The notes under the pieces are model-generated. The model had not been told where the DNA came from. It saw nothing but the letters and a program-made list of their open reading frames with translations, and did not search any database. Positions 1 through 64,000 of a stretch of 64,000 bases of DNA are shown piece by piece (position 1 is the first letter of the stretch; the number at the start of each line of letters is the position of its first letter). Both the position numbers and the translations under genes were made by a program. Location of the stretch: assembly GCA_964354655.1 (NCBI GenBank), contig CAYHAL010000002.1, positions 5,680-69,679 of the forward strand, written 5' to 3'. The stretch is from an uncultured Dehalococcoidales bacterium (lineage in GTDB: Bacteria > Chloroflexota > Dehalococcoidia > Dehalococcoidales > E44-bin46).

Positions 1-202
1 CACGAAACAAGCCAAAAGCAGCTCCAGTATTGTGGATATGGGTTAAACGAAAGAACCCCTCCTCTGGTAACGACTGCCCTATAGCTAAATTTGACCTTAT
101 CCACGACTTACTAAGCTGGTCACCAACCACCACCAATACTGCAACTAGGAAAAAGACCGCATTCCACCACCGCTTACCGGGGAGACTATTTAACTTTTGC
201 AT
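1..202 (-). CDS. lspA: Lipoprotein signal peptidase (signal peptidase II), 5' part; gene continues beyond the left edge
   Basis: Not in the ORF track because it runs off the window. Manual minus-strand translation from ATG at 202 gives MQKLNSLPGKRWWNAVFFLVAVLVVVGDQLSKSWIRSNLAIGQSLPEEGFFRLTHIHNTGAAFGLFR. It has an N-terminal TM helix, DQxxK and the NTGAAFG motif typical of LspA. It overlaps the 3' end of the upstream DksA-like gene by 17 nt. Confidence 0.6.
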   Translation of the reverse strand, partial: MQKLNSLPGKRWWNAVFFLVAVLVVVGDQLSKSWIRSNLAIGQSLPEEGFFRLTHIHNTGAAFGLFR

Positions 203-581
203 CCTTTGCCTGACTAGCCTTACAACTCAAGCACAGGTTTGCCTGGGGGAGGGCTTCTAATCGGGCAGGGTCTATAGGTTGACCACAAATATCACATAAG
301 CCATAGGTTCCGTTTTCAAATTTAGATAAAGCGTGCTCAATCTCAGCCAGTTGGACTCTAATACGCTTTTCTAAAGCCAGCCGCGTTTCTAACTCAAGGG
401 TCTCGGTAGCTTCCTCCTCCCTCTTGCCAAAGGGACTACCCTCTCGCCGCTCATCTGCCGGACGAGCGCTAGCCTTTAATTGCTCTAATTCACTAATTAA
501 CCGCTTTTGCTCGCTCTCCAAATGAGAGCGAAGTAAATTGAACTGTGTAGCCACACCTTCCTCCTCATGCTCACCTGCCAT
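186..581 (-). CDS. DksA/TraR family C4-type zinc-finger protein
   Basis: 131 aa. Coiled-coil N-terminus and C-terminal CDICGQPI...(17 aa)...CLSC four-cysteine finger, as in the DksA/TraR family. Confidence 0.75.
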   Translation of the reverse strand: MAGEHEEEGVATQFNLLRSHLESEQKRLISELEQLKASARPADERREGSPFGKREEEATETLELETRLALEKRIRVQLAEIEHALSKFENGTYGLCDICGQPIDPARLEALPQANLCLSCKASQAKDAKVK

Positions 582-675
582 AATAGTTGAGATAGCCAGT
601 TTCGGCTCTTTTTATACTGACAAGTAAGCCATTATACTTAATGCTATCTAAGAGAACAATTTTAAGCGAGGCAAA

Positions 676-1443
676 TTAATCCAGCATTACCCGTAATTGG
701 CGGATAGTACTAACCGCCTGCCCACGCCAGTGATTGTTGGCGAAGATAAAGGTCTTTTCAGCTATACTATTCAGCTTTTGAATCTTAGGCAGCCATTCGC
801 TGAGCTCCTGGGGTGTATAGCTATAATCATACCTTTCATAAGCCTGCTCGTGCTGCCACCACTTAGCACTATTACGCCCATGAAAGCGGACATAGCCTAT
901 CTTACTCGTTGCCTCAGCCAGGGGTGGCAAGAGATTAGGTAGCCGGGGTTCATCAACGCAACAAAAGCCTAGCTCATGGTCACGCAGCCAGTCAAACACC
1001 TCGCTTCTCAGCCACCGGGCATTACGGAATTCAACCACTACCGGTAGTTCACCCAACCTTTCCTTAAACAGGCTGAGGTAGTCCCAGTTACCGCGATTAA
1101 AACCAAAGCTATACGGAAACTGAGCTAGGATACAACCCAGCTTCCCAGCAGTAATGATAGGCTGTAACACCTGACAAAAAGCCTCAAAAACATGGACATT
1201 ATCATCCCGCTGATGAGTCATTTCCTGGTTAGCCTTAAAACAAAATATGAAATCATCGCCGGTTTTAGCTGCCATTGCTTTTAAGTTGGAGGGCTTAGGT
1301 AAGGCATAAAAGGTTGAATTTACCTCGCAGACATTAAATTCACGAGCATAATAGGTAAGCCACTCCCCCTTAGGCATTCCCACCGGGTAAAAGTTCCCCA
1401 CCCAATCGTCATAACTGAACCCCGAAGTACCCAAGTACATCAT
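676..1443 (-). CDS. DUF72 (YecE/UPF0759-like) family protein
   Basis: 255 aa. N-terminus YLGTSGFSYDDWVGNFYP and later NSTFY, EFRNxxW, VRFHG motifs are characteristic of DUF72. Confidence 0.8.
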   Translation of the reverse strand: MMYLGTSGFSYDDWVGNFYPVGMPKGEWLTYYAREFNVCEVNSTFYALPKPSNLKAMAAKTGDDFIFCFKANQEMTHQRDDNVHVFEAFCQVLQPIITAGKLGCILAQFPYSFGFNRGNWDYLSLFKERLGELPVVVEFRNARWLRSEVFDWLRDHELGFCCVDEPRLPNLLPPLAEATSKIGYVRFHGRNSAKWWQHEQAYERYDYSYTPQELSEWLPKIQKLNSIAEKTFIFANNHWRGQAVSTIRQLRVMLD

Positions 1444-1477
1444 TATTTCTAGTGTATCCTATTTAGCCTATTTTGGC

Positions 1478-1915
1478 AACTCACCCTTTAGTCTCTCCCC
1501 CAATAAACGAACCGACAATCGTGACACTATTTATTAACCCACCCCCTTTATCCCCCTCCCTTATGAAGGGAGGGGGAATTGGTTATATATAAGAGAGGCT
1601 TCGCCTCCCTTTGACTCTCCTTGAAAAGAAGAGAGGGAAGAGACTTTTAGAGGGGCTTTGCCCCTCTTTGACCCTCCTTGAAAAGGAGAGGGGGAGGTTT
1701 TTTAAGAAAGGCGGAGCCTCTCTAACTCTCCTATCCCACCTCCTTTTAAGAAGGTTAATTCCTTCAATCCTCCAACCGAGGAGAGATTTTAGAGAGGGGC
1801 TTCACCCCTCTTTAATCCACCTTAAAAGGAGCCTGAGAGGGGCTTTGCCCCTCTCTTACTTATACTCCCCCTTCCCTTAATAAGGGAAGGGGGTCAGGGG
1901 GATAGGTTGCTAGAC
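1478..1915. repeat. Mosaic hairpin repeat element, copy A (about 440 bp, forward orientation)
   Basis: Left terminus is TATTTATTAACCCACCCCCTTTATCCCCCTCCCTTATGAAGGGAGGGGG. Five internal units follow of the form AGAGGGGC-TTY-GCCCCTCT..TTGAC..CTCCTT-AAAA-GGAG. Right terminus is CCCCCTTCCCTTAATAAGGGAAGGGGGTCAGGGGGATAGGTTGCTAGA. The same architecture recurs at six other sites in the window. Confidence 0.9.
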
Positions 1916-2001
1916 ACCCTCAATAATCGTGAATATATGCAAAACCCACCTATTTAAGCTATAATTAAATTTATCCATTAATTATATAATGGGGAAAATA
2001 A

Positions 2002-2841
2002 ATGACAGGGCTACTTTTTGGCACCGGTGGCACTCCTCACAGTGCCAAAACACCGTCCACAATAGACGGAATTAAGCGCATTGCTGAGCTTGGGCTTGGC
2101 TGTATGGAGCTAGAGTTTGTCCAAGGGGTAAAAATGGGTGAGGCAGGGGCTCGCCTGGTTGCCGATATAGCCACCAGGGAAGGGGTTAAACTATCGGCTC
2201 ATGGTCCTTACTTCATTAACCTAAATGCCCGGGAACCGGAGAAGATAACTGCCAGTCAGGGCAGGATACTTCAGACAGCCCGCATTGCCTCAATATGTGG
2301 CGCTGAAAGCATTACTTTCCACGCTGCCTACTACCTCGGTGATTCCCCGGAAAAGGCCTACAATACGGTAAAGAAATACCTGGCTGAGGTGATAAACCAG
2401 CTTAAGCGGGAAAATAATCGGGTGTGGATTAGACCAGAGCTCGTCGGCAAGCCCAGCGAGTTCGGAACGCTAGACGAAATCCTTAACCTGAGTGTCGAGC
2501 TAGAGAGAGTAGCCCCCTGCATCGACTTCTCCCATTGGCATGCTCGGAGTGGGGATTCCAATTCTTACCAAGAATTTGCCTCTGTCCTGCAACAGATTGA
2601 AAAGCGGTTAGGCAGAGCCGCCATAGATAATATGCACATTCATGTCTCTGGCATTGCCTATGGACCGAAGGGAGAAATAAAACATCTAAACCTAGAAGAG
2701 TCGGATTTACAGTATGCTGAACTTCTCCAAGCATTAAAGGATTACCAGGTCAAAGGTCTTATTATCTGTGAAAGCCCTAACCTGGAGGAGGACGCCCTGC
2801 TCCTGCAATCAACCTATAATAACTTGCCAAAATCAAAATAA
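2002..2841 (+). CDS. Endonuclease IV-like / AP endonuclease family 2 TIM-barrel protein
   Basis: 279 aa. AHGPYFINLNA resembles the Endo IV HAPYLINLA motif. Later FHAAY, RPE, HWH and HIHVSG segments are plausible metal ligands. Confidence 0.6.
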   Translation: MTGLLFGTGGTPHSAKTPSTIDGIKRIAELGLGCMELEFVQGVKMGEAGARLVADIATREGVKLSAHGPYFINLNAREPEKITASQGRILQTARIASICGAESITFHAAYYLGDSPEKAYNTVKKYLAEVINQLKRENNRVWIRPELVGKPSEFGTLDEILNLSVELERVAPCIDFSHWHARSGDSNSYQEFASVLQQIEKRLGRAAIDNMHIHVSGIAYGPKGEIKHLNLEESDLQYAELLQALKDYQVKGLIICESPNLEEDALLLQSTYNNLPKSK

Positions 2842-2859
2842 GACCATCGGGAATCTATT

Positions 2860-2887
2860 TTTAACTTGCTACTATTTTTGGTATAAT
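2860..2887 (+). promoter_or_regulatory. Candidate extended -10 promoter for ftsH
   Basis: TGgTATAAT (TG at 2879-2880, TATAAT at 2882-2887) with a weak -35 TTTAAC 16 nt upstream. Lies 47 nt before the ftsH start. Confidence 0.4.
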
Positions 2888-2933
2888 ATAAATGCTATTA
2901 AGCGCTAAGTTGAGGACAATCTGGGAATAAAAG

Positions 2934-4871
2934 ATGAGAATGGGTTGGAGTCGTAATCTCATAATATTTATCGCTATTGCCATTGCCTGTATAGCCCTTT
3001 TTGCTTATTTCACACCGGCAACCAAGAAGCCCGAGGAAATCCCTCTAGCTAAAGCTATAACCATGTCACAAAATGGTGAAATAGCGCAGATTAAAGATGA
3101 AGGCGATACCCTGCTTATTACTACGACCGATGGCACGGAAATGAAGACAATCAAAGGTAATCTTACCTTGCTTGACCTCACCGACCTTGGGTTTGTCCTT
3201 CCTGAAGGGGGCTATGAAATAAAGCCGTCGGGCGGGCTTGACTGGAGCCTGGTGCTAAACTTCCTGCCGCTTATAGTCTTTGGCGGTCTGCTGTTCTTCC
3301 TGTTCCGCAGGGCTCAAGGGGCTAATACCCAAGCGATGAATTTTGGCCGCAGCCGAGCTCGTTTGTTCCCAGCCCACACCCCAACGGTAACCTTTGATGA
3401 CGTCGCCGGGGTAGAGGAAGCTAAGCAAGAAGTCCAGGAAGTAGTAGAGTTCCTCAGGGCACGGGAGAAGTTTCAGCGACTAGGCGCCCGTATCCCAAAG
3501 GGGTTGCTGCTAATAGGTCCGCCAGGCACGGGAAAGACGTTACTAGCTCGGGCAATAGCCGGGGAAGCTGGGGTACCTTTCTTCTCGATTAGCGGTAGCG
3601 AATTCGTAGAGATGTTTGTTGGCGTTGGTGCCTCTAGGGTACGAGACCTCTTTGACCAAGCCAAACGCAATGCCCCATGCATTGTCTTCATTGATGAGAT
3701 TGATGCTGTAGGTCGTCACCGTGGTGCCGGGCTCGGTGGTGGTCATGATGAGAGAGAACAAACCCTTAATCAGATCTTGACTGAGATGGACGGCTTTGAC
3801 ACCAATACCAACGTGATTGTCCTTGCCGCTACCAACCGCCCTGATATACTCGACCCGGCTTTACTCCGCCCCGGGCGCTTCGACCGCCGGGTAGTCCTAG
3901 ACCGACCAGACATCAACGGTCGGGTAGCCATCCTTAAAGTCCATACTAACGGTAAGCCACTGGCTCAATCGGTTAATCTGGAGGTTCTAGCTAGACAGAC
4001 AGCCGGCTTTAGTGGTGCTGACCTAGCCAATCTGGTCAATGAGGCAGCTATTCTGGCTGCCAGGCGGGGCGGGCAGACTATTGATATGCAGGAGTTTGAG
4101 GAATCCATAGACCGGGTGATTGCCGGCCCGGAGAGGAAGAGCCGGCGGATAAGCCCTAAAGAAAAGGAAATCACCGCCTATCACGAGGCTGGACATGCCC
4201 TCGTCGCCAAAATGCTGCCTAACGCTGACCCGGTGCATAAAATCTCAATCGTGGCTCGGGGAATATCCCTCGGTCATACTCGGCAACTACCCACTGAAGA
4301 CCGATATCTGATGACGCGCTCTCAATTTAATGATATGTTAGCCACCTTCCTAGCCGGTCATACCGCTGAGAAGCTAATCTTCAATGAATCAACAACCGGG
4401 GCTTACGATGATATTGAGCGGGCAACCACCATGGCCCGCAGGATGGTGACTGAGTACGGAATGAGTGATAAACTAGGACCACGAACCTTCGGGCATAGGG
4501 AAGAACTAATCTTCCTCGGTCGTGAAATCACTGAGCAGAGGAACTATAGCGAGAAGATAGCCCAGGAGATTGATGAGGAAGTCCATAATATCATCCAGCA
4601 CGCTTCCGAGGTAGCCGAAAAGATTCTAACTGAAAACAAGCCAAAATTAATCCATGTCGCTGAAACACTTATTGCTCGCGAGACCCTGGAGGGTGAAGAA
4701 CTAGACTCATTACTTGCCCAGTCGGTACCAGCACCTCAGCCTAAAGCCACAATAACACCCACCCCAGCGCCAGCAGAGACCACCACCAAAACTAAGCCCA
4801 TGCCCAAGGAGACACCAATCGTCCCTCAACCCCTCCCCAAACAAGCCCCGGCTACGCCGGAGATAGCATGA
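2934..4871 (+). CDS. ftsH: ATP-dependent zinc metalloprotease FtsH
   Basis: 645 aa. Has an N-terminal TM segment, Walker A GPPGTGKT, Walker B IVFIDEID, the SRH region, the HEAGHA zinc motif and a Pro-rich tail. Confidence 0.95.
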
Positions 4872-5275
4872 TAGAAATTACCCAAAAGCCTATCTCCCCT
4901 GAGCTTATGGTTAATAAAGTCAAGACCGATAGCAGTGGTTGTGTGGTCGCTTACATCGGGCTGATTCGCCAATATTCCCATGGTAAACAGACCCTTTCCG
5001 TAGAATATAGCGATACCGAGGGCAAGGCAGAAAAAAGGCTCCAGGAAATAGCCAGTGAAGCTAGGCAAAAATGGCAACTGAATAATATAGCTATATGCCA
5101 TAGAATAGGCAGACTAAAAGTAGGGGATATTAATATCGTTATTGCTGTCGCTGCTGCCCATCGAGAGGAGGGCTTTGCCGCCTGTCAGTATGTTATTGAC
5201 CGGTTCAAGCAAACATTACCTACCCAGAAAAAGGAAACCTCCCAAGACGGTAGCATCTGCGTCGAGGGTGAATAG
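4868..5275 (+). CDS. moaE: Molybdopterin synthase catalytic subunit MoaE-like protein
   Basis: 135 aa. The pattern GCVVAYIGLIR...ICHRIGRLKVGDINIVIAVAAAHREEGFAACQYVIDRFK matches the MoaE family. Its start overlaps the ftsH stop (ATGA). Confidence 0.7.
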   Translation: MIEITQKPISPELMVNKVKTDSSGCVVAYIGLIRQYSHGKQTLSVEYSDTEGKAEKRLQEIASEARQKWQLNNIAICHRIGRLKVGDINIVIAVAAAHREEGFAACQYVIDRFKQTLPTQKKETSQDGSICVEGE

Positions 5276-5284
5276 AGGAGCCCC

Positions 5285-6247
5285 CTATTTTCTTCGTTTT
5301 ACCACATACTCAGCTAATTGTATTAACGAGCGGCGACAAGCATTATCCGGCAATAGACTAAGATTTTGGCAAGCCTTGGCACAATAATCTGAGGCAACAG
5401 CATAGCACTCCTGAGGGATTGACGAGTTACGAACCAGCTCCATTGCCAGTTCTATATTTTCCTGCCTATCCTCATTCTGAAACAATCTTCTTACTGGATT
5501 ATCCTCAGGGTAGCGCTCCAAAAGAAGCATTGCCGGCAGGGTAAGGGTGCCTTGAGCCAGGTCTGAGCCGGTGGGCTTGCCCATTTCCTCCTCGGTGCCA
5601 ATAAAGTCCAGAATATCGTCCACAATCTGAAAGGCGATGCCAAGATTATGACCGTATTGTTTCAGTACCTCGACTGACCTTTCCGGAGCTTGGCTTAAAA
5701 TTGCCCCCGACTCGGTAGCCAGAGAAATCAGAGACGCAGTCTTAGCCGAAATCCGTTGCAGGTATTGCTGACGAGTCTGCTCTAAATTAAAGGCGTTAAA
5801 GGCTTGGTTCAGCTCTCCGCCAGAAAGGGTCATATAGGTTTGGGCAAAGAGCCTTATCACCTGCAGATTTTGAGTTTCAGCGACCAGCTCTTGTGACTTA
5901 GCCAGCAGGTAGTCCCCAAACAGAATTGCTTTGTCTTCACCCCACACCTTATTAACCGTGGGATAACCACGGCGAACCAAGGAATTATCAATAACATCAT
6001 CATGAACCAGGGTAGCGGTATGCAGAACCTCAACCGCCGTAGCCATAGGCAAAAGGCAACCAAGGTCGTAGTGATAAAACTTGCCCGATAGAAGAACCAG
6101 AGCCGGGCGAATCCTCTTACCACTGTTCTTCAGGGTATAATCCAACAGCTTAGACAGTTGGGGAGAACCAACCTTGCAGACTGACCTCAGCCTATCCTCT
6201 ACCCTGACTAAGTCCCCCTGAATCGGTTCATAAATTGTGCTCAACAT
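5285..6247 (-). CDS. Polyprenyl diphosphate synthase (trans-IPPS, hepta/octaprenyl type)
   Basis: 320 aa. First DDxxD (LVHDDVIDN) and second DDxxD (QIVDDILD) motifs in the typical spacing. Confidence 0.85.
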   Translation of the reverse strand: MLSTIYEPIQGDLVRVEDRLRSVCKVGSPQLSKLLDYTLKNSGKRIRPALVLLSGKFYHYDLGCLLPMATAVEVLHTATLVHDDVIDNSLVRRGYPTVNKVWGEDKAILFGDYLLAKSQELVAETQNLQVIRLFAQTYMTLSGGELNQAFNAFNLEQTRQQYLQRISAKTASLISLATESGAILSQAPERSVEVLKQYGHNLGIAFQIVDDILDFIGTEEEMGKPTGSDLAQGTLTLPAMLLLERYPEDNPVRRLFQNEDRQENIELAMELVRNSSIPQECYAVASDYCAKACQNLSLLPDNACRRSLIQLAEYVVKRRK

Positions 6248-7931
6248 GCCCCAACCGGCTAACCTCCTCTTCTATCAACCCTTCATCCAATTTGGAGAAT
6301 AGGGGCTCAGGGGGGAGTAATTTCTGCCCCGGTGATGGGAAACGTGGCTGCCAGCTGTCATCCTCCACGCTACCCTCAAAGCCAAGATACTGGTGCAGCT
6401 TCTGAGAGCTAAAGGGCAGGAAGGGATACAGCACCATCCTGAGGCACGAAATAACTGAAATGGCGACATATAATGCAGTGGCGGCAGCTTGCCTATCCTC
6501 GTTAATTACCTTCCACGGTGATTTCTCTTCCAAGTAGCGATTAGCCTCCTGAGCTAAGGACATAGCCGACCTCATTGCTTCCCTAAAATGGCATTGGTAA
6601 AGAAGCTTATCTACGGTATTAACGGTCTCCTTAGCCGCATCAATAACCACCTGACTACGGCTATCAAATCCCCCGGGTACTGGGACACAGCCGTCAAAGC
6701 TACGATAGACAAAAGCGAGCACCCGGTGAACCAAGTTTCCGTAGGTAGCTACCAGCTCATCGTTATTCCGTCGAAAAAACTCACGCCACGAAAAATCGGT
6801 ATCCGCTGTCTCTGGCATGCTTATGGATAACAGGTAACGCAATGGGTCAGGCTCATAGTGTGAGAGATAATCAGGTAACCACACTGCCCAGTTTCGACTG
6901 GTAGAAAGCTTCTTGCCCTCAATAGTTAAGAACTCGTTAGCCGGCACATCACAGGGGAGATTAAGCCCACCGTAGCCCATCAGCATCGCTGGCCAGACGA
7001 GAGTATGAAACGGAATATTATCCTTACCAATAAAATAGTAGCTTTTCGCCTCATTACCCTGCCAGTAAGAGCGCCACTTCCCCTCATCCCCGCTGGACTT
7101 AGCCCACTCCTTAGTCGCCGAAAGGTAGCCAATGACCGCCTCAAACCACACATAAAGGCGCTTGCCCTCAAAGCCATCCAGCGGCACGGTTACCCCCCAA
7201 TTTATATCCCGAGTGATAGCCCTGTCCTTCAGCCCCTCTTTTAGATAGCGATTGGTAAGATTATAAACGTCCGGTCGCCATTGATTCTGCTCGCTCACCC
7301 AGGCGGAAAGTCTGTCCTGAAAAGCACTCAATCTAAAAAAGAAATGCTCTGAATCCCTAAACCGGGGGGTGGCAGCACATAGTTTACAGCGGGGGTCAAT
7401 CAGTTCAGCCGGAGTTATGGGCTTACCACATCCATCGCACTGGTCACCCCTGGCTCCAGAAGAGTGGCAGTATGGACAGGTGCCCTCAACATAGCGGTCG
7501 CTCAAGAAACGCTGGCAATGAGGACAAAAGGGCTGGGACACAGTAGCCTTATAAATATAGCCTTTATTCAACAGGGTGAGAAAAAAGTCATGTGATACCT
7601 CAGCATGATTAGCCGTGCCGGTCCGGGTAAATAAATCGAAGGAAATGCCTAACTTCTGCCACGAATCAAGAAACTGCTGATGATACTGACTGACTATTTC
7701 TTCGGGCTTCTTCCCCTCTTGCTCAGCCTTGATAGTTATTGGTGTGCCATGCTGGTCTGAACCCGATACCATTAATACCTCGTCACCCTTAATGCGATGG
7801 TAGCGGGCAAATATATCTGATGGCAAATATGCCCCAGCAATATGACCCAGATGCAATGGCCCATCGGCATAAGGCCAAGCCACCCCAATAAAAATTCTCT
7901 CGCCCATAATCTTCTTTCTAACTAATCTCAT
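6228..7931 (-). CDS. metG: Methionine--tRNA ligase
   Basis: 567 aa. HLGH (HIGH-type) motif, zinc knuckles CPHC.../CPYC.../CDGC.../CKLC, and KLSTSRN (KMSKS). An alternative start is ATG at 7907 (MGERIFIG). The start at 7931 gives an ATGA overlap with the upstream small ORF. Confidence 0.9.
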   Translation of the reverse strand: MRLVRKKIMGERIFIGVAWPYADGPLHLGHIAGAYLPSDIFARYHRIKGDEVLMVSGSDQHGTPITIKAEQEGKKPEEIVSQYHQQFLDSWQKLGISFDLFTRTGTANHAEVSHDFFLTLLNKGYIYKATVSQPFCPHCQRFLSDRYVEGTCPYCHSSGARGDQCDGCGKPITPAELIDPRCKLCAATPRFRDSEHFFFRLSAFQDRLSAWVSEQNQWRPDVYNLTNRYLKEGLKDRAITRDINWGVTVPLDGFEGKRLYVWFEAVIGYLSATKEWAKSSGDEGKWRSYWQGNEAKSYYFIGKDNIPFHTLVWPAMLMGYGGLNLPCDVPANEFLTIEGKKLSTSRNWAVWLPDYLSHYEPDPLRYLLSISMPETADTDFSWREFFRRNNDELVATYGNLVHRVLAFVYRSFDGCVPVPGGFDSRSQVVIDAAKETVNTVDKLLYQCHFREAMRSAMSLAQEANRYLEEKSPWKVINEDRQAAATALYVAISVISCLRMVLYPFLPFSSQKLHQYLGFEGSVEDDSWQPRFPSPGQKLLPPEPLFSKLDEGLIEEEVSRLGHVEHNL

Positions 7932-8125
7932 TCAGGGAAGAAGGTCAGTATCCGCTCACCCTTCTCCTCTTTATAATAAGCGTAACCCCTTTTCAGGCTA
8001 CAATCCACGCATAAGCGTAACTCCTCACCTTCCTCCTCAATAACCAAATAACGCTCGGCATGCGGCATAATTCGGTGACAGTCATCGCACCGCACATCCC
8101 CTAAAGATATACAACCTCGGCGCAT
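7928..8125 (-). CDS. Small zinc-ribbon protein (hypothetical)
   Basis: 65 aa with CDDC...CVDC cysteine pairs. Its stop overlaps the metG start, suggesting translational coupling. No family recognised. Confidence 0.4.
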   Translation of the reverse strand: MRRGCISLGDVRCDDCHRIMPHAERYLVIEEEGEELRLCVDCSLKRGYAYYKEEKGERILTFFPE

Positions 8126-8165
8126 GTAATAACCCCCCAGACTTTAATTTTTACACCTAAAAATC

Positions 8166-8981
8166 TCAAGGTAGCTTAAGCCAGGCGCGATAAAGCTCCC
8201 TCTTTGATAACCCGGTTTCCCCAGCTACCTTGGCTATCGCTTCCTTAGCCGCTACCCCAGACAGTCGCAGACTTTGTAACTGCCCCTCAATAGCCTCGGT
8301 CAATTGTGGCTTCTCCTTCTCCCCCTTGCCATCAATAACTAGGGTAAACTCTCCCCTGGGCTGGGTAAAGTGTTCTATAGCCTGGCTTATTGTCCCCCGG
8401 AAGACCTCTTCATGAATCTTGGTAAGTTCACGACAAACGGCTACTTTTCTATCTCCAAGAACCAGCAATATATCATTTAAGGCAGCCCGTAGCCGATGGG
8501 GAGACTCCAGGACAACTATAGTACCATATTCATCAGCCACCGTTTCTAGTAGCCGCCGTCGACTACCAGCCTTGTGGGGCAGAAAATCAATGCAGGTAAA
8601 TCTCTCCGTGGGCAGCCCGGAGATTGCCAGCGCAGTGATAACCACCGAAGGTCCAGGAACGGGAACCACCGGGATACCCCGGCGATTAGCTGCCAAAATC
8701 AATTCGTAGCCAGGGTCAGATATGCCTGGCATACCAGCGTCACAAACCAGCGCCACATCCCCACCTTCAAGGCAATCTAAAATATAGTCCAGCTTAGTCC
8801 ATTTATTGTTCTCGTGGTAGCTTGTCACCGGTGTCTTAATCTCATACTTGGCAAGAAGCTGCTTCGTCCTCCGGGTGTCCTCAGCGGCAATAAGCTTCAC
8901 CTCCCGCAGGGTGCGTAAAGCACGCAACGAGATGTCCTCCAGATTACCAATAGGCGTCGCCACAACATAAAGGGATGGCAT
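8166..8981 (-). CDS. rsmI: 16S rRNA (cytidine1402-2'-O)-methyltransferase RsmI
   Basis: 271 aa. N-terminus LYVVATPIGNLEDISLRALRTL, AEDTR and DAGMPGISDPG are tetrapyrrole-methylase-fold RsmI hallmarks. Confidence 0.9.
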   Translation of the reverse strand: MPSLYVVATPIGNLEDISLRALRTLREVKLIAAEDTRRTKQLLAKYEIKTPVTSYHENNKWTKLDYILDCLEGGDVALVCDAGMPGISDPGYELILAANRRGIPVVPVPGPSVVITALAISGLPTERFTCIDFLPHKAGSRRRLLETVADEYGTIVVLESPHRLRAALNDILLVLGDRKVAVCRELTKIHEEVFRGTISQAIEHFTQPRGEFTLVIDGKGEKEKPQLTEAIEGQLQSLRLSGVAAKEAIAKVAGETGLSKRELYRAWLKLP

Positions 8982-9112
8982 GACTTATCCTTCCCAGCTT
9001 AGCTATTATAACCTATACTTTATCACTCATCTATACTGATTGACAAAATGTTTATTATCGCCTAGCATTACTTATATCTTCTCTATTATATTAGGAAAAG
9101 GGGAGGTTAATA

Positions 9113-9976
9113 ATGAAAGAGGTAATGGTTATTACTGATAGCTTATCTTCCATATCCCCGGAGTTATCCGAGGAATATGATGTTATAGTGGTACCCTACC
9201 ATCTCATCTTGGATGGCAAGGATTACCTGGATAACACCTTTGATAGAGAGCAGCTATTCGCCCGACTTGAGTCCTACCAGAACCTGCCTACTCACTCAGC
9301 TTGCAGTACAGGTGAGATACTGAAAGCCTACAGGAAGGCTAGTGAAAAAGCAAAGGGCATCCTATTTATTTCATTATCCTCAAGAGTGTCCGCAGACTAT
9401 AATGCGGCGCTACAAGCTAAAGAGACGGCAAAGCGGGAATTGCCCGACACCGCCATTGAAGTGGCCGATTCCCTCGCCGTTGGCGGCGGGGAGCTGCTTG
9501 TTGTTCTGGCTGCTGCCAGAGCCGCCAATGAAGGCAAAAGCCTATCAGAGGTGGCTGAGATTGCTCGCCGACTAGCTCAGCAGGTAACCTTTATAATTGT
9601 GCCACAGACTCTATTCTTCCTTGAAAGGGCGGGGAGGTCAGGTGGAGAACCGGGCATAGCCAAAGCTCCAATCCCGATATACCCCCTTTTGGCAATGGAT
9701 GCCGCCTCTGGTGAAGCCGGGAGGAAATTCATGTCCAAGCATAGAACTAAAGCCAAGGCAATAGAAGCGCTGCTGGAGATGGTGAAGGAAAAATGCGGAA
9801 ACAAGAAGCTACACGCCGCCATCAACTATACCAACAACCCTGAAGAAGCCAAGGCATTGAAGAAGCTCCTCTCCCAGTTTGAAGTAAGCGAACTCCATAT
9901 CACGCCGTGGTCATTAGTAGGCTCTGTGGTATGTGGACCACGCAGTGTATCACTGGGATTTTATAGCGAAGATTAA
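9113..9976 (+). CDS. DegV family fatty-acid-binding protein (FakB-like), paralog 1
   Basis: 287 aa. N-terminus VITDS...LS.E....V.VVP plus the overall DegV pattern. SD GGGGAGG lies upstream of the ATG. Confidence 0.9.
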   Translation: MKEVMVITDSLSSISPELSEEYDVIVVPYHLILDGKDYLDNTFDREQLFARLESYQNLPTHSACSTGEILKAYRKASEKAKGILFISLSSRVSADYNAALQAKETAKRELPDTAIEVADSLAVGGGELLVVLAAARAANEGKSLSEVAEIARRLAQQVTFIIVPQTLFFLERAGRSGGEPGIAKAPIPIYPLLAMDAASGEAGRKFMSKHRTKAKAIEALLEMVKEKCGNKKLHAAINYTNNPEEAKALKKLLSQFEVSELHITPWSLVGSVVCGPRSVSLGFYSED

Positions 9977-10022
9977 AAGGCACCCCTCCGTCTATAACCA
10001 TAACCTGCCTCTTGATATAATG

Positions 10023-10118
10023 GCTTGGTCACTAGATAAGAAAGCTATCACTGGGTTGCGTCTTTGGCTATTTTGTTATTGCTAGCCCGCTTCACAAAAA
10101 CCTATTGTCAAACTAAAG
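10023..10118. repeat. Conserved non-coding block downstream of degV paralog 1 (copy 1 of 2)
   Basis: GCTTGGTCACTAGATAAGAAAGCTATCACTGGGTTGCGTCTTTGGCTATTTTGTTATTGCTAGCCC... aligns with 11095-11191 with about 13 differences in about 97 positions (by eye). Confidence 0.8.
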
Positions 10119-10125
10119 TTCCTGA

Positions 10126-10154
10126 TTGACAAAGCCTCTATCATTATTTACAAT
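10126..10154 (+). promoter_or_regulatory. Candidate sigma70-type promoter of degV paralog 2
   Basis: TTGACA (10126-10131), 17-nt spacer, TACAAT (10149-10154). The CTGATTGACAAA context is also present upstream of paralog 1 (9036-9047). Confidence 0.5.
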
Positions 10155-10200
10155 CAAACTACTCGTATTATAAAAGCTATATCAACAAAGGAGGTTGATA

Positions 10201-11058
10201 ATGAAAAAAGTAGCTATTATAGTTGACAGTATTGCCGTAATACCACCAGAGGTAACAGAAAAATATGACATCACAGTATTACCTTTCCATATTGCTATGG
10301 AGGGCAAGGATTACCTAGACACCACCATAGATAAGGAGCAGCTCTATTCCCGAATTATGAGCAAGCAACTGCCTACCGTTGCACCCCCCTCCCCAGGGGA
10401 GATGTCAGAAGCCTTTAGGCAGGTAAGCCAAAGGGCAAAGGCTATTATATATATCACCATGACCTCCGGCTTCTCCGGGGAATATGAAAGGGCAAAGGGA
10501 GTTAGAAGTAGCGTTGAGAAGGAATTGCCTGGCATCGCCATTGAGGTGATTGATTCCCTCACCACCACCTGCGCTGAGGCGCTTATCACCATTGAGGCGG
10601 CAAAAGCGGCAAGTCAAGGCAAGAGCTTCCCTGAGGTGGTAGAGATTGCTCGTCAGATGGTGAAGCGGGTGACCGCACTCTCAGTGCGAGATTCCCTTTA
10701 TTATTTTGATAAGTCCGGAAGATTGGGTAAGGAACGCCCCCTAGCTGGCTCCCCGATTCCTCTAGCACCAGTCTTGGAGATAGATGCTTCCACTGGTGGA
10801 GTGACGCAGGCTGTGTCAAAGCATAGAACTGTAGCTAAAGCTGTAGAAAATACGCTTGCCATAATGAAGAAGAGAAGCGCAAACAAGAAATTGCATGCTT
10901 TACTAGGGCACGCCTATAAGCCCGATACGGCAGAGGAACTGAAAGAGAAGGTATTGTCCGAATTCCAACTTGCTGAATTCTATCTCACTGAAGTTTCGCC
11001 TGTAGCCGCTATCATAAATGGACCATACATTGATTTGGGGTTCTTTACCGAAGATTGA
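10201..11058 (+). CDS. DegV family fatty-acid-binding protein (FakB-like), paralog 2
   Basis: The ORF track starts at 10195. ATG at 10201 lies 6 nt after AAGGAGG and gives MKKVAIIVDS, as in the other paralogs. Confidence 0.9.
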   Translation: MKKVAIIVDSIAVIPPEVTEKYDITVLPFHIAMEGKDYLDTTIDKEQLYSRIMSKQLPTVAPPSPGEMSEAFRQVSQRAKAIIYITMTSGFSGEYERAKGVRSSVEKELPGIAIEVIDSLTTTCAEALITIEAAKAASQGKSFPEVVEIARQMVKRVTALSVRDSLYYFDKSGRLGKERPLAGSPIPLAPVLEIDASTGGVTQAVSKHRTVAKAVENTLAIMKKRSANKKLHALLGHAYKPDTAEELKEKVLSEFQLAEFYLTEVSPVAAIINGPYIDLGFFTED

Positions 11059-11094
11059 AAGCCCCCTCATCCGCCATAATAACCTAAATTACTA

Positions 11095-11191
11095 GCTTGG
11101 TCGCTAGAGAAGAAAGCTATTTCTGGGTTATGTCTTTGGCTATTTTGTTATTGCTCGCCCGGCTTCTCCAAAACCTATCATTAAACTAAAG
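11095..11191. repeat. Conserved non-coding block downstream of degV paralog 2 (copy 2 of 2)
   Basis: About 87% identical to 10023-10118 by eye. Weaker similarity extends back to the two stop codons. Confidence 0.8.
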
Positions 11192-11515
11192 AGGTTGTAT
11201 TAACCTCACCCCCTTTAGATTTTTATTGGTAACCCTATCCCCTTTGTCCCCTTCCCCTTGATAAGGGGAAGGGGAATCAATTGTATAAGGGAGGCTTCGC
11301 CTCTCTTTGACTCTCCGTAATTATGAATATATATTCCTATCAAGGGGGAAGAGACTTTAGAGAGAAGCCTTGCCTCTTTTTGACTCTCCCAGCTTCAAGA
11401 AGTGTTAGCTCTCCCACCCCCAATAACCGGGTGTTTAAGAGGGGCAAAGCCCCTCTCTTACCTACACTCCCCCTTCCCTTATTAAGGGAAGGGGGACAGG
11501 GGGATAGGTTGCTAA
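11192..11515. repeat. Mosaic hairpin repeat element, copy B (forward orientation)
   Basis: Left end is AACCTCACCCCCTTTAGAT followed by hairpin CCCCTTCCCCTTGATAAGGGGAAGGGG. Three internal GAGGC/GCCTC-type hairpin units follow. Right end is CCCCCTTCCCTTATTAAGGGAAGGGGGACAGGGGGATAGGTTGCTAAA. Confidence 0.9.
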
Positions 11516-11589
11516 ATAATCTCAACTAGAGTTCCTTGACTTTGAACTACTGCCTCTGATATAGTTGCTGTTTAAGAAAGGACGGCAAA

Positions 11590-12729
11590 ATGGCTACCCC
11601 CCAGTTTAAGCAGCTACGCCATGCCTATGGATTTGACGACGTAGCTATAGTGCCTGGAGATGTGACCATCAACCCAGACCAGACAAACATCGATTTTAAG
11701 GTAGAGGGCTTTACCTTCTCTATCCCCATTATCGCTTCAGCTATGGATGCGGTGACCGATGTCAACTTCGCCATCCTGATGAGCAAGTTGGGTGGGCTCG
11801 CCGTTCTCAACCTAGAAGGACTGCAGACCCGGTACGATAACCCCCGAGAAATATTATCCCGAATCGCCCAAGCATCTGACGCCGAGATTACCCCTTTGCT
11901 GCAAAAGGCCTATTCTCAACCGATTAACGAGAACCTTATTGGCGAGCGAATCCAAGCCATTAAGAAGGCAGGGGCGGTTTGTGCTGTTTCGGTAGCCCCA
12001 GCCAACGCCAAACGCTTTGCCCCGATAGCTGCTGAAGCTAAAACTGATATTTTTATAGTTCAATCTACAGTTACCAGTGCCCGGCATATATCCAAAAGCT
12101 ACCGCGGGCTAATCTTCTCCGAGCTTTGTAAGTCCATACCCATGCCTATAATCATTGGTAACTGTGTCAGCTATAGTGCCAGCCTAGAGCTTATGAGAAC
12201 CGGGATCTCCGGGGTCTTGGTCGGTGTTGGACCCGGTGCTGCCTGCACCACCAGGGAAGTCCTCGGCGTCGGCGTCCCCCAGATAACCGCCACTATGGAT
12301 TGCGCTGCGGCTAGAGATAAATACCAGCGTGAGTCTGGCAGGTATGTGCCGATAATTACCGACGGCGGTTTTCGCAAGGGCGGAGATTTGTGCAAAGCCT
12401 TTGCCGCCGGGGCTGATGTGGTAATGATAGGCTCCATTTTGGCTCAAGCTAAAGAGGCACCAGGGCTGGGTTATCACTGGGGTATGTCCCACTCCCACCC
12501 GGCACTCCCCAGAGGAACTAGAATAAAAGTGGGTACTACTGGCTCGCTAGAGCAAATTCTCTTCGGCCCGGCTTCAGTCACTGATGGTAGTCAAAACCTC
12601 GTCGGGGCTGTCCGCACCGCACTTGGCATCTGCGGGGTGCGAACCATCAAAGAAATGCATAAGGTTGAAATGGTAGTCGCACCATCTATTACCACCGAAG
12701 GCAAATGGTGGCAGTTATCACCCCATTAG
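11590..12729 (+). CDS. IMP dehydrogenase-family protein lacking a CBS insert (GuaB3-like)
   Basis: 379 aa. Starts with a FDDVAIVPG-type N-terminus, has catalytic-loop-like GVGPGAACTTREVLGVGVPQITA and the GGxxxxGD segment. No CBS pair is evident. Confidence 0.75.
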   Translation: MATPQFKQLRHAYGFDDVAIVPGDVTINPDQTNIDFKVEGFTFSIPIIASAMDAVTDVNFAILMSKLGGLAVLNLEGLQTRYDNPREILSRIAQASDAEITPLLQKAYSQPINENLIGERIQAIKKAGAVCAVSVAPANAKRFAPIAAEAKTDIFIVQSTVTSARHISKSYRGLIFSELCKSIPMPIIIGNCVSYSASLELMRTGISGVLVGVGPGAACTTREVLGVGVPQITATMDCAAARDKYQRESGRYVPIITDGGFRKGGDLCKAFAAGADVVMIGSILAQAKEAPGLGYHWGMSHSHPALPRGTRIKVGTTGSLEQILFGPASVTDGSQNLVGAVRTALGICGVRTIKEMHKVEMVVAPSITTEGKWWQLSPH

Positions 12730-12767
12730 AAGGCAGATTGTAACTGCTTGCGAGCCCCTAATTTGTC

Positions 12768-13640
12768 TCAGTCTTCACTCCACCAGCTAAGGATGAGACT
12801 CCCCGGTCCGACATGCCTACCTACTAAAGGTAAGGTTTCAGTAACATAAAGCTCAACGCACTGGAGCTTGGAGGAGACCCGTTTCTTTAGCTTCTCAGCT
12901 TCATCAGGCGCGTTGATGTGTTCTATCACCACATGAAGCTTCTTGCCCCGGCACCTCTCCTTCATTATCTCCAGCAAGCCTTCCACTGCCTTCTTCTTGG
13001 TTCCATACCTGGCTAGAGGGGCATGGACTGTTCCTTTGGCAGCATCCGTCTCCAGAAGTGCCTTGGTGCTAACTTTAGCCTCCGCCCAGGCACGACCATC
13101 AAGTATCCTGCCCCCGCTGGCTAGGTACTCAAGATTATCAACTACGATAATATACTTGACCTTGGGTATCATATTGTTAGCCACTTCAACTACCTCGGCA
13201 AAGCTCTTGCCAGCGGCGGCAGCCCTGGCGGCTTCCAGGGCAATAAGCATCTGGGCGCCACAAGCGGTGCCAGGATCAATTACCTCAATCTTGATATTGG
13301 GTAGCTCTTCCTGAAGCCTCTGTTTAGCTTGCAACGCTGCCTTTGATGACGCACCAAGCCTTACGCTGTGACTAATGTATACAATACCCTCCGCCTTCTG
13401 GCTCAGCTCTCGGCATGCTTCCAGGAACTCGCCTGCGGAGATAGATGAAGATGTAGGCAGCTTCTCTTGCTCCGTTATTTGAAGCAATTTCTGGTAATAC
13501 TCAGGCAGATTTACCTCGTTTTCACGATAGAGCTTGCCGTCGATAACAATGCCCATGGGGACTATTTTGATATCGTATTTATCGGCCACCTCTTGAGGCA
13601 TCGCGGTGATGGTATCAGTTATAACAGCTACTTTTTTCAC
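12768..13640 (-). CDS. DegV family fatty-acid-binding protein, paralog 3
   Basis: 290 aa. MKKVAVITDT... with a DegV pattern throughout. Last gene of the degV-plsX-degV-degV minus-strand string. Confidence 0.9.
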   Translation of the reverse strand: MKKVAVITDTITAMPQEVADKYDIKIVPMGIVIDGKLYRENEVNLPEYYQKLLQITEQEKLPTSSSISAGEFLEACRELSQKAEGIVYISHSVRLGASSKAALQAKQRLQEELPNIKIEVIDPGTACGAQMLIALEAARAAAAGKSFAEVVEVANNMIPKVKYIIVVDNLEYLASGGRILDGRAWAEAKVSTKALLETDAAKGTVHAPLARYGTKKKAVEGLLEIMKERCRGKKLHVVIEHINAPDEAEKLKKRVSSKLQCVELYVTETLPLVGRHVGPGSLILSWWSED

Positions 13641-13676
13641 TATTACCTCCTTAAAATATTCTAATTGAGTAGTGCT

Positions 13677-14543
13677 TTATCCTTGATAGCAGCTCAGCCC
13701 GACGACACCGGGACCGACGATTAACGAGGAGATTGGGCTATACTCACACAGCAGGACTTCAGCACAATTAAACTGGTCCTGGACTATCCCCTTAAGCCTT
13801 TCCGCTTCCTCGGCGGCGCATACATGCTCCACCAAAACGTGCAGTGGACCGTCTGTTTTTACCCTATCTCTTACCATCTCCAGTAGAACTTGGAGCGCCT
13901 TCTTTTTAGTCCTCGGTCTCGCCACCACTACTGCCCTGCCCAAGGAGGTGGGCATCTCGGTAATGGGTTTCATACTGAGTATGTTGCCAGCCATAGCCGC
14001 TGCTTTACTGATACGCCCGCTCCTTGCCAGATAGGAGAGGGTATCAAAAACATATAGATGATTTATCTTTGACCTTACATCTTCAGCTGCTTTAATGACC
14101 GCCGGCATATTTTGACCCGAAGCTGCTGCCCGGGTGGCGGCTAGCACCATTAATCCCAAGCCACCTGTGGTTGACCTGGAGTCAAATACCTCTATATTAA
14201 TATCTGGCAATCCGCTTTTAACCACTTCCCTGGCCTGGGTTGCTGAACCGAAAGTCAGACTTAAAACTGACGACATAGCCAAGGTGAGAATATTTTTCAC
14301 TTTTCTGCCTAGCTGACGATAGACCTCAACAAATTCACCGGGCGGCGGCGCTGAGGTAGTGGGGAACTCACTCGATTTTTTAACCAGCTCAAATAGCTCA
14401 GCCGGGGTCTTTATATCTATCCTGTCCTTATAGGTCTCACCCTCTAGGTGAAGTAGCAGGGGAAGCACCTTAATGTCATATTGCTTAATCAATTCTGGAG
14501 GAAGAGAAGCGGAACTATCAGTAACGATGGCTACTTTATTCAC
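13677..14543 (-). CDS. DegV family fatty-acid-binding protein, paralog 4
   Basis: 288 aa. MNKVAIVTDSSASLPPEL... with a DegV pattern. Confidence 0.9.
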   Translation of the reverse strand: MNKVAIVTDSSASLPPELIKQYDIKVLPLLLHLEGETYKDRIDIKTPAELFELVKKSSEFPTTSAPPPGEFVEVYRQLGRKVKNILTLAMSSVLSLTFGSATQAREVVKSGLPDINIEVFDSRSTTGGLGLMVLAATRAAASGQNMPAVIKAAEDVRSKINHLYVFDTLSYLARSGRISKAAAMAGNILSMKPITEMPTSLGRAVVVARPRTKKKALQVLLEMVRDRVKTDGPLHVLVEHVCAAEEAERLKGIVQDQFNCAEVLLCEYSPISSLIVGPGVVGLSCYQG

Positions 14544-14559
14544 CCCAACCCCTCCACTT

Positions 14560-15510
14560 TTAAAATTTGCTTCCCTTCATAATGGTAGCTAACTCTGATT
14601 TGACAGCACCTACCAGGCCGGCTTCAATCGCCAGCTTGGTATGCCGAATTTTTACCACCACGTGAGGGGCTCGGCTAGCCCCGTGTATCTTCCGCACAAT
14701 ACCATTAACCCCCCAGATGAGACCCCCACCCAGGATATTCTTATCATCCCTATCCGGTGAATCCTTAAACAAACCTAACTTTTCACCGAACTTAAACACC
14801 ACATTACCGACAAAAGCGTCGCAGACAATGACATTAGCCCGCCCGCTCATGAGTTCGTTGCCCTCTATATTGCCAATAAAATTCAAACCGCTGCTTTTAA
14901 GGAGGTGGTAGCTTTCCCGCGCCAGTTGATTGCCCTTACTTTCCTCAGCGCCGATGTTTAATAGACCTACGGTAGGATTAGCGATATCGAGTAGCTTCTG
15001 ACAGAAGACAGAGCCTATGATGGCAAAGGTCAACAGGTGGTATGGCTTACAGTCAACATTGACCCCACAATCAAACACCACTGTATTTGGAGCCAGGTCA
15101 AAGATAGCCCCACCGATTACCGGACGCTCTATCCCTTCTATCATACCCATATACTGGATAGCCGCCGAGACCATGGCTCCGATAGGACCAGCACTAATTA
15201 AACCATCCGCCTCCCCCGCCTTCACCATCTTGGCGGCTACGGCTATAGAGGCATTAGGTTTGCGGCGCACAGCTAGGGCTGGATTTTCGTCCTCTTTGAT
15301 GAATTCATCAGCCCTAACACAGCGAATGGGCAAACGAGAGACACCATACCTGGCTAGCTCGGCTTCCACAATGTCGGTAGGGCCAACTAAGGCGATGTCA
15401 ACATCGCCTTTCTCCGCAGCCAGGACTGCACCCTTAACTATGTCACCGGGGGCATAGTCACCACCCATAACATCCACCGCCACCCTTATCCTGTGACCGG
15501 GTATCACCAT
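14560..15510 (-). CDS. plsX: Phosphate acyltransferase PlsX
   Basis: 316 aa. IAVDVMGGDYAP-type N-terminus (RVAVDVMGGDYAPGD) and later FIGNIEG and GxxxVCDxFxGN segments are typical of PlsX. Confidence 0.9.
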   Translation of the reverse strand: MVIPGHRIRVAVDVMGGDYAPGDIVKGAVLAAEKGDVDIALVGPTDIVEAELARYGVSRLPIRCVRADEFIKEDENPALAVRRKPNASIAVAAKMVKAGEADGLISAGPIGAMVSAAIQYMGMIEGIERPVIGGAIFDLAPNTVVFDCGVNVDCKPYHLLTFAIIGSVFCQKLLDIANPTVGLLNIGAEESKGNQLARESYHLLKSSGLNFIGNIEGNELMSGRANVIVCDAFVGNVVFKFGEKLGLFKDSPDRDDKNILGGGLIWGVNGIVRKIHGASRAPHVVVKIRHTKLAIEAGLVGAVKSELATIMKGSKF

Positions 15511-15540
15511 GGGATATTCCTTTTATCCGGTTAATTTCGC

Positions 15541-16422
15541 CTAATCAAGCCCAACTGAAAAGGTATAGTCAATAAGCCCTTTACCATTGTGAACGGCTAC
15601 ACTTGCCCCCTCTTCAACCACATAAAGCCAGTCGAATTCAAGCTCAGAGAGGAGCATATCCCTCAACTTCTCAGCTCGGTCAGCAGCTCCTCTGGTGTAG
15701 CCGATAGCACCGTGTAACTTGTTGCTATCGCTTCTTTCCTTGGTTATCTCAACCAGCCTATCCATTATCTGGGCTACGGTTTTAGCCCTGGCTATGGACT
15801 TCACTGTCCCTCCCGTGGAGGCGTCGACTTCAACGATAGACCTAAAGCTGCTGGCTGACTCAGCTTCAGCCCAGGTGCGAGCCTCAAATATCCTCCCCCC
15901 TTTGTCGTAATAGAAAAGGGTATCCCGGGCAGCCAGAACAGTCACCCGTGGTATCAGACGATGAACCCGTCCCAAGACCTCATCTATATTCTTGCCCTGG
16001 GCTACTGCTTTGGCTGCCACTATGGCAAGAAAGTGAACCCCCATCCCTATCGCCCGTGAATCAACCACCTCAATCCTAGCCCCCGGCAGCTTTTCCCCAG
16101 CCACCTCCTTAGCTTTCAAAGCATTATGATATTGCGGGCTAAAGACTGAGGACATGCAGATATGCAAGGCAGCCTCTGCCCCCTGGCTGAGTTCAGTAAA
16201 AAACCGCAAAAATTCCTCCACGTTAGCGGTGGAGGTTTTAGGCAGGTGTTCCTTGGTATCCAATCGGGTATAAAGCTTATCTATATCTATCTCGGTATCC
16301 AGATACTGCTTACCATCCATGATAATAGGGCAGGGAATCAAGGTAAAACCATACTCCCTTGCCTTTTCCTGGGTTAGGGAGACAGAATCAGCGCTGATAG
16401 CTACTTTACCTATTAATGACAC
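15541..16422 (-). CDS. DegV family fatty-acid-binding protein, paralog 5
   Basis: 293 aa with a DegV pattern. GTG start abuts GGGAGG, so the exact start is uncertain. Confidence 0.85.
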   Translation of the reverse strand: MSLIGKVAISADSVSLTQEKAREYGFTLIPCPIIMDGKQYLDTEIDIDKLYTRLDTKEHLPKTSTANVEEFLRFFTELSQGAEAALHICMSSVFSPQYHNALKAKEVAGEKLPGARIEVVDSRAIGMGVHFLAIVAAKAVAQGKNIDEVLGRVHRLIPRVTVLAARDTLFYYDKGGRIFEARTWAEAESASSFRSIVEVDASTGGTVKSIARAKTVAQIMDRLVEITKERSDSNKLHGAIGYTRGAADRAEKLRDMLLSELEFDWLYVVEEGASVAVHNGKGLIDYTFSVGLD

Positions 16423-16631
16423 CTCCCTTTTAGCACGAATTTTTAGCGAGGTATAGGTTCACCAAAGCAGTCCACGAAATTAGCCAAACCACGGTAACAT
16501 AAAACCAAGCACCTATAACAACTTTGAGCCTCTAAATCTTGTCTAGTCCTCACCCCACCAGCTGAAGCTACGAGCCCCTATCCCGGTATGATGAGTAATC
16601 AGAAGGTAAAGTGGGGTAAAAACTTAAATGA

Positions 16632-16991
16632 CTATGTCCTAGTCCTGCGCACCACTACTGGCTTCATCCGCCGTGCCTCACCCAGCACATTCATAATAAA
16701 ATCCACAGGTACTTTGCATATTTCGGCTAGCTTCATCACTGCTTCCTGAAGCAGACCAGTCAGATGCCATGCTTGCTTAGTGTGGGCAAGAAGGGTAGCA
16801 AAAGCACTCTGCAGCTCACCAATTGATGCCTCTTCTTCATGCAGTTCAAAGCACTCCTCACAACCAGCAGCCACCTCAATAAGGTCTCGCAGGCTGTCCT
16901 GAAGTGCTGCACCCTCCCGGGCAAAAAACCTCTTGGCACGCTCAAGCCGTTCTTTCTCAACCTTAAAACTATAGACAATCAGCTTACCCAT
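16632..16991 (-). CDS. Hypothetical helical protein (119 aa)
   Basis: The ORF track gives 131 aa. ATG at 16991 follows GGAGGAG by 5 nt and sits about 20 nt downstream of a strong promoter. No family recognised. Basic C-terminus. Confidence 0.5.
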   Translation of the reverse strand: MGKLIVYSFKVEKERLERAKRFFAREGAALQDSLRDLIEVAAGCEECFELHEEEASIGELQSAFATLLAHTKQAWHLTGLLQEAVMKLAEICKVPVDFIMNVLGEARRMKPVVVRRTRT

Positions 16992-17017
16992 ATTCTCCTC
17001 CACTAGGTCTACGAAAA

Positions 17018-17046
17018 ATAATACCAAAAGTCAACCCTTTTGTCAA
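17018..17046 (-). promoter_or_regulatory. Candidate strong promoter (minus strand) for the 119-aa gene
   Basis: On the minus strand: TTGACA (17046-17041), 17-nt spacer ending in TGG, TATTAT (17023-17018), i.e. an extended -10. Confidence 0.55.
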
Positions 17047-17157
17047 GCCCTGACCAAAAAAGCTATTAAACAGCGAGATTATCCTACGATTTTAAGGGAG
17101 GGTTTACCAAATCCAATACAGAAGGTCTACCTTGAGTCAAAGGGGGGAGCACAAAAG

Positions 17158-17916
17158 CTACTCTTCTTCAATGGCTGCGCCGGGCTCGGCACTAATATAA
17201 GGCAGCAAAGCCTCTACCTTTCTCCGTCTACGTTGTGGGGGCAAGGTTAACCCATCAACCACCTGTCGCAACTCCTTTAATCCACCAGCCCCTGCCTCCA
17301 CTACCACTCCATCCACCCCGGCTTCCCATAACACCCGAAGCTCGTTAGCCACTACTCTTGATGGTACCGAGACCAACACCGGTTTAGCCAAAGAATTGGC
17401 AAAGCGCCCAAAAAGCATTAGATGGTGGCAAGTAAGAAAATAATCCTCTTTCTGTTCACCAGCGATAAGCACTGCATCCACCGGCAACCCATCAATCGTC
17501 CTCAACAAACCTTCGTCAAGCGATGCCTCTACCTCTAATATCTTACCTACTTCGTCATTTTGAAGTATCGCCAACGAGGTATTAGCTGCCGGGAAGACGA
17601 CAAAGTCACAATCAATCCTTTTCACCTGCTTCATTTCTCTCTGGCTAATATCCCTTAGCCAGCCTCCCCAGGGGATATCAGGCACAGCTTCAGAATACCC
17701 CTGAAGGACTTTAATATCAGCCCCCAATCTGGAAATACGTAACAGCCCGGCATCAGCCCCAGCCACATAATCAGCCACGCTGTCAACACTAGCCTGCGCC
17801 AAACTGGCAACGAGCAGCATTTTGGACTTGGGTGACACCGGTTGCCCCGCCTTAAACCCTATAGGCTGGGGACCACCTTGCGAAGCCCGACTTAACTTAC
17901 GTATAAACTCACTCAT
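17158..17916 (-). CDS. Hypothetical protein (252 aa)
   Basis: Clean ORF between the ligase and the 119-aa gene. An alternating beta/alpha-like pattern is possible but no family motif is recognised. Confidence 0.5.
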   Translation of the reverse strand: MSEFIRKLSRASQGGPQPIGFKAGQPVSPKSKMLLVASLAQASVDSVADYVAGADAGLLRISRLGADIKVLQGYSEAVPDIPWGGWLRDISQREMKQVKRIDCDFVVFPAANTSLAILQNDEVGKILEVEASLDEGLLRTIDGLPVDAVLIAGEQKEDYFLTCHHLMLFGRFANSLAKPVLVSVPSRVVANELRVLWEAGVDGVVVEAGAGGLKELRQVVDGLTLPPQRRRRKVEALLPYISAEPGAAIEEE

Positions 17917-17926
17917 CTACCTTGGC

Positions 17927-19747
17927 TTAAGTATAGCATAAATCGTTACGCCTCAAGAAATCCATGAAATCCCGCTTTAACTCAGGATACAGTACTGCCC
18001 CCTTAAAATTCCTCGGAATCTTGACAAAACGCAGGCGGTCAGGCCTGGCACCTTTGGAAACCGATTTTCTGGCATCTTTAAGGAAATTAGATTCCAATAG
18101 CTGTCTATTGGCACCGCTGACATCATTGAAAAGTTCAATCGTCACACAGCAAAAATCCTCATGCTCGCTCTCCAGTCGAATGCCAACAACGGCTAACTGG
18201 AAGGCTTCGGGCGATAACCGGTATGAATCAATTATGAACCGGGTAAGTTCCTCAGCCACCTGGGCATAAGCATAATTGGCGCCGCCACGGATAAGAAGCT
18301 CAGACTCTCTGGACATCCAATAGTAGTCTAGATTTCCGTCGTCATTTTTCAAGGCAAATACGATGTCCCCTAGACCGGTATACCAGCCGTCTTTGAATAC
18401 ATTATTGGTCGCCTCTTTATCTCCTACATAATAGCTAAAGAGGTTGCCACCTTGGGTAAGCAGATAGCCAGGTTCTCCTATTTGGCACGGGCTCATGTAG
18501 TCGGCACTCTCCGGGTCAGTGGACTTTACTATTCTGACCCTAGTGAAGGGAAAGTGTTCTCTACCAATATAATAACCCGCTATTTGCTCATTGTTATATC
18601 GGTGTGACCAGCCGGCTCTAAGCGCCTCCATAACAGCATTTTCCGGCATCGTTGTCGGGATAGCGGTTACTTGAAGACAGGCCTCGGTAGACCCAAAACG
18701 GACATGGGGGACGCGCCCGGCAAACTTTCTTATGCGTTCAATGGTTTTTGGACCTACCGGTGCCGAGCCAATCAGGATGTCGGTTTGTTTTAACGCCTGG
18801 CTAAGTTTGTCTTCGGCAACAGGTAATTTCCCTTGCTCACAAAGGTTGTCAAGAAAGTCAATGTGGCGGGGGACTAAGGAGGCAATAAACAAGCCCCGTT
18901 TATGCTCTACCGCCTCAGTCAGAACCTTCCAGTAGGGAGTGGTATAGGATTCCAACAAGTGCAGAACTGCCCCTTTGTGGCGAAGAGCCCAATCAGACAA
19001 GGCGGTGGAATTGGCATGGTGCAACGGATTTACCAGAAATAAATCTACCGGGGTCGCTTCACACAGCCCAAAGTACTGTTCATAGGTAAGTCTATTGGTC
19101 AAATAACTGCGGTGGGAGAGGCTAACCCCTTTGGGTCTAGCTGTTGTTCCAGAGGTAAAGACAACGATCCGCTCATCATTATAATGAACAGCGGCATAGG
19201 ACTCATCAAAAGGAAGTAGGGACTTTTCTAATTCACCTGCCTCAAAGAAAACCACCCCCGGCAGGCTAACCTTGAGCTCTGCCACCCGTGAGGCAAAACC
19301 CCGGTCATAAATACAGATTTTGGCCTCGGTGAGCCTCGCTTTGTAACTAATGCGAGCATTATCATCCGCCTGCCAATTGATAGTCACTGGCGAAGCTCCT
19401 ACCAGAACCGATGCTAGGCGAAATATTAAATCGTAGGGGCTATTAGCCGAAAAACAGTGGGCAATCCGATCCCCTTTAGATATTCCGAGATTCCTAAGAT
19501 GCGCTGCCGCCGAACAAGTAAGCTCCCAGAATTCACCTCTGGTTAGACTACGTTTCTGGACCGAACCGTGTTTGAAGGTGTAAAAATGGAGAAAGGGAAA
19601 ATCTCGATTGGCAAAGGCAGCACAATACTCCTCGGTAGGCGAAGAAAAAGGGGTCAGAGAGGTTACCGGCTTCCCGGTGGTCAAAAGAGATGACTGCAAG
19701 GCATAATGCTCAGTCTCACCCATACGATTAATCCTGTCTCCCCACAA
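17927..19747 (-). CDS. AMP-forming acyl-CoA/acyl-carrier ligase family protein (class I adenylate-forming)
   Basis: 606 aa. Has the AMP-binding motif TSGTTARPKGV, a later GWYxTGD-like GWYTGLGD, and IRGGANY. Alternative start at 19723. Confidence 0.8.
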   Translation of the reverse strand: MWGDRINRMGETEHYALQSSLLTTGKPVTSLTPFSSPTEEYCAAFANRDFPFLHFYTFKHGSVQKRSLTRGEFWELTCSAAAHLRNLGISKGDRIAHCFSANSPYDLIFRLASVLVGASPVTINWQADDNARISYKARLTEAKICIYDRGFASRVAELKVSLPGVVFFEAGELEKSLLPFDESYAAVHYNDERIVVFTSGTTARPKGVSLSHRSYLTNRLTYEQYFGLCEATPVDLFLVNPLHHANSTALSDWALRHKGAVLHLLESYTTPYWKVLTEAVEHKRGLFIASLVPRHIDFLDNLCEQGKLPVAEDKLSQALKQTDILIGSAPVGPKTIERIRKFAGRVPHVRFGSTEACLQVTAIPTTMPENAVMEALRAGWSHRYNNEQIAGYYIGREHFPFTRVRIVKSTDPESADYMSPCQIGEPGYLLTQGGNLFSYYVGDKEATNNVFKDGWYTGLGDIVFALKNDDGNLDYYWMSRESELLIRGGANYAYAQVAEELTRFIIDSYRLSPEAFQLAVVGIRLESEHEDFCCVTIELFNDVSGANRQLLESNFLKDARKSVSKGARPDRLRFVKIPRNFKGAVLYPELKRDFMDFLRRNDLCYT

Positions 19748-19879
19748 GAGACGAGCTTACAGTTTACCTAAGCGCCATTATAATTCGGAAGAGAGACAGC
19801 TTCAAGCTTGCCGGAAATGAAAACCTTTATTCTATTTGCCTTGCTATAACTTTTCTAAACTCCATCATACTTGATGACT

Positions 19880-20311
19880 CTACTTGACAGTCACCGTCAA
19901 ATTAAATGTCCACACTCCCTTTTCACCGCCCTCCCAAGGACGGCTATACTCCATGGATACCGTGCTTGTGCCCTTTTTCAGCGCTTTGAAGGTCCATACT
20001 TCTTGACCCGGGGCACCAACTAGAGGAGGTGTCTTACTTTCCGGCGTCACTAATTTGTGGTCTGTCTGCTGCAAAACGCTTTGGTCGCTAATCTGTGCCG
20101 TTTCTGACCATATGAAGCCTGTTGTCGGGTTAGAGCACAAGGTTACCGTCACTGTGCCACCGGCAGCGACTTCGACTTGCTTGCTGATGTGTTCCTGGGA
20201 AAAGTCATCGCAGGAAACCTCAACCGAGGCTTGCTTTGCCACTGGGGTACAGGCAAATAAGAAGAAGGAGAGGACACCAACTGCACATACTAAGATTAGC
20301 TTTGCTCTCAC
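19880..20311 (-). CDS. Chagasin-family (I42) cysteine-peptidase inhibitor, lipoprotein
   Basis: 143 aa. Signal peptide with lipobox LFAC and the chagasin signature NPTTGFIWS. Confidence 0.75.
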   Translation of the reverse strand: MRAKLILVCAVGVLSFFLFACTPVAKQASVEVSCDDFSQEHISKQVEVAAGGTVTVTLCSNPTTGFIWSETAQISDQSVLQQTDHKLVTPESKTPPLVGAPGQEVWTFKALKKGTSTVSMEYSRPWEGGEKGVWTFNLTVTVK

Positions 20312-20381
20312 TCTTGTACCTCCTTATCTTGAATTGCTAAACTCATAATCCTATATATTTATTAAGTACTAGTCAAATAAG

Positions 20382-20771
20382 TTACTGCATGACAAAACTC
20401 GTGGTCATATCGTTCACCTTGACTATATAAGTCTCGCCTGAAGTAAAATCGCTACCCAAGTTCACATTTTGCTCAAAGAAGCCATAAACCTGAGTACAGA
20501 TTGCCCCCTTTGGTCGTTGTGTAGCTACCTCAATATAAATGGTATTGCCTCTGCGCTCCGTAGTCAGTTGGCGAAAAGTAGTGCAACCATCGCTAAGACC
20601 CCCCTTGATATAGACGAAGACCTGCGGCGGATACGATTCAGCTATGTTTACCTTAACCTCGTGAATAGGCGCCAGACGAATTTCCAGCCCCTCAACCCTA
20701 ACACACGAACCCACTAGAAGACCTAATAGGCACAAAACTACAACCCCAAAATATAACTTAGCTTTAAGCAT
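20382..20771 (-). CDS. Hypothetical lipoprotein (129 aa)
   Basis: Signal peptide with LVGSC lipobox. Beta-rich mature part. No family recognised. Confidence 0.5.
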   Translation of the reverse strand: MLKAKLYFGVVVLCLLGLLVGSCVRVEGLEIRLAPIHEVKVNIAESYPPQVFVYIKGGLSDGCTTFRQLTTERRGNTIYIEVATQRPKGAICTQVYGFFEQNVNLGSDFTSGETYIVKVNDMTTSFVMQ

Positions 20772-20896
20772 CTCTTACTCCAGACAAACCTTCCCTGATT
20801 GCTACCCTAATACTATAACGAAAAGAAGACCAACTGGTTAGTGGATTATCAGGCAAATGCCATAGCACTATGATTTGCCTATTACTTCAAAGTCAA

Positions 20897-21130
20897 TTAT
20901 TTGCGTATGAAGTGCAAGATGGCATTAATGGTGAGGGTCAACCCTACACTCAGTAACAGAGTGGTAACGATGGGGAAGTAAAAAGAAACACCGCCCTTCT
21001 TAATGAGAATGTCGCCAGGCAGTTTGCCGATAAAAGGGACGTGCCCCCCAAAGATTAAGAACAACCCAGCCCCGATTAAAACAGCGCCTACGATAAGCAG
21101 TATTTTCCCGAACCCATCAAAACCTAGCAT
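20897..21130 (-). CDS. DUF2905 family small membrane protein
   Basis: 77 aa. GKLPGDILIKKGGVSFYFPIVT is the DUF2905 signature. Confidence 0.75.
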   Translation of the reverse strand: MLGFDGFGKILLIVGAVLIGAGLFLIFGGHVPFIGKLPGDILIKKGGVSFYFPIVTTLLLSVGLTLTINAILHFIRK

Positions 21131-21181
21131 AGCTAAATATTAACCCCATGGTTAGACAAATAAAGACCAAAAATTTATGTA

Positions 21182-21643
21182 TTACTTCTTTTTCCCCTGA
21201 ATATCGGGATAGGCTACTTTAAACCCCCATGACTGTACCTTTTTATCAGCCTGCTGCTCAATGAACCAACCCTCAAGAGCACTAGGCGCATGGAGCAAGG
21301 CGTGGGCAAATTCATGGGCAACAATCGACTCAACCCGCCTTTGACTAAAACGTTCGATTGCCGGGGATAGGTAGACCAAAACTCGCTGTTGGTTCTCTGC
21401 GTGTTGGCTGGTAGAGGCAGACACTCGGCAAGAAAATACCTGGCCAACGATTCCCGGAGCCGGAGCGAGGATGATTGATACCTTGTCTTTCAGGAATTTT
21501 AGCTCATCGGCAGACATCTTCTCCATGACTCGCTGTATGGCCTTCAGCGTTTTGGGTCTTCCCGCCGAGGCAAAAAAGCCAGTCTCAACAAAATTGTGAC
21601 TATTGTTTTCCATTCCATTTTGTGTAAGCAACCCTCTCCTCAC
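21182..21643 (-). CDS. Hypothetical protein with HExxH metallopeptidase-like motif
   Basis: 153 aa (start uncertain: GTG at 21643 or ATG at 21613). Contains AHEFAHALLH. Confidence 0.45.
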   Translation of the reverse strand: MRRGLLTQNGMENNSHNFVETGFFASAGRPKTLKAIQRVMEKMSADELKFLKDKVSIILAPAPGIVGQVFSCRVSASTSQHAENQQRVLVYLSPAIERFSQRRVESIVAHEFAHALLHAPSALEGWFIEQQADKKVQSWGFKVAYPDIQGKKK

Positions 21644-21701
21644 CCTGAATTGTAAAACTGACTTAACTAAGTGTCAAACACCTCGCCTCTCACGGCTTAT
21701 A

Positions 21702-21961
21702 GGTGAGATTATCTACCTCACCCCCTTAGATATTTATTAACCCACCCCCTTTATCCCCCTCCCTTATAAAGGGAGGGGGAAGAATTTGAAAGAGGGACTT
21801 CGTCCCTCTTTAACGCCCTATAGGATAGAGGCTTCGCCTCTCTTTGACTCTCCTTAAGAAGAGAGGGGAAGAGATTTTAAGAGAGGGGCTTCGCCCCTCT
21901 CTTACCCCCACTCCCCCTTCCCTTATTAAGGGAAGGGGGTCAGGGGGATAGGTTGCTAAAC
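21702..21961. repeat. Mosaic hairpin repeat element, copy C (forward orientation)
   Basis: Left end is TTATCTACCTCACCCCCTTAGATATTTATTAACCCACCCCCTTTATCCCCCTCCCTTATAAAGGGAGGGGG. Three internal hairpin units include AGAGGGAC-TTC-GTCCCTCT. Right end is CCCCCTTCCCTTATTAAGGGAAGGGGGTCAGGGGGATAGGTTGCTAAA. Confidence 0.9.
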
Positions 21962-22035
21962 AACCTCTTATAGGGTTTTATTTGCATTTGGTGGAAAACC
22001 AGTTGCAGCCCATTTTTTCAAAAGAGGAGGTAATT

Positions 22036-22254
22036 ATGTTTACTTTACTTCAAACATTGATAGTGTTATTGATTTGTAGCTCATGCTTAAATGGTTTTCT
22101 ATTCTACAGGAGAAAAATATTCCGTAAAAAGCTGGCGCAATTTGCTTTGGACATTACTAGAGCGAGAGCTACTTTACCTATCCAAGCTTATGACCACTGG
22201 TTATCTGAGAAAGTAAAAGAACTATGGACTGGAGACATCTTTGCGTCTGTCTGA
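22036..22254 (+). CDS. Small membrane protein (72 aa), hypothetical
   Basis: ATG at 22036 follows AAAGAGGAGG by 6 nt. The hydrophobic N-terminus MFTLLQTLIVLLICSSCLNGFLFY is followed by the basic stretch RRKIFRKK. Confidence 0.4.
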   Translation: MFTLLQTLIVLLICSSCLNGFLFYRRKIFRKKLAQFALDITRARATLPIQAYDHWLSEKVKELWTGDIFASV

Positions 22255-22420
22255 TTTCTATTTCTAGACTACATAATACCTTATATTCATCAGAGCCAGG
22301 CCCAAAATGCATTTTGGGAAATTCCAGACCTAGGATATCAGGGCACATGTTAGTGATATGTCCAAATTGTGAGCAAATTTTCAAAGCTGGGCAGGGTGTC
22401 GGCTTAGATATGTTTTCCAT
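22178..22420 (-). CDS. Small hypothetical ORF (80 aa), convergent with and overlapping the 72-aa ORF
   Basis: AAGGAG lies 7 nt upstream of the ATG. It overlaps the 3' 77 nt of the plus-strand ORF. It contains a perfect 18-bp palindrome (22300-22317), which argues against coding. Confidence 0.25.
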   Translation of the reverse strand: MENISKPTPCPALKICSQFGHITNMCPDILGLEFPKMHFGPGSDEYKVLCSLEIEIRQTQRCLQSIVLLLSQITSGHKLG

Positions 22421-22511
22421 ATTATTCTCCTTGCATCAATTTAAGGTTAAGTATAGGAGGTGTTGATAAAGGTGTCAACCAAATGCAAACAGAACCTCTT
22501 ATAGCTACGAC

Positions 22512-22539
22512 TTGACAAAGATGGCTCAGCCATTAAAAT
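22512..22539 (+). promoter_or_regulatory. Candidate promoter with palindromic operator upstream of the VOC gene
   Basis: TTGACA (22512-22517), 16-nt spacer, TAAAAT (22534-22539). The spacer holds the perfect palindrome ATGGCTcAGCCAT (22521-22533). Confidence 0.45.
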
Positions 22540-22579
22540 TGTGGCATCACCGACTTAAACAAAAAGGAGGACACAAAAC

Positions 22580-23569
22580 ATGGCACAGGTAAGTCCCGCC
22601 AAAATTAAGGCTAAAAGTATAACTCAGGTAGCTATTGCTGTTCGTGACGTGCCGAAGGTGGCTGAGAACTACTGGAATATCTTAGGCATTGGCCCGTGGG
22701 AGATTTATGACTGGGAGTATCCTTTAGTCCGTGACCGCCAATACTATGGTAAACCGGCTTTGGCCAGAGAAAGGATAGGCTTTGCTCAGGTAGGTGCGAC
22801 GCAGCTGGAGTTAATCCAACCTGTTGATGGGCCGTCCATCTATGGAGATTTTCTGGAGGAGCACGGAGAGGGAATCCACCACCTACAATTCAAAGTTGAA
22901 GACGTGGATGGGGTTGCCGAAATGCTGGCTAAACAAGGTTTCCCCGACATGCAGAGCGGACATTCCGGAGATACCGGAGCCTACCATTACATTGATTTTA
23001 AGCCCCTCCATACTATCTGGGAACTGGCTCGTGAGCCTAAAAAGAAGGTGGGTAAAGTTAGTCGCTATCCAGAATCAGCGGCGACCAGCCCAGCCAAGAT
23101 TAGGATCAAAAATATAGACCAGGTAGCTATCGTGGTTCGTGACGTGCCGAAGGTGGCTGAGAACCACTGGAATATCTTAGGCATTGGCCCATGGGAGATT
23201 TATGAAGTGAAACCACCAACGCTTTATGACCGAGCCTACCGGGGTAAAGCCGGTAACTTCACCTATTGGCTTGCCTTGACCATGGTAGGACCAGTACAAC
23301 TAGAGCTGGCTCAACCTATATCCGGGGGCAATGTCTATAGCGATTTTATGGCTGAACACGGCGAAGGACTCCACCACATTGCCTTCACCGTGGATGATAT
23401 TAACCAGACTACAAAGATAATGAACCAGGAAGGCTTCCCCACTCTGATGGGCGGGGGGTTCTCTGACGGTAGCTTCGCCTATTATGATACACGCCGACCG
23501 TTGAAGATTATCTTGGAAGCGTTTCAGGTGCCCAAGGCTATGCCACCATCTGCCACTCGCTATCCCTGA
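22580..23569 (+). CDS. Tandem VOC (glyoxalase/bleomycin-resistance/dioxygenase) domain protein
   Basis: 329 aa made of two homologous halves of about 165 aa. Each half carries H..E metal-ligand contexts (EEHGEGIHHLQF and AEHGEGLHHIAF). Confidence 0.8.
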   Translation: MAQVSPAKIKAKSITQVAIAVRDVPKVAENYWNILGIGPWEIYDWEYPLVRDRQYYGKPALARERIGFAQVGATQLELIQPVDGPSIYGDFLEEHGEGIHHLQFKVEDVDGVAEMLAKQGFPDMQSGHSGDTGAYHYIDFKPLHTIWELAREPKKKVGKVSRYPESAATSPAKIRIKNIDQVAIVVRDVPKVAENHWNILGIGPWEIYEVKPPTLYDRAYRGKAGNFTYWLALTMVGPVQLELAQPISGGNVYSDFMAEHGEGLHHIAFTVDDINQTTKIMNQEGFPTLMGGGFSDGSFAYYDTRRPLKIILEAFQVPKAMPPSATRYP

Positions 23570-23622
23570 ATTGGATGGTTATACACCAGACTTCGTGAGT
23601 CTATTTATTATATTTATTAGTT

Positions 23623-24564
23623 ATGTTAAAATTATATAAAACCGAGGCAGATGTGGTGAAACAGGACGTTGACAGTTTTCTAACCTATCTAACTGTAGAA
23701 AAGGGCTTCTCCGAAAATACAATCGCTGCCTATCGCAATGACCTCTATCAGTTAGCCAATTTTGTTGAGGAAGAAGCTGCCAAGGGTGGTGCTCCTGCTT
23801 CTTGGGCTAACTTCAACCGGCAAGGGATGCTAAGCTACCTGCTTAATCTTAAAGAGAGAAACTATGCGGCGACCACAGTAGCCCGTAAAATAGCGGCTGC
23901 TAGGTCATTCTTTGGCTTCATGGTGGCTGAAGGCAACATAAAAGACAACCCTTCACAGAATGTTGACTCGCCTAAAGTGGGGAGGGCACTGCCTAAACCT
24001 ATCTCAATTAGCCAGGTTCGCCGCTTGCTGGAACAGCCAACTAAGTTATCCACCCCAGAAGCCAAAAGAGATAAGGCAATGCTGGAATTATTATATGCCA
24101 GTGGCATGAGGGTAAGCGAGTTGGTATCTTTGAACCTAGGTGATATAGACCTAGACGGTGGCTTTGTCCGCTGCTTTGGTAAAGGGCATAAGGAGCGGCT
24201 TATCCCCATCTACCGACAAGCCGCTTTGGCAGTAGAAGAATATATCAAAGAAGCTCGCCCTCAACTGACCCGTAATGATGCTGAGCGGGCTTTGTTTCTT
24301 AATCGGCGTGGCGAGAGACTGACCAGGCAGGGACTTTGGCAAATACTAAAGGGTTATGCTAAAGCAGCCGAGCTAGATACAGAGGTTACCCCCCATACCC
24401 TGAGACATAGCTTTGCTACTCATATGCTGAGTGGTGGGGCTGACTTGAGGTCGGTCCAGGAATTATTGGGGCACGCTAACATCTCTACCACGCAAGTTTA
24501 TACCCACCTTACTACTGAACATATTCGTCGCACCTATGAGAAATCACACCCCAGGGCTAAGTAA
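23623..24564 (+). CDS. xerD: Tyrosine site-specific recombinase, XerD-like
   Basis: 313 aa. N-terminal SAM-like domain (EKGFSENTIAAYRNDL). Catalytic residues sit in ASGMRVSEL, HTLRHSFATHML and LLGHANISTTQVYTHL. Confidence 0.75.
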   Translation: MLKLYKTEADVVKQDVDSFLTYLTVEKGFSENTIAAYRNDLYQLANFVEEEAAKGGAPASWANFNRQGMLSYLLNLKERNYAATTVARKIAAARSFFGFMVAEGNIKDNPSQNVDSPKVGRALPKPISISQVRRLLEQPTKLSTPEAKRDKAMLELLYASGMRVSELVSLNLGDIDLDGGFVRCFGKGHKERLIPIYRQAALAVEEYIKEARPQLTRNDAERALFLNRRGERLTRQGLWQILKGYAKAAELDTEVTPHTLRHSFATHMLSGGADLRSVQELLGHANISTTQVYTHLTTEHIRRTYEKSHPRAK

Positions 24565-24577
24565 CTGGAGGTTCTAA

Positions 24578-24919
24578 ATGGGTAGTAAATCACGGCGCAA
24601 AAGAAAGCATCTGCAAAGCAAAAAAGGGAAACGAAAGCAAATCTCCACTTTAATGGCTAGGCAACAGCCAGCAGTGGCTCAAACCTATAAGCCTACTGCC
24701 CCGCCCAAGGTGGTCGCTCCCTCGGTAAAGGAACCAACCCCAACCGTGGCTCAAACCTATAAGCCTACTGCCCCTCCCAGGGTGGCTGCTCCCTCGGTAA
24801 AGGAACCAACCCCAACGGTAGCTCGCTACCCTCAAACATCTAATGAGCTGCGAAGAATTGGTATGCTAGCCGGGATATTACTGGTTACACTGGTAATTCT
24901 GGCTTTGGTTTTACACTAA
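24578..24919 (+). CDS. Basic, Pro-rich repeat protein with C-terminal TM anchor (hypothetical)
   Basis: 113 aa. Lys/Arg-rich N-terminus, two 24-aa repeats VAQTYKPTAPPKVVAPSVKEPTPT, and a C-terminal hydrophobic helix. Confidence 0.55.
   Translation: MGSKSRRKRKHLQSKKGKRKQISTLMARQQPAVAQTYKPTAPPKVVAPSVKEPTPTVAQTYKPTAPPRVAAPSVKEPTPTVARYPQTSNELRRIGMLAGILLVTLVILALVLH
24674..24817 (+). repeat. Intragenic tandem repeat, 2 x 72 nt
   Basis: Two consecutive 72-nt units with about 5 differences (by eye). Confidence 0.9.
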
Positions 24920-24935
24920 TCTTGACCAGGAGCGG

Positions 24936-25586
24936 ATGTCCACCATGGACTTCGAAGCAGTGCGAGCCGAGTTGATTAGCCACCTTAGGACTGAAATCAG
25001 AGATGAGCGGGTATTAGCCGCCATGGCTCGCATTCCCCGAGAATGCTTCGTGCCTCCAGAAGAGCAATACCTAGCCTATGAAGACAGACCATTGCCTATC
25101 GGCTATGACCAGACAATCTCACAGCCGTTCATTATTGCCATGATGACCGAGGCTTTAGCGCTTACCGGCAATGAAAAGGTGCTGGAGGTAGGGACAGGCA
25201 GTGGATATCAGGCTGCCATTCTAGCCGAATTAGCCCGAAAAGTGATTACCACCGAGCGCCTGACACCCCTGGCTGAATCGGCTAAGAAGGTATTGGATAG
25301 TCTGGGCTATACCAATGTTGAAGTCCACCTGGCTGAGGAGACCTTAGGCTGGCCAAAGGGGGCACCTTATAACGCTATAATGGTTACTGCTGGCGCCCCC
25401 AGGGTTCCGGCTGACCTCTTGGCTCAACTAGCCATTGGTGGACGAATGGTGATCCCAGTAGGCTCTCGCTATGTCCAAGAGCTATACAAAATCACCAAGC
25501 AGAGAAAGAAGACCATAGTCCAGAATCTGGGCGGCTGCCGCTTTGTCTCCCTCATCGGTAAGGATGCCTGGGAGGAGGAAGAATAA
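24936..25586 (+). CDS. pcm: Protein-L-isoaspartate O-methyltransferase
   Basis: 216 aa. Motifs: TISQPFIIAMMTEAL, SAM motif VLEVGTGSGYQAA, and PVG. Confidence 0.9.
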   Translation: MSTMDFEAVRAELISHLRTEIRDERVLAAMARIPRECFVPPEEQYLAYEDRPLPIGYDQTISQPFIIAMMTEALALTGNEKVLEVGTGSGYQAAILAELARKVITTERLTPLAESAKKVLDSLGYTNVEVHLAEETLGWPKGAPYNAIMVTAGAPRVPADLLAQLAIGGRMVIPVGSRYVQELYKITKQRKKTIVQNLGGCRFVSLIGKDAWEEEE

Positions 25587-25761
25587 AAACCCCCAAAGCC
25601 TTGCCTTGGTCAAGCGACTCGGTTTTATCTGGCTTATCTCCCTGTTCCGACGAAGAAGACGCACCTACTACCGCCGCTAACACTTCGTCATAAAGTTAAC
25701 TGCGAAGGGACCTGTCCGCTACAGAAGGCAGCTATTTCTACTCGAAGGCTTGTACTGGTTG

Positions 25762-25790
25762 TTGCAAACAGCGCCTCTTCTGTGTATAAT
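25762..25790 (+). promoter_or_regulatory. Candidate sigma70-type promoter for the zinc-ribbon/S21/RRM gene string
   Basis: TTGCAA (25762-25767), 17-nt spacer, TATAAT (25785-25790). Implies a leader of about 105 nt. Confidence 0.5.
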
Positions 25791-25855
25791 TAAAGGGTAG
25801 TTTTAGTTCAGGGCATTACATACTGTTTATATTACCTCAGGTTTACTCAAGTATT

Positions 25856-25901
25856 GGATGACCCGGACTCTAGCTAGAATTTTAAAGAGAGGAGGTCATC
25901 C
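25856..25901 (+). promoter_or_regulatory. Leader hairpin partly occluding the Shine-Dalgarno of the zinc-ribbon gene
   Basis: GGATGACC (25856-25863) is the exact reverse complement of GGTCATCC (25894-25901). The 3' arm overlaps GGAGG (25891-25895) and ends 1 nt before ATG at 25903. Confidence 0.35.
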
Positions 25902-25902
25902 G

Positions 25903-26208
25903 ATGAGTTTTCAAGACAAATCGCTCCAGTGTTCCGATTGTGGGGCTACCTTCACCTTCAGCGCTGAGGAGCAAGAGCTCTTCCAATCTAGGGGCTATAC
26001 TAATGAGCCCAAGCGCTGCCCTTCATGCCGCCAGGCAAGAAAGTCAGAACGATACGGAAGTGGCAGCTACGGCCGCAGTACCCAACGCCAAATGTTTCCT
26101 GCAGTATGTGCTGAGTGCGGCAAAGATACCGAAGTACCCTTTGAACCTCGCGGTGATAAGCCGGTTTACTGTAGCGAGTGCTACCGTAAAGTAAGACCGA
26201 GTAGATAG
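25903..26208 (+). CDS. Double CxxC zinc-ribbon protein
   Basis: The ORF track starts at 25858. ATG at 25903 follows GAGGAGG. Two CxxC...CxxC units (CSDC..CPSC and CAEC..CSEC) recur in the pattern of small zinc-binding proteins. Confidence 0.65.
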   Translation: MSFQDKSLQCSDCGATFTFSAEEQELFQSRGYTNEPKRCPSCRQARKSERYGSGSYGRSTQRQMFPAVCAECGKDTEVPFEPRGDKPVYCSECYRKVRPSR

Positions 26209-26228
26209 TGCTGTCTCTAATCTTAAGA

Positions 26229-26263
26229 GCATACATAGGCTCGGTTATCGAGCCTATGTATGC
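26229..26263 (+). terminator. Perfect 15-bp stem hairpin between the zinc-ribbon gene and rpsU
   Basis: GCATACATAGGCTCG-gttat-CGAGCCTATGTATGC. There is no U-tract, so it could be a terminator, an attenuator or a processing/stability element. Confidence 0.4.
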
Positions 26264-26288
26264 TCCAGCTAGAATGGGTTGGTGTGTC

Positions 26289-26483
26289 GTGTCATTAGAA
26301 GTTTCGATACATGAAGGTGAATCTCAGGATTCTTTGTTGCGGCGCTTTCAAAGGATGGTACAGGTGAGTGGAATCATGCGAGAAGCGAAGGCTCATTGTC
26401 GGTTCATGTCCAAGAGAGACGCTGCTCGTATAAAGGCCAAGAATAGCGCCCGAAGAAGACGAAAACAGCTGACAAGCAACTGA
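26289..26483 (+). CDS. rpsU: 30S ribosomal protein S21
   Basis: VSLEVSIHEGESQDSLLRRFQRMV...RRRRKQ matches the S21 pattern. The start is uncertain: GTG at 26289 is favoured and ATG at 26274 is possible. The ORF-track start at 26208 would run through the hairpin. Confidence 0.75.
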   Translation: MSLEVSIHEGESQDSLLRRFQRMVQVSGIMREAKAHCRFMSKRDAARIKAKNSARRRRKQLTSN

Positions 26484-26520
26484 TTAGTAATAGCCATAAC
26501 CTAATGAAAGGAGCATTAAT

Positions 26521-26823
26521 ATGAAGATATATGTTGGCAACTTATCTTATGACGTCACTGAGGAGGAATTACGCCAAGAATTCAAGGCTTTTGGAGAGGT
26601 TGAATCGGTAAATGTCATAACCGACAAGTATAGTGGACGGCCAAAAGGATTTGCGTTTGTCGAAATGCCCACGGTGTCTGAGGGGCAGGCCGCAATCACG
26701 GCTCTCAACGGGAAGACTCTAAAAGACCGGACGCTCACTGTAAATGCAGCACGGCCTCGCACTGACGACAGAGGTGGCGGGAGAGGCGGCGGGTTTGGCG
26801 GGGGAAGACAGAGAAGATATTAA
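26521..26823 (+). CDS. RRM-type RNA-binding protein with Gly/Arg-rich tail
   Basis: 100 aa. RNP-2 is IYVGNL, RNP-1 is KGFAFVEM, and the C-terminus is RGGGRGGGFGGGR. Confidence 0.9.
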   Translation: MKIYVGNLSYDVTEEELRQEFKAFGEVESVNVITDKYSGRPKGFAFVEMPTVSEGQAAITALNGKTLKDRTLTVNAARPRTDDRGGGRGGGFGGGRQRRY

Positions 26824-26994
26824 ACCTTTAGTCATAATCTATATGCCTAAGATGCACAACAATCAGCCACTTTGTGTATAAACCACATTTACCGCTGATT
26901 CTTAGCCTCGCCATAAAAGGGGATGTTAGCCCGACATTCCCTCCTCAAAACAAAGGAAGGCTAAATGGGTAGTTGATAGATATCCCTGTGTTAC

Positions 26995-27023
26995 TTGCTG
27001 TATCTGCAAACTATTATTATAAT
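26995..27023 (+). promoter_or_regulatory. Candidate promoter of the EF-G gene
   Basis: TTGCTG (26995-27000), 17-nt spacer, TATAAT (27018-27023). Confidence 0.4.
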
Positions 27024-27058
27024 ATCCCTGAAATAAACTAGAGGGAGTAGGTGATTAG

Positions 27059-29122
27059 ATGACGCAATACGGACTGGAGAACATTCGCAACCTTGTTTTA
27101 CTATCCCACAGCGGAGCCGGTAAGACATCACTGTCAGAAGCCATCCTATTTTCTGCCGGGGCAATTACCCGTCTGGGCAAGGTTGAGGACGGGACGACTA
27201 CCTCAGATTATGACCCGGCTGAAATAAAGCGCAAGATTAGCATTAGCCTGTCTATGCTTCCCTGCCAGTGGAAGGAGACTAAGATTAACCTTATTGATAC
27301 CCCCGGTTATTCCGACTTTGTCGGTGAGGTCAAAGCCGCCATAAGGGTTTGCGAGGGAGCAATAATTGTGATATGTGCTGCCTCTGGGGTTGAAGTTGGC
27401 TCGGAACAAGTATGGGGGTACTGTGAGGAAGCTAGTCTTCCTCGCCTTATCTTTGTTAATAAGATGGACCGTGAGAATGCCGACTTCTACCGAACCTTGA
27501 AGCAGCTTCAGTCAAAGTTTGGCGCTAGATGCCTTCCCCTCCAGTTGCCTATAGGTGCCCAAGCCGATTTTCAAGGGATAGTCGACCTGCTGACAATGAA
27601 AAGCTATACCGGTTTCCCGGTAAAGGAGGGTGATATCCCTTCATCTCTAACCGACCAAGCCAATTCTTTTCGGGAGAAGCTGGTAGAAGCAGTAGCCGAA
27701 ATTGATGATAGGCTTATCGAGAAGTATCTAAATGGTGAGGAACTCACTCTGGAGGAGCTAAATAACGGCTTACGCCAGGCGGTGACAACTGGCAAGATTG
27801 CGCCGGTTCTGGCTTGTTCAGCGTTAAAGAATATAGGCATTGCTCCGCTCCTAGACACTATGTATAGTTATCTGCCATCACCCAAAAAACGTGAGGTAGT
27901 TATTGTTGGCGATTCAGCTAAGCAGGTACAGAAGATTGAGCCATCTCAGGATGCTTCGCTAGCCGCTCTGGTGTTCAAAACCAGTGCCGACCCATATGTT
28001 GGTAAGCTTACCTACTTTCGGGTTTATATGGGCACCATTGAGAGCAATTCCCAGGTGTGGAACGCTACCCAAAATGAGGCAGAGCGCATCGGTCAGTTAT
28101 TTACTTTGAGGGGTAAGACCCAAGAACCAGTATCTCGGCTTAACGCTGGAGACATCGGAACGGTAGCCAAATTGAATGTAACCAATACCGGAGACACATT
28201 GTGCCGGCGCGATAAGCCAATGACCATTGCCCCAGTTCTATTCCCCGAACCAGCCTTCAGCGAGGCAGTGCATCCCAAGACAAAAACCGACCTAGATAAG
28301 CTGGGGGTAGCCTTATCCCGACTGTCTGAGGAAGACCCTACCCTTAGGGTACATCGGGAGGCTGATACTAATGAGACTATTCTATCCGGGCTTGGTGAGA
28401 CTCATATTGAAGTAGCTACCGAGAAGATGTCACGTAAATTCGGTGTTAGTGTACAACTAGAAACCCCCAAGGTTCCTTATAAAGAGACTATCACCATACC
28501 AGCTAAGGCTGAGTATAAGCACAAGAAACAGACCGGGGGGCACGGTCAATACGGGCACGTCTTCCTGGAGCTGGAGCCTTTACCTCGTGGCAGTGGTCGT
28601 GAGTTTGTTGATAAGGTGGTGGGTGGCGCCATACCTAAGAACTATATCCCAGCCGTAGAGAAGGGGGTTAACGAAGCCGCTCAGGAAGGGGTCTTGGCTG
28701 GCTATCCCGTCGTTGACGTAAAGACGACGGTATACGATGGCACCTTTCACCCGGTTGATTCCTCGGATATATGCTTCAAGATTGCCGGGGCACAGGCGCT
28801 GAAGAAGGGGCTATCCCAAGGGCAACCTATCCTCATAGAACCGATAATGAATATTAAAGTTAGATTCCCTGAGGAGTTCACCGGCGACATTATTGGTGAC
28901 CTTAACACCAAACGAGCCCGGGTGCTGGGGATGAGTCCCGAGCCTGGGACGAACGTTATTGAAGCCAAAGTGCCCCAGGCTGAGGTCCTGCGCTATGCTA
29001 TAGACCTAAAGTCAATAACCCAGGGGAGGGGAACCTTCACCGTTGACTTCAGCCACTATGAAGAAGTCCCGCCCCAAACCACCCAAAAGATTATCGCCGA
29101 AAAACAAGCCAAGAAGGCTTAA
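27059..29122 (+). CDS. fusA: Elongation factor G family GTPase (stand-alone copy, possibly an EF-G paralog)
   Basis: 687 aa. G1 is HSGAGKTS, followed by DTPGYSDF and NKMD. Domains II-V are collinear with EF-G. It is not in an rpsL-rpsG-fusA-tuf context. Confidence 0.85.
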   Translation: MTQYGLENIRNLVLLSHSGAGKTSLSEAILFSAGAITRLGKVEDGTTTSDYDPAEIKRKISISLSMLPCQWKETKINLIDTPGYSDFVGEVKAAIRVCEGAIIVICAASGVEVGSEQVWGYCEEASLPRLIFVNKMDRENADFYRTLKQLQSKFGARCLPLQLPIGAQADFQGIVDLLTMKSYTGFPVKEGDIPSSLTDQANSFREKLVEAVAEIDDRLIEKYLNGEELTLEELNNGLRQAVTTGKIAPVLACSALKNIGIAPLLDTMYSYLPSPKKREVVIVGDSAKQVQKIEPSQDASLAALVFKTSADPYVGKLTYFRVYMGTIESNSQVWNATQNEAERIGQLFTLRGKTQEPVSRLNAGDIGTVAKLNVTNTGDTLCRRDKPMTIAPVLFPEPAFSEAVHPKTKTDLDKLGVALSRLSEEDPTLRVHREADTNETILSGLGETHIEVATEKMSRKFGVSVQLETPKVPYKETITIPAKAEYKHKKQTGGHGQYGHVFLELEPLPRGSGREFVDKVVGGAIPKNYIPAVEKGVNEAAQEGVLAGYPVVDVKTTVYDGTFHPVDSSDICFKIAGAQALKKGLSQGQPILIEPIMNIKVRFPEEFTGDIIGDLNTKRARVLGMSPEPGTNVIEAKVPQAEVLRYAIDLKSITQGRGTFTVDFSHYEEVPPQTTQKIIAEKQAKKA

Positions 29123-29997
29123 AAGACCCCCCTAACCTTAGGCTCAAGGTTAGCTCGCAGGGTAAGGGTTAGACGTACCACCCGGTCTATGCCTCTCAAA
29201 TCTGATATAACTTCTATCTTAGCCGACGGGAAGAGACTAGACAATTGGGTGGTTACTGTCCCGGTTTGCCCTTGTCCCATCTCCACAAGTAGAGAGCCGC
29301 CAGGGCAGAGCCTATCACCAACCTGCTGACATAACTGGCGTATCTTTTCCAGACCGTCTGAACCTCCGCTTAGCGCCAGCAGCGGCTCAAAACCGGCTGA
29401 ATTTATGTGCGGCAATTCTACTTCCTTAACGTAGGGCAGGTTAGCTATTATCAGGTCAACAGGCCCGGGTAGGGGGTCAAGCATATCGCCTTGGAGGAGG
29501 CAGACTCTTTCTACCACCCCATGCTTCTGGCAGTTAACTAGGGCAACTTTAAGGGCAGAAGCCGATATATCGGTGGCATAGATTCTTGCCTGTGGTAGAT
29601 TTAGTGCCAGGCTAATGGCAATAGCACCACACCCAGTGCCAATTTCGGCAATGCTAGACACTGCGCCATTTTGAGCCAGTTTAAGCGCTTTCTCCACCAG
29701 TAACTCGCTTTCTGGTCGGGGAATGAAAACGCTAGGCTCAACGTAGAAATCAAGCCCATAGAACTCACGATGCCCTATTATATAGGCTATAGGCTCGCCG
29801 CTCAGGCGGCGCTTAATTAGGTGCCAGAAATCCTCTTCTTCCTTAGCGCTTAATTCACGGTCAAGGTCTAGATATAACTGAACTCGGCTTAGTCTTAGGG
29901 CATGCCGTAGCAATAGCTCGCACTCAAGACAAGCCTCTTCAATGCTATTAGCCACCAGAATCCCGCTGGCACAATTAAGAGCCTGCTTCAGGGTCAC
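29119..29997 (-). CDS. prmC: Release-factor glutamine methyltransferase PrmC/HemK
   Basis: 292 aa, immediately downstream of prfA with a 4-nt overlap. SAM motif is [10 protein letters not shown]. The catalytic tetrapeptide reads NLPY rather than NPPY. Confidence 0.85.
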
Positions 29998-31064
29998 GCC
30001 AGTTGCTTCTCCAGCCGTTCCATCTGGTCATTAGCGGCTAGGGCATCGATAAGCTCATCAAGCTCACCGGCTAGGATTCGGGGCAGGTTGTGGAGGGTAA
30101 GACTAATACGGTGGTCGGTAACACGGTCCTGAGGGAAATTATAGGTTCGTATCTTCTCAGCCCGGTCGCCGGTGCCTACCTGGGAGCGGCGCTCTCTAGT
30201 CATTGCCTCCTCCTGTTTGCGCTGCTCCATATCTAGCAGTCGGGCCCGGAGCACTGCCATCGCTCTCATTCTGTTTCTTAGCTGTGAGCGCTCATCCTGA
30301 CAAGTGGCGACTACCCCGGTAGGCAAGTGGGTGATGCGAACAGCGGTGGCTACCTTATTTACATTCTGCCCCCCAGCCCCCCGGCTATGGAAGATGTCAA
30401 CCTTCAGGTCATCGGGATTGATAGACACCTCTACCTCATCCGCCTCAGGGAGAACAACTACCGTAGCCGTTGAGGTGTGGATTCTGCTCGAAGATTCAGT
30501 GACCGGCACCCGTTGCACCCGGTGCACCCCCCTCTCATACCTCAGCCGACTGAAAGCACCTTTGCCTTTTATTTCAAATATGATTTCTTTGAAACTACCA
30601 ATGTCGGTCTCGTTGACATTAATAATATCAACCCCCCAACCCTTAGACTGAGCATACCGACTATACATGCGGAAGAGGCCAGCAGCAAACAGCCCGGCTT
30701 CCTCACCACCAGCCCCAGCCCGAATCTCCATAATGATGTCTCGTTCATCGCTAGCATCCTTAGGCAAGAGGGCAAATTTTAGCTCCTGAAGCAGATGGTC
30801 TAGCTTTGACTCAAGGCTCTCTATCTCCTGCTTGACCAAAGCCACCATGTCGGCATCTAGCTCGCCTTTTAGCATCGCCTTGGTCTCTTCTAGCGACCTA
30901 GAGGTGGCTTTGTACTGCCTATACTTGGTTACCAAATCTTCGATGCCGGCTCTCTCCTGAGCCAGTGCCTGCAACCGCTTCAGGTCAGATGCCACCTCAG
31001 GCATAGCTATCTCTCGCTCTAGCTCTTGGTATCGCTTCTCTATCCTGTCTAGTTGGTCTAACAT
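29994..31064 (-). CDS. prfA: Peptide chain release factor 1
   Basis: 356 aa. Has the GGQ motif ([11 protein letters not shown]) and the RF1-type QRVPVTES tripeptide region. Confidence 0.95.
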
Positions 31065-31176
31065 GATTATGTTGCCTCGCTAGACTATTATATCACAGCC
31101 CCAGATAGCACTCAAAAGTTGCCACCCCAGCCCACATAGCCTATAATAGCCCAGACAACTTTATAAGGAGATAGCT

Positions 31177-32100
31177 ACGAATCTTTCAGTTCAATTAGCA
31201 CCCAAACACCAGTCGGGTTTACTACTAGCCAACCCGGTGATGACCGCCTCAGGCACTTTTGGCTACGGGACGGAATATAGCCACCTGTTTGATATTCAAA
31301 GGCTTGGAGCTATCATATCTAAAGCAACTACCCTTGAACCTAGAAACGGCAATCCGCAACCTAGGCTTGCCGAAACCGCCTGTGGCGTACTCAATTCAAT
31401 TGGACTACAGAATATTGGCGTTGACGCCGTAATTAAACAAAAAGCGCCAATCTGGGCAAGCTGGCGAGTGCCGGTTATAGTTAACATTGCCGGTGAAACT
31501 ATTGACGATTACGCCCGACTGGCTGGCAAGCTGAATGGGGTAGCTGGAATTAGTGCCATTGAAGTAAACATCAGTTGCCCTAATATCAAAGCCGGTGGCG
31601 CTGAGTTTGGCGCCGATCCCAAATCAGCCGCCGAAGTAACCGCCGCCGTCAAGGCAGCTACCTCTCTGCCAGTCCTGGTCAAACTAACCCCAAACACCAG
31701 CAATATAGCTAAGATTGCAATCGCTGTGGCTGAAGCTGGAGCTGACGCCATATCCTTAATCAACACCATAAAGGGCATGGTCATTGATATCACCCAGCGT
31801 CGACCTCTATTAGGCAATATAACTGGAGGGCTATCCGGACCGGCCATCAAACCCGTGGCGTTATATATGGTATATGAGGTGGCTGGGGCAGTGGGGGTAC
31901 CGGTTATTGGCTGCGGTGGCATCGCTACCGCCAGCGATGCCATTGAGTTTATTATGGCTGGAGCCAGTGCCATTCAGGTAGGCACGGCTAGCTTTACCAA
32001 CCCCCGCGCCCCACTAGAGGTGTTAGAGGGAATGGAGCAATTCGTGCAACAACAGGGGATAGAGGATATAACTGAGCTTATCGGTGCCGCCCGGCGCTAG
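31177..32100 (+). CDS. pyrD: Dihydroorotate dehydrogenase, class 1 catalytic subunit
   Basis: NPVMTASGTFGYG, NISCPN (catalytic Cys) and GGI motifs. The conserved N-terminal strand NLSVQLA is encoded upstream of the first GTG/ATG (31237/31240), and AAGGAG lies at 31165-31170. The start is therefore uncertain; 31177 is ACG. Confidence 0.8.
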   Translation, partial: TNLSVQLAPKHQSGLLLANPVMTASGTFGYGTEYSHLFDIQRLGAIISKATTLEPRNGNPQPRLAETACGVLNSIGLQNIGVDAVIKQKAPIWASWRVPVIVNIAGETIDDYARLAGKLNGVAGISAIEVNISCPNIKAGGAEFGADPKSAAEVTAAVKAATSLPVLVKLTPNTSNIAKIAIAVAEAGADAISLINTIKGMVIDITQRRPLLGNITGGLSGPAIKPVALYMVYEVAGAVGVPVIGCGGIATASDAIEFIMAGASAIQVGTASFTNPRAPLEVLEGMEQFVQQQGIEDITELIGAARR

Positions 32101-32173
32101 GGCTTGACTTTTAGCAATTATTTGTTAATAATAAATCGGCTAAATATGGAACTTGTTAGAAGGGAGGGGTAAC

Positions 32174-33697
32174 ATGCCAGAAGTTGCATTACAAATGACC
32201 GGGGTTAGCAAGTCCTTTAGCGGTGTCAGGGTGCTAAAAGGCGTGGACTTTGAAGTATATAAAGGCGAAGTCCACGGTCTGGTAGGCGAAAATGGTGCCG
32301 GTAAAAGCGTCCTGATGAAAACCCTGATGGGTGTCCACCGCCCTGACAGCGGCAGGTATATTGTAGGTGGTCAAGAGGTTAAATTTGCCAATCCTGCCGA
32401 AGCCCAGCGCCAACGCGTCTCCATGGTTTATCAGGAGTTTGGGCTGGTACAGTTTCTCAGCGTAGCTGAAAACATCCTTATGGGCAGGTTACCTTCACGG
32501 CGGGGCTTTATACAACGGGGTAAGGCGTATGAGGAATCTAGAAGACTGCTGAAGATGTTAGGCAGCGGCATCTCCCCTCAAACTATAATATCCGACCTTA
32601 AGGTAGCTGACCAGCAGGAAGTCGAAATTGCCAGGGCACTTTCATATGACCCGGTGGTCTTTATCATGGACGAGCCAACATCCGCCCTATCATTTGACGA
32701 AATCCGAGACTTATTTAGCCTCATCAGAAGCCTGCGCGATAAGGGCATTGCAATCGTATATATAAGCCACAAATTGGACGAGGTCTTCGAGATTACCGAC
32801 CGGGTCACAGTTATACGAGACGGAGTCATAGTGTCCACCGACAACACCGGCGAAATAACACCCGGCACCCTTATGGAAAGGATGACCGGAAAGAAAATCG
32901 CTGTCGAGATTCACCGAGAAGCCAGCAAGTATGCCAAGCCGCCAGAAAATATACTTGAACTTCATGACTTTGAGGCGAAAGGCTTGTTCTCTGACATTAA
33001 CCTGACGGTCGGGAAAAAGGAAATCGTTGGCATAGCTGGGCTTTTGGGCGCCGGCAAGACTGAGCTGGGCAAAGCCATCTTTGGTGCTTTACCCAAGACC
33101 ATCCCCGTAACCGGAAAATACCTATTTGAAGGTAAAGAGGTGGACATGAAAACCCTTACCCCTGGCAAAGCCAAGAAAATGGGTATTGGCCTTGTCACCG
33201 AGGACCGTCACTCCGAAGGTATGATATCCGAGCAATCTGTCTCCTTCAACGTAACCTTACCAGCGTTAAACAGGGTAACCAGGCGGGCTGTGGTAATAGG
33301 TAGAAGAGTATTAGAGTTGGTCCAGGGCATTATTAAGGCTGTGGTTCTCCGTCCACCTGAACCCGGCAGGTTGGTCAAGCTCCTTAGTGGTGGTAACCAG
33401 CAGAAAGTGGTAATTGGTAAGTGGCTTGCCGCTCAAGCCCGACTCTTAATGCTAGATGAACCAACTCGTGGCGTTGATGTCGGGGCACGTGAGGAAATCT
33501 ACGATGTAGTGACCCAACTGGCTAGGGGCGGAATTGGCGTGTTGCTTCTCTCGTCAGACTTGAGGGAAATTATGAAGGCCTCCGACCGAATCCTAGTCAT
33601 GCGCCACGGGCGGATTATCACCGAACTTTTACCCCATGAAACCTCCGAGGCAAAACTCCTGGCACTTGTACTGGGAGAGAAAGTAGCCAATAAGTAA
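32174..33697 (+). CDS. Duplicated-ATPase ABC transporter ATP-binding protein (sugar/nucleoside CUT2-type, RbsA/MglA-like)
   Basis: ATG at 32174 follows GGGAGGGG. There are two ABC cassettes: Walker A GENGAGKS in the first (the equivalent N-terminal segment of the second, GLLGAGKT, is degenerate) and signatures LSFDE/LSGGNQQK. No permease or binding-protein gene is adjacent. Confidence 0.8.
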   Translation: MPEVALQMTGVSKSFSGVRVLKGVDFEVYKGEVHGLVGENGAGKSVLMKTLMGVHRPDSGRYIVGGQEVKFANPAEAQRQRVSMVYQEFGLVQFLSVAENILMGRLPSRRGFIQRGKAYEESRRLLKMLGSGISPQTIISDLKVADQQEVEIARALSYDPVVFIMDEPTSALSFDEIRDLFSLIRSLRDKGIAIVYISHKLDEVFEITDRVTVIRDGVIVSTDNTGEITPGTLMERMTGKKIAVEIHREASKYAKPPENILELHDFEAKGLFSDINLTVGKKEIVGIAGLLGAGKTELGKAIFGALPKTIPVTGKYLFEGKEVDMKTLTPGKAKKMGIGLVTEDRHSEGMISEQSVSFNVTLPALNRVTRRAVVIGRRVLELVQGIIKAVVLRPPEPGRLVKLLSGGNQQKVVIGKWLAAQARLLMLDEPTRGVDVGAREEIYDVVTQLARGGIGVLLLSSDLREIMKASDRILVMRHGRIITELLPHETSEAKLLALVLGEKVANK

Positions 33698-33726
33698 CCC
33701 AATCCGATTTACCGGTATAGCATAGC

Positions 33727-34293
33727 TTATACTAATTTTTGCCCGGCGATGAAAGCCTGACGCAAGGCATCAGGATGTTTCTTTATCGCCCCTTTCTCAT
33801 CCACCCCGGGGAATACTAATTCACCAATATAAGTAATATCCAGGACCTTGAACAAGCTCTTTACTGTAGCCAGCGCTGACTCAAACCCATTGGCTGCACT
33901 TCTGCCACCAACAGAAACAAATAATCCCTTCCTCTCTCGCCTATTGCCCAGCGGTGGCAATTTAAGCCTGTATTTCCTTGCCCACAGTGCCTGGCAACGG
34001 TCAATCATTGCCTTCGCCTGAGCAGTTACCCCCATAAAATGTATCGGCGAAGCCAGAACCAACCGGTCTGCCTGCTCCAGCTCTCTATAAACTACCTGCA
34101 TATCATCCTCTACCTTACACCTACCCATCTTTAGACAAGCATCGCAGTGCTGGCAGGCAGCAATATTAAGGTCATTAAGGATGATAGTTTTGACCTCAGC
34201 CCCTCGGCTAGCGGCACCCCTCATAACCTCACTCAATAATATGTCGGTGTTACCACCCCGCCGCGGGCTACCAGCAAGACCAAGAACCTTCAA
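33727..34293 (-). CDS. Flavodoxin-like fold FMN reductase / iron-sulfur flavoprotein family protein
   Basis: 188 aa. Has GSPRRGGNT and the cysteine cluster CQHCDAC...C, as in Isf-type flavoproteins. Confidence 0.75.
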   Translation of the reverse strand: MKVLGLAGSPRRGGNTDILLSEVMRGAASRGAEVKTIILNDLNIAACQHCDACLKMGRCKVEDDMQVVYRELEQADRLVLASPIHFMGVTAQAKAMIDRCQALWARKYRLKLPPLGNRRERKGLFVSVGGRSAANGFESALATVKSLFKVLDITYIGELVFPGVDEKGAIKKHPDALRQAFIAGQKLV

Positions 34294-34305
34294 TCTAATC
34301 CTCCA

Positions 34306-35457
34306 CTAAATAATGCTGCTTAATGCCTGAAACGTCTTCCTCTCTATTTGAAAGCATCTTACAATACTTTGCTGCACATCAGATAGAAACTCAGGAGTTT
34401 TCTCCAAATCTTTTACCGCCGACATCATCAAGCTATCTAACTCTACATTAATCTGCTTCATGGCTACTAAGGCACTTGGACCCTGCTCTTCAAATAGGCG
34501 GTTCTTTTCCCACATTAGCTCTCTCATCTTTTTTAGATTGGGCCAGGAATCGGGCATTAACCCCGAGGCAATCTTACTCCAGACAGCTGCCGATTCCCTC
34601 AGCATTTCGGCTACTTCTTTTAGCGCTGGCTGGTTTATAATTAAGCTGGCTTCTTCCAGAAACTGGGCATACATAGAGCGAAAGGCACTGCCACCAGTAC
34701 CGCCTGTTTCTATATAGATAAAACCGTTCATCAACGCCCCCAATAGATTAACCCCCTTAAACTGTTCAGGCCATCTCACCACCAGCTTTGACCACTTTTC
34801 CATCCCGGCAAGTCCAATGTTTTTCATTGGCGGCTTCAGCATATTCTGGCAGCATTCCCGAATGCTCTTTCTAATGCCTTGTTCCAAGTTGGCTACTTTC
34901 GAAGGATAACTTATCTTAACCAGCCTATGTTTAGGCGGGAAGGGAGGAAATTTTGACCCTCGTGCCTTGGCTAAATCATCTATACTTACGGTTACCGGGT
35001 TTCTTCCCCGGTCATAGATATAAACCTCACCCCTTGCCTCATCCAGACCAAAGACAACAAAAACATGCCCGCCGAAGTGAGCCACCTCAGGCATAGCGAA
35101 ATAAGGCAGGTAAGCCATATCGCCATAAACAACCGCCGGCTCACCAGCACCAAGTAGTGCCTTTAATTCCTCATATCCCCTTTTGGAACTAGAAGTCTCG
35201 CTAATGGTCGCATCAGCACCAATTCGGCGGCAGATATTGGTGGAGAAATCAGTACTTTCCCCAGAACGTCCGCCGACAAACGGGCTCGGCATCTTCCTCA
35301 CATACCAGTAGATAAAACCAACTCCCCCACCTAACCCCAAAAGCATTTCCTCTGATAGACAGAGCCCATGATAATCCAGCACCCTCTTTAATGCCGTGGT
35401 CTCACAATGCTTCCCGATAAATGGCCTGAACCCTTCAACCATTAAACTCTCTGCCAT
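34306..35457 (-). CDS. BtrH_N-like (papain-fold) domain plus DUF4872-like protein
   Basis: 383 aa. The N-terminus GKHCETTALKRVLDYHGLCLSEEMLLGLGGGVGFIYW matches the pattern I recall for the butirosin BtrH N-terminal domain. Assignment is from memory of the family, not from a search. Confidence 0.5.
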   Translation of the reverse strand: MAESLMVEGFRPFIGKHCETTALKRVLDYHGLCLSEEMLLGLGGGVGFIYWYVRKMPSPFVGGRSGESTDFSTNICRRIGADATISETSSSKRGYEELKALLGAGEPAVVYGDMAYLPYFAMPEVAHFGGHVFVVFGLDEARGEVYIYDRGRNPVTVSIDDLAKARGSKFPPFPPKHRLVKISYPSKVANLEQGIRKSIRECCQNMLKPPMKNIGLAGMEKWSKLVVRWPEQFKGVNLLGALMNGFIYIETGGTGGSAFRSMYAQFLEEASLIINQPALKEVAEMLRESAAVWSKIASGLMPDSWPNLKKMRELMWEKNRLFEEQGPSALVAMKQINVELDSLMMSAVKDLEKTPEFLSDVQQSIVRCFQIERKTFQALSSII

Positions 35458-35459
35458 GA

Positions 35460-35963
35460 TTATTTCTCAAGTGTAGTTTCAATATAGCTCAGGATTTCCT
35501 CCTCCCTAGCTGCCATGAGAAGCTTTAGCTCAGGCTTTTCATCCTCATATCCCAGGACATGAAGCACACCATGAATGATAAGAATGGCTATTTCCCGTTT
35601 TATTGGATGTCCATGCTCCTCAGCCTGTATCACGGCTTGAGGAAAGGAAATGACCACCTCACCAAGGTGTAACACCCCATCAGGAGGCGCAACAAAAGGA
35701 GGAGCCCCTCCAGTAGGTAGCATAGAAAAGGCTAGCACATCTGTAGGCTCATCCCTGCCTAAGTAGCTTCGATTTAGCTGCTGCACCCTTTCCTGAGTGG
35801 CAATAACCAGACCCAGCTCCACATTAGAGCTAACACCATGAGCCATGAGAACCTGCTCGGCTACGCCCTGCAGCCAGCTCACCTCAGGGCACCCCTCAAA
35901 TTCACCGTCAATTAGAACACTTATTTCCACAATCGCTTCGTGCCACCCATCATAGCACACCAT
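35460..35963 (-). CDS. ybeY: Endoribonuclease YbeY (rRNA maturation factor)
   Basis: C-terminal HGVLHVLGYEDE zinc motif. The 223-aa ORF-track version extends over the divergent gene at 36100. The start is more likely ATG at 35963 or GTG at 35930. Confidence 0.8.
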   Translation of the reverse strand: MVCYDGWHEAIVEISVLIDGEFEGCPEVSWLQGVAEQVLMAHGVSSNVELGLVIATQERVQQLNRSYLGRDEPTDVLAFSMLPTGGAPPFVAPPDGVLHLGEVVISFPQAVIQAEEHGHPIKREIAILIIHGVLHVLGYEDEKPELKLLMAAREEEILSYIETTLEK

Positions 35964-36099
35964 AAAACAGCCCTCAACGAGGTTGTCTATAAACCTCACC
36001 CTACTAATCCCCTCCCCACGGTCATAATACGCCGCCCTTACTATGCTTAAAAGGGGAAATTTTGTATAATAAGAGGGACAAAGCAAAAAGGAGGAAAAT

Positions 36100-36318
36100 A
36101 TGGAAGAAAAAGCGAAAGAGAGACATGCCATTTTGAGTAAGCCCCTTCCCGTTATTTTGGATGAGATTGAGGAGGCGGCTGAAGATGCCAGAAAAGCCGC
36201 CGATGAAGCCAGGTTGGCTGGAGAGAAGGCGGCTCAGGATGTTATGAGGAGATTGAGGGTGTTATTTCTAAAAATGGCTAAGGATATTACCGAGGAGTTG
36301 GGCGAGACAAAGAAGTAA
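36100..36318 (+). CDS. Hypothetical coiled-coil protein (72 aa)
   Basis: Strong SD AAAGGAGGA lies 6 nt before the ATG. Charged helical sequence EEAAEDARKAADEARLAGEKAAQD. Confidence 0.5.
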   Translation: MEEKAKERHAILSKPLPVILDEIEEAAEDARKAADEARLAGEKAAQDVMRRLRVLFLKMAKDITEELGETKK

Positions 36319-36356
36319 AATATAATTTAACAATAGAATCACTCGGCAGGATTAAA

Positions 36357-36448
36357 GGAGGGATCGCATAGTGGCCTAGTGCGGGCGCCTGCTAAGCGCT
36401 TGCCCTGGGAAACCGGGGTCGTGGGTTCGAATCCCACTCCCTCCGCCA
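36357..36448 (+). tRNA. tRNA-Ser (anticodon GCU), CCA encoded
   Basis: Acceptor GGAGGGA/TCCCTCC, 3-bp D stem GCA/TGC, anticodon loop CTGCTAA, long variable arm, T arm GTGGG-TTCGAAT-CCCAC, discriminator G plus CCA. Confidence 0.9.
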
Positions 36449-36478
36449 AAGGTGAAAATTTAATCTTGAGAAAGAGAA

Positions 36479-37039
36479 ATGGCATATCAAATTTTTGTCT
36501 CTCATACAAAAGAGGACGTAGAATTTTGTGATATGTTCGATAGAGCATGTGCAAGGGTAGGACTCAAGGCTTTCCGCTCAGAGTTCGAAACTATACAGTT
36601 ACCGCAGTGGAAAACCATTAAAGAAGCTATGGACAAATCTATAGCTATGTTCCTACTTGTAGGGAAACAGCTTGTGGCCCACCAAGCGTCTCCGACTCCC
36701 GATTGGAAATACACACAGAATTGGATCGCTTATGAAACGGGCCTAGCATGTGAAAGAGGCATTGATGTGTGGGTTTATTGTGATAATGTCGATATAAATT
36801 TCCCCGTCCCATATTTCAATAATTATGCACTTTATGGAATGCGGGAAAGGGAAAACTTTGAAGTTCTAAAGGGAATACTCACGAGATATAATAGCGGAGA
36901 AACTTTCCCTGCGCCAACTTGGGGTAGAGGTACATATTGTTCTCATAAAGAGTGCGGAATCAAGTTTAATCTACATTCCGCGCTACCCGCAGGGACGACT
37001 ATAAAATGTCCTCAGTGCTTAAGAGATAATATCTATTAA
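36479..37039 (+). CDS. TIR-like domain protein with C-terminal zinc ribbon
   Basis: 186 aa. IFVSHTKED start, then ...W..I.EAMDKS......V......S.W...E (NWIAYETGLA), matching the bacterial TIR_2/DUF1863 layout. C-terminal CSHKEC...CPQC. Visibly AT-richer than its neighbours. Lies 30 nt after the tRNA-Ser. Confidence 0.5.
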   Translation: MAYQIFVSHTKEDVEFCDMFDRACARVGLKAFRSEFETIQLPQWKTIKEAMDKSIAMFLLVGKQLVAHQASPTPDWKYTQNWIAYETGLACERGIDVWVYCDNVDINFPVPYFNNYALYGMRERENFEVLKGILTRYNSGETFPAPTWGRGTYCSHKECGIKFNLHSALPAGTTIKCPQCLRDNIY

Positions 37040-37097
37040 GGAGGGTTTTCTCGTCAAATGGCTTAAGTAGAAAGTTACGCCAAATATGAAGTAGTAT

Positions 37098-37122
37098 GCC
37101 CCTGAAGAAGGGGCTTATTTTA
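37098..37122 (+). terminator. Rho-independent terminator after the TIR-like gene
   Basis: GCCCCT-gaaga-AGGGGC followed by TTATTTTA. Confidence 0.6.
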
Positions 37123-37143
37123 TCACACTAAGAGTAAGAAACC

Positions 37144-38400
37144 ATGCCTAAATATTATATCTGGACTATTGGCTGTCAGATGAATAAGGCTGAATCGGAG
37201 CGCCTTGGTAGCTACCTTGAGCTACTAGGACTTCAGGCTACAGCTACCACCGAGGAAGCTGATTTAATCGTGCTTAATAGTTGCGTGGTGCGGCAGAGTG
37301 CCGAGAGCCGAGTCATTAACAAGCTCGGTGCCCTTAAACCACTAAAAAGGTTACGCCCAAACTTAACCATTGCTGTTACCGGTTGCTTGGTAAACTCTAA
37401 GGTTGACCAGCTTAGCCAAAGCTTCCCTCACGTTGACTATTTTTTCAAGCCGGGGGAATATCCACCATGGCTAGAAAAACAAGGTAATCTTCATACCGTA
37501 GTCCCCTTACACCCTTCACCAAGCACCTTCGTGCCCATTATCCAGGGTTGTAATAACTTCTGCTCCTATTGCATTGTCCCCTACCGTCGTGGCAGAGAAA
37601 GAAGCCGCCCGGTAGCTGAAATAGTCTGCGAGGTTAAACAGCTGGTGCACCGTGGAGTAAAAGAGGTAACCTTACTGGGACAAAATGTGGACTCATATGG
37701 GCACGACCTGCCCTACCAACCAAACCTAGCCGACCTACTAACTGAGCTAAATACCATAGATGGATTAGCCCGCATACGCTTCCTGACCAACCACCCCAAG
37801 GACATGAGCCCCAGGCTCATTGAAGCCGCAGCCCATCTGGATAAAGTCTGTGAGCACATAAGTCTCCCCGTTCAGTCAGGTAGCAATGAAACCCTGAAGG
37901 CAATGAGACGGGGCTATACGGTAGAAGATTACCGTTACCTGGTCGCACAAATACGCAGTAAGATACCAGGGGTAGCCCTGAGCACCGATGTCATTGTCGG
38001 CTTCCCAACAGAAACCGAAGAGCAGTTCCAACAAACCTTTGACCTGCTCTCTGAACTCAGACCGGATACCGTTCATGTCGCCGCCTATTCACCAAGACCC
38101 GGGACTATTGCCGCCAGAAGATTTGCCAATAATATCCCTCCGACTGAGAAAAAGCAGCGACTAAATAAGATTGAGCAGCTTCAGCAGAGCATCGCCGCTG
38201 AAATTAACCGCCAGCTATTAGGCAAGACGGTTGAGGTTCTAGTAGAAGACCAAAAAAAAGGCAAGTGGTACGGTCGAACCAGAACCGGTAAACTGGTATT
38301 CTTTACTGACACCAATGACTGCCTGGGACAACTGGTAAAAGTCAAGATTGAGCACACCAGTCCCTGGTCACTACAGGGTAAAATTAAGACTGGTAGTTAG
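37144..38400 (+). CDS. miaB: tRNA-2-methylthio-N6-dimethylallyladenosine synthase (MiaB-type methylthiotransferase)
   Basis: 418 aa. UPF0004 N-domain ([14 protein letters not shown]), radical-SAM CNNFCSYC, and a C-terminal TRAM-like domain. Confidence 0.8.
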
Positions 38401-38402
38401 CA

Positions 38403-39314
38403 ATGAGCGACTTAGAAGAAATTAAAGAAAAGATAGCCGCACTGAAAAGGGAGCTAGGGGCAGTTATCGTTGCCCACAATTATCAGCGACCCGAGATTCA
38501 GGATATAGCTGACTTTGTCGGCGACTCCCTAGAGTTAGCCCGTCAATGCGTTGAGGTAGAAGCCCAGACCATTGTCTTCTGCGGCGTGCATTTTATGGCT
38601 GAAACCGCCGCCATCCTTAACCCCGAGCGCACCGTTATGCTGGCAGAAGGTAGTGCCGGCTGCCCGTTAGCCGATATGATTGATATTGAAGGGTTAAGAC
38701 AATGGAAGCAAAGATACCCTAAGGCAGCAGTCATCAGCTATGTCAATTCATCAGCCGAGGTCAAGGCTGAAAGCGATATTTGCTGCACCTCGGCTAATGG
38801 GGTCAAGGTGGTGGAATCGGTAGCTAATGATGACATACTCTTTGTCCCTGACCAGAACCTCGGGCACTACATTTCAACCCAAACCAAAAAGAATATCATC
38901 CTTTACCCCGGATTTTGCTATGTTCACCACCGCATTACGCCTAAGCAACTAAAACTGGCAAAAAGGCTACACCCTGACGCCCAAGTATTAGTTCACCCTG
39001 AGTGCCGACCTGAAGTAATAGCTTTGGCTGACGCTGCCCTCAGCACCTCACAGATGCTCCACTATGCCAAGGCATCGCCAAATAACAGCTTCATTATTGG
39101 CACCGAGGCAGGCATACTTCACGGCTTACGCCAGCAGAACCCGGGAAAGTCCTTCTACCTAATCTCAAGGGGGCAAATCTGCGCCGATATGAAAAAGACA
39201 ACCCTAGAAACACTGGCACGGACCATGGAGCTAAGACAGAATATAGTAACTGTCCCCGAAGAGATAAGACTAAAGGCAAAACAAGCCATCGACCGCATGC
39301 TGACTATTAGTTAG
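38403..39314 (+). CDS. nadA: Quinolinate synthase NadA
   Basis: 303 aa. Motifs: VAHNYQ, FCGVHFMAETA, YVNSSAEVKA and HPEC. Confidence 0.9.
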   Translation: MSDLEEIKEKIAALKRELGAVIVAHNYQRPEIQDIADFVGDSLELARQCVEVEAQTIVFCGVHFMAETAAILNPERTVMLAEGSAGCPLADMIDIEGLRQWKQRYPKAAVISYVNSSAEVKAESDICCTSANGVKVVESVANDDILFVPDQNLGHYISTQTKKNIILYPGFCYVHHRITPKQLKLAKRLHPDAQVLVHPECRPEVIALADAALSTSQMLHYAKASPNNSFIIGTEAGILHGLRQQNPGKSFYLISRGQICADMKKTTLETLARTMELRQNIVTVPEEIRLKAKQAIDRMLTIS

Positions 39315-39315
39315 A

Positions 39316-39512
39316 GAAAGTCAAAGAGAGGCTAAGCCTTTCTTATATAACTAGTTTCCCCTCTCCTTACTCAAAATAGTAGTCAAGGGGAGTTTAAGAG
39401 GGGCTTCGCCCCTCTAAATAAATTTTCTCCCCCTTCCCCTTATCAAGGGGAAGGGGAAAAAGGGGATAGGGTTTTCTAAACAAGAACTACAGGGGGTGAG
39501 GTTGATAAATAA
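39316..39512. repeat. Mosaic hairpin repeat element, copy D (short, rearranged)
   Basis: It opens with an inverted internal unit (GTCAAAGAGAGGCTAAGCCTTTCTTATATAAC). Then come AGAGGGGCTTCGCCCCTCT and hairpin CCCCCTTCCCCTTATCAAGGGGAAGGGG plus AAAAAGGGGATAGGG. It ends with GGGGGTGAGGTTGATAAATAA, which contains the nadC start codon. Confidence 0.85.
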
Positions 39513-40383
39513 ATTCCAAATACCTCAAGAACAGATTGACAGCATTATAGACCTTGCTTTAGCTGAGGATATAAGCCACGGTGATATCACCAGCGAGGGG
39601 CTAATACCACCTGAGCTCCAGGGGAAGGCGTCCATACTGGCTAAGGCAGAAGGTATAATCGCTGGTGGTGAGGTAACCAAAAGGGTGTTTCTGAAGGTTG
39701 ACCCGTCACTCAAGGTTGAACTGCTGATTAAAGACGGAGCCAGGGTTAAACCTGGAGACATAGTCGCCACCATCTTCGGTAATGTAATAAGCATCCTCAA
39801 AGCCGAGCGGGTAGCCCTCAATTTCCTGCAGAGGCTCAGTGGCATCGCTTCACTGACAGCCAAATTCATAGCCAAAACAAAAGGGCTCAAGGTAAAAATT
39901 ACCGATACCCGCAAGACCACCCCCGGTCTCAGGTTATTGGAAAAGTATGCCGTTCGCATCGGCGGCGGACAAAACCACCGCTTCCACCTTGGTGATGGTA
40001 TCCTGATTAAGGATAATCACCTCGCCGCACTTCGCGCCCTGGGCATGAATATAAAAGATATTGTAGCTAAGGCTAAACAGAATGCCCCCCAGGGGGTGAA
40101 GGTTGAGGTTGAAGCCAGCACTATTCAGGAAGCCCTTGATGCCACTGAAGCCGGGGCTGATATCATTATGCTGGATAACATGAGCCCTGATGAAATGCGC
40201 CGGGTAGTAAGCTTAATCCCAAGTGGGGTTAAGATTGAAGCCTCGGGAGGTATTAACCTAGATAATGTCCGCGCTGCGGCTATGGCTGGGGTTGATTTTA
40301 TCTCTATCGGTGCCCTCACTCACTCCGCCAAGGCTCTAGACATCAGCCTTGAGCTTGAACCCCAGACCCTTAAGCTAATCTAG
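39496..40383 (+). CDS. nadC: Nicotinate-nucleotide pyrophosphorylase (carboxylating) NadC
   Basis: 295 aa. Motifs: ALAEDISHGDITS, ERVALNFLQRLSGIAS, DTRKTTPG and IKDNH. The start is GTG at 39496 or TTG at 39502; both lie inside the repeat terminus. Confidence 0.9.
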   Translation: MRLINKFQIPQEQIDSIIDLALAEDISHGDITSEGLIPPELQGKASILAKAEGIIAGGEVTKRVFLKVDPSLKVELLIKDGARVKPGDIVATIFGNVISILKAERVALNFLQRLSGIASLTAKFIAKTKGLKVKITDTRKTTPGLRLLEKYAVRIGGGQNHRFHLGDGILIKDNHLAALRALGMNIKDIVAKAKQNAPQGVKVEVEASTIQEALDATEAGADIIMLDNMSPDEMRRVVSLIPSGVKIEASGGINLDNVRAAAMAGVDFISIGALTHSAKALDISLELEPQTLKLI

Positions 40384-40963
40384 GCTTCCTAGCACTACAA
40401 AGATAACCCTCACTGCTATCGTCTATCTTGATATCAGTAAATCCAGCCCACGACAGCAGAAATTGCATCTCCGGCTCGTCAGGAATGGCATCGTTTTCCA
40501 CGGCTGGGATTTGGCGGTGAAACTGGTTAATCATAGCCCGACTTGAGGTATGACAGATTAGTAGTCTACCACCGCTTTTGGTTACCCGGTTGATTTCGGC
40601 AAGGGCTTGCAGTTTATCCTGAAAGTGGGGAAAGCTGGAGTAGCACACTACGACGTCAAATATTTCATCACCGACGGGAATACTGGTTACATCGGCATGA
40701 AGGTATCCAATATCCTTATAGCCTTTAGCCTGGGCTCGCTTTAACATTTCTTCAGCAAAATCAAGAGCCACTAATCGCCCCTCCCTGCCAATCCGGCTTA
40801 ATAGAAAGGGGATTAATACACCGGTCCCGCTCCCGACATCAAGCAGTGTGGACCCGGGCTTAATATTAAGGCGCTTCGCCATCAGCTCCAGCTTGGTCAC
40901 ATCCGTTTCCGAGCTGGTTTCATCCCAGACGGTCGCCCTCTGGTTGAAATATGTCCTAATCAC
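40370..40963 (-). CDS. Class I SAM-dependent methyltransferase
   Basis: Motif I is LLDVGSGTG. I favour GTG at 40963 as the start: it gives a GTGA overlap with the permease stop and GGAGGAG lies 5 nt upstream. The ORF-track ATG at 40996 would overlap by 37 nt. Confidence 0.75.
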   Translation of the reverse strand: MIRTYFNQRATVWDETSSETDVTKLELMAKRLNIKPGSTLLDVGSGTGVLIPFLLSRIGREGRLVALDFAEEMLKRAQAKGYKDIGYLHADVTSIPVGDEIFDVVVCYSSFPHFQDKLQALAEINRVTKSGGRLLICHTSSRAMINQFHRQIPAVENDAIPDEPEMQFLLSWAGFTDIKIDDSSEGYLCSARKPRLA

Positions 40964-41808
40964 CGTTTCTCCTCCACTAGCGGTTTCTTCTGCCACGGCT
41001 TTACCTTCCTCTTCGGCGACAGAATAGTCGCTATGCCAAAGATTGCTGAGGAGACAATCACTATGGTCGCCCCACTGGGAATGTTTAACAGGTAGGACAT
41101 AACTAGACCTATCCAGCCGGAAAGAACAGCAAAACCGGCAGAAAGGAGAAACATCCGCTTCATGCTGTAGGTAAGCTGGTAGGCAGCCGCCGCTGGATTC
41201 AGAATGAGGCTGAAGATAAGCAGCCCGCCAATGGAGCGCAGCGATACCGTTATGGTCGCCCCGGTCAAAAACAGGATGCCATATAAAATGAGCGTCGCCG
41301 GGATACCGACCGAGCGGGCCATATCACGATGAAAAATAGTGGCCTGAAACTCCTTGTAAAAGGCAAAGACCAATCCTACTACCACCGCAGCTATTATCCC
41401 CAGTAGTATGACATCGCTTCGGGTATTGGTCAGAATGCTACCCCATAGCAATTCCAGGGCTGCTGATTTAGTACCTGGCATCAGCCCCATAAACAGGAAG
41501 GCAAGCCCGAGCATGAGGGAAAAGATGACCCCTACCGAGGTCTCAGGACTAAGCTCTCCCCGGTCAGCCAGAGGACCAATGATAGCTGCCGAGGCAAGAC
41601 TGACGCCAAAAGCACCTATCAGCGGGTTAAAGCCAAGCCACAGCCCGAGCAAGGCTCCAGCGAAGGCAGCGTGTGCCATGCACACCCCGATAAAGGGCAT
41701 ACGCATTATCACCACAAAGACGCCGATAGTACCACAGGCAATGCCACCGAGAACGGCGGAAAGGATGGCATTCTGCATGAACTGGTAACCAAAGATAGAC
41801 AGATCCAA
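40960..41808 (-). CDS. Metal (Zn/Mn-type) ABC transporter permease, ABC-3 family
   Basis: 282 aa, polytopic, ZnuB/TroC-like sequence. Follows the ATPase gene. Confidence 0.85.
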   Translation of the reverse strand: MDLSIFGYQFMQNAILSAVLGGIACGTIGVFVVIMRMPFIGVCMAHAAFAGALLGLWLGFNPLIGAFGVSLASAAIIGPLADRGELSPETSVGVIFSLMLGLAFLFMGLMPGTKSAALELLWGSILTNTRSDVILLGIIAAVVVGLVFAFYKEFQATIFHRDMARSVGIPATLILYGILFLTGATITVSLRSIGGLLIFSLILNPAAAAYQLTYSMKRMFLLSAGFAVLSGWIGLVMSYLLNIPSGATIVIVSSAIFGIATILSPKRKVKPWQKKPLVEEKR

Positions 41809-41827
41809 GCCCGAGACCCCCTTAGTC

Positions 41828-42604
41828 TTAAATCAAAATGGCTTCTTTTCGCCTCTCCCTTACTACCGAGATAGGCATATCATATAACTGGCTGAGGTTA
41901 TCATCGGTAAGCGCTTGCTTAGGAGAACCCTCACCCCAGATAAGCCCCTGTTTCATCAGCACCAGTCGATCACAGGCGAGCGGTAGACAGCTTAGGTCGT
42001 GGGTCACAAATAGGGTAGTCAGACACCGTGAATCGTGAATCAGCTTTACCAGCCTTATGATATCCGTTTTCGCCCTCCAGTCCAACGAAGCGGTTGGCTC
42101 ATCAAGCAAGAATAACTCCGGCTCCTGAGCCAGACAGCGGGCTATGGCTACCCGCTGTTGCTCACCCCCCGACAGGTGCCCAATAGGTCGCCGGGCGAGA
42201 TGGGTCATACCCACCAGCTCTATCATCTCGTCCACGATTTTCCAGTCGTGCTTGCCCGGTCTCCGAAGCAAGCCCAAAAGCCCGTAGCGCCCGAGCATCA
42301 CTACCTCACGAACACCCATTGGCATCCTCGGGTCTATGTTCTCCACCTGAGGGACATAACCAACCTTCTTTCTCAGAAAATGACCGCTACCCGGGGTGAG
42401 GAGGTGCCCCAGCACCTCTACCCGCCCATGGACTAGTTTGCCCAGTCCATTAATTATGGTGAGGAGTGTGGTCTTCCCGGCTCCATTGGGACCAACTATA
42501 CCAACAAACTCCCCCGACTTTACCCTAAGCGATACCCCCCGAAGGGCAACATCTTCCCGATAAGAAACCACAGCGTTCTCAATATTTATTATGGTATTGC
42601 TCAT
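41828..42604 (-). CDS. Metal ABC transporter ATP-binding protein (ZnuC/TroB-like)
   Basis: 258 aa. Walker A is GPNGAGKTT, the signature is LSGGEQQR and Walker B is LFLLDEP. Confidence 0.9.
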   Translation of the reverse strand: MSNTIINIENAVVSYREDVALRGVSLRVKSGEFVGIVGPNGAGKTTLLTIINGLGKLVHGRVEVLGHLLTPGSGHFLRKKVGYVPQVENIDPRMPMGVREVVMLGRYGLLGLLRRPGKHDWKIVDEMIELVGMTHLARRPIGHLSGGEQQRVAIARCLAQEPELFLLDEPTASLDWRAKTDIIRLVKLIHDSRCLTTLFVTHDLSCLPLACDRLVLMKQGLIWGEGSPKQALTDDNLSQLYDMPISVVRERRKEAILI

Positions 42605-43459
42605 CTATTGAACTATCGCCCCCAGTATCAGTTCAATATTCCGGTCTATGGCTTTTCCCCAGGTCTCAGTGTCATCAAAACCGCCGGGGAAATTGGAAAG
42701 TATTATCCTGTTACAATCAAGCTCCTCGGCAATTCCCTTCCCGGCATCCTCTCCGCTCTGGAGATTATCAATAACCAGGGTTACCCCCGCCTCCCTACCC
42801 GTGTCCACCAGCTCTCTTACCACTTGAGGAGTAAGCGAATCGGGTTGGCCGTAGGTGGCAACAATATTAAGCCCGACCCATTCCATAAATCCAGCCAGCT
42901 GGTCAGCACACATAGCATTTACCCCGGAGAGGTCTGCCTGAGCCAGCTTGGCTTTTATCTCCGCCTCCTTAGCCCCAATCTTGTCCTTATATTCTATAGC
43001 TAACCGCTGATAAACGGAACTGTTTTTGGCATCCACCTGGCACAGAGCAGAAACAATCTTGTCGGTTGCCTCTAGCTGAACCGGGGGCGTCATCCAGTTA
43101 TCATTTTCGCCAACCTTAACATCAATCTTGACTACGGTTAGCTTGGGATTATTGGCTGAGGTAATTAACTCCTGAGAAAACATCTCCCCCTGCCAGCCAT
43201 GGAGGAGAAAAAGGTCAGCATCAGCTAACCTCTGAATATCCCCAGGCTTAACATCAAAGTGACTTGGGCACTGGGCCGGGGGAATAATGTTGACCACCTC
43301 AACCCCATCGCCTCCCACCCGCTCCACTATTTGAGCCATGAGGGAAGTGCTGGTAATCACCTTGAACTTTGACGTGCCCGCTGGCGAGCAACCGCCCAGA
43401 AGCAAAGCCACAAAAGCTAACAATAGAATAGCGGTAACTAAAATGATAGGTCTTTTCAC
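42605..43459 (-). CDS. Metal ABC transporter substrate-binding lipoprotein (ZnuA/TroA cluster A-I)
   Basis: 284 aa. Lipobox LLGGC. The H/D-containing segments (PSHFD, LHGW) are typical of TroA-fold binding proteins. Confidence 0.8.
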   Translation of the reverse strand: MKRPIILVTAILLLAFVALLLGGCSPAGTSKFKVITSTSLMAQIVERVGGDGVEVVNIIPPAQCPSHFDVKPGDIQRLADADLFLLHGWQGEMFSQELITSANNPKLTVVKIDVKVGENDNWMTPPVQLEATDKIVSALCQVDAKNSSVYQRLAIEYKDKIGAKEAEIKAKLAQADLSGVNAMCADQLAGFMEWVGLNIVATYGQPDSLTPQVVRELVDTGREAGVTLVIDNLQSGEDAGKGIAEELDCNRIILSNFPGGFDDTETWGKAIDRNIELILGAIVQ

Positions 43460-43523
43460 TAAACAGTCCCAAATTATTGCAATTTAGTGCACCTGCAACT
43501 AATTGCTCCAACCAGCAAATTTT

Positions 43524-43946
43524 TTATTCCCGGCACTTGGCACACAGACCAAAGAAAGCCAGGTGTTTCATATCAACCTCAAAATCATACCTCTGCCCAA
43601 TTTCATCCCATAGCCGGTTCAGCATTGATTCCTCCACATCAATAATCTCCCCGCACCTCTGACAGACAAGATGATGGTGATGCCCTTTCACGATACTGTG
43701 ATACCGCACCCGCCCATCACCCATAACCGTCTCCGTCACCAGACCCAGTTCACTTAATAGTTCCAGAGTACGATAAACCGTTGAGATATTCACATGGGGA
43801 TAGCGGGCACGAACCTGGGCGTATATTTCCTCAGCACTAATATGACCGTCACTTTTTTCAATAGCCGACAGAATCATTATTCGTTGCGGTGTCAGCCGAT
43901 AGCCTAACTCGCTTAATCTATGAGCTATATCTCTAGGTCGCCCCAC
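43524..43946 (-). CDS. Fur-family metalloregulator (Zur-like by context)
   Basis: 140 aa. Winged-helix N-domain, HHHHLVCQRCG...CAKC metal sites. First gene of the metal-uptake string. Confidence 0.85.
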   Translation of the reverse strand: MGRPRDIAHRLSELGYRLTPQRIMILSAIEKSDGHISAEEIYAQVRARYPHVNISTVYRTLELLSELGLVTETVMGDGRVRYHSIVKGHHHHLVCQRCGEIIDVEESMLNRLWDEIGQRYDFEVDMKHLAFFGLCAKCRE

Positions 43947-43988
43947 TTAACTTTCACCTAACTTGAAGATTTTACAACAGACATTAAA

Positions 43989-44016
43989 TAATTGCAACCA
44001 TTTGTATTTGCAATTA
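43989..44016. promoter_or_regulatory. Candidate Fur/Zur operator (9-bp inverted repeat)
   Basis: TAATTGCAA-n10-TTGCAATTA lies 43-70 nt upstream of the fur-family start. The related palindromic core ATTGCAAT occurs at 43476-43483 between the regulator and the binding-protein gene. Confidence 0.4.
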
Positions 44017-44019
44017 GTT

Positions 44020-44472
44020 TCAGCAAAACTTCTCTCTGCTGTCTAAGAGTATTGTTACCGGACCATCGTTATGGATTTCCACCTGCATGTATTCTTGAAA
44101 ACGCCCGGTTTCCACCTTTAACCCCGTGGCTCGAGCCTGCTCCACAAACCGCTCAAATAGCTGTTCAGCCTCTGCCGGCGGCGCTGCCTCAACAAAACTA
44201 GGCCGACGCCCCTTCCTGGTATCAGCCAAGAGGGTGAACTGGCTCACCATCAATAGTTCACCTTTAATATCCAGAGCCGAAAGGTTAAACCTACCCTTAT
44301 CGTCAGGGAAAATGCGCAGGTTGACAATCTTCGGCACTAAATACTGTATATCCTTTTCGGTATCGCCGCTGGCTATGCCCACCAAAATTACCAGCCCCCG
44401 ACCAATCCTGCCTACCACCTCAACACCAACGCTAACCGACGCCTCGGTGACTCTCTGTAGCAGTGCCTTCAC
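44020..44472 (-). CDS. dtd: D-aminoacyl-tRNA deacylase
   Basis: GTG at 44472 is preceded by AAAGGAGGAG and gives (M)KALLQRVTEASV. Has the SQFTL motif. The ORF-track 5' extension is unlikely. Confidence 0.9.
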   Translation of the reverse strand: MKALLQRVTEASVSVGVEVVGRIGRGLVILVGIASGDTEKDIQYLVPKIVNLRIFPDDKGRFNLSALDIKGELLMVSQFTLLADTRKGRRPSFVEAAPPAEAEQLFERFVEQARATGLKVETGRFQEYMQVEIHNDGPVTILLDSREKFC

Positions 44473-44652
44473 CCTTCTCCTCCTTTGCCCAAACATTCTA
44501 TAGTAATAGCTCGACCAAGACAAATTTACCCAGCTACCTCAGCCCTTTTCTAGACTTATAACCAAAAAAGGAGTAAAATTAAATAAATAGTTGAAGATTT
44601 AAGGGAACTTGATGATATGCGCTTAGTAATTATTGTCATATTATCGACAAAA

Positions 44653-44685
44653 AGAAGCACTGAGCCGAAATTAGCCAGTGCTTCT
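44653..44685 (+). promoter_or_regulatory. 10-bp perfect stem hairpin just upstream of the SWIM-gene SD
   Basis: AGAAGCACTG-13 nt loop-CAGTGCTTCT, ending 9 nt before AAAGGAGG. Confidence 0.3.
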
Positions 44686-44703
44686 TAAGTTAAAAGGAGG
44701 TTA

Positions 44704-44967
44704 GTGATGCAGTCAAGTCTAATCGGGAAAATTGAAAAAGCCAAGCGCTACGCTCAAGAGACAGACCGGATTACCTTCTCTGAGCTATCAGTGAAATTCC
44801 GAGGAGACAACGACACCTACACTACCGAATATAAAAATGGGAAATGGCATTGCACCTGTCACTTTTTCTCAAGCTGGGGGCTTTGCAGCCATACTATGGC
44901 ACTAGAGAAAATCCTGGGTAATATGCTACCCGAAGAGGCGCTGATTACGCCACAGGTCATCCCCTGA
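44704..44967 (+). CDS. Small SWIM zinc-finger protein
   Basis: 87 aa. CTCHFFSSWGLCSHTMA matches the CxCxnCxH SWIM signature. The start is GTG at 44704 or ATG at 44707. Confidence 0.7.
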   Translation: MMQSSLIGKIEKAKRYAQETDRITFSELSVKFRGDNDTYTTEYKNGKWHCTCHFFSSWGLCSHTMALEKILGNMLPEEALITPQVIP

Positions 44968-44976
44968 ATTCACGTA

Positions 44977-46335
44977 TTAACCTATTCTGTCTCCTTCCCC
45001 AAATAGGCGACCTTGTATTTTTGCCTGCTCAATTGCCTCACCAACTACAAACAGAGACCCGGCAACGCAGACGAGGTCTCGAGCCCCAGCCATATTTAGA
45101 GCCAGAGATAACGCTTCAGAAACCGCCCCTACTGCTTGAACTTCCACTCCGCACCGTCTAAATGTAGCTATGAGTTGTTCCAATGACATCGCCCGAGGAT
45201 GACGAGAGCGGGTGACAATCACCTTATCAAATAAAGGCACCAATTCTGAAATTATGCCAGCTACATCCTTATCCGACGATACGCCTATAACCAAGATGGC
45301 TCGGTCAAAGGCAAAGTATTGGACCAGAGACTGCTTTAGCTTCCGGGCTGAGTCAGGGTTATGCGCCCCATCAACTACCAGTAGCGGGCGATGGCTCAGA
45401 ATCTGGAACCGACCTGGCCAGCTTACCTTCGCCAGACCATTAATGATACTATCCCTGGAAATATTAAACCCCCTCCCAGCCAAGACCTCCAGGGCAGCCA
45501 CCGCGGTAGCTGCGTTCTCCAGTTGGTAGTGACCAAGCAATGGGATGGATAGCTCATAACTACCCAGCTTTCCCTTCACTTGAAGTAATTGCCTCTCAGC
45601 GTCAAAACTAAGGCTCTGCCAGACGACATCGCTGCCTACCCTGACCAGCCCGGCGTTACAATTGAGGCAGGTCTTTTCTATTACCTGAGCCACTTCATCC
45701 GGCTGTGGCGACATCACCACCATAGAGCCGGACTTGATAATCCCTGCCTTCTCGCCAGCAATTTCAGCTAAAGAGCTACCCAATACATCAGTATGGTCAA
45801 AGCTAATCGAGGTAATAATGCAAACCTCGGGCTGGATTACATTGGTGGCATCAAGCCTACCCCCCAACCCTACCTCCACCACCTGAAAATCAACCCCTTC
45901 TAGCTTGAAGTGGGCAAAGCCCAACGCCGTCAACAGCTCAAAGGTGGTCAACTGACCATAGGTAGCTTTCTCATTTACCGCCTCAACCTCAGGCTTGAGC
46001 TTCTCCACCAGAGCCATAAGCTCCTCTTCGGTGATTAATTCACCATTAACTCTAATGCGCTCCCTTAGGTCGTTAAGGTGGGGCGAGGTATACAGCCCGG
46101 TAGTATAACCAGAAGCGATAAGAACTGCCGTCACCATAGCCGCCACGCTCCCCTTGCCCTTGGTGCCGGCAATGTGGACCGACTTGGCTGCCAGGTGGGG
46201 ATTGCCTAAGCGAAACAGCAGTTCCTCCACCCGCCTCAGGTCATAATTAACCGCACTGCGCGGCAGGTGCATGGTTTCATAGTCAATGAAACTATAGAGG
46301 TAATCTAGAGCCTGCTGGTAGGAATTGCTTAACAA
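44977..46335 (-). CDS. folC: Bifunctional folylpolyglutamate synthase / dihydrofolate synthase
   Basis: 452 aa. Mur-ligase P-loop HIAGTKGKGS, followed by GLYTSPHL and DGAHNP. Confidence 0.9.
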   Translation of the reverse strand: MLSNSYQQALDYLYSFIDYETMHLPRSAVNYDLRRVEELLFRLGNPHLAAKSVHIAGTKGKGSVAAMVTAVLIASGYTTGLYTSPHLNDLRERIRVNGELITEEELMALVEKLKPEVEAVNEKATYGQLTTFELLTALGFAHFKLEGVDFQVVEVGLGGRLDATNVIQPEVCIITSISFDHTDVLGSSLAEIAGEKAGIIKSGSMVVMSPQPDEVAQVIEKTCLNCNAGLVRVGSDVVWQSLSFDAERQLLQVKGKLGSYELSIPLLGHYQLENAATAVAALEVLAGRGFNISRDSIINGLAKVSWPGRFQILSHRPLLVVDGAHNPDSARKLKQSLVQYFAFDRAILVIGVSSDKDVAGIISELVPLFDKVIVTRSRHPRAMSLEQLIATFRRCGVEVQAVGAVSEALSLALNMAGARDLVCVAGSLFVVGEAIEQAKIQGRLFGEGDRIG

Positions 46336-46412
46336 CCCTACTCCCCTGCCAAATATCTAGAGCCAATTATATCACCGCTGATTGGAGGCCAACAATTAAA
46401 ACTGCATAAATT

Positions 46413-46597
46413 GTTTAGCAACCTATCCCCTCTAGATATTTATTAACCCACCCCCTTTATCCCCCTCCCTTATGAAGGGAGGGGGAATTTGGTTATATAA
46501 GAGAGGCGAAGCCTCTCTTTGACTCTCCTTAAAAGGAGTTTGAGAGGAGCCTTGCCTCTTTTTTACTCTTAAAAGGGTGAGGTCAATAAATAATTCC
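46413..46597. repeat. Mosaic hairpin repeat element, copy E (short, rearranged)
   Basis: It starts with the inverted right-end fragment TTTAGCAACCTATCCCC, fused to the left terminus TAGATATTTATTAACCCACCCCCTTTATCCCCCTCCCTTATGAAGGGAGGGGG. Two internal units follow. It ends with AAAAGGGTGAGGTCAATAAATAATTCC. Confidence 0.85.
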
Positions 46598-46657
46598 AGC
46601 TAGTTACACTTGACGCCAATCCATATCGACTGATAACCTTATTACAGGGGATATAAA

Positions 46658-47479
46658 GTGGACTTTATCGAAAAGCTAACCAATGCCACTCGTAAGAATA
46701 ACAGCTTACTCTGTGTCGGGCTTGACCCTGACCCAAAGCTGATGCCTGATAAAATAGGCATCTTTGATTTCAACAAGGCAATTATTGATGCTACCTCTGA
46801 TTTGGTGTGCGCCTACAAACTCAACCTTGCCTTTTATGAAGCCCTAGACGATGAAGGACTGGACGCCCTGAAGCGGACTATTAAATACATATCAAACGAC
46901 ATCCCGGTTATCGGTGACGCCAAGCGGGGGGATATCGGTAACACGGCTAAAGCCTACGCTAAGGCTATTTTCTCCATCTTTAACTTTGATGCCACCACCG
47001 TGAATCCATACCTTGGCTTTGACTCAATAGAGCCCTTCATCCAGTATAAAGACAGAGGGGTGTTCATCCTGTGCCGGACGTCAAACGCTGGTGCTCTGGA
47101 CTTCCAGTCTCTTCGCTGTGAGGCAGAGCCTGACTACCGCCCGCTATTTGAGCTGGTAGCCATCAAGGCTAGCCAATGGAACATATATGGCAACATCGGG
47201 CTAGTTGTTGGCGCTACCTACCCCAAGGAGCTAAAGCTGATTCGGCAGAGTCACCCCGATATGCCAATTCTGATACCGGGCATTGGTGCCCAGAGGGGAG
47301 ACCTAGCCTCAGCGGTTCGCTATGGGGTTAATGCTCAAGGGGAGAAGGCGATTATCAGCTCATCACGGCAAATTATATACGCCTCACGAGAAGCGGACTT
47401 CGCCCAGGCAGCACGGCAGGCAGCTTCATCACTGCGAGAACAGATTAACCATCATCTCTCTACCCGCAAATCAGGGTGA
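46658..47479 (+). CDS. pyrF: Orotidine 5'-phosphate decarboxylase (type 2)
   Basis: 273 aa. Motifs: LCVGLDP, K.NLAFYE, DAKRGDIGNT. GTG start. Confidence 0.9.
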   Translation: MDFIEKLTNATRKNNSLLCVGLDPDPKLMPDKIGIFDFNKAIIDATSDLVCAYKLNLAFYEALDDEGLDALKRTIKYISNDIPVIGDAKRGDIGNTAKAYAKAIFSIFNFDATTVNPYLGFDSIEPFIQYKDRGVFILCRTSNAGALDFQSLRCEAEPDYRPLFELVAIKASQWNIYGNIGLVVGATYPKELKLIRQSHPDMPILIPGIGAQRGDLASAVRYGVNAQGEKAIISSSRQIIYASREADFAQAARQAASSLREQINHHLSTRKSG

Positions 47480-47489
47480 TGTAATTAGA

Positions 47490-47717
47490 ATGGCTAGACT
47501 GGGAGGGCAGGTGGTAAAAAGCTTTATCATTGCTCAGGGAAACGAGGAGAGGCTGGAACTAAAGGTTGTGGCTCAGCTTAAAGGTAAAGGGCTGGAAGAC
47601 GAGGGCTTTACCTTTGGACTTTGGCTCCTGGAGAATGCGTCAAGCCCCTTTCTGAAAGGACTGGCTGAGGCAATGGATGAGGCGGAGATAAGGAAAAAGG
47701 TGGGGCTGGGGTATTAA
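47490..47717 (+). CDS. Hypothetical protein (75 aa)
   Basis: ATG at 47490 lies just after the pyrF stop. The 5' part of the 131-aa ORF-track version overlaps pyrF out of frame and is rejected. Confidence 0.4.
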   Translation: MARLGGQVVKSFIIAQGNEERLELKVVAQLKGKGLEDEGFTFGLWLLENASSPFLKGLAEAMDEAEIRKKVGLGY

Positions 47718-47718
47718 A

Positions 47719-47910
47719 ATGGTCATGCCAATAAAGCTGGGCGATGTGGTTCGCCTCAAGAAGAAGCACCCCTGTGGTAGCTATGAGTGGCAGGTAGTAA
47801 GGCTGGGCGCTGATATCGGGATTAAATGCCTTAAATGCCAGCGCCGTGTCCTCCTCGACCGCAGCGTCTTTGAGCATAGAATTATAACCTTTGTTTCCCG
47901 GGGAGAATAA
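47719..47910 (+). CDS. DUF951 family protein
   Basis: 63 aa. GDVVRLKKKHPCGSYEWQVVRLGADIGIKCLKCQRRV is the DUF951 pattern. Confidence 0.75.
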   Translation: MVMPIKLGDVVRLKKKHPCGSYEWQVVRLGADIGIKCLKCQRRVLLDRSVFEHRIITFVSRGE

Positions 47911-49130
47911 TGGCTCGCCAGATTATGCACATTGACCTTGATGCCTTCTTTGTCTCAGTGGAGCAGGTAGAAAATCCTGAGCTTAAAGGTAAACCGGTAG
48001 TGGTCGGCGGTAGACCTGACCAGCGAGGTGTAGTTGCCTCCGCCTCATATGAAGCCCGGGCTTTTGGTTTACGTGCCGGTATGCCCCTTACCACCGCCTC
48101 CCGCCTCTGCCCCCAAGCCATCTTCATACAGGGCAGCTTCTCCAAATATCAGGTTGCCTCACAAAGGTTTATGGCTATCCTGGCTGATTTTTCACCCTAC
48201 CTTGAGCCGGTAAGCCTTGACGAAGCCTACCTGGATGTAACCGGTTTTGAATCCCTTTATGGCTCTATTCATCAAATGGCGGTAGCTATAAAAAAACGAA
48301 TTAAGGACGAGTTAGGGCTTTGCGCCTCGATAGGCATCGCTAGCTGCAAGGTAGTAGCCAAGGTTGCCTCTGAATTATCAAAGCCGGACGGACTAATGGA
48401 GGTAGCTGTGGGAGAGGAGCGCTCCTTCCTGTCACCGCTGCCCATAACCAAACTGCCCGGAATCGGTAAGAAGACTGAGCGAATACTAAATGGCTTAGGC
48501 ATCAATACTATAGCTCATCTATCTATTATGCCGTTAAGCGCCCTTAAAAGCCATTTTGGTGCGTTTGGTGAAATTCTATGGCGCTACTCTAGGGGCATTG
48601 ATGATAGAAAAGTGGAACCCCCGGCTGAGGCTAAGTCCATCAGCCGAGAGACCACTTTCGGCAAGGACACCAGAGACCATTCCCTGCTCAAGGCAACGCT
48701 ACGTTATCTCAGTGAACGGGTTGGTAGCCAGCTACGCCAGCGAGGTAAGCAAGCCAGGTGCGTAACCCTAAAACTTAGATATGCCAACTTCACCACTATT
48801 ACCCGTCGTCACACCCTGAGACAAGGCAGCGATAGCGACCAGACCATCTTTGATACCGGGGTAGGGCTATTAAACCAGGCGCTTTCTCAACAAAAGCCAA
48901 AAGTCCGCCTTATCGGCATCAGGGTATCAAACCTGACCGAGCCAGGAAGACAGCTGGACATGCTGGACTTGTCAGCCCGAAGGCTGGAGCAACTAAATAG
49001 AGCCATTGACCGCATCCGCAAAAAGTACGGCTTCACCGCCATCCAAACCGGCCGCACATTGCTACTAAAAGACATCTTCCCCCCAACCGACGAAGGCTAC
49101 ACCCTCCACACCCCGAGCCTTTCACGGTAA
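47910..49130 (+). CDS. dinB: DNA polymerase IV
   Basis: 406 aa. IMHIDLDAFFVSVE, SLDEAYLDVT and a little-finger domain. The start overlaps the DUF951 stop by 1 nt. Confidence 0.95.
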   Translation: MARQIMHIDLDAFFVSVEQVENPELKGKPVVVGGRPDQRGVVASASYEARAFGLRAGMPLTTASRLCPQAIFIQGSFSKYQVASQRFMAILADFSPYLEPVSLDEAYLDVTGFESLYGSIHQMAVAIKKRIKDELGLCASIGIASCKVVAKVASELSKPDGLMEVAVGEERSFLSPLPITKLPGIGKKTERILNGLGINTIAHLSIMPLSALKSHFGAFGEILWRYSRGIDDRKVEPPAEAKSISRETTFGKDTRDHSLLKATLRYLSERVGSQLRQRGKQARCVTLKLRYANFTTITRRHTLRQGSDSDQTIFDTGVGLLNQALSQQKPKVRLIGIRVSNLTEPGRQLDMLDLSARRLEQLNRAIDRIRKKYGFTAIQTGRTLLLKDIFPPTDEGYTLHTPSLSR

Positions 49131-49142
49131 AGATTAACAAGC

Positions 49143-49170
49143 GAGGCTACACCGTTTTGGGTGTAGCCTC
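49143..49170. terminator. 11-bp perfect stem hairpin between convergent dinB and the 110-aa gene
   Basis: GAGGCTACACC-gttttg-GGTGTAGCCTC. No clear U-tract on either strand. Confidence 0.45.
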
Positions 49171-49249
49171 CAGCAGTCGCCCCCTATCTGTCAGCCGACG
49201 TAAAAGATGATTCAAAGATTGGTAATAATTTGCTCTTATGCTACCTGAA

Positions 49250-49582
49250 CTACTTTTTGGCAGGGAACATTTGCTCTGCCGTCTTGTAAGCCTCAATGAT
49301 GGCTTTCATAGATTGGTTGAAATCAGCCAGCGGATAGACCTCAAAATTCAAGAATCCGCCCATCGGCGCTCCAGCAAGCGTTTGAGCCACGTCTTCAGCG
49401 GACGGATGCTCACAAATAGCTACGATGCGCCCCCAGCCAGAGGTAGAGTAAATTTCCAGCACTTTGCCCGCCTTCTTTAGCTGATTTATCCAGGCAACAC
49501 TTGCTTCAAAAAGCTGCCTGCTTATGGCTGATGGAACCATGGAAAACGTGTCCTTAACCGTACATATGATTAGGAATTTCAT
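49250..49582 (-). CDS. Hypothetical small alpha+beta protein (110 aa)
   Basis: Strong SD AAAGGAGGGGG lies before the ATG. It may have a ferredoxin-like/dimeric alpha-beta-barrel fold (muconolactone-isomerase-like), but that is only an impression. Confidence 0.5.
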   Translation of the reverse strand: MKFLIICTVKDTFSMVPSAISRQLFEASVAWINQLKKAGKVLEIYSTSGWGRIVAICEHPSAEDVAQTLAGAPMGGFLNFEVYPLADFNQSMKAIIEAYKTAEQMFPAKK

Positions 49583-49790
49583 CTTTCCCCCTCCTTTCGG
49601 CTCTCAATGTTCGGGGCGACCAAATTAGCAATGATATATTGCTCCCATTCATAGCCAATGTCAAGCCCAAATCCAGCCCACTTGAATCTGTCAGGGTCAG
49701 AAAAGCCAACTCGCCCTCCGATTAGGGGAAAATCCTCCCTATTTCTCTCATTTCAGCCCAATTTGAGTCCAGCCTCTTGGTAAAAAGATT

Positions 49791-50039
49791 GTTTAGAAAC
49801 CTATCCCCCTGCCCCCTTCCCTTATTAAGGGAAGGGGGGAATTGAGGTAAGAGAGGGGCTTCGCCCCTCTAAAACTCCTTTTAAGAGTTAAAAAAGAGGC
49901 AAGGCTCCTCTCAAACTCCTTTTAAGGAGAGTCAAAGAGAGGCTTCGCCTCTCTTATATAACCAATTTCCCCCTCCCTTATGAAGGGAGGGGGATAAAGG
50001 GGGTGGGTTAATAAATATCTAAAGGGGTGAGGTTGATAA
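49791..50039. repeat. Mosaic hairpin repeat element, copy F (complete, reverse orientation)
   Basis: This is the reverse complement of the A/B/C layout. It starts with GTTTAGAAACCTATCCCCCTGCCCCCTTCCCTTATTAAGGGAAGGGGGG. Three internal units follow. It ends with CCCCCTCCCTTATGAAGGGAGGGGGATAAAGGGGGTGGGTTAATAAATATCTAAAGGGGTGAGGTTGATAA. Confidence 0.9.
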
Positions 50040-50116
50040 CCAATCTCTTGGTAAGTCCTTGTTTTCTAGCCTATTTACACCTATAATAGACTTCGTAGTA
50101 AGAGAGGAGATTTAAG

Positions 50117-51025
50117 ATGCCATTATATGCCTATTTCCGTAAACAGTTCGTATCGCTATCCGAAGCCAAGTTAGGAATTATGACCCATTGCCTTCACTAC
50201 GGTACCGCTGCTTTTGAGGGTATCCGGGGTAACTGGAATAGCCAAAAAAAGCAGCTCTACCTCTTCCGTCATAAAGAGCATTATCAACGACTGCTTAACG
50301 GCTGCCAGATATTGAAGATTGACCTACCCCACACTATTGATGAGCTGTGTCAGATAACAGTTGAACTGGTAAAGAGGTGCCGTTTTCAGGAAGACATATA
50401 TGTCCGCCCTATCGCCTATAAGAGTTCTGAGGCGCTGGGTGTCCGTCTTCATGACCTAGATGTTGATTTCTCAGCCTTTGCTATCCCCTGGGGTCCGTAT
50501 TTGGATATGGATGGAGTAAGATGCTGCGTCTCTTCCTGGCGGCGCCCTAGTGACACACCACAGGCTAAGATTACCGGCCTCTATGTCAATAACGCCCTGG
50601 CTAAGACCGAAGCCATTGAAAATGGCTTTGATGAGGCGATTATGCTTACCTCGGATGGCTATGTCTCCGAAGGGAGTGGTGAGAATATCTTCGTGGTTAT
50701 AGGCGGCAAGCTAGTAACCCCGCCCCCCTATGACCTTATGCTAGTGGGGATTACCCGCGATACGGTAATAAAGCTAGCACGAAACGAACTGGCTATAGAG
50801 ACGATAGAACGGCAGATTGACCGCAGTGAGCTTTATACCGCTGAAGAATGTTTTTTAACCGGCACTGCCGCCAATGTTACCCCAGTAGCTGAGATAGATC
50901 GTCGCAAGATAGGTAGCGGTCAAGCCGGTGAAATAACCAAGAGGTTACAACAAATCTACCTTGAGGTAATACAAGGTAACAATCCCAAATACCTTGAGTG
51001 GTGCACCCCAGTCTATAAGCAATAA
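50117..51025 (+). CDS. ilvE: Branched-chain-amino-acid aminotransferase (class IV)
   Basis: 302 aa. Motifs: HYGTAAFEGIR, the YVRP-like IYVRP, EGSGENIF and GITR. Confidence 0.9.
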   Translation: MPLYAYFRKQFVSLSEAKLGIMTHCLHYGTAAFEGIRGNWNSQKKQLYLFRHKEHYQRLLNGCQILKIDLPHTIDELCQITVELVKRCRFQEDIYVRPIAYKSSEALGVRLHDLDVDFSAFAIPWGPYLDMDGVRCCVSSWRRPSDTPQAKITGLYVNNALAKTEAIENGFDEAIMLTSDGYVSEGSGENIFVVIGGKLVTPPPYDLMLVGITRDTVIKLARNELAIETIERQIDRSELYTAEECFLTGTAANVTPVAEIDRRKIGSGQAGEITKRLQQIYLEVIQGNNPKYLEWCTPVYKQ

Positions 51026-51026
51026 G

Positions 51027-51596
51027 CTATTCTTTATCTTGACCTACCTGTAATGACTTCAACAGGCAAATGACCTGGCAGCTTTCCTCTAGGGTAGTGG
51101 TACAGCTATAGGCCTCTTCAAGCAGTTGCCCAATGGCGAAACTACCATGCCCATGAACCATAACAATCCGGTGTTTCCTTAATGCCTGGGCAATTATATC
51201 AGCCAGACCCCCTGGTTTTACCTCCATATGCCAACCAAGGACTGGGACTCGACCCATCATGGTCAAACCTTCGGCAACATTGGGCACAATCTCAGTTTCA
51301 ACTAATGACAGGGCAACGGCGTGAGGCGGGTGAGCGTGAACAATGGCTAATGCCGGAGTCTCCTGATAAATAGCCCGATGGACAGCTAATTCAATTGAAG
51401 CCAGTGGTGTACACCGGTCGTTTTTACATATCCCAGTCTCAATCAAATCAGGCTCCTGTAAGCAACTGAGACTACAGCCGCGGCGGGTAATAATTAAATG
51501 GTCTCCCAGTCTAACACTCAGATTCCCACTATGGGAACAGACAAGCCCCCGGGTGAAAAGCTCGCGACCTACGGTCTGAAACTGAGATAAGAGCAT
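51027..51596 (-). CDS. Class II aldolase/adducin N-terminal domain family protein
   Basis: 189 aa. Motifs: SHSGNLSVR, ITRRG, VHAHPPHAV and VMVHGHGSF (zinc His ligands). Confidence 0.8.
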   Translation of the reverse strand: MLLSQFQTVGRELFTRGLVCSHSGNLSVRLGDHLIITRRGCSLSCLQEPDLIETGICKNDRCTPLASIELAVHRAIYQETPALAIVHAHPPHAVALSLVETEIVPNVAEGLTMMGRVPVLGWHMEVKPGGLADIIAQALRKHRIVMVHGHGSFAIGQLLEEAYSCTTTLEESCQVICLLKSLQVGQDKE

Positions 51597-51638
51597 AATC
51601 CTCTCTTTCTATAACCGATTTATCCCCCGAGAGGTCAA

Positions 51639-52280
51639 CTACACCAACTGCCTGATAACGGCAATAACCCTGCCCTGAATCTCAACATTATCCGGGTCAA
51701 CATATATCGGCTCCATCTGGCTATTTGCCGGCTGAAGTCGAACCCGACCCGGCTCGGCATAAAATTTCTTCAGCGTAGCCTCTTTTTCAGCCTTAAGCCA
51801 TATGGCTGCCATCTCCCCATTCTCCACTGAATTCACATACTCCATCAATACAAAATCACCATCATTAACCAAGGCATCAACCATTGATGACCCCCTCACC
51901 TTCAGAGCATAAACCCCCTCCCTCCCCTGCGTCAAATCTTTAGTCACCTCCAGAGTCTCTGAAGAAGCAGTAACATCCCAGGTATCGGCAGTGGGCACTG
52001 GTATCGGCTGACCAGCCGCTATTTGACCAATAATAGGTACTTGAAGCCGAGCCCCTGGGGCAGAAGACCGGGCAACCAACTCAATTCCCCGTGACACCTC
52101 ACGATGGCGGCGAATATATCCCTTCTTTTCCAATATATTCAGGTTATAATTCACCACCGATGTCGAGCTAATCCCACACCCGGCAACTATATCCCTGATG
52201 GTAGGCGGATAACCCCTGTCCTCCCAAAAACGATAGATAAAATTAGCTATTTTCTGCTGCTTGGGTGACAATTTCTCCAC
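51639..52280 (-). CDS. lexA: LexA repressor
   Basis: 213 aa. N-terminal wHTH (GYPPTIRDI), cleavage-site region IAAGQP, catalytic Ser in VRGSSM and Lys in TLKKF. Confidence 0.95.
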   Translation of the reverse strand: MEKLSPKQQKIANFIYRFWEDRGYPPTIRDIVAGCGISSTSVVNYNLNILEKKGYIRRHREVSRGIELVARSSAPGARLQVPIIGQIAAGQPIPVPTADTWDVTASSETLEVTKDLTQGREGVYALKVRGSSMVDALVNDGDFVLMEYVNSVENGEMAAIWLKAEKEATLKKFYAEPGRVRLQPANSQMEPIYVDPDNVEIQGRVIAVIRQLV

Positions 52281-52310
52281 CGGTCACCCCTCTAAACTGA
52301 CTCAGTTTGG

Positions 52311-52323
52311 CGAACATCCGTTC
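52311..52323. promoter_or_regulatory. SOS (Cheo-type) box upstream of lexA
   Basis: CGAACATCCGTTC contains GAAC-N4-GTTC and lies 31-43 nt upstream of the lexA start. Confidence 0.6.
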
Positions 52324-52371
52324 TATAAATGCTAAAACAAAATAAGCCCCCCTGTCAACCCCAAAACAAAT

Positions 52372-52653
52372 TTATTTAGCCGGAGCTGAAGCCTGAGCCT
52401 CATTTAGCTTCTTCATTAATCGTGATTTGCGCCGGGCAGCGTTATTGGGATGGATAACCCCCTTCTCCGCCGCTTTATCTAGAGAACCGATAGCAACTAT
52501 TACCGCCTTCTGTGCCAACTCAAGCTCACCTGAGAAGATAAGCCTCTCCGCTTTGGTTATATCGGTTTTACACCGACTACGAATAGACTTATTCCTCAGC
52601 CGCCTTCTTTCAGCTACACGCACCTGTTTTTGAACCGATTTAGTCGCTGGCAA
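52372..52653 (-). CDS. rpsT: 30S ribosomal protein S20
   Basis: 93 aa. Basic helical protein (KSVQKQVRVAERRRLRNK...) typical of S20. Confidence 0.9.
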   Translation of the reverse strand: MPATKSVQKQVRVAERRRLRNKSIRSRCKTDITKAERLIFSGELELAQKAVIVAIGSLDKAAEKGVIHPNNAARRKSRLMKKLNEAQASAPAK

Positions 52654-52674
52654 TATCTTCCTCCTTCCTCAGGT

Positions 52675-54849
52675 TCAAGGGTTATTTTTTACTGTCGCCT
52701 CATCCCCTACCCTGGTTACACCTATCACCCCTCTGACCGCCTCAATTCTCCCTAAGAGCCGTAATAACTGAGCCAAGCCCTTGGTCTCTAAAGTAAGATG
52801 TTCAGTAACAGTATGGTCATCATGCTGAACGAAGCTCATTGCCGCTATATTAACCTTCTCCTCAGCCACAACGGTGGTGATGTCACGAATCAGCCCTACC
52901 CTGTCCCAGGCTTCAACCTGAATACTGACCGGATACAGGGCATCAGTCTGCCCCCATTCCACTGGAATCAGCCTCTCCTTCTCATCCTCATGAATTATAT
53001 TATAACAATCCCGACGATGGACAGACACGCCCCGGCTGCGAGTAACATAACCAATAATCTTATCGCCAGGCAATGGGTGACAACACTCGGCTAATCGGGT
53101 AAGCATATCCCCAACACCTAACACCTGAACCGCTAATACCGCTGGCTTGGGTGGTGGAACTCCGACTATTTCTCTAGGTTGCTCTTGCTGGGCAGCTAGT
53201 TTCAAGGCAACCTGATGGGTAGTAATACCACCATAACCAATAGCTGCCAAAAAATCATCCAAGCTATCATATTTAAATAGCTTGGCTAACTCTTCCCGCC
53301 CGCTGAGTTTTATACCCAGCCGCCGCATCTCTTTATCCAAAAGCTCCCGACCGCGCTCAACATTTTCTACCCGCTCCTGCTTCCTAAACCACTGCCTTAT
53401 CTTCTCCCTAGCGTGAGAGGTCTCGACATAGCCCAACTCAGGGTTAAGCCAATCTCGACTCGGTCCCTTTTCCCCTTTAGTGGCGATGATTTCAACCACA
53501 TCGCCATTTTTAAGCTGATAACAACTCAGCGGCACCAGCCTACCGTTGACCTTAGCCCCTATACACCGATGCCCCAGCTCAGTATGAACCCGATAGGCAA
53601 AATCAAGCGGGGTAGAACCCTTGGGCAAATCCTTTATCTCCCCCTTAGGCGTGAAAACAAAAACCTGGTCAATAAATATATCAGTCTTAATCGATTCCAA
53701 GAACTCAGCCCCGCTGAGCTCCCGGTGCCACTCAATCAACTGGCGTAGCCAGCTTATCCTTTCCTCAAAGCGTATATCCTTCTCTTCACCCTCTTTATAT
53801 CGCCAGTGAGCCGCTACCCCATATTCAGCAATATGATGCATCTCACGAGTGCGAATCTGTATTTCCAGCGGGATTGCGCCATACATTACCACAGTATGTA
53901 ACGCCTGATACCCATTCGGCTTGGGGTTGGCAATAAAATCATCAAACTCCCCGGGCAAAGGATGCCACAGACTATGGATAACACCTACCGCCGCATAACA
54001 ATCAGGCACAGTACTAACCAATACCCGAAGCGCCAGCAGGTCATGGATATCATCAAAGTCCCTGCCCAAGGCAGAATATTTCTCCATTTTCTGGTATATG
54101 CTATAAATATGCTTGGGTCTACCCGAGATTTCAGCTTCTAGACCTACCTTTTTAAACTCGTCCCCCAAAATCTGAATTATCCGGGCAACAAATTCCTCAC
54201 GCTGGGTGCGCCGGGCAGCTATCAGCTTAGCAATCCGGCGATACTTCTTTAGCTCCAGAGAGCGAAACGATAAATCCTCTAATTGCCACTTCAGTTCCCA
54301 TATCCCCAGGCGATGAGCTAAGGGGGCATAAATCTCTAGGGTCTCCTGAGCAATGCTACGCCGTTTTTCCGGTGGCAGAGCATCCAAGGTGCGCAGATTA
54401 TGCAGCCTATCAGCCAGCTTAATAAACACCACCCGCAGGTCCTCAGCCATAGCCACCAGCATCTTTCTCAGGTTCTCCACCTGTAGTTCGCTGGCTGCCA
54501 CACCTTCTCCTGACCAGGAGAGCTGGCTCAGTTTAGTGGTGCCATCAACTAACTTGGCTACCTCCGAACCAAACTTGGCTTCAATCTCCGAAATAGGTAT
54601 GCCGCAGTTTTCCGGAACATCATGCAGTAAGGCTGCGGCTAGAGAGCTGGCATCAAGCTGAAGTTCAGCCAGGGTCAAAGCCACCTGTAACGGGTGCTCC
54701 AAATAGGGCTTGCCCGATTTACGCACCTGACCTCGATGTGCCTGGGAGGCAAACTTATAGGCCTCTTCAACCAAAGCTAGCTTCTCCGGCTGAAGATACC
54801 CTTGAGCCTTATCTCTAAGTTGCCTAAAACTCTTCACCCGCCTCACCAA
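52675..54849 (-). CDS. relA: Bifunctional (p)ppGpp synthetase/hydrolase RelA/SpoT (Rel)
   Basis: 724 aa. HD domain (HRGQVRKSGKPYLEHP, LHDVPE), synthetase domain (YRSLH-like GYQALHT), and TGS and ACT C-terminal domains. Confidence 0.95.
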   Translation of the reverse strand: MVRRVKSFRQLRDKAQGYLQPEKLALVEEAYKFASQAHRGQVRKSGKPYLEHPLQVALTLAELQLDASSLAAALLHDVPENCGIPISEIEAKFGSEVAKLVDGTTKLSQLSWSGEGVAASELQVENLRKMLVAMAEDLRVVFIKLADRLHNLRTLDALPPEKRRSIAQETLEIYAPLAHRLGIWELKWQLEDLSFRSLELKKYRRIAKLIAARRTQREEFVARIIQILGDEFKKVGLEAEISGRPKHIYSIYQKMEKYSALGRDFDDIHDLLALRVLVSTVPDCYAAVGVIHSLWHPLPGEFDDFIANPKPNGYQALHTVVMYGAIPLEIQIRTREMHHIAEYGVAAHWRYKEGEEKDIRFEERISWLRQLIEWHRELSGAEFLESIKTDIFIDQVFVFTPKGEIKDLPKGSTPLDFAYRVHTELGHRCIGAKVNGRLVPLSCYQLKNGDVVEIIATKGEKGPSRDWLNPELGYVETSHAREKIRQWFRKQERVENVERGRELLDKEMRRLGIKLSGREELAKLFKYDSLDDFLAAIGYGGITTHQVALKLAAQQEQPREIVGVPPPKPAVLAVQVLGVGDMLTRLAECCHPLPGDKIIGYVTRSRGVSVHRRDCYNIIHEDEKERLIPVEWGQTDALYPVSIQVEAWDRVGLIRDITTVVAEEKVNIAAMSFVQHDDHTVTEHLTLETKGLAQLLRLLGRIEAVRGVIGVTRVGDEATVKNNP

Positions 54850-54926
54850 TAGCTAATATTATATTTCAAGTATAACCCAACCGCATTGCTGGGGGCAAAT
54901 TTGGCGGTACCTTGACAAATTATGGA

Positions 54927-55240
54927 TTGACCTCACCCCCTTTAGATATTTATTAACCCACCCCCTTTATCCCCCTCCCTTATGAAGGGAGGCTTCGCCT
55001 CTCTTTGACTCTCCTTAAAAGGAGCTTGAGAGGAGCTTCGCTCCCTTTGACCCTCCTTAAAAGGAGCCTTGCCTTTTTTACTCTTCTTAAAAGGAGTTAT
55101 TAAGCAGAACTTTTAAGAAATCATCCCTCTCAAGGGAGAGGTTTTAGAGAGGGGGCTTAAGCCCCCTCTTTTTAAAATCCCTCCCCTTCCCCTTGGCAAG
55201 GGGAAGGGGATAAAGGGGATAGGGTTACCAGATAATCTCC
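54927..55240. repeat. Mosaic hairpin repeat element, copy G (forward orientation, left hairpin truncated)
   Basis: Left end is TTGACCTCACCCCCTTTAGATATTTATTAACCCACCCCCTTTATCCCCCTCCCTTATGAAGGGAGG, fused directly to the first unit. There are about four internal units, including AGAGAGGGGGCTTAAGCCCCCTCT. Right end is CCCTTCCCCTTGGCAAGGGGAAGGGGATAAAGGGGATAGGGTTACCAGA. Confidence 0.9.
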
Positions 55241-55293
55241 CTTTACAAAGTCGGTGCTAATACTGTATTCTAGCTTAAAAAGAGAGGGACAGC

Positions 55294-56541
55294 TTGTATC
55301 AGGCACCACGCGGAACTTCAGATATACTACCCAAGGAACAACCATACTGGCGCTACATAGAGCAAAAGGTGGTTAATATCTGCCAGCTCTACGGCTATGA
55401 GCGCATTGATGTTCCTGCCTTTGAGGACACCGGGCTTTTCTCCCGCAGTATCGGCGAAGAGACCGATATTGTACAAAAGGAAATGTATACCTTTAAGGAT
55501 AGAGGGGGAAACAAACTAACCCTGAGACCAGAGGGCACGGCGCCAGTATGCCGAGCCTATCTGGAACACGGAATGCATAATTTGCCCCAACCGGTAAAGC
55601 TGTATTATATTGGCTCCATTTTCAGATATGAAAGACCCCAGGCAGGCAGATATCGGCAACACTACCAGTTTGGCTATGAGGCTATCGGGGATGACGACCC
55701 CGCCCTTGATGCTGAAGTCATTGATATGGCATGGCAGTTCTTTTCCTGCCTAAACCTGCGCCACCTATCACTAGTCCTTAATAGTATCGGTTGTAAACAA
55801 TGTCGACCCGAATATCTAGCTGCCCTGAAGAGCTACTACACCAACTATATTCACGACCTGTGTCCAGATTGCAAAACAAGGTTTAAGAGAAACCCCCTCC
55901 GCCTCCTTGACTGTAAAAAGCCGGTATGTCAGCAGATAGCTATTTCCGCCCCGAAAAGCACCGACTACCTTTGCCCCCAGTGTGATGAGCACTTTAAACA
56001 GGTAAAGAGGTACCTGGGGTTACTACAAATCCCCTTTAAACTAGACCATTGCCTGGTTCGGGGCTTGGACTACTATACCAGGACAGTATTTGAGGTTCAG
56101 CCTGAAGCCGAAGGCGCCCAGAGCACCCTCGGCGGTGGCGGACGATACGATGACCTGATTGAAGAACTGGGTGGCAGACCTACCCCGGCAATCGGTTTCG
56201 CCTCTGGTATAGAGCGCATAATCCTCAACCTGAAGAAACAGGGGATTTCCATCCCAGCCCTGCCCCGACCCAAGGTTTTCATTGCCTATATCGGCGATGA
56301 CGCCAGGGACGAGGCAATAAAGCTGTCAGCTAGGCTTAGAAAGGACAGCATCGGCGTAATAGAAACCGTGGGCAATAAGAGCCTGAAGGCTCAACTAAGA
56401 CTGGCAAATAACCTTGGCGCCAGTCACACCGTCATTATCGGCGACCAAGAAGTAAAAACCGGCACCGTCATACTACGAGATATGACCACCTCGGAACAAA
56501 AAACTATCCCCCTCCCCCAGCTACAAGGGCAGTTACGCTAA
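55294..56541 (+). CDS. hisS: Histidine--tRNA ligase
   Basis: 415 aa. TTG start after AGAGAGGGA. Motifs: RGTSDILP, LRPEGTAP, FRYERPQAGRYRQ and GGGRYD. Confidence 0.95.
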   Translation: MYQAPRGTSDILPKEQPYWRYIEQKVVNICQLYGYERIDVPAFEDTGLFSRSIGEETDIVQKEMYTFKDRGGNKLTLRPEGTAPVCRAYLEHGMHNLPQPVKLYYIGSIFRYERPQAGRYRQHYQFGYEAIGDDDPALDAEVIDMAWQFFSCLNLRHLSLVLNSIGCKQCRPEYLAALKSYYTNYIHDLCPDCKTRFKRNPLRLLDCKKPVCQQIAISAPKSTDYLCPQCDEHFKQVKRYLGLLQIPFKLDHCLVRGLDYYTRTVFEVQPEAEGAQSTLGGGGRYDDLIEELGGRPTPAIGFASGIERIILNLKKQGISIPALPRPKVFIAYIGDDARDEAIKLSARLRKDSIGVIETVGNKSLKAQLRLANNLGASHTVIIGDQEVKTGTVILRDMTTSEQKTIPLPQLQGQLR

Positions 56542-56552
56542 CCACCCCCAGC

Positions 56553-56581
56553 TTCACCTTATAGTTAAATTGTGCTATAAT
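56553..56581 (+). promoter_or_regulatory. Candidate promoter of gyrB
   Basis: TTCACC (56553-56558), 17-nt spacer ending in TGC, TATAAT (56576-56581). Extended -10 context. Confidence 0.45.
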
Positions 56582-56700
56582 ATTCAAGTGCGTACGTTAT
56601 CTGATTTAACCTCTTCTATTGTAGCTAGAAGCTATTTCGGTATCACTATCTCCTTAATATTCCCACTTCACTCTTTGTCCCTACATCAATAAGACGGTAA

Positions 56701-59192
<2,492 letters not shown>

Positions 59193-59214
59193 AATGCAAC
59201 CTCCTACCTAAGGT

Positions 59215-59820
59215 CTAGGCTTTAGTGTATAGCCCCTGCTCCCGAATATATCTGTCTACCAGCTCAGGGACAAGGTGACCGATGGATAGTCCCTGGGCAA
59301 CCCACTGCCTGATTACCGAGCCACTAATATCCACCTCAGGTATATCCAGCAAAATAACCCTCTGGGCTAGTCCAGGGATGGTAGCCTCCAGGGATTTTAT
59401 GTCGGGCTGAAGATAGCCCGGTCGGGGGACTGCCAGTAGATAACACATCTTAATCAGCCGCTCTGGCTCCCGCCACTTGGGCAGCTCAGCTAAACTGTCC
59501 CAACCTAAAATGAAAAATAGCTCATCCCCAGCCCCAAGCCGGCCCTTTAGCTCGGCAATGGTATCAACAGTATACGACGGTCCAGCCCGCTCTACCTCTA
59601 TGGTTGACAGTTTGAAATAAGGCTTATTACCAATAGCCAGGCGCACCATCTGGATACGATGTTCCGCAGCTGAAATAGGACTGTCCATCCTCAGCCACGG
59701 CAGACCAGCCGGCACAAAAAGAACCTCAGCCAAATTCAGCCGGGCTCTTACCTCCTCGGCAACAATAAGGTGCCCATTATGGATTGGGTCAAAGGTCCCC
59801 CCCAGCACGCCTATTTTCAT
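59215..59820 (-). CDS. nadD: Nicotinate-nucleotide adenylyltransferase
   Basis: 201 aa. GGTFDPIHNGH and ISGSVIR (ISSTxxR-like). Confidence 0.9.
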   Translation of the reverse strand: MKIGVLGGTFDPIHNGHLIVAEEVRARLNLAEVLFVPAGLPWLRMDSPISAAEHRIQMVRLAIGNKPYFKLSTIEVERAGPSYTVDTIAELKGRLGAGDELFFILGWDSLAELPKWREPERLIKMCYLLAVPRPGYLQPDIKSLEATIPGLAQRVILLDIPEVDISGSVIRQWVAQGLSIGHLVPELVDRYIREQGLYTKA

Positions 59821-59821
59821 C

Positions 59822-61087
59822 CTACCACTCCCACTCTAGACTCCCACAGCGAACCTTATCACCTGGCTTAACCCCAGCCTTCCCCAAAGCCTTGCTCACC
59901 CCCAGCCTAGTGAATTGCCGTCTAATCTGCCCCAGTACCTCAGGGCTAGACACACCTGACTTAGCCACAATGCGCTCCAGTTCAGGAGCAACAATAACAA
60001 AGGTATCACCTTCCTTATGCACACTAGGGCTAGCCACTCGGGGCTGGGGATGAAAAATCTTCTTAACCATCTTCTCCTCCGCCCCTCTCTCAACGGTAAC
60101 CTGACTCACCATCTCCATGGCTTCAGCCATAAGCTCAGAAACGCCCTCCCCGGTGGCTGCTGAAATGAAAAGGGGGGAGAGCCCAGCAACATGAAAGGCA
60201 TCCCTAATCTCAGCTAACCGAGCCCGAACCTCAGGCAGGTCAATCTTATTGACTGCCACCAGTTGGAACTTCTGCGCCAAGGCTGAATCATATAAACTGA
60301 GCTCATTATTTACCCGTATCATGTCGTCCACCGGAGACGCTGAGCTACCATCTATCAAGTGGATAAGCATCTTGGTTCGGGCAACATGGCGTAGGAAATC
60401 ATGACCCAGACCTCGACCGAGGTGGGCACCGTCTATTAACCCTGGAATCTCAGCCAATACAAAGCTTCGTTGGTCAACTTCAACCACACCCAGAATAGGC
60501 TCACGGGTAGTGAAAGGATAACTGGCTATTTTAGGCTTGGCTGCTGAACAGGCGGCTAGCAGGGTAGACTTGCCCACATTGGGATAGCCAATAATCCCAA
60601 CATCGGCGATAAGCCTCAATTCTAATATTACCGAATTCTCCTCCCCAGCCTCCCCTTTCTGGGCAATTTGTGGGGCTTGATTAGTCGCCGAAACAAAGCG
60701 AACATTGCCCCACCCCCCTTTCCCACCCTTGGCTATGATTACCTGCTGCCCAGCCTGCTCCAAATCGGCTATAAGCGAATTGCCACCTACCTGCGCCTTC
60801 AATAATACCACCGTCCCAGTAGGGACGGTTAATATCAGGGTTTTCCCTTTCTTACCGTGCCTCTTTTTACCCTTACCATTCTCGCCATCACCTGCTTTGT
60901 AGAATCGCCGGCGCTCAAATGCCCGCAGGCTGCTAACACTACCTTCAGCTTTAATTATAACATCGCCGCCGTCACCACCATCCCCGCCATCAGGACCGCC
61001 AAAAGGAACAAATTTCTCCTGCCTGAAGCTCACTACCCCATCTCCCCCGTTACCTGCCCTTACCCTTATTTCTACCTGGTCATACAT
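59822..61087 (-). CDS. obg: GTPase Obg/CgtA
   Basis: 421 aa. Gly-rich Obg fold (GGDGGDGGDGG), G domain (GYPNVGKST, DIPGLI-like EIPGLI, NKID) and an OCT-like C-terminus. Confidence 0.95.
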   Translation of the reverse strand: MYDQVEIRVRAGNGGDGVVSFRQEKFVPFGGPDGGDGGDGGDVIIKAEGSVSSLRAFERRRFYKAGDGENGKGKKRHGKKGKTLILTVPTGTVVLLKAQVGGNSLIADLEQAGQQVIIAKGGKGGWGNVRFVSATNQAPQIAQKGEAGEENSVILELRLIADVGIIGYPNVGKSTLLAACSAAKPKIASYPFTTREPILGVVEVDQRSFVLAEIPGLIDGAHLGRGLGHDFLRHVARTKMLIHLIDGSSASPVDDMIRVNNELSLYDSALAQKFQLVAVNKIDLPEVRARLAEIRDAFHVAGLSPLFISAATGEGVSELMAEAMEMVSQVTVERGAEEKMVKKIFHPQPRVASPSVHKEGDTFVIVAPELERIVAKSGVSSPEVLGQIRRQFTRLGVSKALGKAGVKPGDKVRCGSLEWEW

Positions 61088-61271
61088 ACTTGGCTACCTG
61101 TGCTTTTTATTAATTATTATAGATTATGTTTCTCTGAAAATATATGGATTATCTAAATAATAATCTTAATAACAGTTATAGTAGATGAGGAATCTTAGGG
61201 AGGATAGAGGTTGGGTTACTGGGATTATCACGGCTACTTTGTTTATAGTTTACTTATAGATTATCTATTGG
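61088..61271. other. AT-rich spacer downstream of dnaA: candidate oriC sub-region/DUE
   Basis: This is the most AT-rich stretch in the window. GATTATC occurs at 61147, 61223 and 61259, and GATTATG at 61122. The 11-nt direct repeat TTATAGATTAT occurs at 61117-61127 and 61254-61264. No perfect TTATCCACA box is seen. Confidence 0.35.
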
Positions 61272-62609
61272 CTATAGACTTTGTTGAATATCTAGGATTT
61301 TTTGGCGCAGATAGGCATCGTTGTTGATGATATTAGCTATTTTTTTACATGCCAAGGTAGCAGTTATTGGTTCTCTCCCCCCCAGCTCTTTACCAATTTG
61401 GGTTAGTGAAATATTGGTTTCCTGCCGGATAAGATACATTGCTACCTGACGAGCTAAAGTCGTTTCTTTGTCCCTTTTCCGGCTCTTTAAGCCTAAAGGC
61501 GTGAGCTGGAAGCTGTTGGCTACAGCATCTATTACTTGAGCCGGGGTGATATAAGCTGCTTTGGGACGTTTAGTGGCTATATTCTCCAGGGCTTGGGCGG
61601 CTAACTCTGGGGTAATTAAAGCCCTAAGCAGTTTGGCATAAGCAATAACCCGATTTAGACTCCCTTCCAGTTCCCTTATGTTTTGCTGCATCCGCTGAGC
61701 AATAAACTCCAGCACATCTAAAGCCACATCCTGCTCCCGCTGCTTAGCCTTAGTCTGTAGAATAGCTAGGCGTGTTTCAAAGTCAGGAGCTTGGATATCA
61801 ACAATTAAACCCCACTCAAAACGGGAACATAGCCTCTCCTCTACCGGAACATAGCCTCTCTTTGTTTTGCCCATAGACATAGCTTTGGGTGAGCGGTCAC
61901 TGGTGATTACCATCTGGCGGTTATTGTTATGCAGCTCATTAAAGGTATGGAAGAAGCACTCTTCCGTCTGTTCCTTGCCGGTGATGAAGTGGATGTCATC
62001 AATCAACAGCATATCCACGCTTCTATATTTATTGCGGAACTCCTCGGTTTCTCTCTCTTGAATCGCTGTGATAAACTCATTGGTAAACTGCTCACTGCTA
62101 ACATAAAGCACTTTAATATGCTTGGCTAGAGCGGCATGCCCAATAGCGTGTAGCAAGTGTGTCTTGCCTAAACCAGGGCCTCCGTATATAAATAGCGGAT
62201 TATGGTAGCATTCTGGGCTTTCAGCTACCCCCAGAGCAGCGGCATAGGCTAAGCGATTACAGCTACCGATAACAAAGGAATCAAAGGTGTATTTTGGATT
62301 GAACATTGGCCCGGGTTCTTTCCTGAAACTATAGCTACCTGATGAATCTCGCTGCCTGGAATCTACTTGGAAGACGACTTTGATATCACGACCGGTAAGA
62401 CCAATAAGTGTTTTCTCAATCAAAGACCGCTGGTTCTTATCTAAATATTCAGCGACGAAGGTATTGGGTACACCGACAACAAACTGATTATCGTGATAAC
62501 TTAAACCTGCAGTTTTTTCCAGCCAAGTCAGGTAGTTTGGCTTATTGACTTGGATTTGTAGTTCACCCAAGGCAGTTTCCCAGATTTGTTGCGCCAACCC
62601 TGCGTCCAT
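61272..62609 (-). CDS. dnaA: Chromosomal replication initiator protein DnaA
   Basis: 445 aa. AAA+ Walker A GGPGLGKTHL, Walker B LLIDDIHF, and a C-terminal DnaA-box-binding domain (ARQVAMYLIR). Confidence 0.95.
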   Translation of the reverse strand: MDAGLAQQIWETALGELQIQVNKPNYLTWLEKTAGLSYHDNQFVVGVPNTFVAEYLDKNQRSLIEKTLIGLTGRDIKVVFQVDSRQRDSSGSYSFRKEPGPMFNPKYTFDSFVIGSCNRLAYAAALGVAESPECYHNPLFIYGGPGLGKTHLLHAIGHAALAKHIKVLYVSSEQFTNEFITAIQERETEEFRNKYRSVDMLLIDDIHFITGKEQTEECFFHTFNELHNNNRQMVITSDRSPKAMSMGKTKRGYVPVEERLCSRFEWGLIVDIQAPDFETRLAILQTKAKQREQDVALDVLEFIAQRMQQNIRELEGSLNRVIAYAKLLRALITPELAAQALENIATKRPKAAYITPAQVIDAVANSFQLTPLGLKSRKRDKETTLARQVAMYLIRQETNISLTQIGKELGGREPITATLACKKIANIINNDAYLRQKILDIQQSL

Positions 62610-62905
62610 TAGACTCCTTTAGTTAACTTTGAGCACCCTTTGTTGTTAGCTGACCGGGGAGCTTGAATGGGGCAAGGGGGAGGTAAATTAAAAATAAATT
62701 AAAAATGGGGACAATGAAATATTAGCAAAGGTTTTCGCCAAATGGCAAGGGTTCTGTTGTTGGTTGCTGGGCATTGTTGGTACCCACTTTCCCTTGCCAG
62801 GTCTGTCAGACTTTTTTGTTTGGTCAATATTTCTGTCACAGGCAGAAAACGGCTAGTTGTTACAAAATTTTTTTGATGTTAAGATTTAGCCATAGGAGGT
62901 TTAAC
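62610..62905. other. dnaA upstream spacer: candidate oriC sub-region / dnaA promoter region
   Basis: 296-nt non-coding spacer between divergent dnaA and fmt. Tandem AT-rich 11-mers AAATTAAAAAT x2 at 62685-62706. No canonical DnaA box recognised by eye. Confidence 0.3.
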
Positions 62906-63841
62906 TTGCGACTTATCTTTATGGGTAGCCCTGAGTTTGCCGTTCCCCCTTTGGAGCACCTTATTCTTAACCATTACCAGGTGGTGGCTGTTTATACTCA
63001 ACCAGATAAACCAGCCGGCAGGGGGCGTTCTCTGGTTTTTACCCCGGTGAAAAGGGCAGCAATGGCCCACAAGCTACCAGTAATACAGCCAGCCAGCTTG
63101 AAAGATGCCGAGGTTGTAGCCGAGCTGGCTGGTTTTCACCCTGACGTTATAGTGGTGGCTGCCTTTGGTCAAATCCTGCCCCAGTCGGTTTTAGACCTCC
63201 CTAGCTACGGATGTATCAATCTTCACCCATCCCTGTTACCTAGATTTAGAGGCGCCTCGCCGGTAGCCTCAGCTATTCTAGCCGGCGATGACTTTACCGG
63301 GGTTAGTGTTATGCTGATGGACCGGGGGCTAGATACCGGTCCTATATTAGCCAGGGCGCAGATTCCTATTTCGGCGCCGGATACCACCGGCTCGCTAACT
63401 GATAAGCTGTCCTTGATAGCCGCTCAGTTGCTCCTGGAGGTCTTGCCTCACCGGTTAAGGGGTGAGCTTACTCCGCAACCTCAGAACGAAGCCGAAGCCA
63501 CCTGTTCTGCCTCAACCTCCAAGAAGGAGGGTGAAATTGATTGGTATCTGCCAGCTATTGACCTATGGCGGCGGGTGCGTGCCTTTCATCCCTGGCCAGG
63601 GTGTTACACCAGATGGCAGGGAAGGCAGCTTAGGATTATTGAAGCGGTACCTCTACCCGGGGAAGGCACCGTGGAGATAGGGCAGGTAGTAGCTTTGGAG
63701 GGGGCAAAGGCTGCCTTTGGCGTTGGCACTGGTAGTGGTGTTTTAGGGGTGATAACGGTTCAAATGGCGGGGAAGCGGGCTATGTCGGCTGCCGAATTTT
63801 TGCGGGGACAGCGGCAGTTCATTGGTGCCATACTAAAATAA
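62906..63841 (+). CDS. fmt: Methionyl-tRNA formyltransferase
   Basis: TTG at 62906 lies 7 nt after AGGAGG and gives (M)RLIFMGSPEFAVP, the canonical Fmt N-terminus. Also has the HPSLLP motif. The ORF-track 5' extension of 44 codons is rejected. Confidence 0.9.
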   Translation: MRLIFMGSPEFAVPPLEHLILNHYQVVAVYTQPDKPAGRGRSLVFTPVKRAAMAHKLPVIQPASLKDAEVVAELAGFHPDVIVVAAFGQILPQSVLDLPSYGCINLHPSLLPRFRGASPVASAILAGDDFTGVSVMLMDRGLDTGPILARAQIPISAPDTTGSLTDKLSLIAAQLLLEVLPHRLRGELTPQPQNEAEATCSASTSKKEGEIDWYLPAIDLWRRVRAFHPWPGCYTRWQGRQLRIIEAVPLPGEGTVEIGQVVALEGAKAAFGVGTGSGVLGVITVQMAGKRAMSAAEFLRGQRQFIGAILK

Positions 63842-63856
63842 GTTAAGGAGGTTAAT

Positions 63857-64000
63857 TTGTCTTTACCTGAGAACTTAAGCCAGTTTACTACCCTGGTAGA
63901 TATTATTGCCCGGTTGCGTGCCCCTGACGGTTGTCCCTGGGATAGAAAACAGACCCACGCCTCGCTGCGGAAAAACCTATTGCAGGAATGCTATGAGGTG
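63857..64000 (+). CDS. mazG: Nucleoside triphosphate pyrophosphohydrolase MazG, 5' part (runs off the right edge)
   Basis: TTG start after [43 protein letters not shown] matches the MazG N-terminus. Confidence 0.7.

Follow-up and report, generated by a model that had tools for sequence, protein, structure and literature searches.

Seven related copies in the gaps of the window

Seven hairpin-rich repeats lie between the genes of the 64-kb stretch of Dehalococcoidales DNA analysed here (the window), and they are listed with one isolated terminus in Table 1. The genes downstream of the copies are unrelated (hisS, pyrF, nadC, an aminotransferase gene and an IMPDH-like gene), and the ORF calls place copies A, C, E, F and G, five of the seven, in divergent gaps, rather than the four counted in a preliminary description of this DNA. 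The seven intervals given there are sound: the quoted end sequences and hairpins can be read at all of them, and the list is complete in that a blastn-short search of the copies against the window returns just these seven places. The outer ends required revision, the true ends lying about 10–12 nt further out, in the TIR. A repeat search groups the copies into families D1–D8 and I1–I25, and a terminal-hairpin pattern matches the window 15 times (11 distinct sites) versus 0 in 100 shuffles. The remnant upstream of copy A stems from another end and falls outside that copy's target duplication, so that copy A proper spans 1524-1922.

Table 1. Repeat copies in the window, with their structure and flanking target duplications
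Feature	Coordinates	Strand	Structure and location	Target duplication
Outer-TIR remnant (CAACTCACCCTTTAG...)	1478..1514	+	Just upstream of copy A; matches outer box + TTTAG of long-form ends	
Copy A	1524..1922	+	Largest; inner-type left TIR (CACTATTTATTAACCCACCCCC), terminal hairpin, 5 internal GC hairpins, right hairpin and TIR	ACAATCGTG (1515-1523) / ATAATCGTG (1923-1931), 8/9 identical
Copy B	11192..11523	+	Gap between degV and IMPDH-like gene; ends AGGTTGTATTAACCTCACC... and ...GGTTGCTAAATAATCTC	AACTAAAG (11184-11191) / AACTAGAG (11524-11531), 7/8 identical
Copy C	21704..21966	+	Intact	CTTATAGG (21696-21703, 21967-21974), perfect, 8/8
Copy D	39311..39517	+	Fusion of hairpin fragment after nadA and element right half before nadC	None
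Copy E	46409..46597	+	Rearranged; right-end-type TIR, nested inner TIR and hairpin, 2 internal hairpins, inverted left-end-type TIR	None
Copy F	49784..50046	-	Intact, inverted	CTTGGTAA (49776-49783, 50047-50054), perfect, 8/8; identity extends to 10/10 as CTCTTGGTAA
Copy G	54920..55239	+	Gap between relA/spoT and hisS; left terminal hairpin truncated and fused to internal hairpin; right end of left-end type	CCTTGACAAA (54910-54919) / CCTTTACAAA (55240-55249), 9/10 identical

Every well-formed end carries a TIR of 22–25 nt, 5'-GAGATTGTTTAKCAACCTMWCCCC, with (G)AGATTGTTTA as its first letters. The master form of the family, about 150 bp long, runs TIR, hairpin, central GC hairpin, hairpin, TIR; a homopyrimidine/homopurine hairpin adjoins each end and the central GC hairpin is single. 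The consensus of 11 copies of about 150 bp folds, at -85 kcal/mol, into three hairpins and a stem in which the TIRs pair over 22 bp, and the DNA fold of copy C reaches -72.2 kcal/mol (z = -9.67 versus shuffles). The window copies (189–399 bp) are larger mosaics, namely expanded, nested or recombined derivatives of the master form. Their internal GC hairpins number 22 on recount, as had been roughly estimated, but the description of these as tandem units of about 40 nt is loose; TRF finds a period-41 array in copy F only, with 69% matches. No consistent promoter or terminator was found inside the copies. Element length ranges from about 110 to 440 bp, and none of the 188 module clusters from the window plus the first 140 loci exceeds 358 bp.

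Target-site duplications and the class of the element

Target-site duplications, named in the preliminary description as a feature to look for, are present: direct repeats of 8–10 bp flank five of the seven window copies (A, B, C, F and G). In related contigs, 114 paired ends were compared with 5000 mismatched-pair controls: perfect 8–9 bp duplications abut 13 of the paired ends (0.04% of the controls), and a duplication score of at least 6 is reached by 25 of the 114 (0.95% of the controls). The duplicated target DNA of complete elements is AT-rich and 8–9 bp long. About 78% of paired ends have no recognisable duplication, which is expected for old or recombined copies, yet leaves room for other modes of spread.

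Gene gaps were also compared with those of relatives. In the related contig L104, an element with the duplication CCTTATTA stands between metG and a polyprenyl synthase gene, and the same two genes overlap in the window. Among the orthologous sites, compared between genomes that are only 73–89% identical, A, B and D are common to relatives, E is missing in L136, where a Fic-domain gene takes its place in the gap, and the L104 site is filled; at this divergence no clean pair of filled and empty sites emerged. Copy A has an orthologous element upstream of the same gene in L103, and the site of copy B in L250 (flank 89% identical) holds the right half only, together with an extra 38-nt hairpin module.

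The family combines several of the features by which MITEs are recognised (TIRs, target-site duplications, dispersed copies in number and no coding capacity), and we conclude, with a probability of about 0.8, that the seven repeats belong to a non-autonomous MITE family resident in the chromosomes of uncultured Dehalococcoidales (Chloroflexota). A staggered cut by a putative trans-acting DDE-type transposase would give rise to the target duplication, and the hairpins may additionally be required by the transposition machinery. No transposase was found among the ORFs of the 64-kb window, and no autonomous element sharing the family TIR in about 1.66 Mb of related contigs, where long ORFs between inward-facing TIRs are all housekeeping genes sitting between separate elements.

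The repeats had been called MITE/BIME-like, and the MITE half of that label stands on its TIRs, duplications, many copies and non-coding character, whereas the BIME/REP half does not. REP/BIME-type palindromes, whose spread depends on a RAYT transposase (Y1, IS200-like) that works on hairpins of single-stranded DNA, would match the hairpin-rich, intergenic, mosaic clusters seen here, as well as the small palindromic modules that seem to have entered hairpin loops or fixed positions. However, the copies bear 22–25 nt TIRs and 8–9 bp duplications where REPs have neither, their palindromes carry no GTAG or CGTC tag and there is no Y1_Tnp/RAYT gene among the window ORFs, so that we regard this origin as most improbable. 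The IS200/IS605-derived PATEs, which have subterminal hairpins and neither TIR nor duplication, are ruled out by the TIRs and 8–9 bp duplications.

No Rfam family reaches its gathering score for the copies and no description in the searchable literature matches the hairpin-rich family, in agreement with the earlier statement that it is not a recognised one. It appears to be undescribed so far, yet an element of an ordinary kind.

Distribution and gene context

Whether copies occur beyond the window had been asked at the outset, and the family proves widespread in related genomes. A genome scan gave matches in at least 119 stretches, nearly all of them Dehalococcoidia/Dehalococcoidales MAGs, and a metagenome scan with the TIR gave matches in at least 120 contigs; among the matches listed, Dehalococcoidia/Dehalococcoidales MAGs and sediment metagenomes predominate overwhelmingly.

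The larger sample changes the picture of gene context. The preference for gene 5' ends and the lack of convergent sites reported earlier were a small-sample effect, since 15 of 123 occupied gaps in related contigs are convergent. Occupancy per kilobase of intergenic DNA in these contigs differs little between divergent (1.8), tandem (1.4) and convergent gaps (1.7); it is proportional to intergenic length, and a 5'-end preference is not seen. In co-directional gaps the two orientations relative to transcription occur 16:15, and elements are also found within operons, for example nadA-nadB-nadC. The elements would persist wherever non-coding space tolerates insertion, probably with no orientation-dependent role in the expression of neighbouring genes.

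These data also bear on whether the copies could be cis-regulatory or small structured RNAs upstream of genes. Strong predicted folding, stem covariation and the location of five of the seven window copies in promoter-containing divergent gaps would suit such RNAs, but the elements lie in either orientation and in every type of gap (convergent gaps and the interior of operons among them), vary in length about fourfold, precede unrelated genes, reach no Rfam gathering score and have target-site duplications. We consider an RNA family very unlikely. The best Rfam match, RF02450 (the Bacillus sRNA ncr1175), was rejected: copies E and F score 37–38 bits versus a threshold of 60, and the alignment consists of two generic hairpins.

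Stem covariation and mirror-repeat ends

Compensatory changes in the stems had been taken as a sign of selection on structure. The covariation itself is borne out: in 126 distinct terminal hairpins, pre-selected for at most one mismatch, 95.6% of cells are paired, 11 of 13 pairs have changed on both sides and 0 of 500 shuffles are as high. The structural reading fares less well. Loop sequences and their reverse complements occur at comparable rates (GAT 22 and ATC 17; AAT 17 and ATT 10), and covariation alone is not proof of selection on structure. Loop inversion and the balanced orientation point to DNA-level palindrome maintenance, which they fit better than a functional RNA. Complementary stems may be kept by hairpin-templated DNA correction, a process that would flip the loops too.

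The terminal box and the 5' arm of the adjoining hairpin form a mirror repeat, with an identity of 0.83 at shift 0 and 0.59–0.65 at shifts of +/-1; permutation gives 0.75, and 0 of 5000 permutations are as high as observed. The lengths of C runs agree in 106 of 117 distinct ends, and 137 of 269 ends obey without exception the rule 'C with C, T with T or A'. Box, arm and counter-arm shift jointly between subfamilies, and the box follows purine-motif triplet rules with respect to the hairpin (G.G:C, A.A:T, T.A:T). A plain MITE model would not lead one to expect this mirror relation, and the layout is triplex/H-DNA-like.

It is conceivable, though improbable, that the design of every transposon end serves the formation of a three-stranded structure. 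Along the strand that terminates 3' at the tip, the proposed order is 5'-pyrimidine arm, loop, purine arm, 3–5 nt linker and G,A,T-rich box-3'. A related proposal retains the MITE origin and adds exaptation: an unusual DNA or RNA structure (a cruciform, or an intramolecular purine-motif triplex or H-DNA of box and hairpin) would be the reason why the ends are kept, and perhaps the internal hairpins too, and would serve the host or the transposase in, for example, end recognition, supercoil absorption, protein binding or protection of mRNA 3' ends in operons. The covariation of three segments, including the two hairpin arms with each other, the mirror relation with its C-run agreement and pairing rule, and the presence of elements inside operons, where they would be co-transcribed, all argue for exaptation. 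Against this, orientation relative to transcription is unbiased, loops invert freely, module number varies strongly, and the mirror signal comes from few founder subtypes and is therefore inflated by shared ancestry; we judge exaptation unlikely. If the triplex proposal were true, the ends of a bacterial transposon would use intramolecular triplex or H-DNA for recognition or regulation, with three-way covariation as its signature, and the small hairpin modules that nest at box + TTTA would form a second level of site-specific mini-elements. This end layout is the sole part of the system of broader mechanistic interest, and only if validated.

Formation of the mosaics

Returning to the MITE interpretation, three routes may have produced the larger mosaics: (i) nested acquisition of additional ends or small hairpin modules at a hotspot immediately internal to the terminal box (box + TTTA); (ii) gain and loss of internal hairpin modules and (iii) homologous recombination between copies, which would also delete or rearrange host DNA. 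The 38-nt module is always positioned directly after box + TTTA. Copies D and E are indeed rearranged, as noted before, D as a fusion and E by nested and inverted ends; copy E and the inverted half of copy F share 94% identity (46410-46565 versus 49889-50044, family I1). In the related contig L031, the two fragments of copy D are parted by a 517-aa nadB, whereas the order in the window is nadA-[D]-nadC. Judged from these gene orders, copy D is the presumptive fusion left by loss of nadB between nadA and nadC. Synteny breakpoints in L109 and L136 also coincide with copies.

Comparison with known repeat families

A close parallel is with the pneumococcal BOX elements (boxA-boxB(n)-boxC), which are regarded as MITE-like (PMC3049150). 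Both are composite, intergenic and highly folded, with two unlike end modules around variable, independently folding internal modules; size differs between strains and copies, and copies nest in one another (PMC3049150). In contrast, we see no sequence relationship when modules are compared by eye with the quoted sequences, the hosts differ (Bacillota versus Chloroflexota), and the stems of the window family are strictly homopyrimidine/homopurine. No clear evidence of duplication was found at the flanks of BOX insertions, whereas the 8–9 bp duplications here are clear, and ISSpn2 has been proposed for BOX (PMC3049150), whereas no candidate transposase was found for the window family.

The Correia elements of Neisseria (CREE/NEMIS) are likewise abundant and often co-transcribed with their neighbours, with a size of about 100–160 bp and TIRs of ~26 bp as summarised in PMC3049150. 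Subterminal GC hairpins and expandable internal modules, however, belong to the window family. Correia elements duplicate TA, as opposed to 8–9 bp in the window family. REPs share with it extragenic palindromes, mosaic assembly and possible placement inside operons, but as far as PMC3733652 describes them they are 20–40 bp units with a GTAG/CGTC tag and an association with RAYTs; this unit size, tag and RAYT link, and the absence of TIRs and target-site duplications, are all unlike the window family.

Nezha (cyanobacteria), RUP, ERIC and Chunjie combine TIRs, target-site duplications and strong folding, and are intergenic and tolerated inside operons, as here. Chunjie is a bacterial MITE mobilised by an insertion sequence. 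For these families a partner insertion sequence with matching TIRs has been identified, but not yet for the window family. To our knowledge, none of the four has a modular hairpin array or mirror-repeat ends. The definition of a MITE used here and the Nezha and RUP examples are from PMC3049150.

Consequences for genomes and assemblies

The genomes of Dehalococcoidales are small and streamlined, and nearly all knowledge of the group comes from MAGs. This MITE family accounts for roughly a quarter of the intergenic DNA of the window (about 2.0 kb out of some 8.3 kb). Because it marks synteny breakpoints and is linked with an operon that has lost nadB, the family is a likely driver of genome rearrangement in the lineage. 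It also offers a ready strain-typing marker and a lead to an active transposase in an uncultured group. Finally, the family breaks short-read assemblies and is thus a practical factor in MAG quality: short-read Logan contigs that match the window at 100% identity are interrupted within copies F and G, with L263 ending inside copy G and others starting inside copy F.

Elements and their anatomy

The repeats in the window represent a real and apparently undescribed MITE family of the Dehalococcoidales. A direct reading of the seven intervals bears out the preliminary description that they hold related repeats (copies A-G; see the table), and when the copies were compared with the window by blastn-short, the same seven places and no others came up. 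The terminal-hairpin pattern is present at 11 distinct sites in the window versus none in 100 shuffles, and the copies are joined by many direct and inverted repeat families in a repeat search of the window. Copy E matches the inverted copy F over 156 nt with 94% identity, and copy C folded as single-stranded DNA reaches -72 kcal/mol (z = -9.7).

Alignment of the ends indicates that the elements reach ~10 nt past the limits first assigned to them, closing in the terminal inverted repeat (TIR) 5'-(G)AGATTGTTTAKCAACCTMWCCCC. A compact version of ~150 bp (the master) is found in many related contigs and consists, in order, of a TIR with the terminal box AACCTCACCCCC, TTTAT, a hairpin CCCCCTCTCC/GGAGAGGGGG, a central hairpin GAGAGGGGC-TTC-GCCCCTCTC, a hairpin CCCCCTTCCC/GGGAAGGGGG, TCA, and GGGGGATAGGTT plus the TIR. 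Its consensus fold has a 22-bp TIR stem and three hairpins. Copies A, B, C and F conform to the master in their right halves and have left ends of a long form, in which TTTA and then another TIR-like box with a hairpin come after the outer TIR. No module cluster is longer than 358 bp.

Coordinates of the elements and of other features
Feature	Sequence	Positions	Strand
Copy A	window	1524-1922	+
Copy B	window	11192-11523	+
Copy C	window	21704-21966	+
Copy D	window	39311-39517	+
Copy E	window	46409-46597	+
Copy F	window	49784-50046	-
Copy G	window	54920-55239	+
Mirror repeats of box and 5' arm (examples)	window	1536-1576, 21930-21955	
nad region compared	window	38403-40383	
nad region compared	L031	2473-5839	
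Copy E region compared	window	46336-46657	
Fic-domain gene region compared	L136	496-1689	
Stretch adjoining copy F	window	49131-49770	
Muconolactone-isomerase-like/DUF3303 gene	window	49250-49582	-
TPP-riboswitch-like leader	L109	620-760	-
Module AGCACCCAGRAAAATC...GATTTTYCTGGGAACCCGC	L250	3125-3165	
Same module	L019, L041, L044, L054, L061, L078, L189, L233		
Second palindrome CCCCACAAAAAC-TTT-GTTTTTGCGGGG	L136	4095-4150	
Region with 243-aa gene inside element	L147	903-2015	
Stretch identical to Logan contigs	window	49998-54959	
DegV cluster	window	9113-16422	
DegV paralogues	window	9113-9976, 10195-11058, 12768-13640, 13677-14543, 15541-16422	
72-nt direct repeat	window	10018-10089, 11090-11161	
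XerC/D-like recombinase gene	window	23623-24564	
113-aa ORF	window	24578-24919	
Tandem 72-bp units	window	24668-24811	
dnaA with upstream gap	window	61272-62773	- (dnaA)
TAAATTAAAAA x2	window	62684-62706	

Target-site duplications and mobility

Target-site duplications (TSDs) adjoin the element ends. Those of copies C (CTTATAGG) and F (CTTGGTAA) are perfect, and imperfect ones flank copies G (9/10), A (8/9) and B (7/8). Perfect duplications of 8-9 bp were found for 13 of 114 paired ends, compared with 0.04% of controls, and a duplication score of at least 6 for 25 of the 114, compared with 0.95%. The duplication of copy A flanks its inner TIR, which makes the inner box a working end. At a related locus (L104), an element with the duplication CCTTATTA lies between metG and a polyprenyl synthase gene, which overlap in the window. 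Together with the anatomy of the elements, these TSD features identify them as MITEs by the definition summarised in PMC3049150.

The elements would be acted upon by a transposase, and we looked for its source. No partner insertion sequence with the family TIR is present in ~1.66 Mb of related contigs, no TIR pair 0.6-4.5 kb apart was found to enclose a transposase, and the long ORFs located between inverted repeats are housekeeping genes only (MiaB-like, SurA-like, RtcB, GatA/B, TilS and DegV). Metagenomes and viral contigs scanned with the TIR yielded, among the matches listed, MITE copies only, and neither a transposase nor a RAYT is found among the genes of the 64-kb window. Judged by TSD length, candidate families for a DDE-transposase partner are IS256, IS1, IS4, the IS903 group of IS5, ISAs1 and IS1595. 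A 243-aa gene that lies inside an element of another related contig (L147), between the left modules and the right end and with no target duplication seen, has a C-terminal domain that by eye is GIY-YIG-like (T5orf172-type); it is not a transposase.

Relation to known families

Rfam gave no match to the family at the gathering score, the sole match at that score being a tRNA; a sub-threshold match to ncr1175 is generic and was dismissed as a chance two-hairpin resemblance. No description of the family was found in the literature searched. In architecture the family comes closest to the pneumococcal BOX element (PMC3049150). Membership in the REP/BIME group, with which the repeats had initially been compared, fails on the tag, the RAYT, the TIR and the TSD.

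Placement

The preference for gene 5' ends that was initially proposed does not hold. Elements occupy 5 of 9 divergent, 2 of 45 tandem and 0 of 8 convergent gaps in the window, and 30 of 89, 78 of 583 and 15 of 92, respectively, in the related contigs; occupancy per kb of intergenic DNA is nearly equal across these classes (1.8 divergent, 1.4 tandem and 1.7 convergent). Orientation relative to transcription in co-directional gaps is 16:15, and a promoter and terminator scan of the copies identified nothing consistent inside them.

Nesting and synteny breaks

The related contig L031 has nadA followed by a hairpin fragment, then nadB (L-aspartate oxidase, 517 aa), an element half and finally nadC; the window lacks nadB, and there the hairpin fragment and the element half are joined to form copy D. 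Since the junction consists of element fragments, nadB was probably lost by repeat-mediated deletion. In place of copy E, the closely related MAG N9_413 carries a Fic-domain gene of 397 aa, flanked by the Mur ligase gene and pyrF, with the motif HPFGDGNGR (HPFxxGNGR) recognised by eye. At the left junction of copy F, N9_413 carries an element in the opposite orientation and synteny stops there. The ~640 bp adjoining copy F, which include a 110-aa muconolactone-isomerase-like/DUF3303 gene, are absent from the N9_413 contig (L136). Another element marks a synteny break in L109, a further related contig; directly after it, and before thiC, is a leader that by eye resembles a TPP riboswitch.

Copies A and B are common to relatives but differ internally. 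A hairpin module of 36-38 nt always directly follows the box and TTTA, whether in left-end, inner or right-end contexts, and this palindromic module is possibly a mini-element with site specificity. It is also at this spot that outer TIRs are succeeded by inner ones, which points to the position behind box plus TTTA as a nesting hotspot. One N9_413 element has a second palindrome nested within the loop of one of its internal GC hairpins.

Covariation and layout of the ends

Covariation in the terminal stems, noted in the preliminary description, is strong: 11 of 13 pairs have double changes, and none of 500 shuffles scored as high. Its reading as selection on an RNA is weakened, however, by inversion of the loops. 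Hairpin loops are found as a sequence and as its reverse complement with similar frequency, and central loops flip in otherwise identical elements (e.g. TGAAA versus TTTCA). Such flipping would be the product of DNA-level, hairpin-templated palindrome correction, a process that makes the case for RNA under selection weaker.

Read against the 5' arm of the hairpin next to it, the terminal box is a mirror repeat, both in the window and across loci L001-L262 of the related contigs; CCCCCTTCCCTTATTAAGGGAAGGGGGTCAGGGGGATAGGTT is an element-end sequence with box and hairpin. The box and arm have matching C-run lengths and shift together between subtypes. Along the strand whose end is the transposon tip, a pyrimidine arm is followed by a purine arm and then by the G/A/T box, an order compatible with a purine-motif triplex or H-DNA-like layout. 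Shared ancestry of a few subtypes could also produce the box-arm mirror signal, which is why we put the triplex forward as a hypothesis only. The idea is confined to the ends, because each internal hairpin is followed by a pyrimidine segment that (by eye, copy A) is a direct, non-mirror repeat of the 3' arm.

Host and distribution

The window is core chromosome, carrying dnaA, gyrB, relA/spoT, hisS, metG, ftsH, fusA, prfA, lexA, dinB, nadA/nadC and pyrF. Contigs of N9_413, a Dehalococcoidales MAG, are syntenic with it over several kb at 84-88% nucleotide identity. A cyanobacterial origin, which the GC content had suggested, was rejected: HIP1 is absent from the window, and the genome scan together with this synteny points to N9_413. 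Logan contigs from ERR4334733, ERR4334735, ERR3804377 and ERR3804378 are 100% identical to a stretch of the window, starting inside copy F and stopping inside copy G, which indicates that short-read assemblies break on the repeat.

A hairpin-pattern scan of one genome per species yielded at least 119 stretches, almost all in Dehalococcoidia/Dehalococcoidales MAGs among the matches listed. Hairpin-only matches in Bacteroidota, Ignavibacteriaceae, Leptospirales and Peribacteraceae MAGs are without the box and internal hairpins and were set aside as chance terminator-like hairpins. Plasmid collections gave just two short low-complexity matches, the better within a Pseudanabaena methyltransferase gene and the other under no annotated feature; phage collections gave none. 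Two contigs of 268 and 415 kb (L029 and L037) from MAG MFD04408.bin.1.96, labelled 'uncultured delta proteobacterium', have family-typical boxes and internal hairpins, which would mean a mislabelled MAG or spread of the family from one phylum to another.

Other features of the window

Over positions 1-64000, GATC and GGCC are strongly avoided: GATC occurs 14 times versus 186 expected from trinucleotides and GGCC 59 versus 373. CGCG is also low (31 versus 95), and the pattern looks like restriction avoidance. The window has six DegV paralogues, five of which cluster around plsX and an IMPDH-like gene; behind each of the first two is a copy of a 72-nt direct repeat (88% identity). A 113-aa ORF without a Pfam match, next to a XerC/D-like recombinase gene, contains two tandem units of 72 bp that are 92% identical. 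The gap upstream of dnaA is AT-rich and contains TAAATTAAAAA twice; the replication origin is probably located there.

Follow-up and report, generated by a model that had tools for sequence, protein, structure and literature searches.

The locus raises two linked questions: what is the AT-rich segment of about 0.5 kb that stands just upstream of a VOC/glyoxalase-family gene, and what do the small open reading frames (ORFs) inside it represent? A first-pass annotation of the window (the whole 64-kb stretch of DNA that was analysed) had described inverted ends, flanking direct repeats and two convergent, overlapping ORFs, and had read the segment as a non-autonomous mobile element with a type I toxin-antitoxin cargo. 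Our comparison with related genomes confirms that the segment is a genuine, recent insertion, so that the earlier observation holds with small corrections; the proposed cargo fared less well. We identify the stretch 21974-22496, with a probability of roughly 0.88, as a derivative, without transposase, of the IS6-family insertion sequences of the Dehalococcoidia/Chloroflexota type, presumably mobilised in trans. The coordinates of its features are collected in Table 1.

Table 1. Features of the inserted element and its immediate flanks (window coordinates).
Feature	Position	Strand	Basis
Target-site duplication, left copy, TCTTATAG	21966..21973		single copy in empty sites and 8-bp family rule (PMC7986276)
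Left terminal inverted repeat, GGTTTTATTTGCATTTGGTGGA	21974..21995	+	sequence comparison
Ribosome-binding site of P72, GAGGAGG, 5 nt before ATG	22024..22030	+	sequence
72-aa ORF (P72): N-terminal hydrophobic helix, RRKIFRKK, second helix; orphan	22036..22254	+	translation, AlphaFold2
80-aa ORF (M80), orphan	22178..22420	-	translation
Third ORF (ORF3), 80 aa	22224..22466	+	almost exactly antisense to M80
Perfect 18-bp palindrome, CCCAAAATGCATTTTGGG	22301..22318		each half like core of terminal repeat
Ribosome-binding site of M80, AAGGAG, 6 nt upstream of start	22427-22432	-	sequence
Predicted sigma-70-like promoter, inward from right repeat: TTGACA, 17-nt spacer, TATACT (11/12)	22450..22478	-	consensus match only
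Right terminal inverted repeat, GGTTCTGTTTGCATTTGGTTGA (read inward)	22475..22496	-	22/22 identity to family tips
Target-site duplication, right copy, TCTTATAG	22497..22504		filled vs empty sites
Resident promoter of the VOC/glyoxalase-family gene: TTGACA 22512-22517, 16-nt spacer, TAAAAT 22534-22539	22512..22539	+	kept in all related loci

The insertion is proven because related contigs hold empty sites, the comparison that the first-pass annotation had proposed. Three related lineages (93.5-96.4% DNA identity) carry a single copy of AACCTCTTATAG without the insert, and all of them read CTAAACAACCTCTTATAGCTACGG at this point: L005/L006, which are 96.4% identical to the window over the VOC gene plus xerC, L007-L009 (93.9%) and L010 (93.5%). 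Filled sites identical to the window are found in four Logan contigs (L001-L004). L011, the strain nearest to the window (99.7%), parts from it at position 22510, going leftwards, and the L011 contig stops 107 nt beyond that point. Comparison of filled with empty sites gives an inserted element of 523 bp, which arrived after the lineage had split from its 96.4%-identical relatives. The two copies of the 12-nt direct repeat AACCTCTTATAG, at 21962-21973 and 22493-22504, agree exactly and are the sole such pair in the window; further copies at one mismatch or less were not found within the 64 kb. It had been taken as a whole for the target-site duplication. A duplication is indeed present, but its length is 8 bp and not 12, since the other four letters of the 12-nt repeat, AACC, form the right tip of the element itself. 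These 4 nt common to target and tip would coincide by chance in about 1 in 256 cases.

The same sites could also be read in the opposite direction, as the loss from the relatives of an ancestral segment by precise deletion between the direct repeats. Recombination between the 12-nt repeats could excise the segment cleanly, and a nearby 153-aa gene, missing in L005/L006, shows a presence/absence difference flanked by microhomology. We nevertheless regard this reading as very improbable: the three lineages are all empty, the filled lineage is nested among them, and in its ends, duplication length and base composition the segment matches a family of transposable elements.

The interior is AT-rich, as had been noted, with 37.3% GC compared with 48.8% in the window and 50.2% in the VOC gene, and full-length copies of the same type of element are similarly low (37.7-44.3%). 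The earlier placement of the insertion, between a repeat array and the VOC promoter, is likewise correct. The left copy of the duplication adjoins a GC-rich hairpin repeat array (approximately 21700-21960), while 7 nt separate the end of the right copy (22504) from the -35 box downstream of it, and the resident promoter is intact. An Rfam scan of 20500-24000 gave no match in the element and only sub-threshold, microRNA-like matches on the GC-rich hairpins.

The terminal inverted repeats had been reported as 20 nt with 17 matches. They are real but longer, with arms of 22 nt that are complementary at 19 of 22 positions, and the right arm enters the direct repeat by 4 nt. The right repeat is identical over 22/22 nt to tips in 26 loci, the full-length copy L056 among them, and its first 9 nt are the consensus GGTTCTGTTGCAAA of IS6/IS26 terminal inverted repeats (PMC6807381). 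The left repeat differs by 1 nt from a variant, GGTTTTATTTGCATTTGGTTGA, that occurs in 16 loci, and agrees at 20/22 positions with its left-end counterparts in the full-length copies L101 and L102. A scan of 185,579 species genomes for the pattern GGTTNTNTTTGCATTTGGTNGA returned 81 stretches against approximately 4 expected by chance, as estimated from the 19 specified bases. Chloroflexota or Dehalococcoidia account for 59/80 among the stretches listed, often with several per genome. Tips in the family always start with GG, and with GGTT in the full-length copies and scanned ends; GGTT is the tip because the flanks outside it are unrelated between copies. Further copies of the ends, for which the first-pass annotation had proposed a search, are numerous in related genomes, but the 64-kb window itself contains none at five mismatches or fewer.

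The identity of these ends also bears on the possibility of site-specific integration. A small circle carrying AACCTCTTATAG could have been integrated by a tyrosine recombinase, for example the product of the XerC/D-like gene at 23623-24564, with the 12-nt repeats as attL/attR cores. The exactness of the direct repeat and the presence of a gene with a Phage_integrase domain 1.1 kb downstream agree with this. However, the recombinase gene is syntenic in all relatives with empty sites. The inverted repeats at the ends are also identical to those that bound DDE-transposase elements elsewhere, whose insertion sites and 8-bp duplications are unrelated to one another, and the canonical tip in the IS6-type family here is AACC. 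Such an origin is highly unlikely.

The IS6 derivation is borne out by four full-length relatives, all of which bear these ends: L073 (1676 bp, duplication CCGGGGCT), L101 (2378 bp, duplication GTGATTTT), L056 (1554 bp, duplication matching at 7/8 positions) and L102 (2051 bp, no clean 8-bp duplication in its flanks). The transposase of L073 scores 128.6 bits with the NCBIfam model NF033587 'IS6 family transposase' (cut-off 125), and that of L056 scores 120.2 bits, slightly under the cut-off; the Pfam domain DDE_Tnp_IS240 (PF13610) is found in both (E 2.8e-21 in L073 and 7e-21 in L056). Members of the IS6 family make 8-bp duplications (PMC7986276). Homologues of the transposases of the full-length copies are named IS6 family transposase by NCBI, and the transposases carry an N-terminal zinc-binding domain. 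Many miniature elements of 86-270 bp are bounded by the same tips, with perfect 8-bp duplications in L037, L091, L063, L031 and L014. Our element has the composition of an IS6-derived non-autonomous element: IS6-type repeats, an 8-bp duplication, no transposase of its own and a cognate full-length copy that encodes an IS6 DDE transposase. As mobile DNA it is commonplace, and its parent type, with zinc-finger-bearing IS6 transposases, is abundant in Dehalococcoidia/Chloroflexota. ISDsp3 of Dehalococcoides is presumably a catalogued relative of this parent type. The earlier reading as a non-autonomous mobile element with terminal inverted repeats is thus upheld by the empty sites in relatives and by the many end copies in related genomes.

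A transposase core was not found in the element by tblastn or with a profile of 122 family transposases in six frames (profile E about 1), and the 64-kb window contains neither a transposase of this kind nor a full-length partner. Nucleotide alignment to other copies extends over the terminal 30-45 nt only. The interior had no match among the 81 genome loci and JGI metagenome contigs, and a metagenome scan with the left-end core plus the palindrome core gave 8 matches, 0 of them related to the element. All five contigs that carry P72 represent one locus, so only one site is known for the 523-bp element. Several copies of the same element are the usual mark of a miniature inverted-repeat element (MITE); here it is the ends that are multicopy across the class. 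Movement of the exact 523-bp unit has been seen once, because a single copy is known and its interior is matchless elsewhere.

IS6-family elements move by replicative cointegrate formation, which is resolved by homologous recombination. The element would be incapable of moving by itself, and the transposase of a full-length copy would act on it in trans via the common 22-bp ends. Homologous recombination of its two copies in a replicative cointegrate would then leave a simple insertion with an 8-bp duplication. An internal deletion in a full-length copy is the most likely origin of the element. From this parent it would have kept the left end, including the first gene's start signals, together with approximately 170 nt of the right end, and this right end would include the last 46 codons of the transposase in heavily diverged form.

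These codons belong to ORF3, a third ORF that was overlooked in the first reading. The final 46 codons of this ORF (22326-22463) are probably what remains of the C-terminus of the transposase. ORF3 resembles residues 297-327 of the L073 transposase (tblastn E 0.003), both proteins have 46 residues from RPRIS to the stop, and the distance from the stop to the right tip is 30 nt in ORF3 and 27 nt in L073. End-anchored identity of the tail is 14/46 with L073 and 12/46 with P0097, compared with a maximum of 13 in 2000 shuffles in a post hoc test, and blastp with composition correction gives an E value of only 0.059. A likeness of ORF3 to YnfU-like zinc ribbons (E 0.01) was far under the cut-off and was rejected. 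The idea that the interior is a decayed whole transposase was also rejected, given the profile result; the similarity of the C-terminal tail alone survived.

The palindrome sits 8 nt upstream of the tail relic. It had been reported correctly as perfect, but one base too far to the left. Only three other perfect palindromes of at least 14 nt occur in the 64-kb window, and the palindrome-region sequence TGCATTTTGGGAAATTCCAG matches the left-end sequence TGCATTTGGTGGAAAACCAG at 15/20 positions. The four full-length copies examined contain no comparable internal site.

The two ORFs first described are present as reported, each with its Shine-Dalgarno sequence, and they overlap by 77 nt; P72 has the hydrophobic helix and basic stretch that had been attributed to it. 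In our best explanation, P72, M80 and ORF3 are either remnants or passengers peculiar to this lineage. A possible though doubtful variant is that the element is a mobile insertion cassette, in which the same IS6-type ends and 8-bp duplication enclose P72, perhaps also M80, as a functional cargo gene spread by the element. Passenger genes are common in the full-length relatives and several are predicted to be membrane-anchored: passengers p179 and pa101, which share 37% identity, each have a hydrophobic helix at the C-terminus, the 157-aa passenger of L056 has N-terminal hydrophobic helices, and in L035 a 72-aa ORF encodes a hydrophobic stretch with a basic tail behind it. Counted from the left tip, P72 is the first ORF and begins 62 nt inward, after a strong ribosome-binding site; in L056, L058, L073 and L101 the first gene begins 50-107 nt inward of the tip. 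Stop codons are depleted, since at least three ATG-initiated ORFs of at least 72 aa in 523 bp were obtained in 0/5000 shuffles. The AlphaFold2 single-sequence model of P72 has two confident helices (pLDDT 82), although helix predictions are cheap for hydrophobic peptides; the model of M80 has a pLDDT of 65 and an N-terminal half that is mostly unstructured.

Against a functional cargo, P72 is an orphan. It matched only itself in 5.8 billion clusters, and an exhaustive HMMER search of 1.84 billion representatives added a single match, P0011, which is a 2435-aa tandem-repeat translation and was discarded as spurious. M80 also matched only itself. P72 lacks an upstream consensus promoter within the element, and its GC content is flat across codon positions. 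The GC and codon-usage statistics that the first-pass annotation had proposed were of use for GC, which is low; codon-usage scoring is uninformative, because all three ORFs score approximately 0 compared with 0.19 +/- 0.07 for real genes, P72 falling between genes and wrong frames; the codon usage of the ORFs thus differs from that of the host. We rejected P72 as a truncated passenger of the p179/pa101/pa102 kind, because the patchy likeness visible by eye was non-significant in Smith-Waterman comparison against shuffles (p 0.07, 0.79 and 0.53). Of the three ORFs, P72 is nevertheless the likeliest to encode a real small membrane-anchored protein. MIC231 of Bacillus cereus is a mobile insertion cassette derived from IS231, of the IS4 family, with passengers of recognisable functions. 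Our element resembles such cassettes in having insertion-sequence terminal repeats around non-transposase ORFs, a target duplication and presumed mobilisation in trans, but it belongs to the IS6 and not the IS4 family, and its ORFs are putative passengers.

The predicted promoter in the right end bears on how the ORFs may be transcribed. The innermost bases of the right terminal repeat form its -35 box, and from there it would drive M80 as well as an antisense transcript to the P72 3' end. With so strong a predicted sigma-70-like promoter in this repeat, convergent transcription is plausible, and a transcript that meets that of P72 is probable. The first-pass annotation had suggested that the minus-strand ORF may in fact be the antisense RNA; M80 does not look like a bare RNA of this kind, since it has a strong predicted promoter of its own and a ribosome-binding site. 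A terminator on the minus strand was not found inside the element. Hybrid promoters at the junction of element end and flank are known for IS26. At the right end and flank here, the plus strand has no such promoter besides the resident one.

This layout underlies the suggested type I toxin-antitoxin module, in which P72 would damage the membrane and an antisense RNA from the M80 region would pair with at least 77 nt of the 3' end of its mRNA and block it, thereby stabilising the element. Convergent pairs overlapping at their 3' ends are the layout of txpA/RatA and bsrG/SR4 of Bacillus subtilis, and P72 is similar to these pairs in that a small peptide, whose hydrophobic helix precedes a basic stretch, is met by a predicted convergent transcript over its 3' end. 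Type I toxins are, however, typically shorter than P72 with its 72 aa and 48-residue soluble tail, and the supposed antitoxin has a good ribosome-binding site and an ORF of 80 codons. P72, M80 and ORF3 gave nothing above noise against Pfam, NCBIfam, PADLOC, PHROGs and PDB; with Rfam included, there is no likeness to any toxin or antitoxin family, defence system, solved structure or structured RNA. Folding of RNA and DNA on both strands is no more stable than that of shuffles (z +1.1 and -0.6), the pair is conserved nowhere in the homologue searches, and M80 lies opposite the probable transposase relic. Unlike txpA/RatA and bsrG/SR4, the putative pair shows neither a sequence or structure-model match nor conservation nor terminators. 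The layout is compatible with such a module, but it fits equally well an insertion sequence in decay whose right end carries a promoter that reads inward. None of our analyses supports the toxin-antitoxin reading, which we consider improbable. A combination of the two ideas, an IS6-derived cassette with a self-stabilising pair, in which the P72 mRNA would be countered by the right-repeat transcript and the palindrome would serve as a binding site for a transposase or regulator, appears slightly less probable still.

The transposase-less IS6 derivative that we favour has close parallels. Its terminal repeat starts with GGTTCTGTT, as does the consensus GGTTCTGTTGCAAA, and its 8-bp duplication is that of the IS6/IS26 family (PMC6807381, PMC7986276), in which ISDsp3 from Dehalococcoides sp. 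BAV1 and the zinc-finger-bearing 'long' bacterial members are the closest parallels. It differs from IS6/IS26-type insertion sequences in having no transposase; the full-length relatives, as does ISDsp3, carry passenger genes. The IS6-family MITEs MITEBth2 and MITEHarch3, of 227 and 336 bp, are catalogued in ISfinder (PMC7986276, PMC6807381), and a review of the whole family lists no more than two MITEs (PMC7986276). They share with our element the IS6-type ends, the non-autonomous state and presumed mobilisation in trans; our element comes from another phylum and retains what is probably a remnant of the 3' end of the transposase gene. A full-text literature search found no paper describing MITEs in Dehalococcoidia.

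Our study accounts for a strain-specific difference of 0.5 kb next to a conserved VOC promoter, and indicates that the two genes annotated there as 'hypothetical protein' are probably insertion-sequence debris or passengers. The known working of such elements is unchanged by these findings. Elements of this kind break metagenome assemblies, and they may be markers of recent rearrangement in organisms involved in organohalide respiration or subsurface carbon cycling. IS6-type ends are highly multiplied in Dehalococcoidia/Chloroflexota, mostly as the miniature elements. According to Harmer and Hall, long bacterial IS6 members seldom begin with GG, whereas the Chloroflexota elements here do.

The AT-rich segment of about 0.5 kb upstream of the VOC gene is a polymorphic insertion with IS6-type ends and an 8-bp duplication, and it carries no transposase. 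Clustering at 90% identity or above groups the VOC/glyoxalase-family protein with proteins from other metagenome contigs, and the insertion site was compared among the contigs carrying these proteins, with DNA identity measured over the VOC gene and the following xerC gene. Four Logan contigs (L001-L004) have the filled site and match the window exactly throughout the element, and L001 is 100% identical over the two genes. The site is empty in L005/L006 (96.4% identity), L007-L009 (93.9%) and L010 (93.5%), which read ...GCTAAACAACCTCTTATAGCTACGGCTTGACAAAG... with a single repeat copy and without the 0.5-kb segment. Because the lineage with the insert falls among those lacking it, the segment was gained, as the first-pass annotation had proposed. 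The contig of the closest strain, L011 (99.7%), diverges from the window from 22510 leftwards and ends 107 nt further. These 107 nt (L011:1-107, against window 22403-22510) are unrelated and GC-richer and directly precede the VOC promoter's -35 box; either this spot was rearranged or received an insertion on another occasion, or the assembly is chimeric. A 153-aa gene with an HExxH motif and a weak SprT-like match (E 0.0016) is absent from L005/L006 (L005:3540-3560), where the junction coincides with a short CTTCTTT(T) repeat, suggesting that the gene was gained or lost via microhomology.

The exact direct repeat noticed earlier occurs in exactly two copies, and the interior is AT-richer as described (37.3% GC against 48.8% for the window). 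The inverted repeats just inside are also real, but their arms are longer than first reported and match at 19/22 positions. Flanks beyond GGTT vary between Chloroflexota copies, so GGTT is the tip and the element spans 21974-22496, ending in ...AACC. The target duplication is then the 8-bp TCTTATAG, and the extra AACC left of its left copy is target sequence. When the consensus of both ends, GGTTNTNTTTGCATTTGGTNGA, was scanned against one genome for each of 185,579 species, 81 stretches were found, compared with about 4 expected by chance (our own estimate from 19 specified bases, 596 Gb and both strands). Further copies of the ends thus exist, mostly in Chloroflexota or Dehalococcoidia (59/80 among the matches listed), with up to six per genome. 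Twelve gammaproteobacterial matches (L017, L018, L040, L062, L065, L066, L072, L077-L080 and L089) are unrelated and sit in a conserved 1.2-1.5-kb gene region; they read GGTTAT(T/C)TTTGCATTTGGTGGA, and in front of this the sequence ..ACA(C/T)AC(C/T)AA(T/C)GC is conserved.

Four full-length copies confirm the reading of the tip and of the 8-bp duplication. Their transposases match Pfam DDE_Tnp_IS240 and have an N-terminal zinc-binding domain, and the NCBIfam model 'IS6 family transposase' scored 128.6 bits for L073 and 120.2 bits for L056 (cut-off 125). The 2638 related protein clusters (E <=1e-10) include several that bear the name IS6 family transposase, from Chloroflexota or Dehalococcoidales. 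IS6 elements make 8-bp duplications and have the consensus end GGTTCTGTTGCAAA, and their catalogued members include ISDsp3 of Dehalococcoides BAV1, which carries a passenger gene (PMC7986276, PMC6807381). The element resembles this family in both target duplication and ends. L101 and L102 have the left end GGTTTTATTTGCATTTGGTG.., which matches that of the element at 20/22 positions, and the left end of L073 is of the GGTTCTAT type. The segment is therefore a new, single-copy, ORF-bearing, transposase-less IS6-family member in a Dehalococcoidia-like Chloroflexota genome; genomes of this kind share 70-77% nucleotide identity with the host in common genes. The element would have been moved by the transposase of a full-length copy, through a replicative cointegrate that is then resolved when the duplicated copies undergo homologous recombination, as established for IS6/IS26 (PMC7986276).

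Features of the element, its surroundings and its full-length relatives
Feature	Position	Strand	Remark
Direct repeat AACCTCTTATAG	21962-21973, 22493-22504		
Left terminal inverted repeat GGTTTTATTTGCATTTGGTGGA	21974-21995		arm 1
Right terminal inverted repeat GGTTCTGTTTGCATTTGGTTGA	22475-22496		arm 2, read inward
P72	22036-22254	+	72 aa, good ribosome-binding site
M80	22178-22420	-	80 aa, good ribosome-binding site
ORF3	22224-22466	+	80 aa, almost exactly opposite M80
Perfect palindrome	22301-22318		
153-aa gene	21182-21643	-	
VOC gene	22580-23569		
Hairpin array, upstream of insertion	21700-21960		GC-rich
Further hairpin arrays, near	11200-11480, 16548, 35025, 39400-39500, 41929-42393, 49820-50030, 54930-54980		
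L073, Dehalococcoides sp. JdFR-56	locus 3458-5133	-	1676 bp, duplication CCGGGGCT
L101, Chloroflexota MAG, GCA_042582865.1	L101:1400-3777		2378 bp, duplication GTGATTTT
L056, Chloroflexota MAG ('uncultured Chloroflexia')			1554 bp, duplication 7/8 match
L102, ENA metagenome contig	L102:523-2573		2051 bp, flanks without clean duplication

No transposase core was detectable in the interior. ORF3 and the L073 transposase are collinear at their C-termini: each has 46 residues from a shared RPRIS to the stop, and the distance from the stop to the right tip is 30 nt for ORF3 and 27 nt for L073. End-anchored identity was 14/46 to L073 and 12/46 to the next most similar tail, P0097, with a maximum of 13 in 2000 shuffles over 122 tails and six offsets. 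This test was designed after the match had been seen, and for that reason the support for a putative origin by internal deletion of a full-length copy is rated as moderate. The most similar tails (L073, P0097 from L101 and P0018 from L102) belong to copies in which a passenger gene precedes the transposase; P72 is likewise the first ORF inward of the left end, and its similarity to these passengers is not significant. The palindrome is perfect as reported, but lies one base from the position first assigned to it. It resembles the left end in its core and subterminal portion (15/20 positions) and is found at the likely deletion junction, 8 nt before the putative relic of the transposase tail. 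A counterpart was not found in the four full-length copies, and the palindrome may be a pseudo-end or a binding site.

Passenger ORFs vary among the full-length IS6-family copies (L073, L101, L102, L056, L035 and L058), and those tested had no Pfam match. p179 and pa101 (37% identity) represent a conserved family of 160-179 aa with a hydrophobic helix at the C-terminus; L102 carries a 202-aa protein, L056 a 157-aa protein with N-terminal hydrophobic helices, and L058 an 84-aa Cys-rich ORF. L035 has two convergent small hydrophobic ORFs adjoining its right end, one of them of 72 aa with a basic tail.

P72 and M80, the two ORFs seen by the first-pass annotation, exist with their 77-nt overlap, and public gene callers called both on four metagenome contigs. 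Three ATG-ORFs of at least 72 codons in 523 AT-rich bases occurred in 0/5000 shuffles, and hence the DNA is under constraint against stop codons, or was so until recently. Nothing else decides which frames are real: a host codon model scored each of the three at about 0, compared with 0.19 +/- 0.07 for real genes and -0.40 +/- 0.23 for wrong frames. AlphaFold2 without an alignment predicted two helices for P72 (pLDDT 82) and a mostly unstructured M80 (pLDDT 65). A minus-strand sigma-70-like promoter match (TTGACA, 17-nt spacer, TATACT, 11/12) starts with a -35 box on the inner margin of the right repeat and is suitably placed for M80, so that a transcript converging on P72 and crossing its 3' end is plausible; no such promoter was found upstream of P72. 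The mobile-element half of the original proposal stands, but the type I toxin-antitoxin half is without support and is a conjecture that we consider very improbable. Searches found no relatives of P72 or M80 and no family, defence-system or solved-structure match for the ORFs, and the element showed no excess folding on either strand, no Rfam match and no minus-strand terminator. The VOC promoter is intact 7 nt downstream of the insertion, and no hybrid promoter was found there. The inward promoter of the element faces divergent minus-strand genes, with a GC-rich hairpin array between.

Only 4 of the scanned loci have a full or near-full-length transposase adjoining the tip, and in L024 the transposase is reduced to a short remnant. 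The remaining Chloroflexota loci (L013-L091) form a large population of IS6-derived miniature elements of 86-270 bp. By sequence they fall into three or more clusters, and a single MAG has up to six end matches. Their ends are asymmetric, with GGTTCTGTTTGCATTTGGTTGA at one and the more diverged GGTACTATTCGGTTTTGGTTGN at the other, and five have perfect 8-bp duplications. The element shares only the terminal 30-45 nt with any of them. For the IS6 family as a whole, the catalogue contains just two MITEs (PMC7986276, PMC6807381), and a full-text literature search yielded no publication on MITEs in Dehalococcoidia.

The GC-rich hairpin arrays consist of modules such as CCTCACCCCC..., CCCCCTCCCTTATAAAGGGAGGGGG and AGAGGGGCTTCGCCCCTCT. 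Module content upstream of the insertion varies between related strains (L005, L007 and L010), and metagenome assemblies break there, L001-L004 beginning at window 21934-21938. An 81-aa 'gene' called wholly over this array upstream of VOC (L007:3713-3958, minus strand, also in L008 and L009) is probably spurious. A similar module lies inside IS6-type miniature elements of other Dehalococcoidia (L084, L054, L039, L070 and L020), and in one MITE subfamily of about 247-269 bp it forms the entire interior. The modules either insert into or beside such elements or are spread by them.

Follow-up and report, generated by a model that had tools for sequence, protein, structure and literature searches.

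ORF X, a single AT-rich gene lying between tRNA-Ser(GCU) and miaB, is a true islet at a variable hot-spot for small defence-type cargo, and its product is modelled as a small TIR-like enzyme domain to which a zinc ribbon is joined. By analogy with the Evangelion and Swarozyc proteins, there is about an even chance that it acts as a self-contained, single-protein module of the same kind, which would protect against phages through NAD+ depletion and abortive infection. All coordinates refer to the window, i.e., the whole stretch of 64,000 nucleotides that was analysed.

The left anchor of the insertion site is tRNA-Ser(GCU) (36357..36448, forward strand), which is recognized by ARAGORN and by the Rfam tRNA model (54 bits) and has an encoded CCA. 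It is followed by a leader of 30 nt (36449..36478, forward) carrying a purine-rich ribosome-binding stretch, and then by ORF X itself (36479..37039 with the stop included, forward), which starts with ATG and encodes a C-terminally truncated allele of 186 aa. The core gene miaB (37144..38400, forward; UPF0004, radical SAM and TRAM domains in Pfam) forms the right flank of the hot-spot, and the core gene ybeY (35460..35900, reverse; Pfam YbeY) the left flank. According to tblastn across loci, ybeY is conserved upstream of tRNA-Ser in many of them. The neighbours of ORF X identified with Pfam are ybeY, a 72-aa ORF, miaB, nadA and nadC. ARAGORN, Rfam and the ORF positions agree with the original prediction that the gene starts 30 nt past the tRNA 3′ end. 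The prediction also described the islet as lower in GC than its ybeY and miaB surroundings, and indeed ORF X has 41.2% GC versus a window average of 48.8%, which places it at the 1.7th percentile among all 561-nt windows. At third codon positions its GC is 36%, versus 46–54% in the neighbouring genes.

The variability of this junction was established by comparing 120 metagenomic loci with the same tRNA-Ser. In 59 of them the site is empty, and miaB follows the tRNA terminator directly, starting within ~130 nt of the tRNA end. ORF X is found in only 3/120, and other cargo occupies 23/120, including DpnI, two or three restriction-modification or methylase sets, HNH, GIY-YIG, Imm5-like and Schlafen/AlbA_2 genes. 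In one locus (L127), a duplication of 30 nt from the tRNA 3′ end flanks the GIY-YIG gene. Comparison with empty sites (L134, L081, L069, L043 and others) gives an approximate extent of 36457..37090 (forward) for the inserted DNA, i.e., ~634 nt. The closest relative of the window locus, L134, whose MiaB is 88% identical, is itself an empty site. In a MiaB tree the X-bearing lineages are scattered, with an empty nearest neighbour for three out of four (the window, L005 and L088).

The proposal that the islet was acquired at a tRNA hot-spot is thus upheld by the 59 empty versus 3 occupied sites, the empty closest relative and the alternative cargo. Nor is ORF X a core gene conserved throughout the clade with native composition, given these empty sites and a GC of 41% against 49%. 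One part of the proposal needs qualification. Within sub-clades the divergence of X keeps pace with that of the neighbouring genes, as in a resident gene; X is therefore inherited along with its flanks there and is not a very recent arrival. This divergence in step with the neighbours also counts against an immune reading. A functional link to the adjoining miaB or to nadA/nadC was considered and ruled out, since the tRNA is followed by miaB in 59 loci without X.

Downstream of ORF X, a terminator scan detects an intrinsic terminator (37098..37122, forward) that consists of a hairpin (37098–37114) and a T-run tail. This terminator had been assigned to ORF X. However, since the same hairpin lies directly behind the tRNA, 10–15 nt past it, in loci without ORF X, it is the resident terminator of tRNA-Ser and was not brought by the gene. 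The hairpin shows compensatory changes in L005 and L017. A scan of the region between tRNA-Ser and the ATG found no promoter-like site, and the leader is kept in length and sequence in L005, L017, L061, L088 and L141. A leader of 30 nt leaves no space for a promoter, so that ORF X probably depends on read-through transcription started at the tRNA-Ser promoter.

The inserted DNA is bracketed by a weak, imperfect direct repeat of 13 nt (repeat family D5). The left copy, CGCCAAAGGTGAA (36444..36456, forward), comprises the tRNA 3′ end and 8 further nt, and the right copy, CGCCAAATATGAA (37078..37090, forward), lies just before the terminator. The copies agree at 11/13 positions, a similarity that is not significant (52/500 shuffles score equally well), and the repeat was rejected on this ground as an att site or target-site duplication. 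The right-junction sequence is kept across all six X-bearing tRNA-Ser loci. At the loci linked to metK no flanking repeat was found, and the tRNA-linked and metK-linked copies of X show no non-coding ends in common. Neither the window ORFs nor their Pfam matches include an integrase near ORF X. Both observations accord with the earlier statement that an integrase and a clear att repeat are lacking.

The N-terminal part of the protein (36479..36898, forward; about aa 1–140) forms an α/β domain that AF2, Foldseek and hhalign place in the STIR clan, close to DUF4062, TIR_2 and ThsB. The AF2 model (pLDDT 91.1, pTM 0.89) displays a flavodoxin-like β-α fold with the strand and helix order of TIR domains (E4-9, H14-27, E30-35, H43-52, E54-61, H74-93, E96-101). 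The top PDB matches in Foldseek are TIR domains, namely L6, SPARTA TIR-APAZ, RUN1, BtpA, AbTir and SARM1 (E 7.5e-5 to 1e-3), with modest TM-scores of 0.4–0.5 and with generic flavodoxin-like folds interleaved. Several of these TIR domains (RUN1, SARM1, AbTir and SPARTA) are NADases. The predicted catalytic residue is Glu86 (codon 36734–36736, forward), which is part of a W82-x3-E86 motif in helix 74–93. In 43 homologues F6, H9, T10, D13, W82, E86, C154, C159, C177 and C180 are invariant, and E86 is at least 90% conserved in 48 distant relatives.

In Pfam searches TIR_2 comes up at E≤1 for every one of the 43 family members (best E 3.6e-6) and DUF4062 for 31 of the 43, and the window protein scores below both cut-offs (TIR_2, 13.8 vs. 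28 bits; DUF4062, 14.4 vs. 24.7 bits). A single distant member, P0197, passes a TIR-family threshold (ThsB_TIR, 23.0 vs. 21.2 bits); P0205, which like P0197 came from the family-profile search, falls just under the same cut-off, and two other distant members just under that of CAP12-PCTIR_TIR. A direct PDB sequence search with the protein and the family profile gave no TIR match and only noise (TFIIIA zinc fingers, influenza PA). The window protein has no match in NCBIfam, nothing meaningful in PHROGs, and nothing significant in PADLOC, where only SpbK and PDC-S66 appear at E ~0.05. The scores far under the Pfam cut-offs, the modest TM of 0.4–0.5 and the missing Eva01 W162 motif (see below) count against a TIR or immune reading. 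The TIR/DUF1863-like layout of the original prediction is nonetheless recovered by the AF2 model and its Foldseek matches, where TIR domains lead, by TIR_2 in 43/43 members and by hhalign with Eva01 (96.8%). The motifs that it quoted are present and coincide with those conserved in the 43 homologues, and its catalytic Glu now has a candidate in E86.

The C-terminal zinc ribbon (36926..37036, forward; about aa 150–186) had likewise been recognized. Its Cys codons lie on the forward strand at 36938–40 (C154), 36953–55 (C159), 37007–09 (C177) and 37016–18 (C180), and none of the four varies in the 43 close homologues or in the 48 distant ones, even at 26–45% identity. AF2 models the ribbon as three short strands (pLDDT ~95), and family members give weak matches to zinc-ribbon families in Pfam. 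Throughout ~400 clusters of proteins of ~190 aa, the TIR-like domain is always fused to a zinc ribbon. Among longer "fusion" homologues, P0128, P0129, P0268 and P0263 contain no informative extra domain; P0205 bears a cupredoxin domain, and P0135 has a weak match to the cold-shock domain, below the cut-off.

Within the favoured explanation, the TIR-like domain would be the effector, and destruction of NAD+ would starve the infected cell. The four-Cys zinc ribbon would take the role of the "auxiliary" sensor or assembly domain on which Evangelion and Swarozyc proteins depend. NADase chemistry, a trigger and a defence phenotype are attributed to X by this analogy. The gene itself would be an AT-rich cassette of ~634 nt that spreads horizontally and has neither a promoter nor a terminator of its own. 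Here it lies beside miaB, between tRNA-Ser(GCU) and the terminator of this tRNA, and is probably read through from the tRNA promoter.

Approximately 330 homologues of X are distributed patchily among anaerobic bacteria and archaea, with hosts in Dehalococcoidia, Omnitrophota, WOR-3, Bathyarchaeota, Methanoperedens, Alkanophaga, Thermoplasmatales and GoM-Arc1. In all 21 loci examined, X has a higher AT content than its flanks, across hosts of 35–62% GC. Among intact copies dN/dS is 0.17–0.31, so the gene is functional where intact. Sequence identity across domains is ~55%, which is unusually high for an immune sensor and counts against the immune reading. Outside the tRNA-Ser hot-spot X sits among housekeeping genes (ahcY-metK, ribosomal proteins, PGM) and not in defence islands, which also counts against it. 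No relative occurs among 2.9 million IMG/VR contigs; a phage origin or an anti-defence role is therefore not supported and was discarded.

The strong purifying selection and high cross-domain conservation would also be expected of a non-immune enzyme of anaerobes with a metabolic or regulatory role in nucleotide or nucleoside turnover (an NDT-like N-glycosidase, or an enzyme of NAD+/ADP-ribose turnover), acquired for a sediment lifestyle. Such an enzyme would fit the co-directional housekeeping neighbourhoods, including the ahcY-metK-X arrangement found in four genomes, and the absence from the viral contigs searched. A fold search against viral structures (BFVD) is led by nucleoside 2-deoxyribosyltransferases, with weak matches (E ~1e-3, TM 0.40–0.47). 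This explanation is nevertheless unlikely, since the distribution is patchy, with 18 matches in 185,579 species genomes in a pattern-limited scan, and presence or absence differs between closest relatives. X also bears recurring frame-disrupting lesions, is AT-rich in every host and shares its junction with what are otherwise restriction and nuclease genes. Furthermore, none of the 43 members matches the NDT family (Nuc_deoxyrib_tr) in Pfam.

As for partner genes, no neighbour family recurs across the 21 loci besides lineage-specific housekeeping synteny. PADLOC, one of the tools named in the original prediction, detects neither ThsA nor SIR2 in the 63 ORFs of the 64-kb window or in 84 neighbours of homologues, and no Macro or SLOG neighbour is present in the 21 loci or the window. 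The solitary arrangement without a ThsA-like partner is thus confirmed. These results bear on whether X could be an orphan ThsB-like sensor, which upon infection would produce a signalling nucleotide (a cADPR isomer or a His-ADPR-like molecule) for an effector encoded elsewhere in the genome. In its size of ~190 aa and its stand-alone TIR layout X does resemble ThsB, P0197 reaches the ThsB_TIR gathering score, and the DUF1863-type motifs are the conserved ones. However, the lack of any ThsA-like, SIR2, Macro or SLOG neighbour and the obligate zinc-ribbon fusion, which has no counterpart in ThsB, make this reading distinctly unlikely. X also moves by itself, as one gene, among hosts that belong to different domains, which would not be expected if it relied on an unlinked partner.

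The window allele differs from the intact family form by the insertion of one T at 37036/37037 (feature 37036..37070, forward), which creates a stop at 37037–37039. The +1 frame (37038–37070) still encodes the ancestral tail, KEGFLVKWLK, and then a stop. The 186-aa product is therefore 10 residues short at its C-terminus, where the conserved K-G-F tail is lost, and may be weakened by this. Apart from the loss it is identical to the intact 196-aa allele P0270, and over a 161-nt alignment (window 36990–37150) the single T is the sole difference among the window, L001 and L144. The truncation spares the four Cys and the entire TIR-like domain, and many distant family members naturally end at this point. 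A sequencing error is not an obvious explanation, as at least three assemblies carry the truncated allele. The copies in L017, L088 and L022 are frameshifted. Both the truncation and these three frameshifts count against the immune reading. They could also suggest that X is a passenger, selfish or in decay: either a toxic TIR-like gene held low by its AT-rich codons (GC3 is low everywhere, and X lacks its own promoter) or a functionless remnant nearing loss in this genome, but this is very improbable considering the dN/dS of the intact copies, the domains spared by the truncation and the repeated occurrence of the truncated allele.

A broader proposal builds on the favoured module, and in its full form it is unlikely to hold. 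It states that no smaller TIR-type immune sensor-effector would work on its own than the X family, and that this family would be the first of its kind to serve bacteria and also archaea (Bathyarchaeia, ANME/Methanoperedens, Alkanophaga). X would be a promoter-less, permanently AT-rich cassette that settles behind the 3′ end of a gene with strong transcription (tRNA-Ser, metK) and ahead of the terminator of that gene, borrowing both signals, with a zinc ribbon that senses the trigger directly, e.g., viral nucleic acid or protein. If the favoured explanation holds, X would be a compact form of the one-protein TIR-like NADase defence first described in 2026, with a different, minimal sensor domain. 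Its host range would span bacteria to archaea of anoxic sediments, where few defence systems are experimentally known. At ~190 residues, and with its invariant Glu and four-Cys ribbon, the protein lends itself readily to biochemical and structural work, and could reveal the minimum that a TIR-type enzyme requires for switching on.

One of the known systems closest to X is Evangelion. Eva01, from plasmid pMW2 of S. aureus, is a single-gene DUF4062/TIR-like defence protein of 324 aa that lowers NAD+ in its wild-type form, and F11A, E87A and truncation of the auxiliary (AUX) domain each abolish defence (bioRxiv 10.64898/2026.06.25.731849). The family profile A4 aligns with Eva01 at an hhalign probability of 96.8% (E 2.7e-10, 96 columns), pairing residues 2–105 of X with 7–107 of Eva01, F6 with F11 and E86 with E87. 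X thus shares with Evangelion the one-gene format, a homologous core with its aromatic and Glu residues, and horizontal spread. By contrast, X has only 186–196 aa, falls under the DUF4062 cut-off, and is chromosomal in anaerobic Chloroflexota and archaea and not plasmid-borne. Its auxiliary part is the four-Cys zinc ribbon, and nothing in X aligns to the C-terminal region of Eva01. Since the match stops at residue 107 and X has no segment for Eva01 108–177, the W162 motif of Eva01 (Q/W/E, at the junction of core and AUX) has no counterpart.

The Swarozyc protein KpSwz is a biochemically demonstrated DUF4062 TIR-like NADase whose activity requires both E97 and the AUX domain; it is activated by the phage portal, and besides a helical stalk it has an HTH/winged-helix AUX that wraps this portal (bioRxiv 10.64898/2026.05.01.722283). 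Its relatives are often found in defence islands and show a patchy, HGT-type distribution that includes some archaea (bioRxiv 10.64898/2026.05.01.722283). X resembles this description in combining a TIR-like predicted NADase with a putative sensor domain in one polypeptide, in the Glu of the equivalent region and in its patchy, HGT-type spread. However, its C-terminal domain, though always present in the family, is a zinc ribbon of only ~40 aa and of a different fold from the HTH/winged-helix AUX, and X mostly stands alone among housekeeping genes. ThsB of Thoeris (ThsB_TIR/DUF1863) is likewise a small, stand-alone TIR-like protein with motifs of the SH-x-x-D and W-x3-E type, and P0197 reaches its cut-off, but X has no ThsA nearby and is obligatorily fused to the ribbon.

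The locus also shows cleanly, at single-gene resolution, that in Dehalococcoidia the space between a tRNA and the tRNA's terminator is a hot-spot for insertions. ORF X, restriction enzymes and homing-type nucleases replace one another at this junction, where a search of uncultured lineages could therefore bring up more small defence genes. As in tRNA-linked islands and other integration hot-spots, X lies directly 3′ of a tRNA and shows atypical composition, presence/absence polymorphism and alternative cargo. Unlike these islands, it has no integrase and only the non-significant 13-nt imperfect repeat, and the inserted unit is one promoter-less gene of ~634 nt located upstream of the tRNA's own terminator.

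The tRNA-Ser(GCU) gene (36357-36448, + strand), called by ARAGORN and confirmed by Rfam, is the sole tRNA that ARAGORN finds in the window. ORF X, which encodes a TIR-like domain fused to a zinc ribbon, was located by ORF calling on the same strand (36479-37039; ATG start, 186 codons). Its ATG lies 30 nt past the tRNA 3' end, and it is followed by a G+C-rich hairpin and T-run (37098-37122, terminator scan) and then by the miaB start at 37144. With a GC content of 41.2% and a GC3 of 36%, X falls below the window mean (48.8%) and the GC3 of its neighbour genes (46-54%), and among windows of the same length only 1.7% match it in AT-richness, confirming the layout and AT-richness noticed in the original prediction. 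The finding is real, and its first interpretation is essentially right, with two corrections.

Metagenome contigs were scanned for the 32-nt core of this tRNA, and the resulting loci (at least 120) were classed by tblastn. Among the matches listed, the site is empty in at least 59 loci, with miaB starting no more than ~130 nt past the tRNA; X is present in at least 3, and another insert precedes miaB in at least 23. In at least 18 of the listed matches the miaB N-terminus is not detected despite at least 400 nt past the tRNA, and at least 17 are too short for classing. The closest relative of the window among these matches, L134 (MiaB 88% and the upstream 72-aa ORF 92% identical), has an empty site. 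At empty sites a hairpin stands 10-15 nt past the tRNA, and this is the very hairpin that had been credited to X as its own terminator. It belongs to the tRNA instead, and X has therefore been inserted between the tRNA and the tRNA's terminator, as a stretch of ~634 nt (roughly 36457-37090) relative to empty sites. X is probably transcribed from the tRNA promoter, because only 30 nt precede its ATG and no promoter-like site is seen in them. The imperfect 13-nt repeat at the exact edges of the insert (CGCCAAAGGTGAA / CGCCAAATATGAA) is not statistically significant (52 of 500 shuffles score equally well); there is no integrase, and the earlier statement that integrase and clear att repeat are both missing holds.

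On the neighbour-joining MiaB tree, loci with X (window, L005, L017, L088) are scattered, and three of them pair with empty ones (window with L134, L005 with L081, L088 with L069), so that X must have been gained repeatedly or lost repeatedly. For X, window and L005 differ by a synonymous divergence of 0.55, half that of MiaB (1.10), which hints at exchange among relatives, although codon bias could also depress the value.

In these Dehalococcoidia-type contigs, what occupies the tRNA-Ser(GCU)/miaB junction (the counterpart of window 36449-37143) varies, and the junction is a hot-spot. Its other cargo includes a DpnI-type restriction enzyme (Pfam-confirmed in L060; ORFs of 256 aa in L032 and L137 match it by sequence inspection only), an N4/N6 methylase with a MutH/Sau3AI-like nuclease (L112), a Dam-class methylase with a 451-aa protein without assigned function (L108), a ParB-MT-A70 methylase (L104), HNH (L084) and GIY-YIG (L127) nucleases, an Imm5-like protein (L068) and a Schlafen/AlbA_2 protein (L124). 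Metabolic or uncharacterised cargo comprises DUF1801 (3 loci), GrpB, hydrolases and PEMT. In L127, within the tRNA 3' end and the ~420 nt downstream of it, the 81-aa GIY-YIG gene lies between perfect 30-nt direct repeats (CCACTCCCTCCGCCAGCCTGCGCTAAGGCT); the duplicated sequence contains the tRNA 3' end and is a clear target duplication, in contrast to the weak repeat around X. In the L104 insert, ~2.3 kb between tRNA and miaB, inverted terminal repeats of ~19 nt (ATTATCCCTTGACAACAAG / its complement) are accompanied by a 10-nt duplication (AAGTAATATA). Its genes are the ParB_N-MT-A70 methylase and two uncharacterised ORFs (137 and 125 aa), and the insert looks like a small transposable unit.

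Searched alone, X gives sub-threshold Pfam matches only (DUF4062, E 0.044; TIR_2, E 0.085), no NCBIfam match and no significant PADLOC match. It belongs to a well-defined family (327 clusters at 90% identity; 407 representatives at 50%), whose members are nearly all 180-220 aa long. Across 43 close homologues 38 alignment positions are invariant, among them F6, H9, T10, D13, W82, E86, C154, C159, C177 and C180. A skeleton of F6, H9, D13, T79, W82, E86, G88, A90, P111 and all four Cys is kept in 48 relatives at 26-45% identity, so that the fusion of TIR-like domain and zinc ribbon is constant in the family. The AlphaFold2 model built on the alignment is a confident one (pLDDT 91, pTM 0.89) and shows a beta-alpha domain from residue 1 to ~140 and then a three-stranded ribbon. 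In Foldseek against the PDB, TIR domains rank first (flax L6, SPARTA TIR-APAZ, RUN1, BtpA, AbTir, SARM1; E from 7.5e-5 upward), with TM-scores of only 0.4-0.5 and other flavodoxin-like folds interleaved. TIR_2 is touched at E<=1 by all 43 family members (best E 3.6e-6) and DUF4062 by 31 of the 43; of the distant members, P0197 attains the ThsB_TIR cut-off, and two others narrowly miss that of CAP12/Pycsar TIR. The strongest link is to Eva01, the DUF4062 Evangelion protein of S. aureus plasmid pMW2, which was fetched and compared with the family profile by hhalign (96.8% probability, E 2.7e-10, 96 columns); X F6 pairs with Eva01 F11, and E86 with E87. We conclude that the N-terminal domain of X is a divergent TIR-like (STIR-clan) domain, as had been proposed, with the predicted catalytic Glu in place, which passes no curated family threshold.

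The most likely reading, to which we give about an even chance, is that X protects by abortive infection, depleting NAD+ once triggered, with a zinc ribbon that would serve as a sensor or assembly element. A non-immune nucleotide-processing enzyme is an unlikely alternative. An orphan ThsB-like signal generator, a role that the match of P0197 brings to mind, seems quite improbable.

Intact X copies have a dN/dS of 0.17-0.31, vs 0.09-0.14 for MiaB. Frame-breaking lesions are frequent in the family: besides the window copy, L017 (6001-6583) has lost 15 nt and is also frameshifted, L088 is frameshifted by a +1 insertion, and the copy of a Methanosarcinales GoM-Arc1 MAG (L022, 6001-6617) is frameshifted. 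These three broken copies suggest frequent decay or counter-selection. That X is a decaying or selfish passenger is the least likely alternative, and very unlikely. In the window copy an extra T at 37036/37037 produces a stop codon. The intact allele of a sister sample, of 196 aa and ending in KEGFLVKWLK, differs by this single T in 161 aligned nt (window 36990-37150), and the truncation leaves the entire TIR-like domain and all four Cys.

Species-representative genomes with X relatives are both bacterial (Dehalococcoidia, a 'delta proteobacterium' MAG, Omnitrophota, WOR-3) and archaeal (Bathyarchaeota, Methanoperedens, Alkanophaga, Thermoplasmatales, GoM-Arc1), with ~55% identity across domains; a search of IMG/VR viral contigs gave no relative. 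The order tRNA-Ser-X-miaB is common to L005, L017, L061, L088 and L141, and a second order, ahcY-metK-X, to L004, L010, L012 and L015, where X lies 5-22 nt past metK and flank GC is 48-62%. A terminator hairpin (AAGAGGGGC...GCCCCTCTT) follows X in L004, L010 and L012, but no such hairpin is evident in L015; in L013, where the contig end cuts off the upstream side, X is trailed by this hairpin too. Identities of X and its neighbour are 76% vs 80% (MiaB) in the tRNA-Ser group and 62-80% vs 73-80% (MetK) in the metK group; X has thus diverged at about the pace of its neighbours, so the insertions are old within sub-clades. In each of 21 loci X exceeds its flanks in AT content (gap 0.4-27.7 points, host GC 35-62%), and in L015 it has 34.5% GC against 62% in the flanks. 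This persistence points to ongoing exchange from an AT-rich pool or else to selection for poor codons, which is seen for toxic genes.

Several other window genes deserve mention. A charged 72-aa ORF between ybeY and tRNA-Ser (36100-36318, +), 92% conserved in L134 and without a Pfam match, is probably a real small protein without assigned function. The de novo NAD+ synthesis genes nadA and nadC (38403-40383) directly follow miaB, within 1.4 kb of the putative NAD+-consuming X; this closeness is probably coincidence, because miaB follows the tRNA at empty sites too. A 383-aa protein adjoining ybeY (34306-35457, -) has BtrH_N and DUF4872 domains (a BtrH-like peptidase fold, BtrH being of butirosin biosynthesis), and is unusual for a core neighbourhood. 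PADLOC matches among the 63 window ORFs (E<=1e-8), namely mad2 (3 ORFs), mad3 (2), mad8 (2), AriA (2), IetA, TRIP13, PDC-S33 and ATPase-Toprim_I-B, probably reflect generic similarity to ABC or AAA ATPases and to methylase-type proteins.

[quoted passage not shown] The Swarozyc protein KpSwz requires E97 and AUX and acts by abortive infection (bioRxiv 10.64898/2026.05.01.722283). Evangelion Eva01 requires F11, E87, W162 and the AUX region, its defence is abolished by F11A and by E87A, and NAD+ is lowered on infection (bioRxiv 10.64898/2026.06.25.731849). The "minimal or orphan" arrangement of the original prediction stands insofar as X is solitary, with no neighbour recurring across lineages at the homologue loci examined; the second correction is that this arrangement now has published analogues. 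X follows the logic of both systems, with one gene, a TIR-like core in which the Glu aligns, and a C-terminal domain that is always present. However, it has ~60% of the length of Eva01 (186-196 vs 324 aa) and lacks the W162 segment, it ends in a zinc ribbon as its C-terminal domain, it scores under the DUF4062 HMM threshold, and its hosts are anaerobic Chloroflexota and archaea. X is therefore filed as a variant akin to Evangelion and Swarozyc, and not as a member of either.
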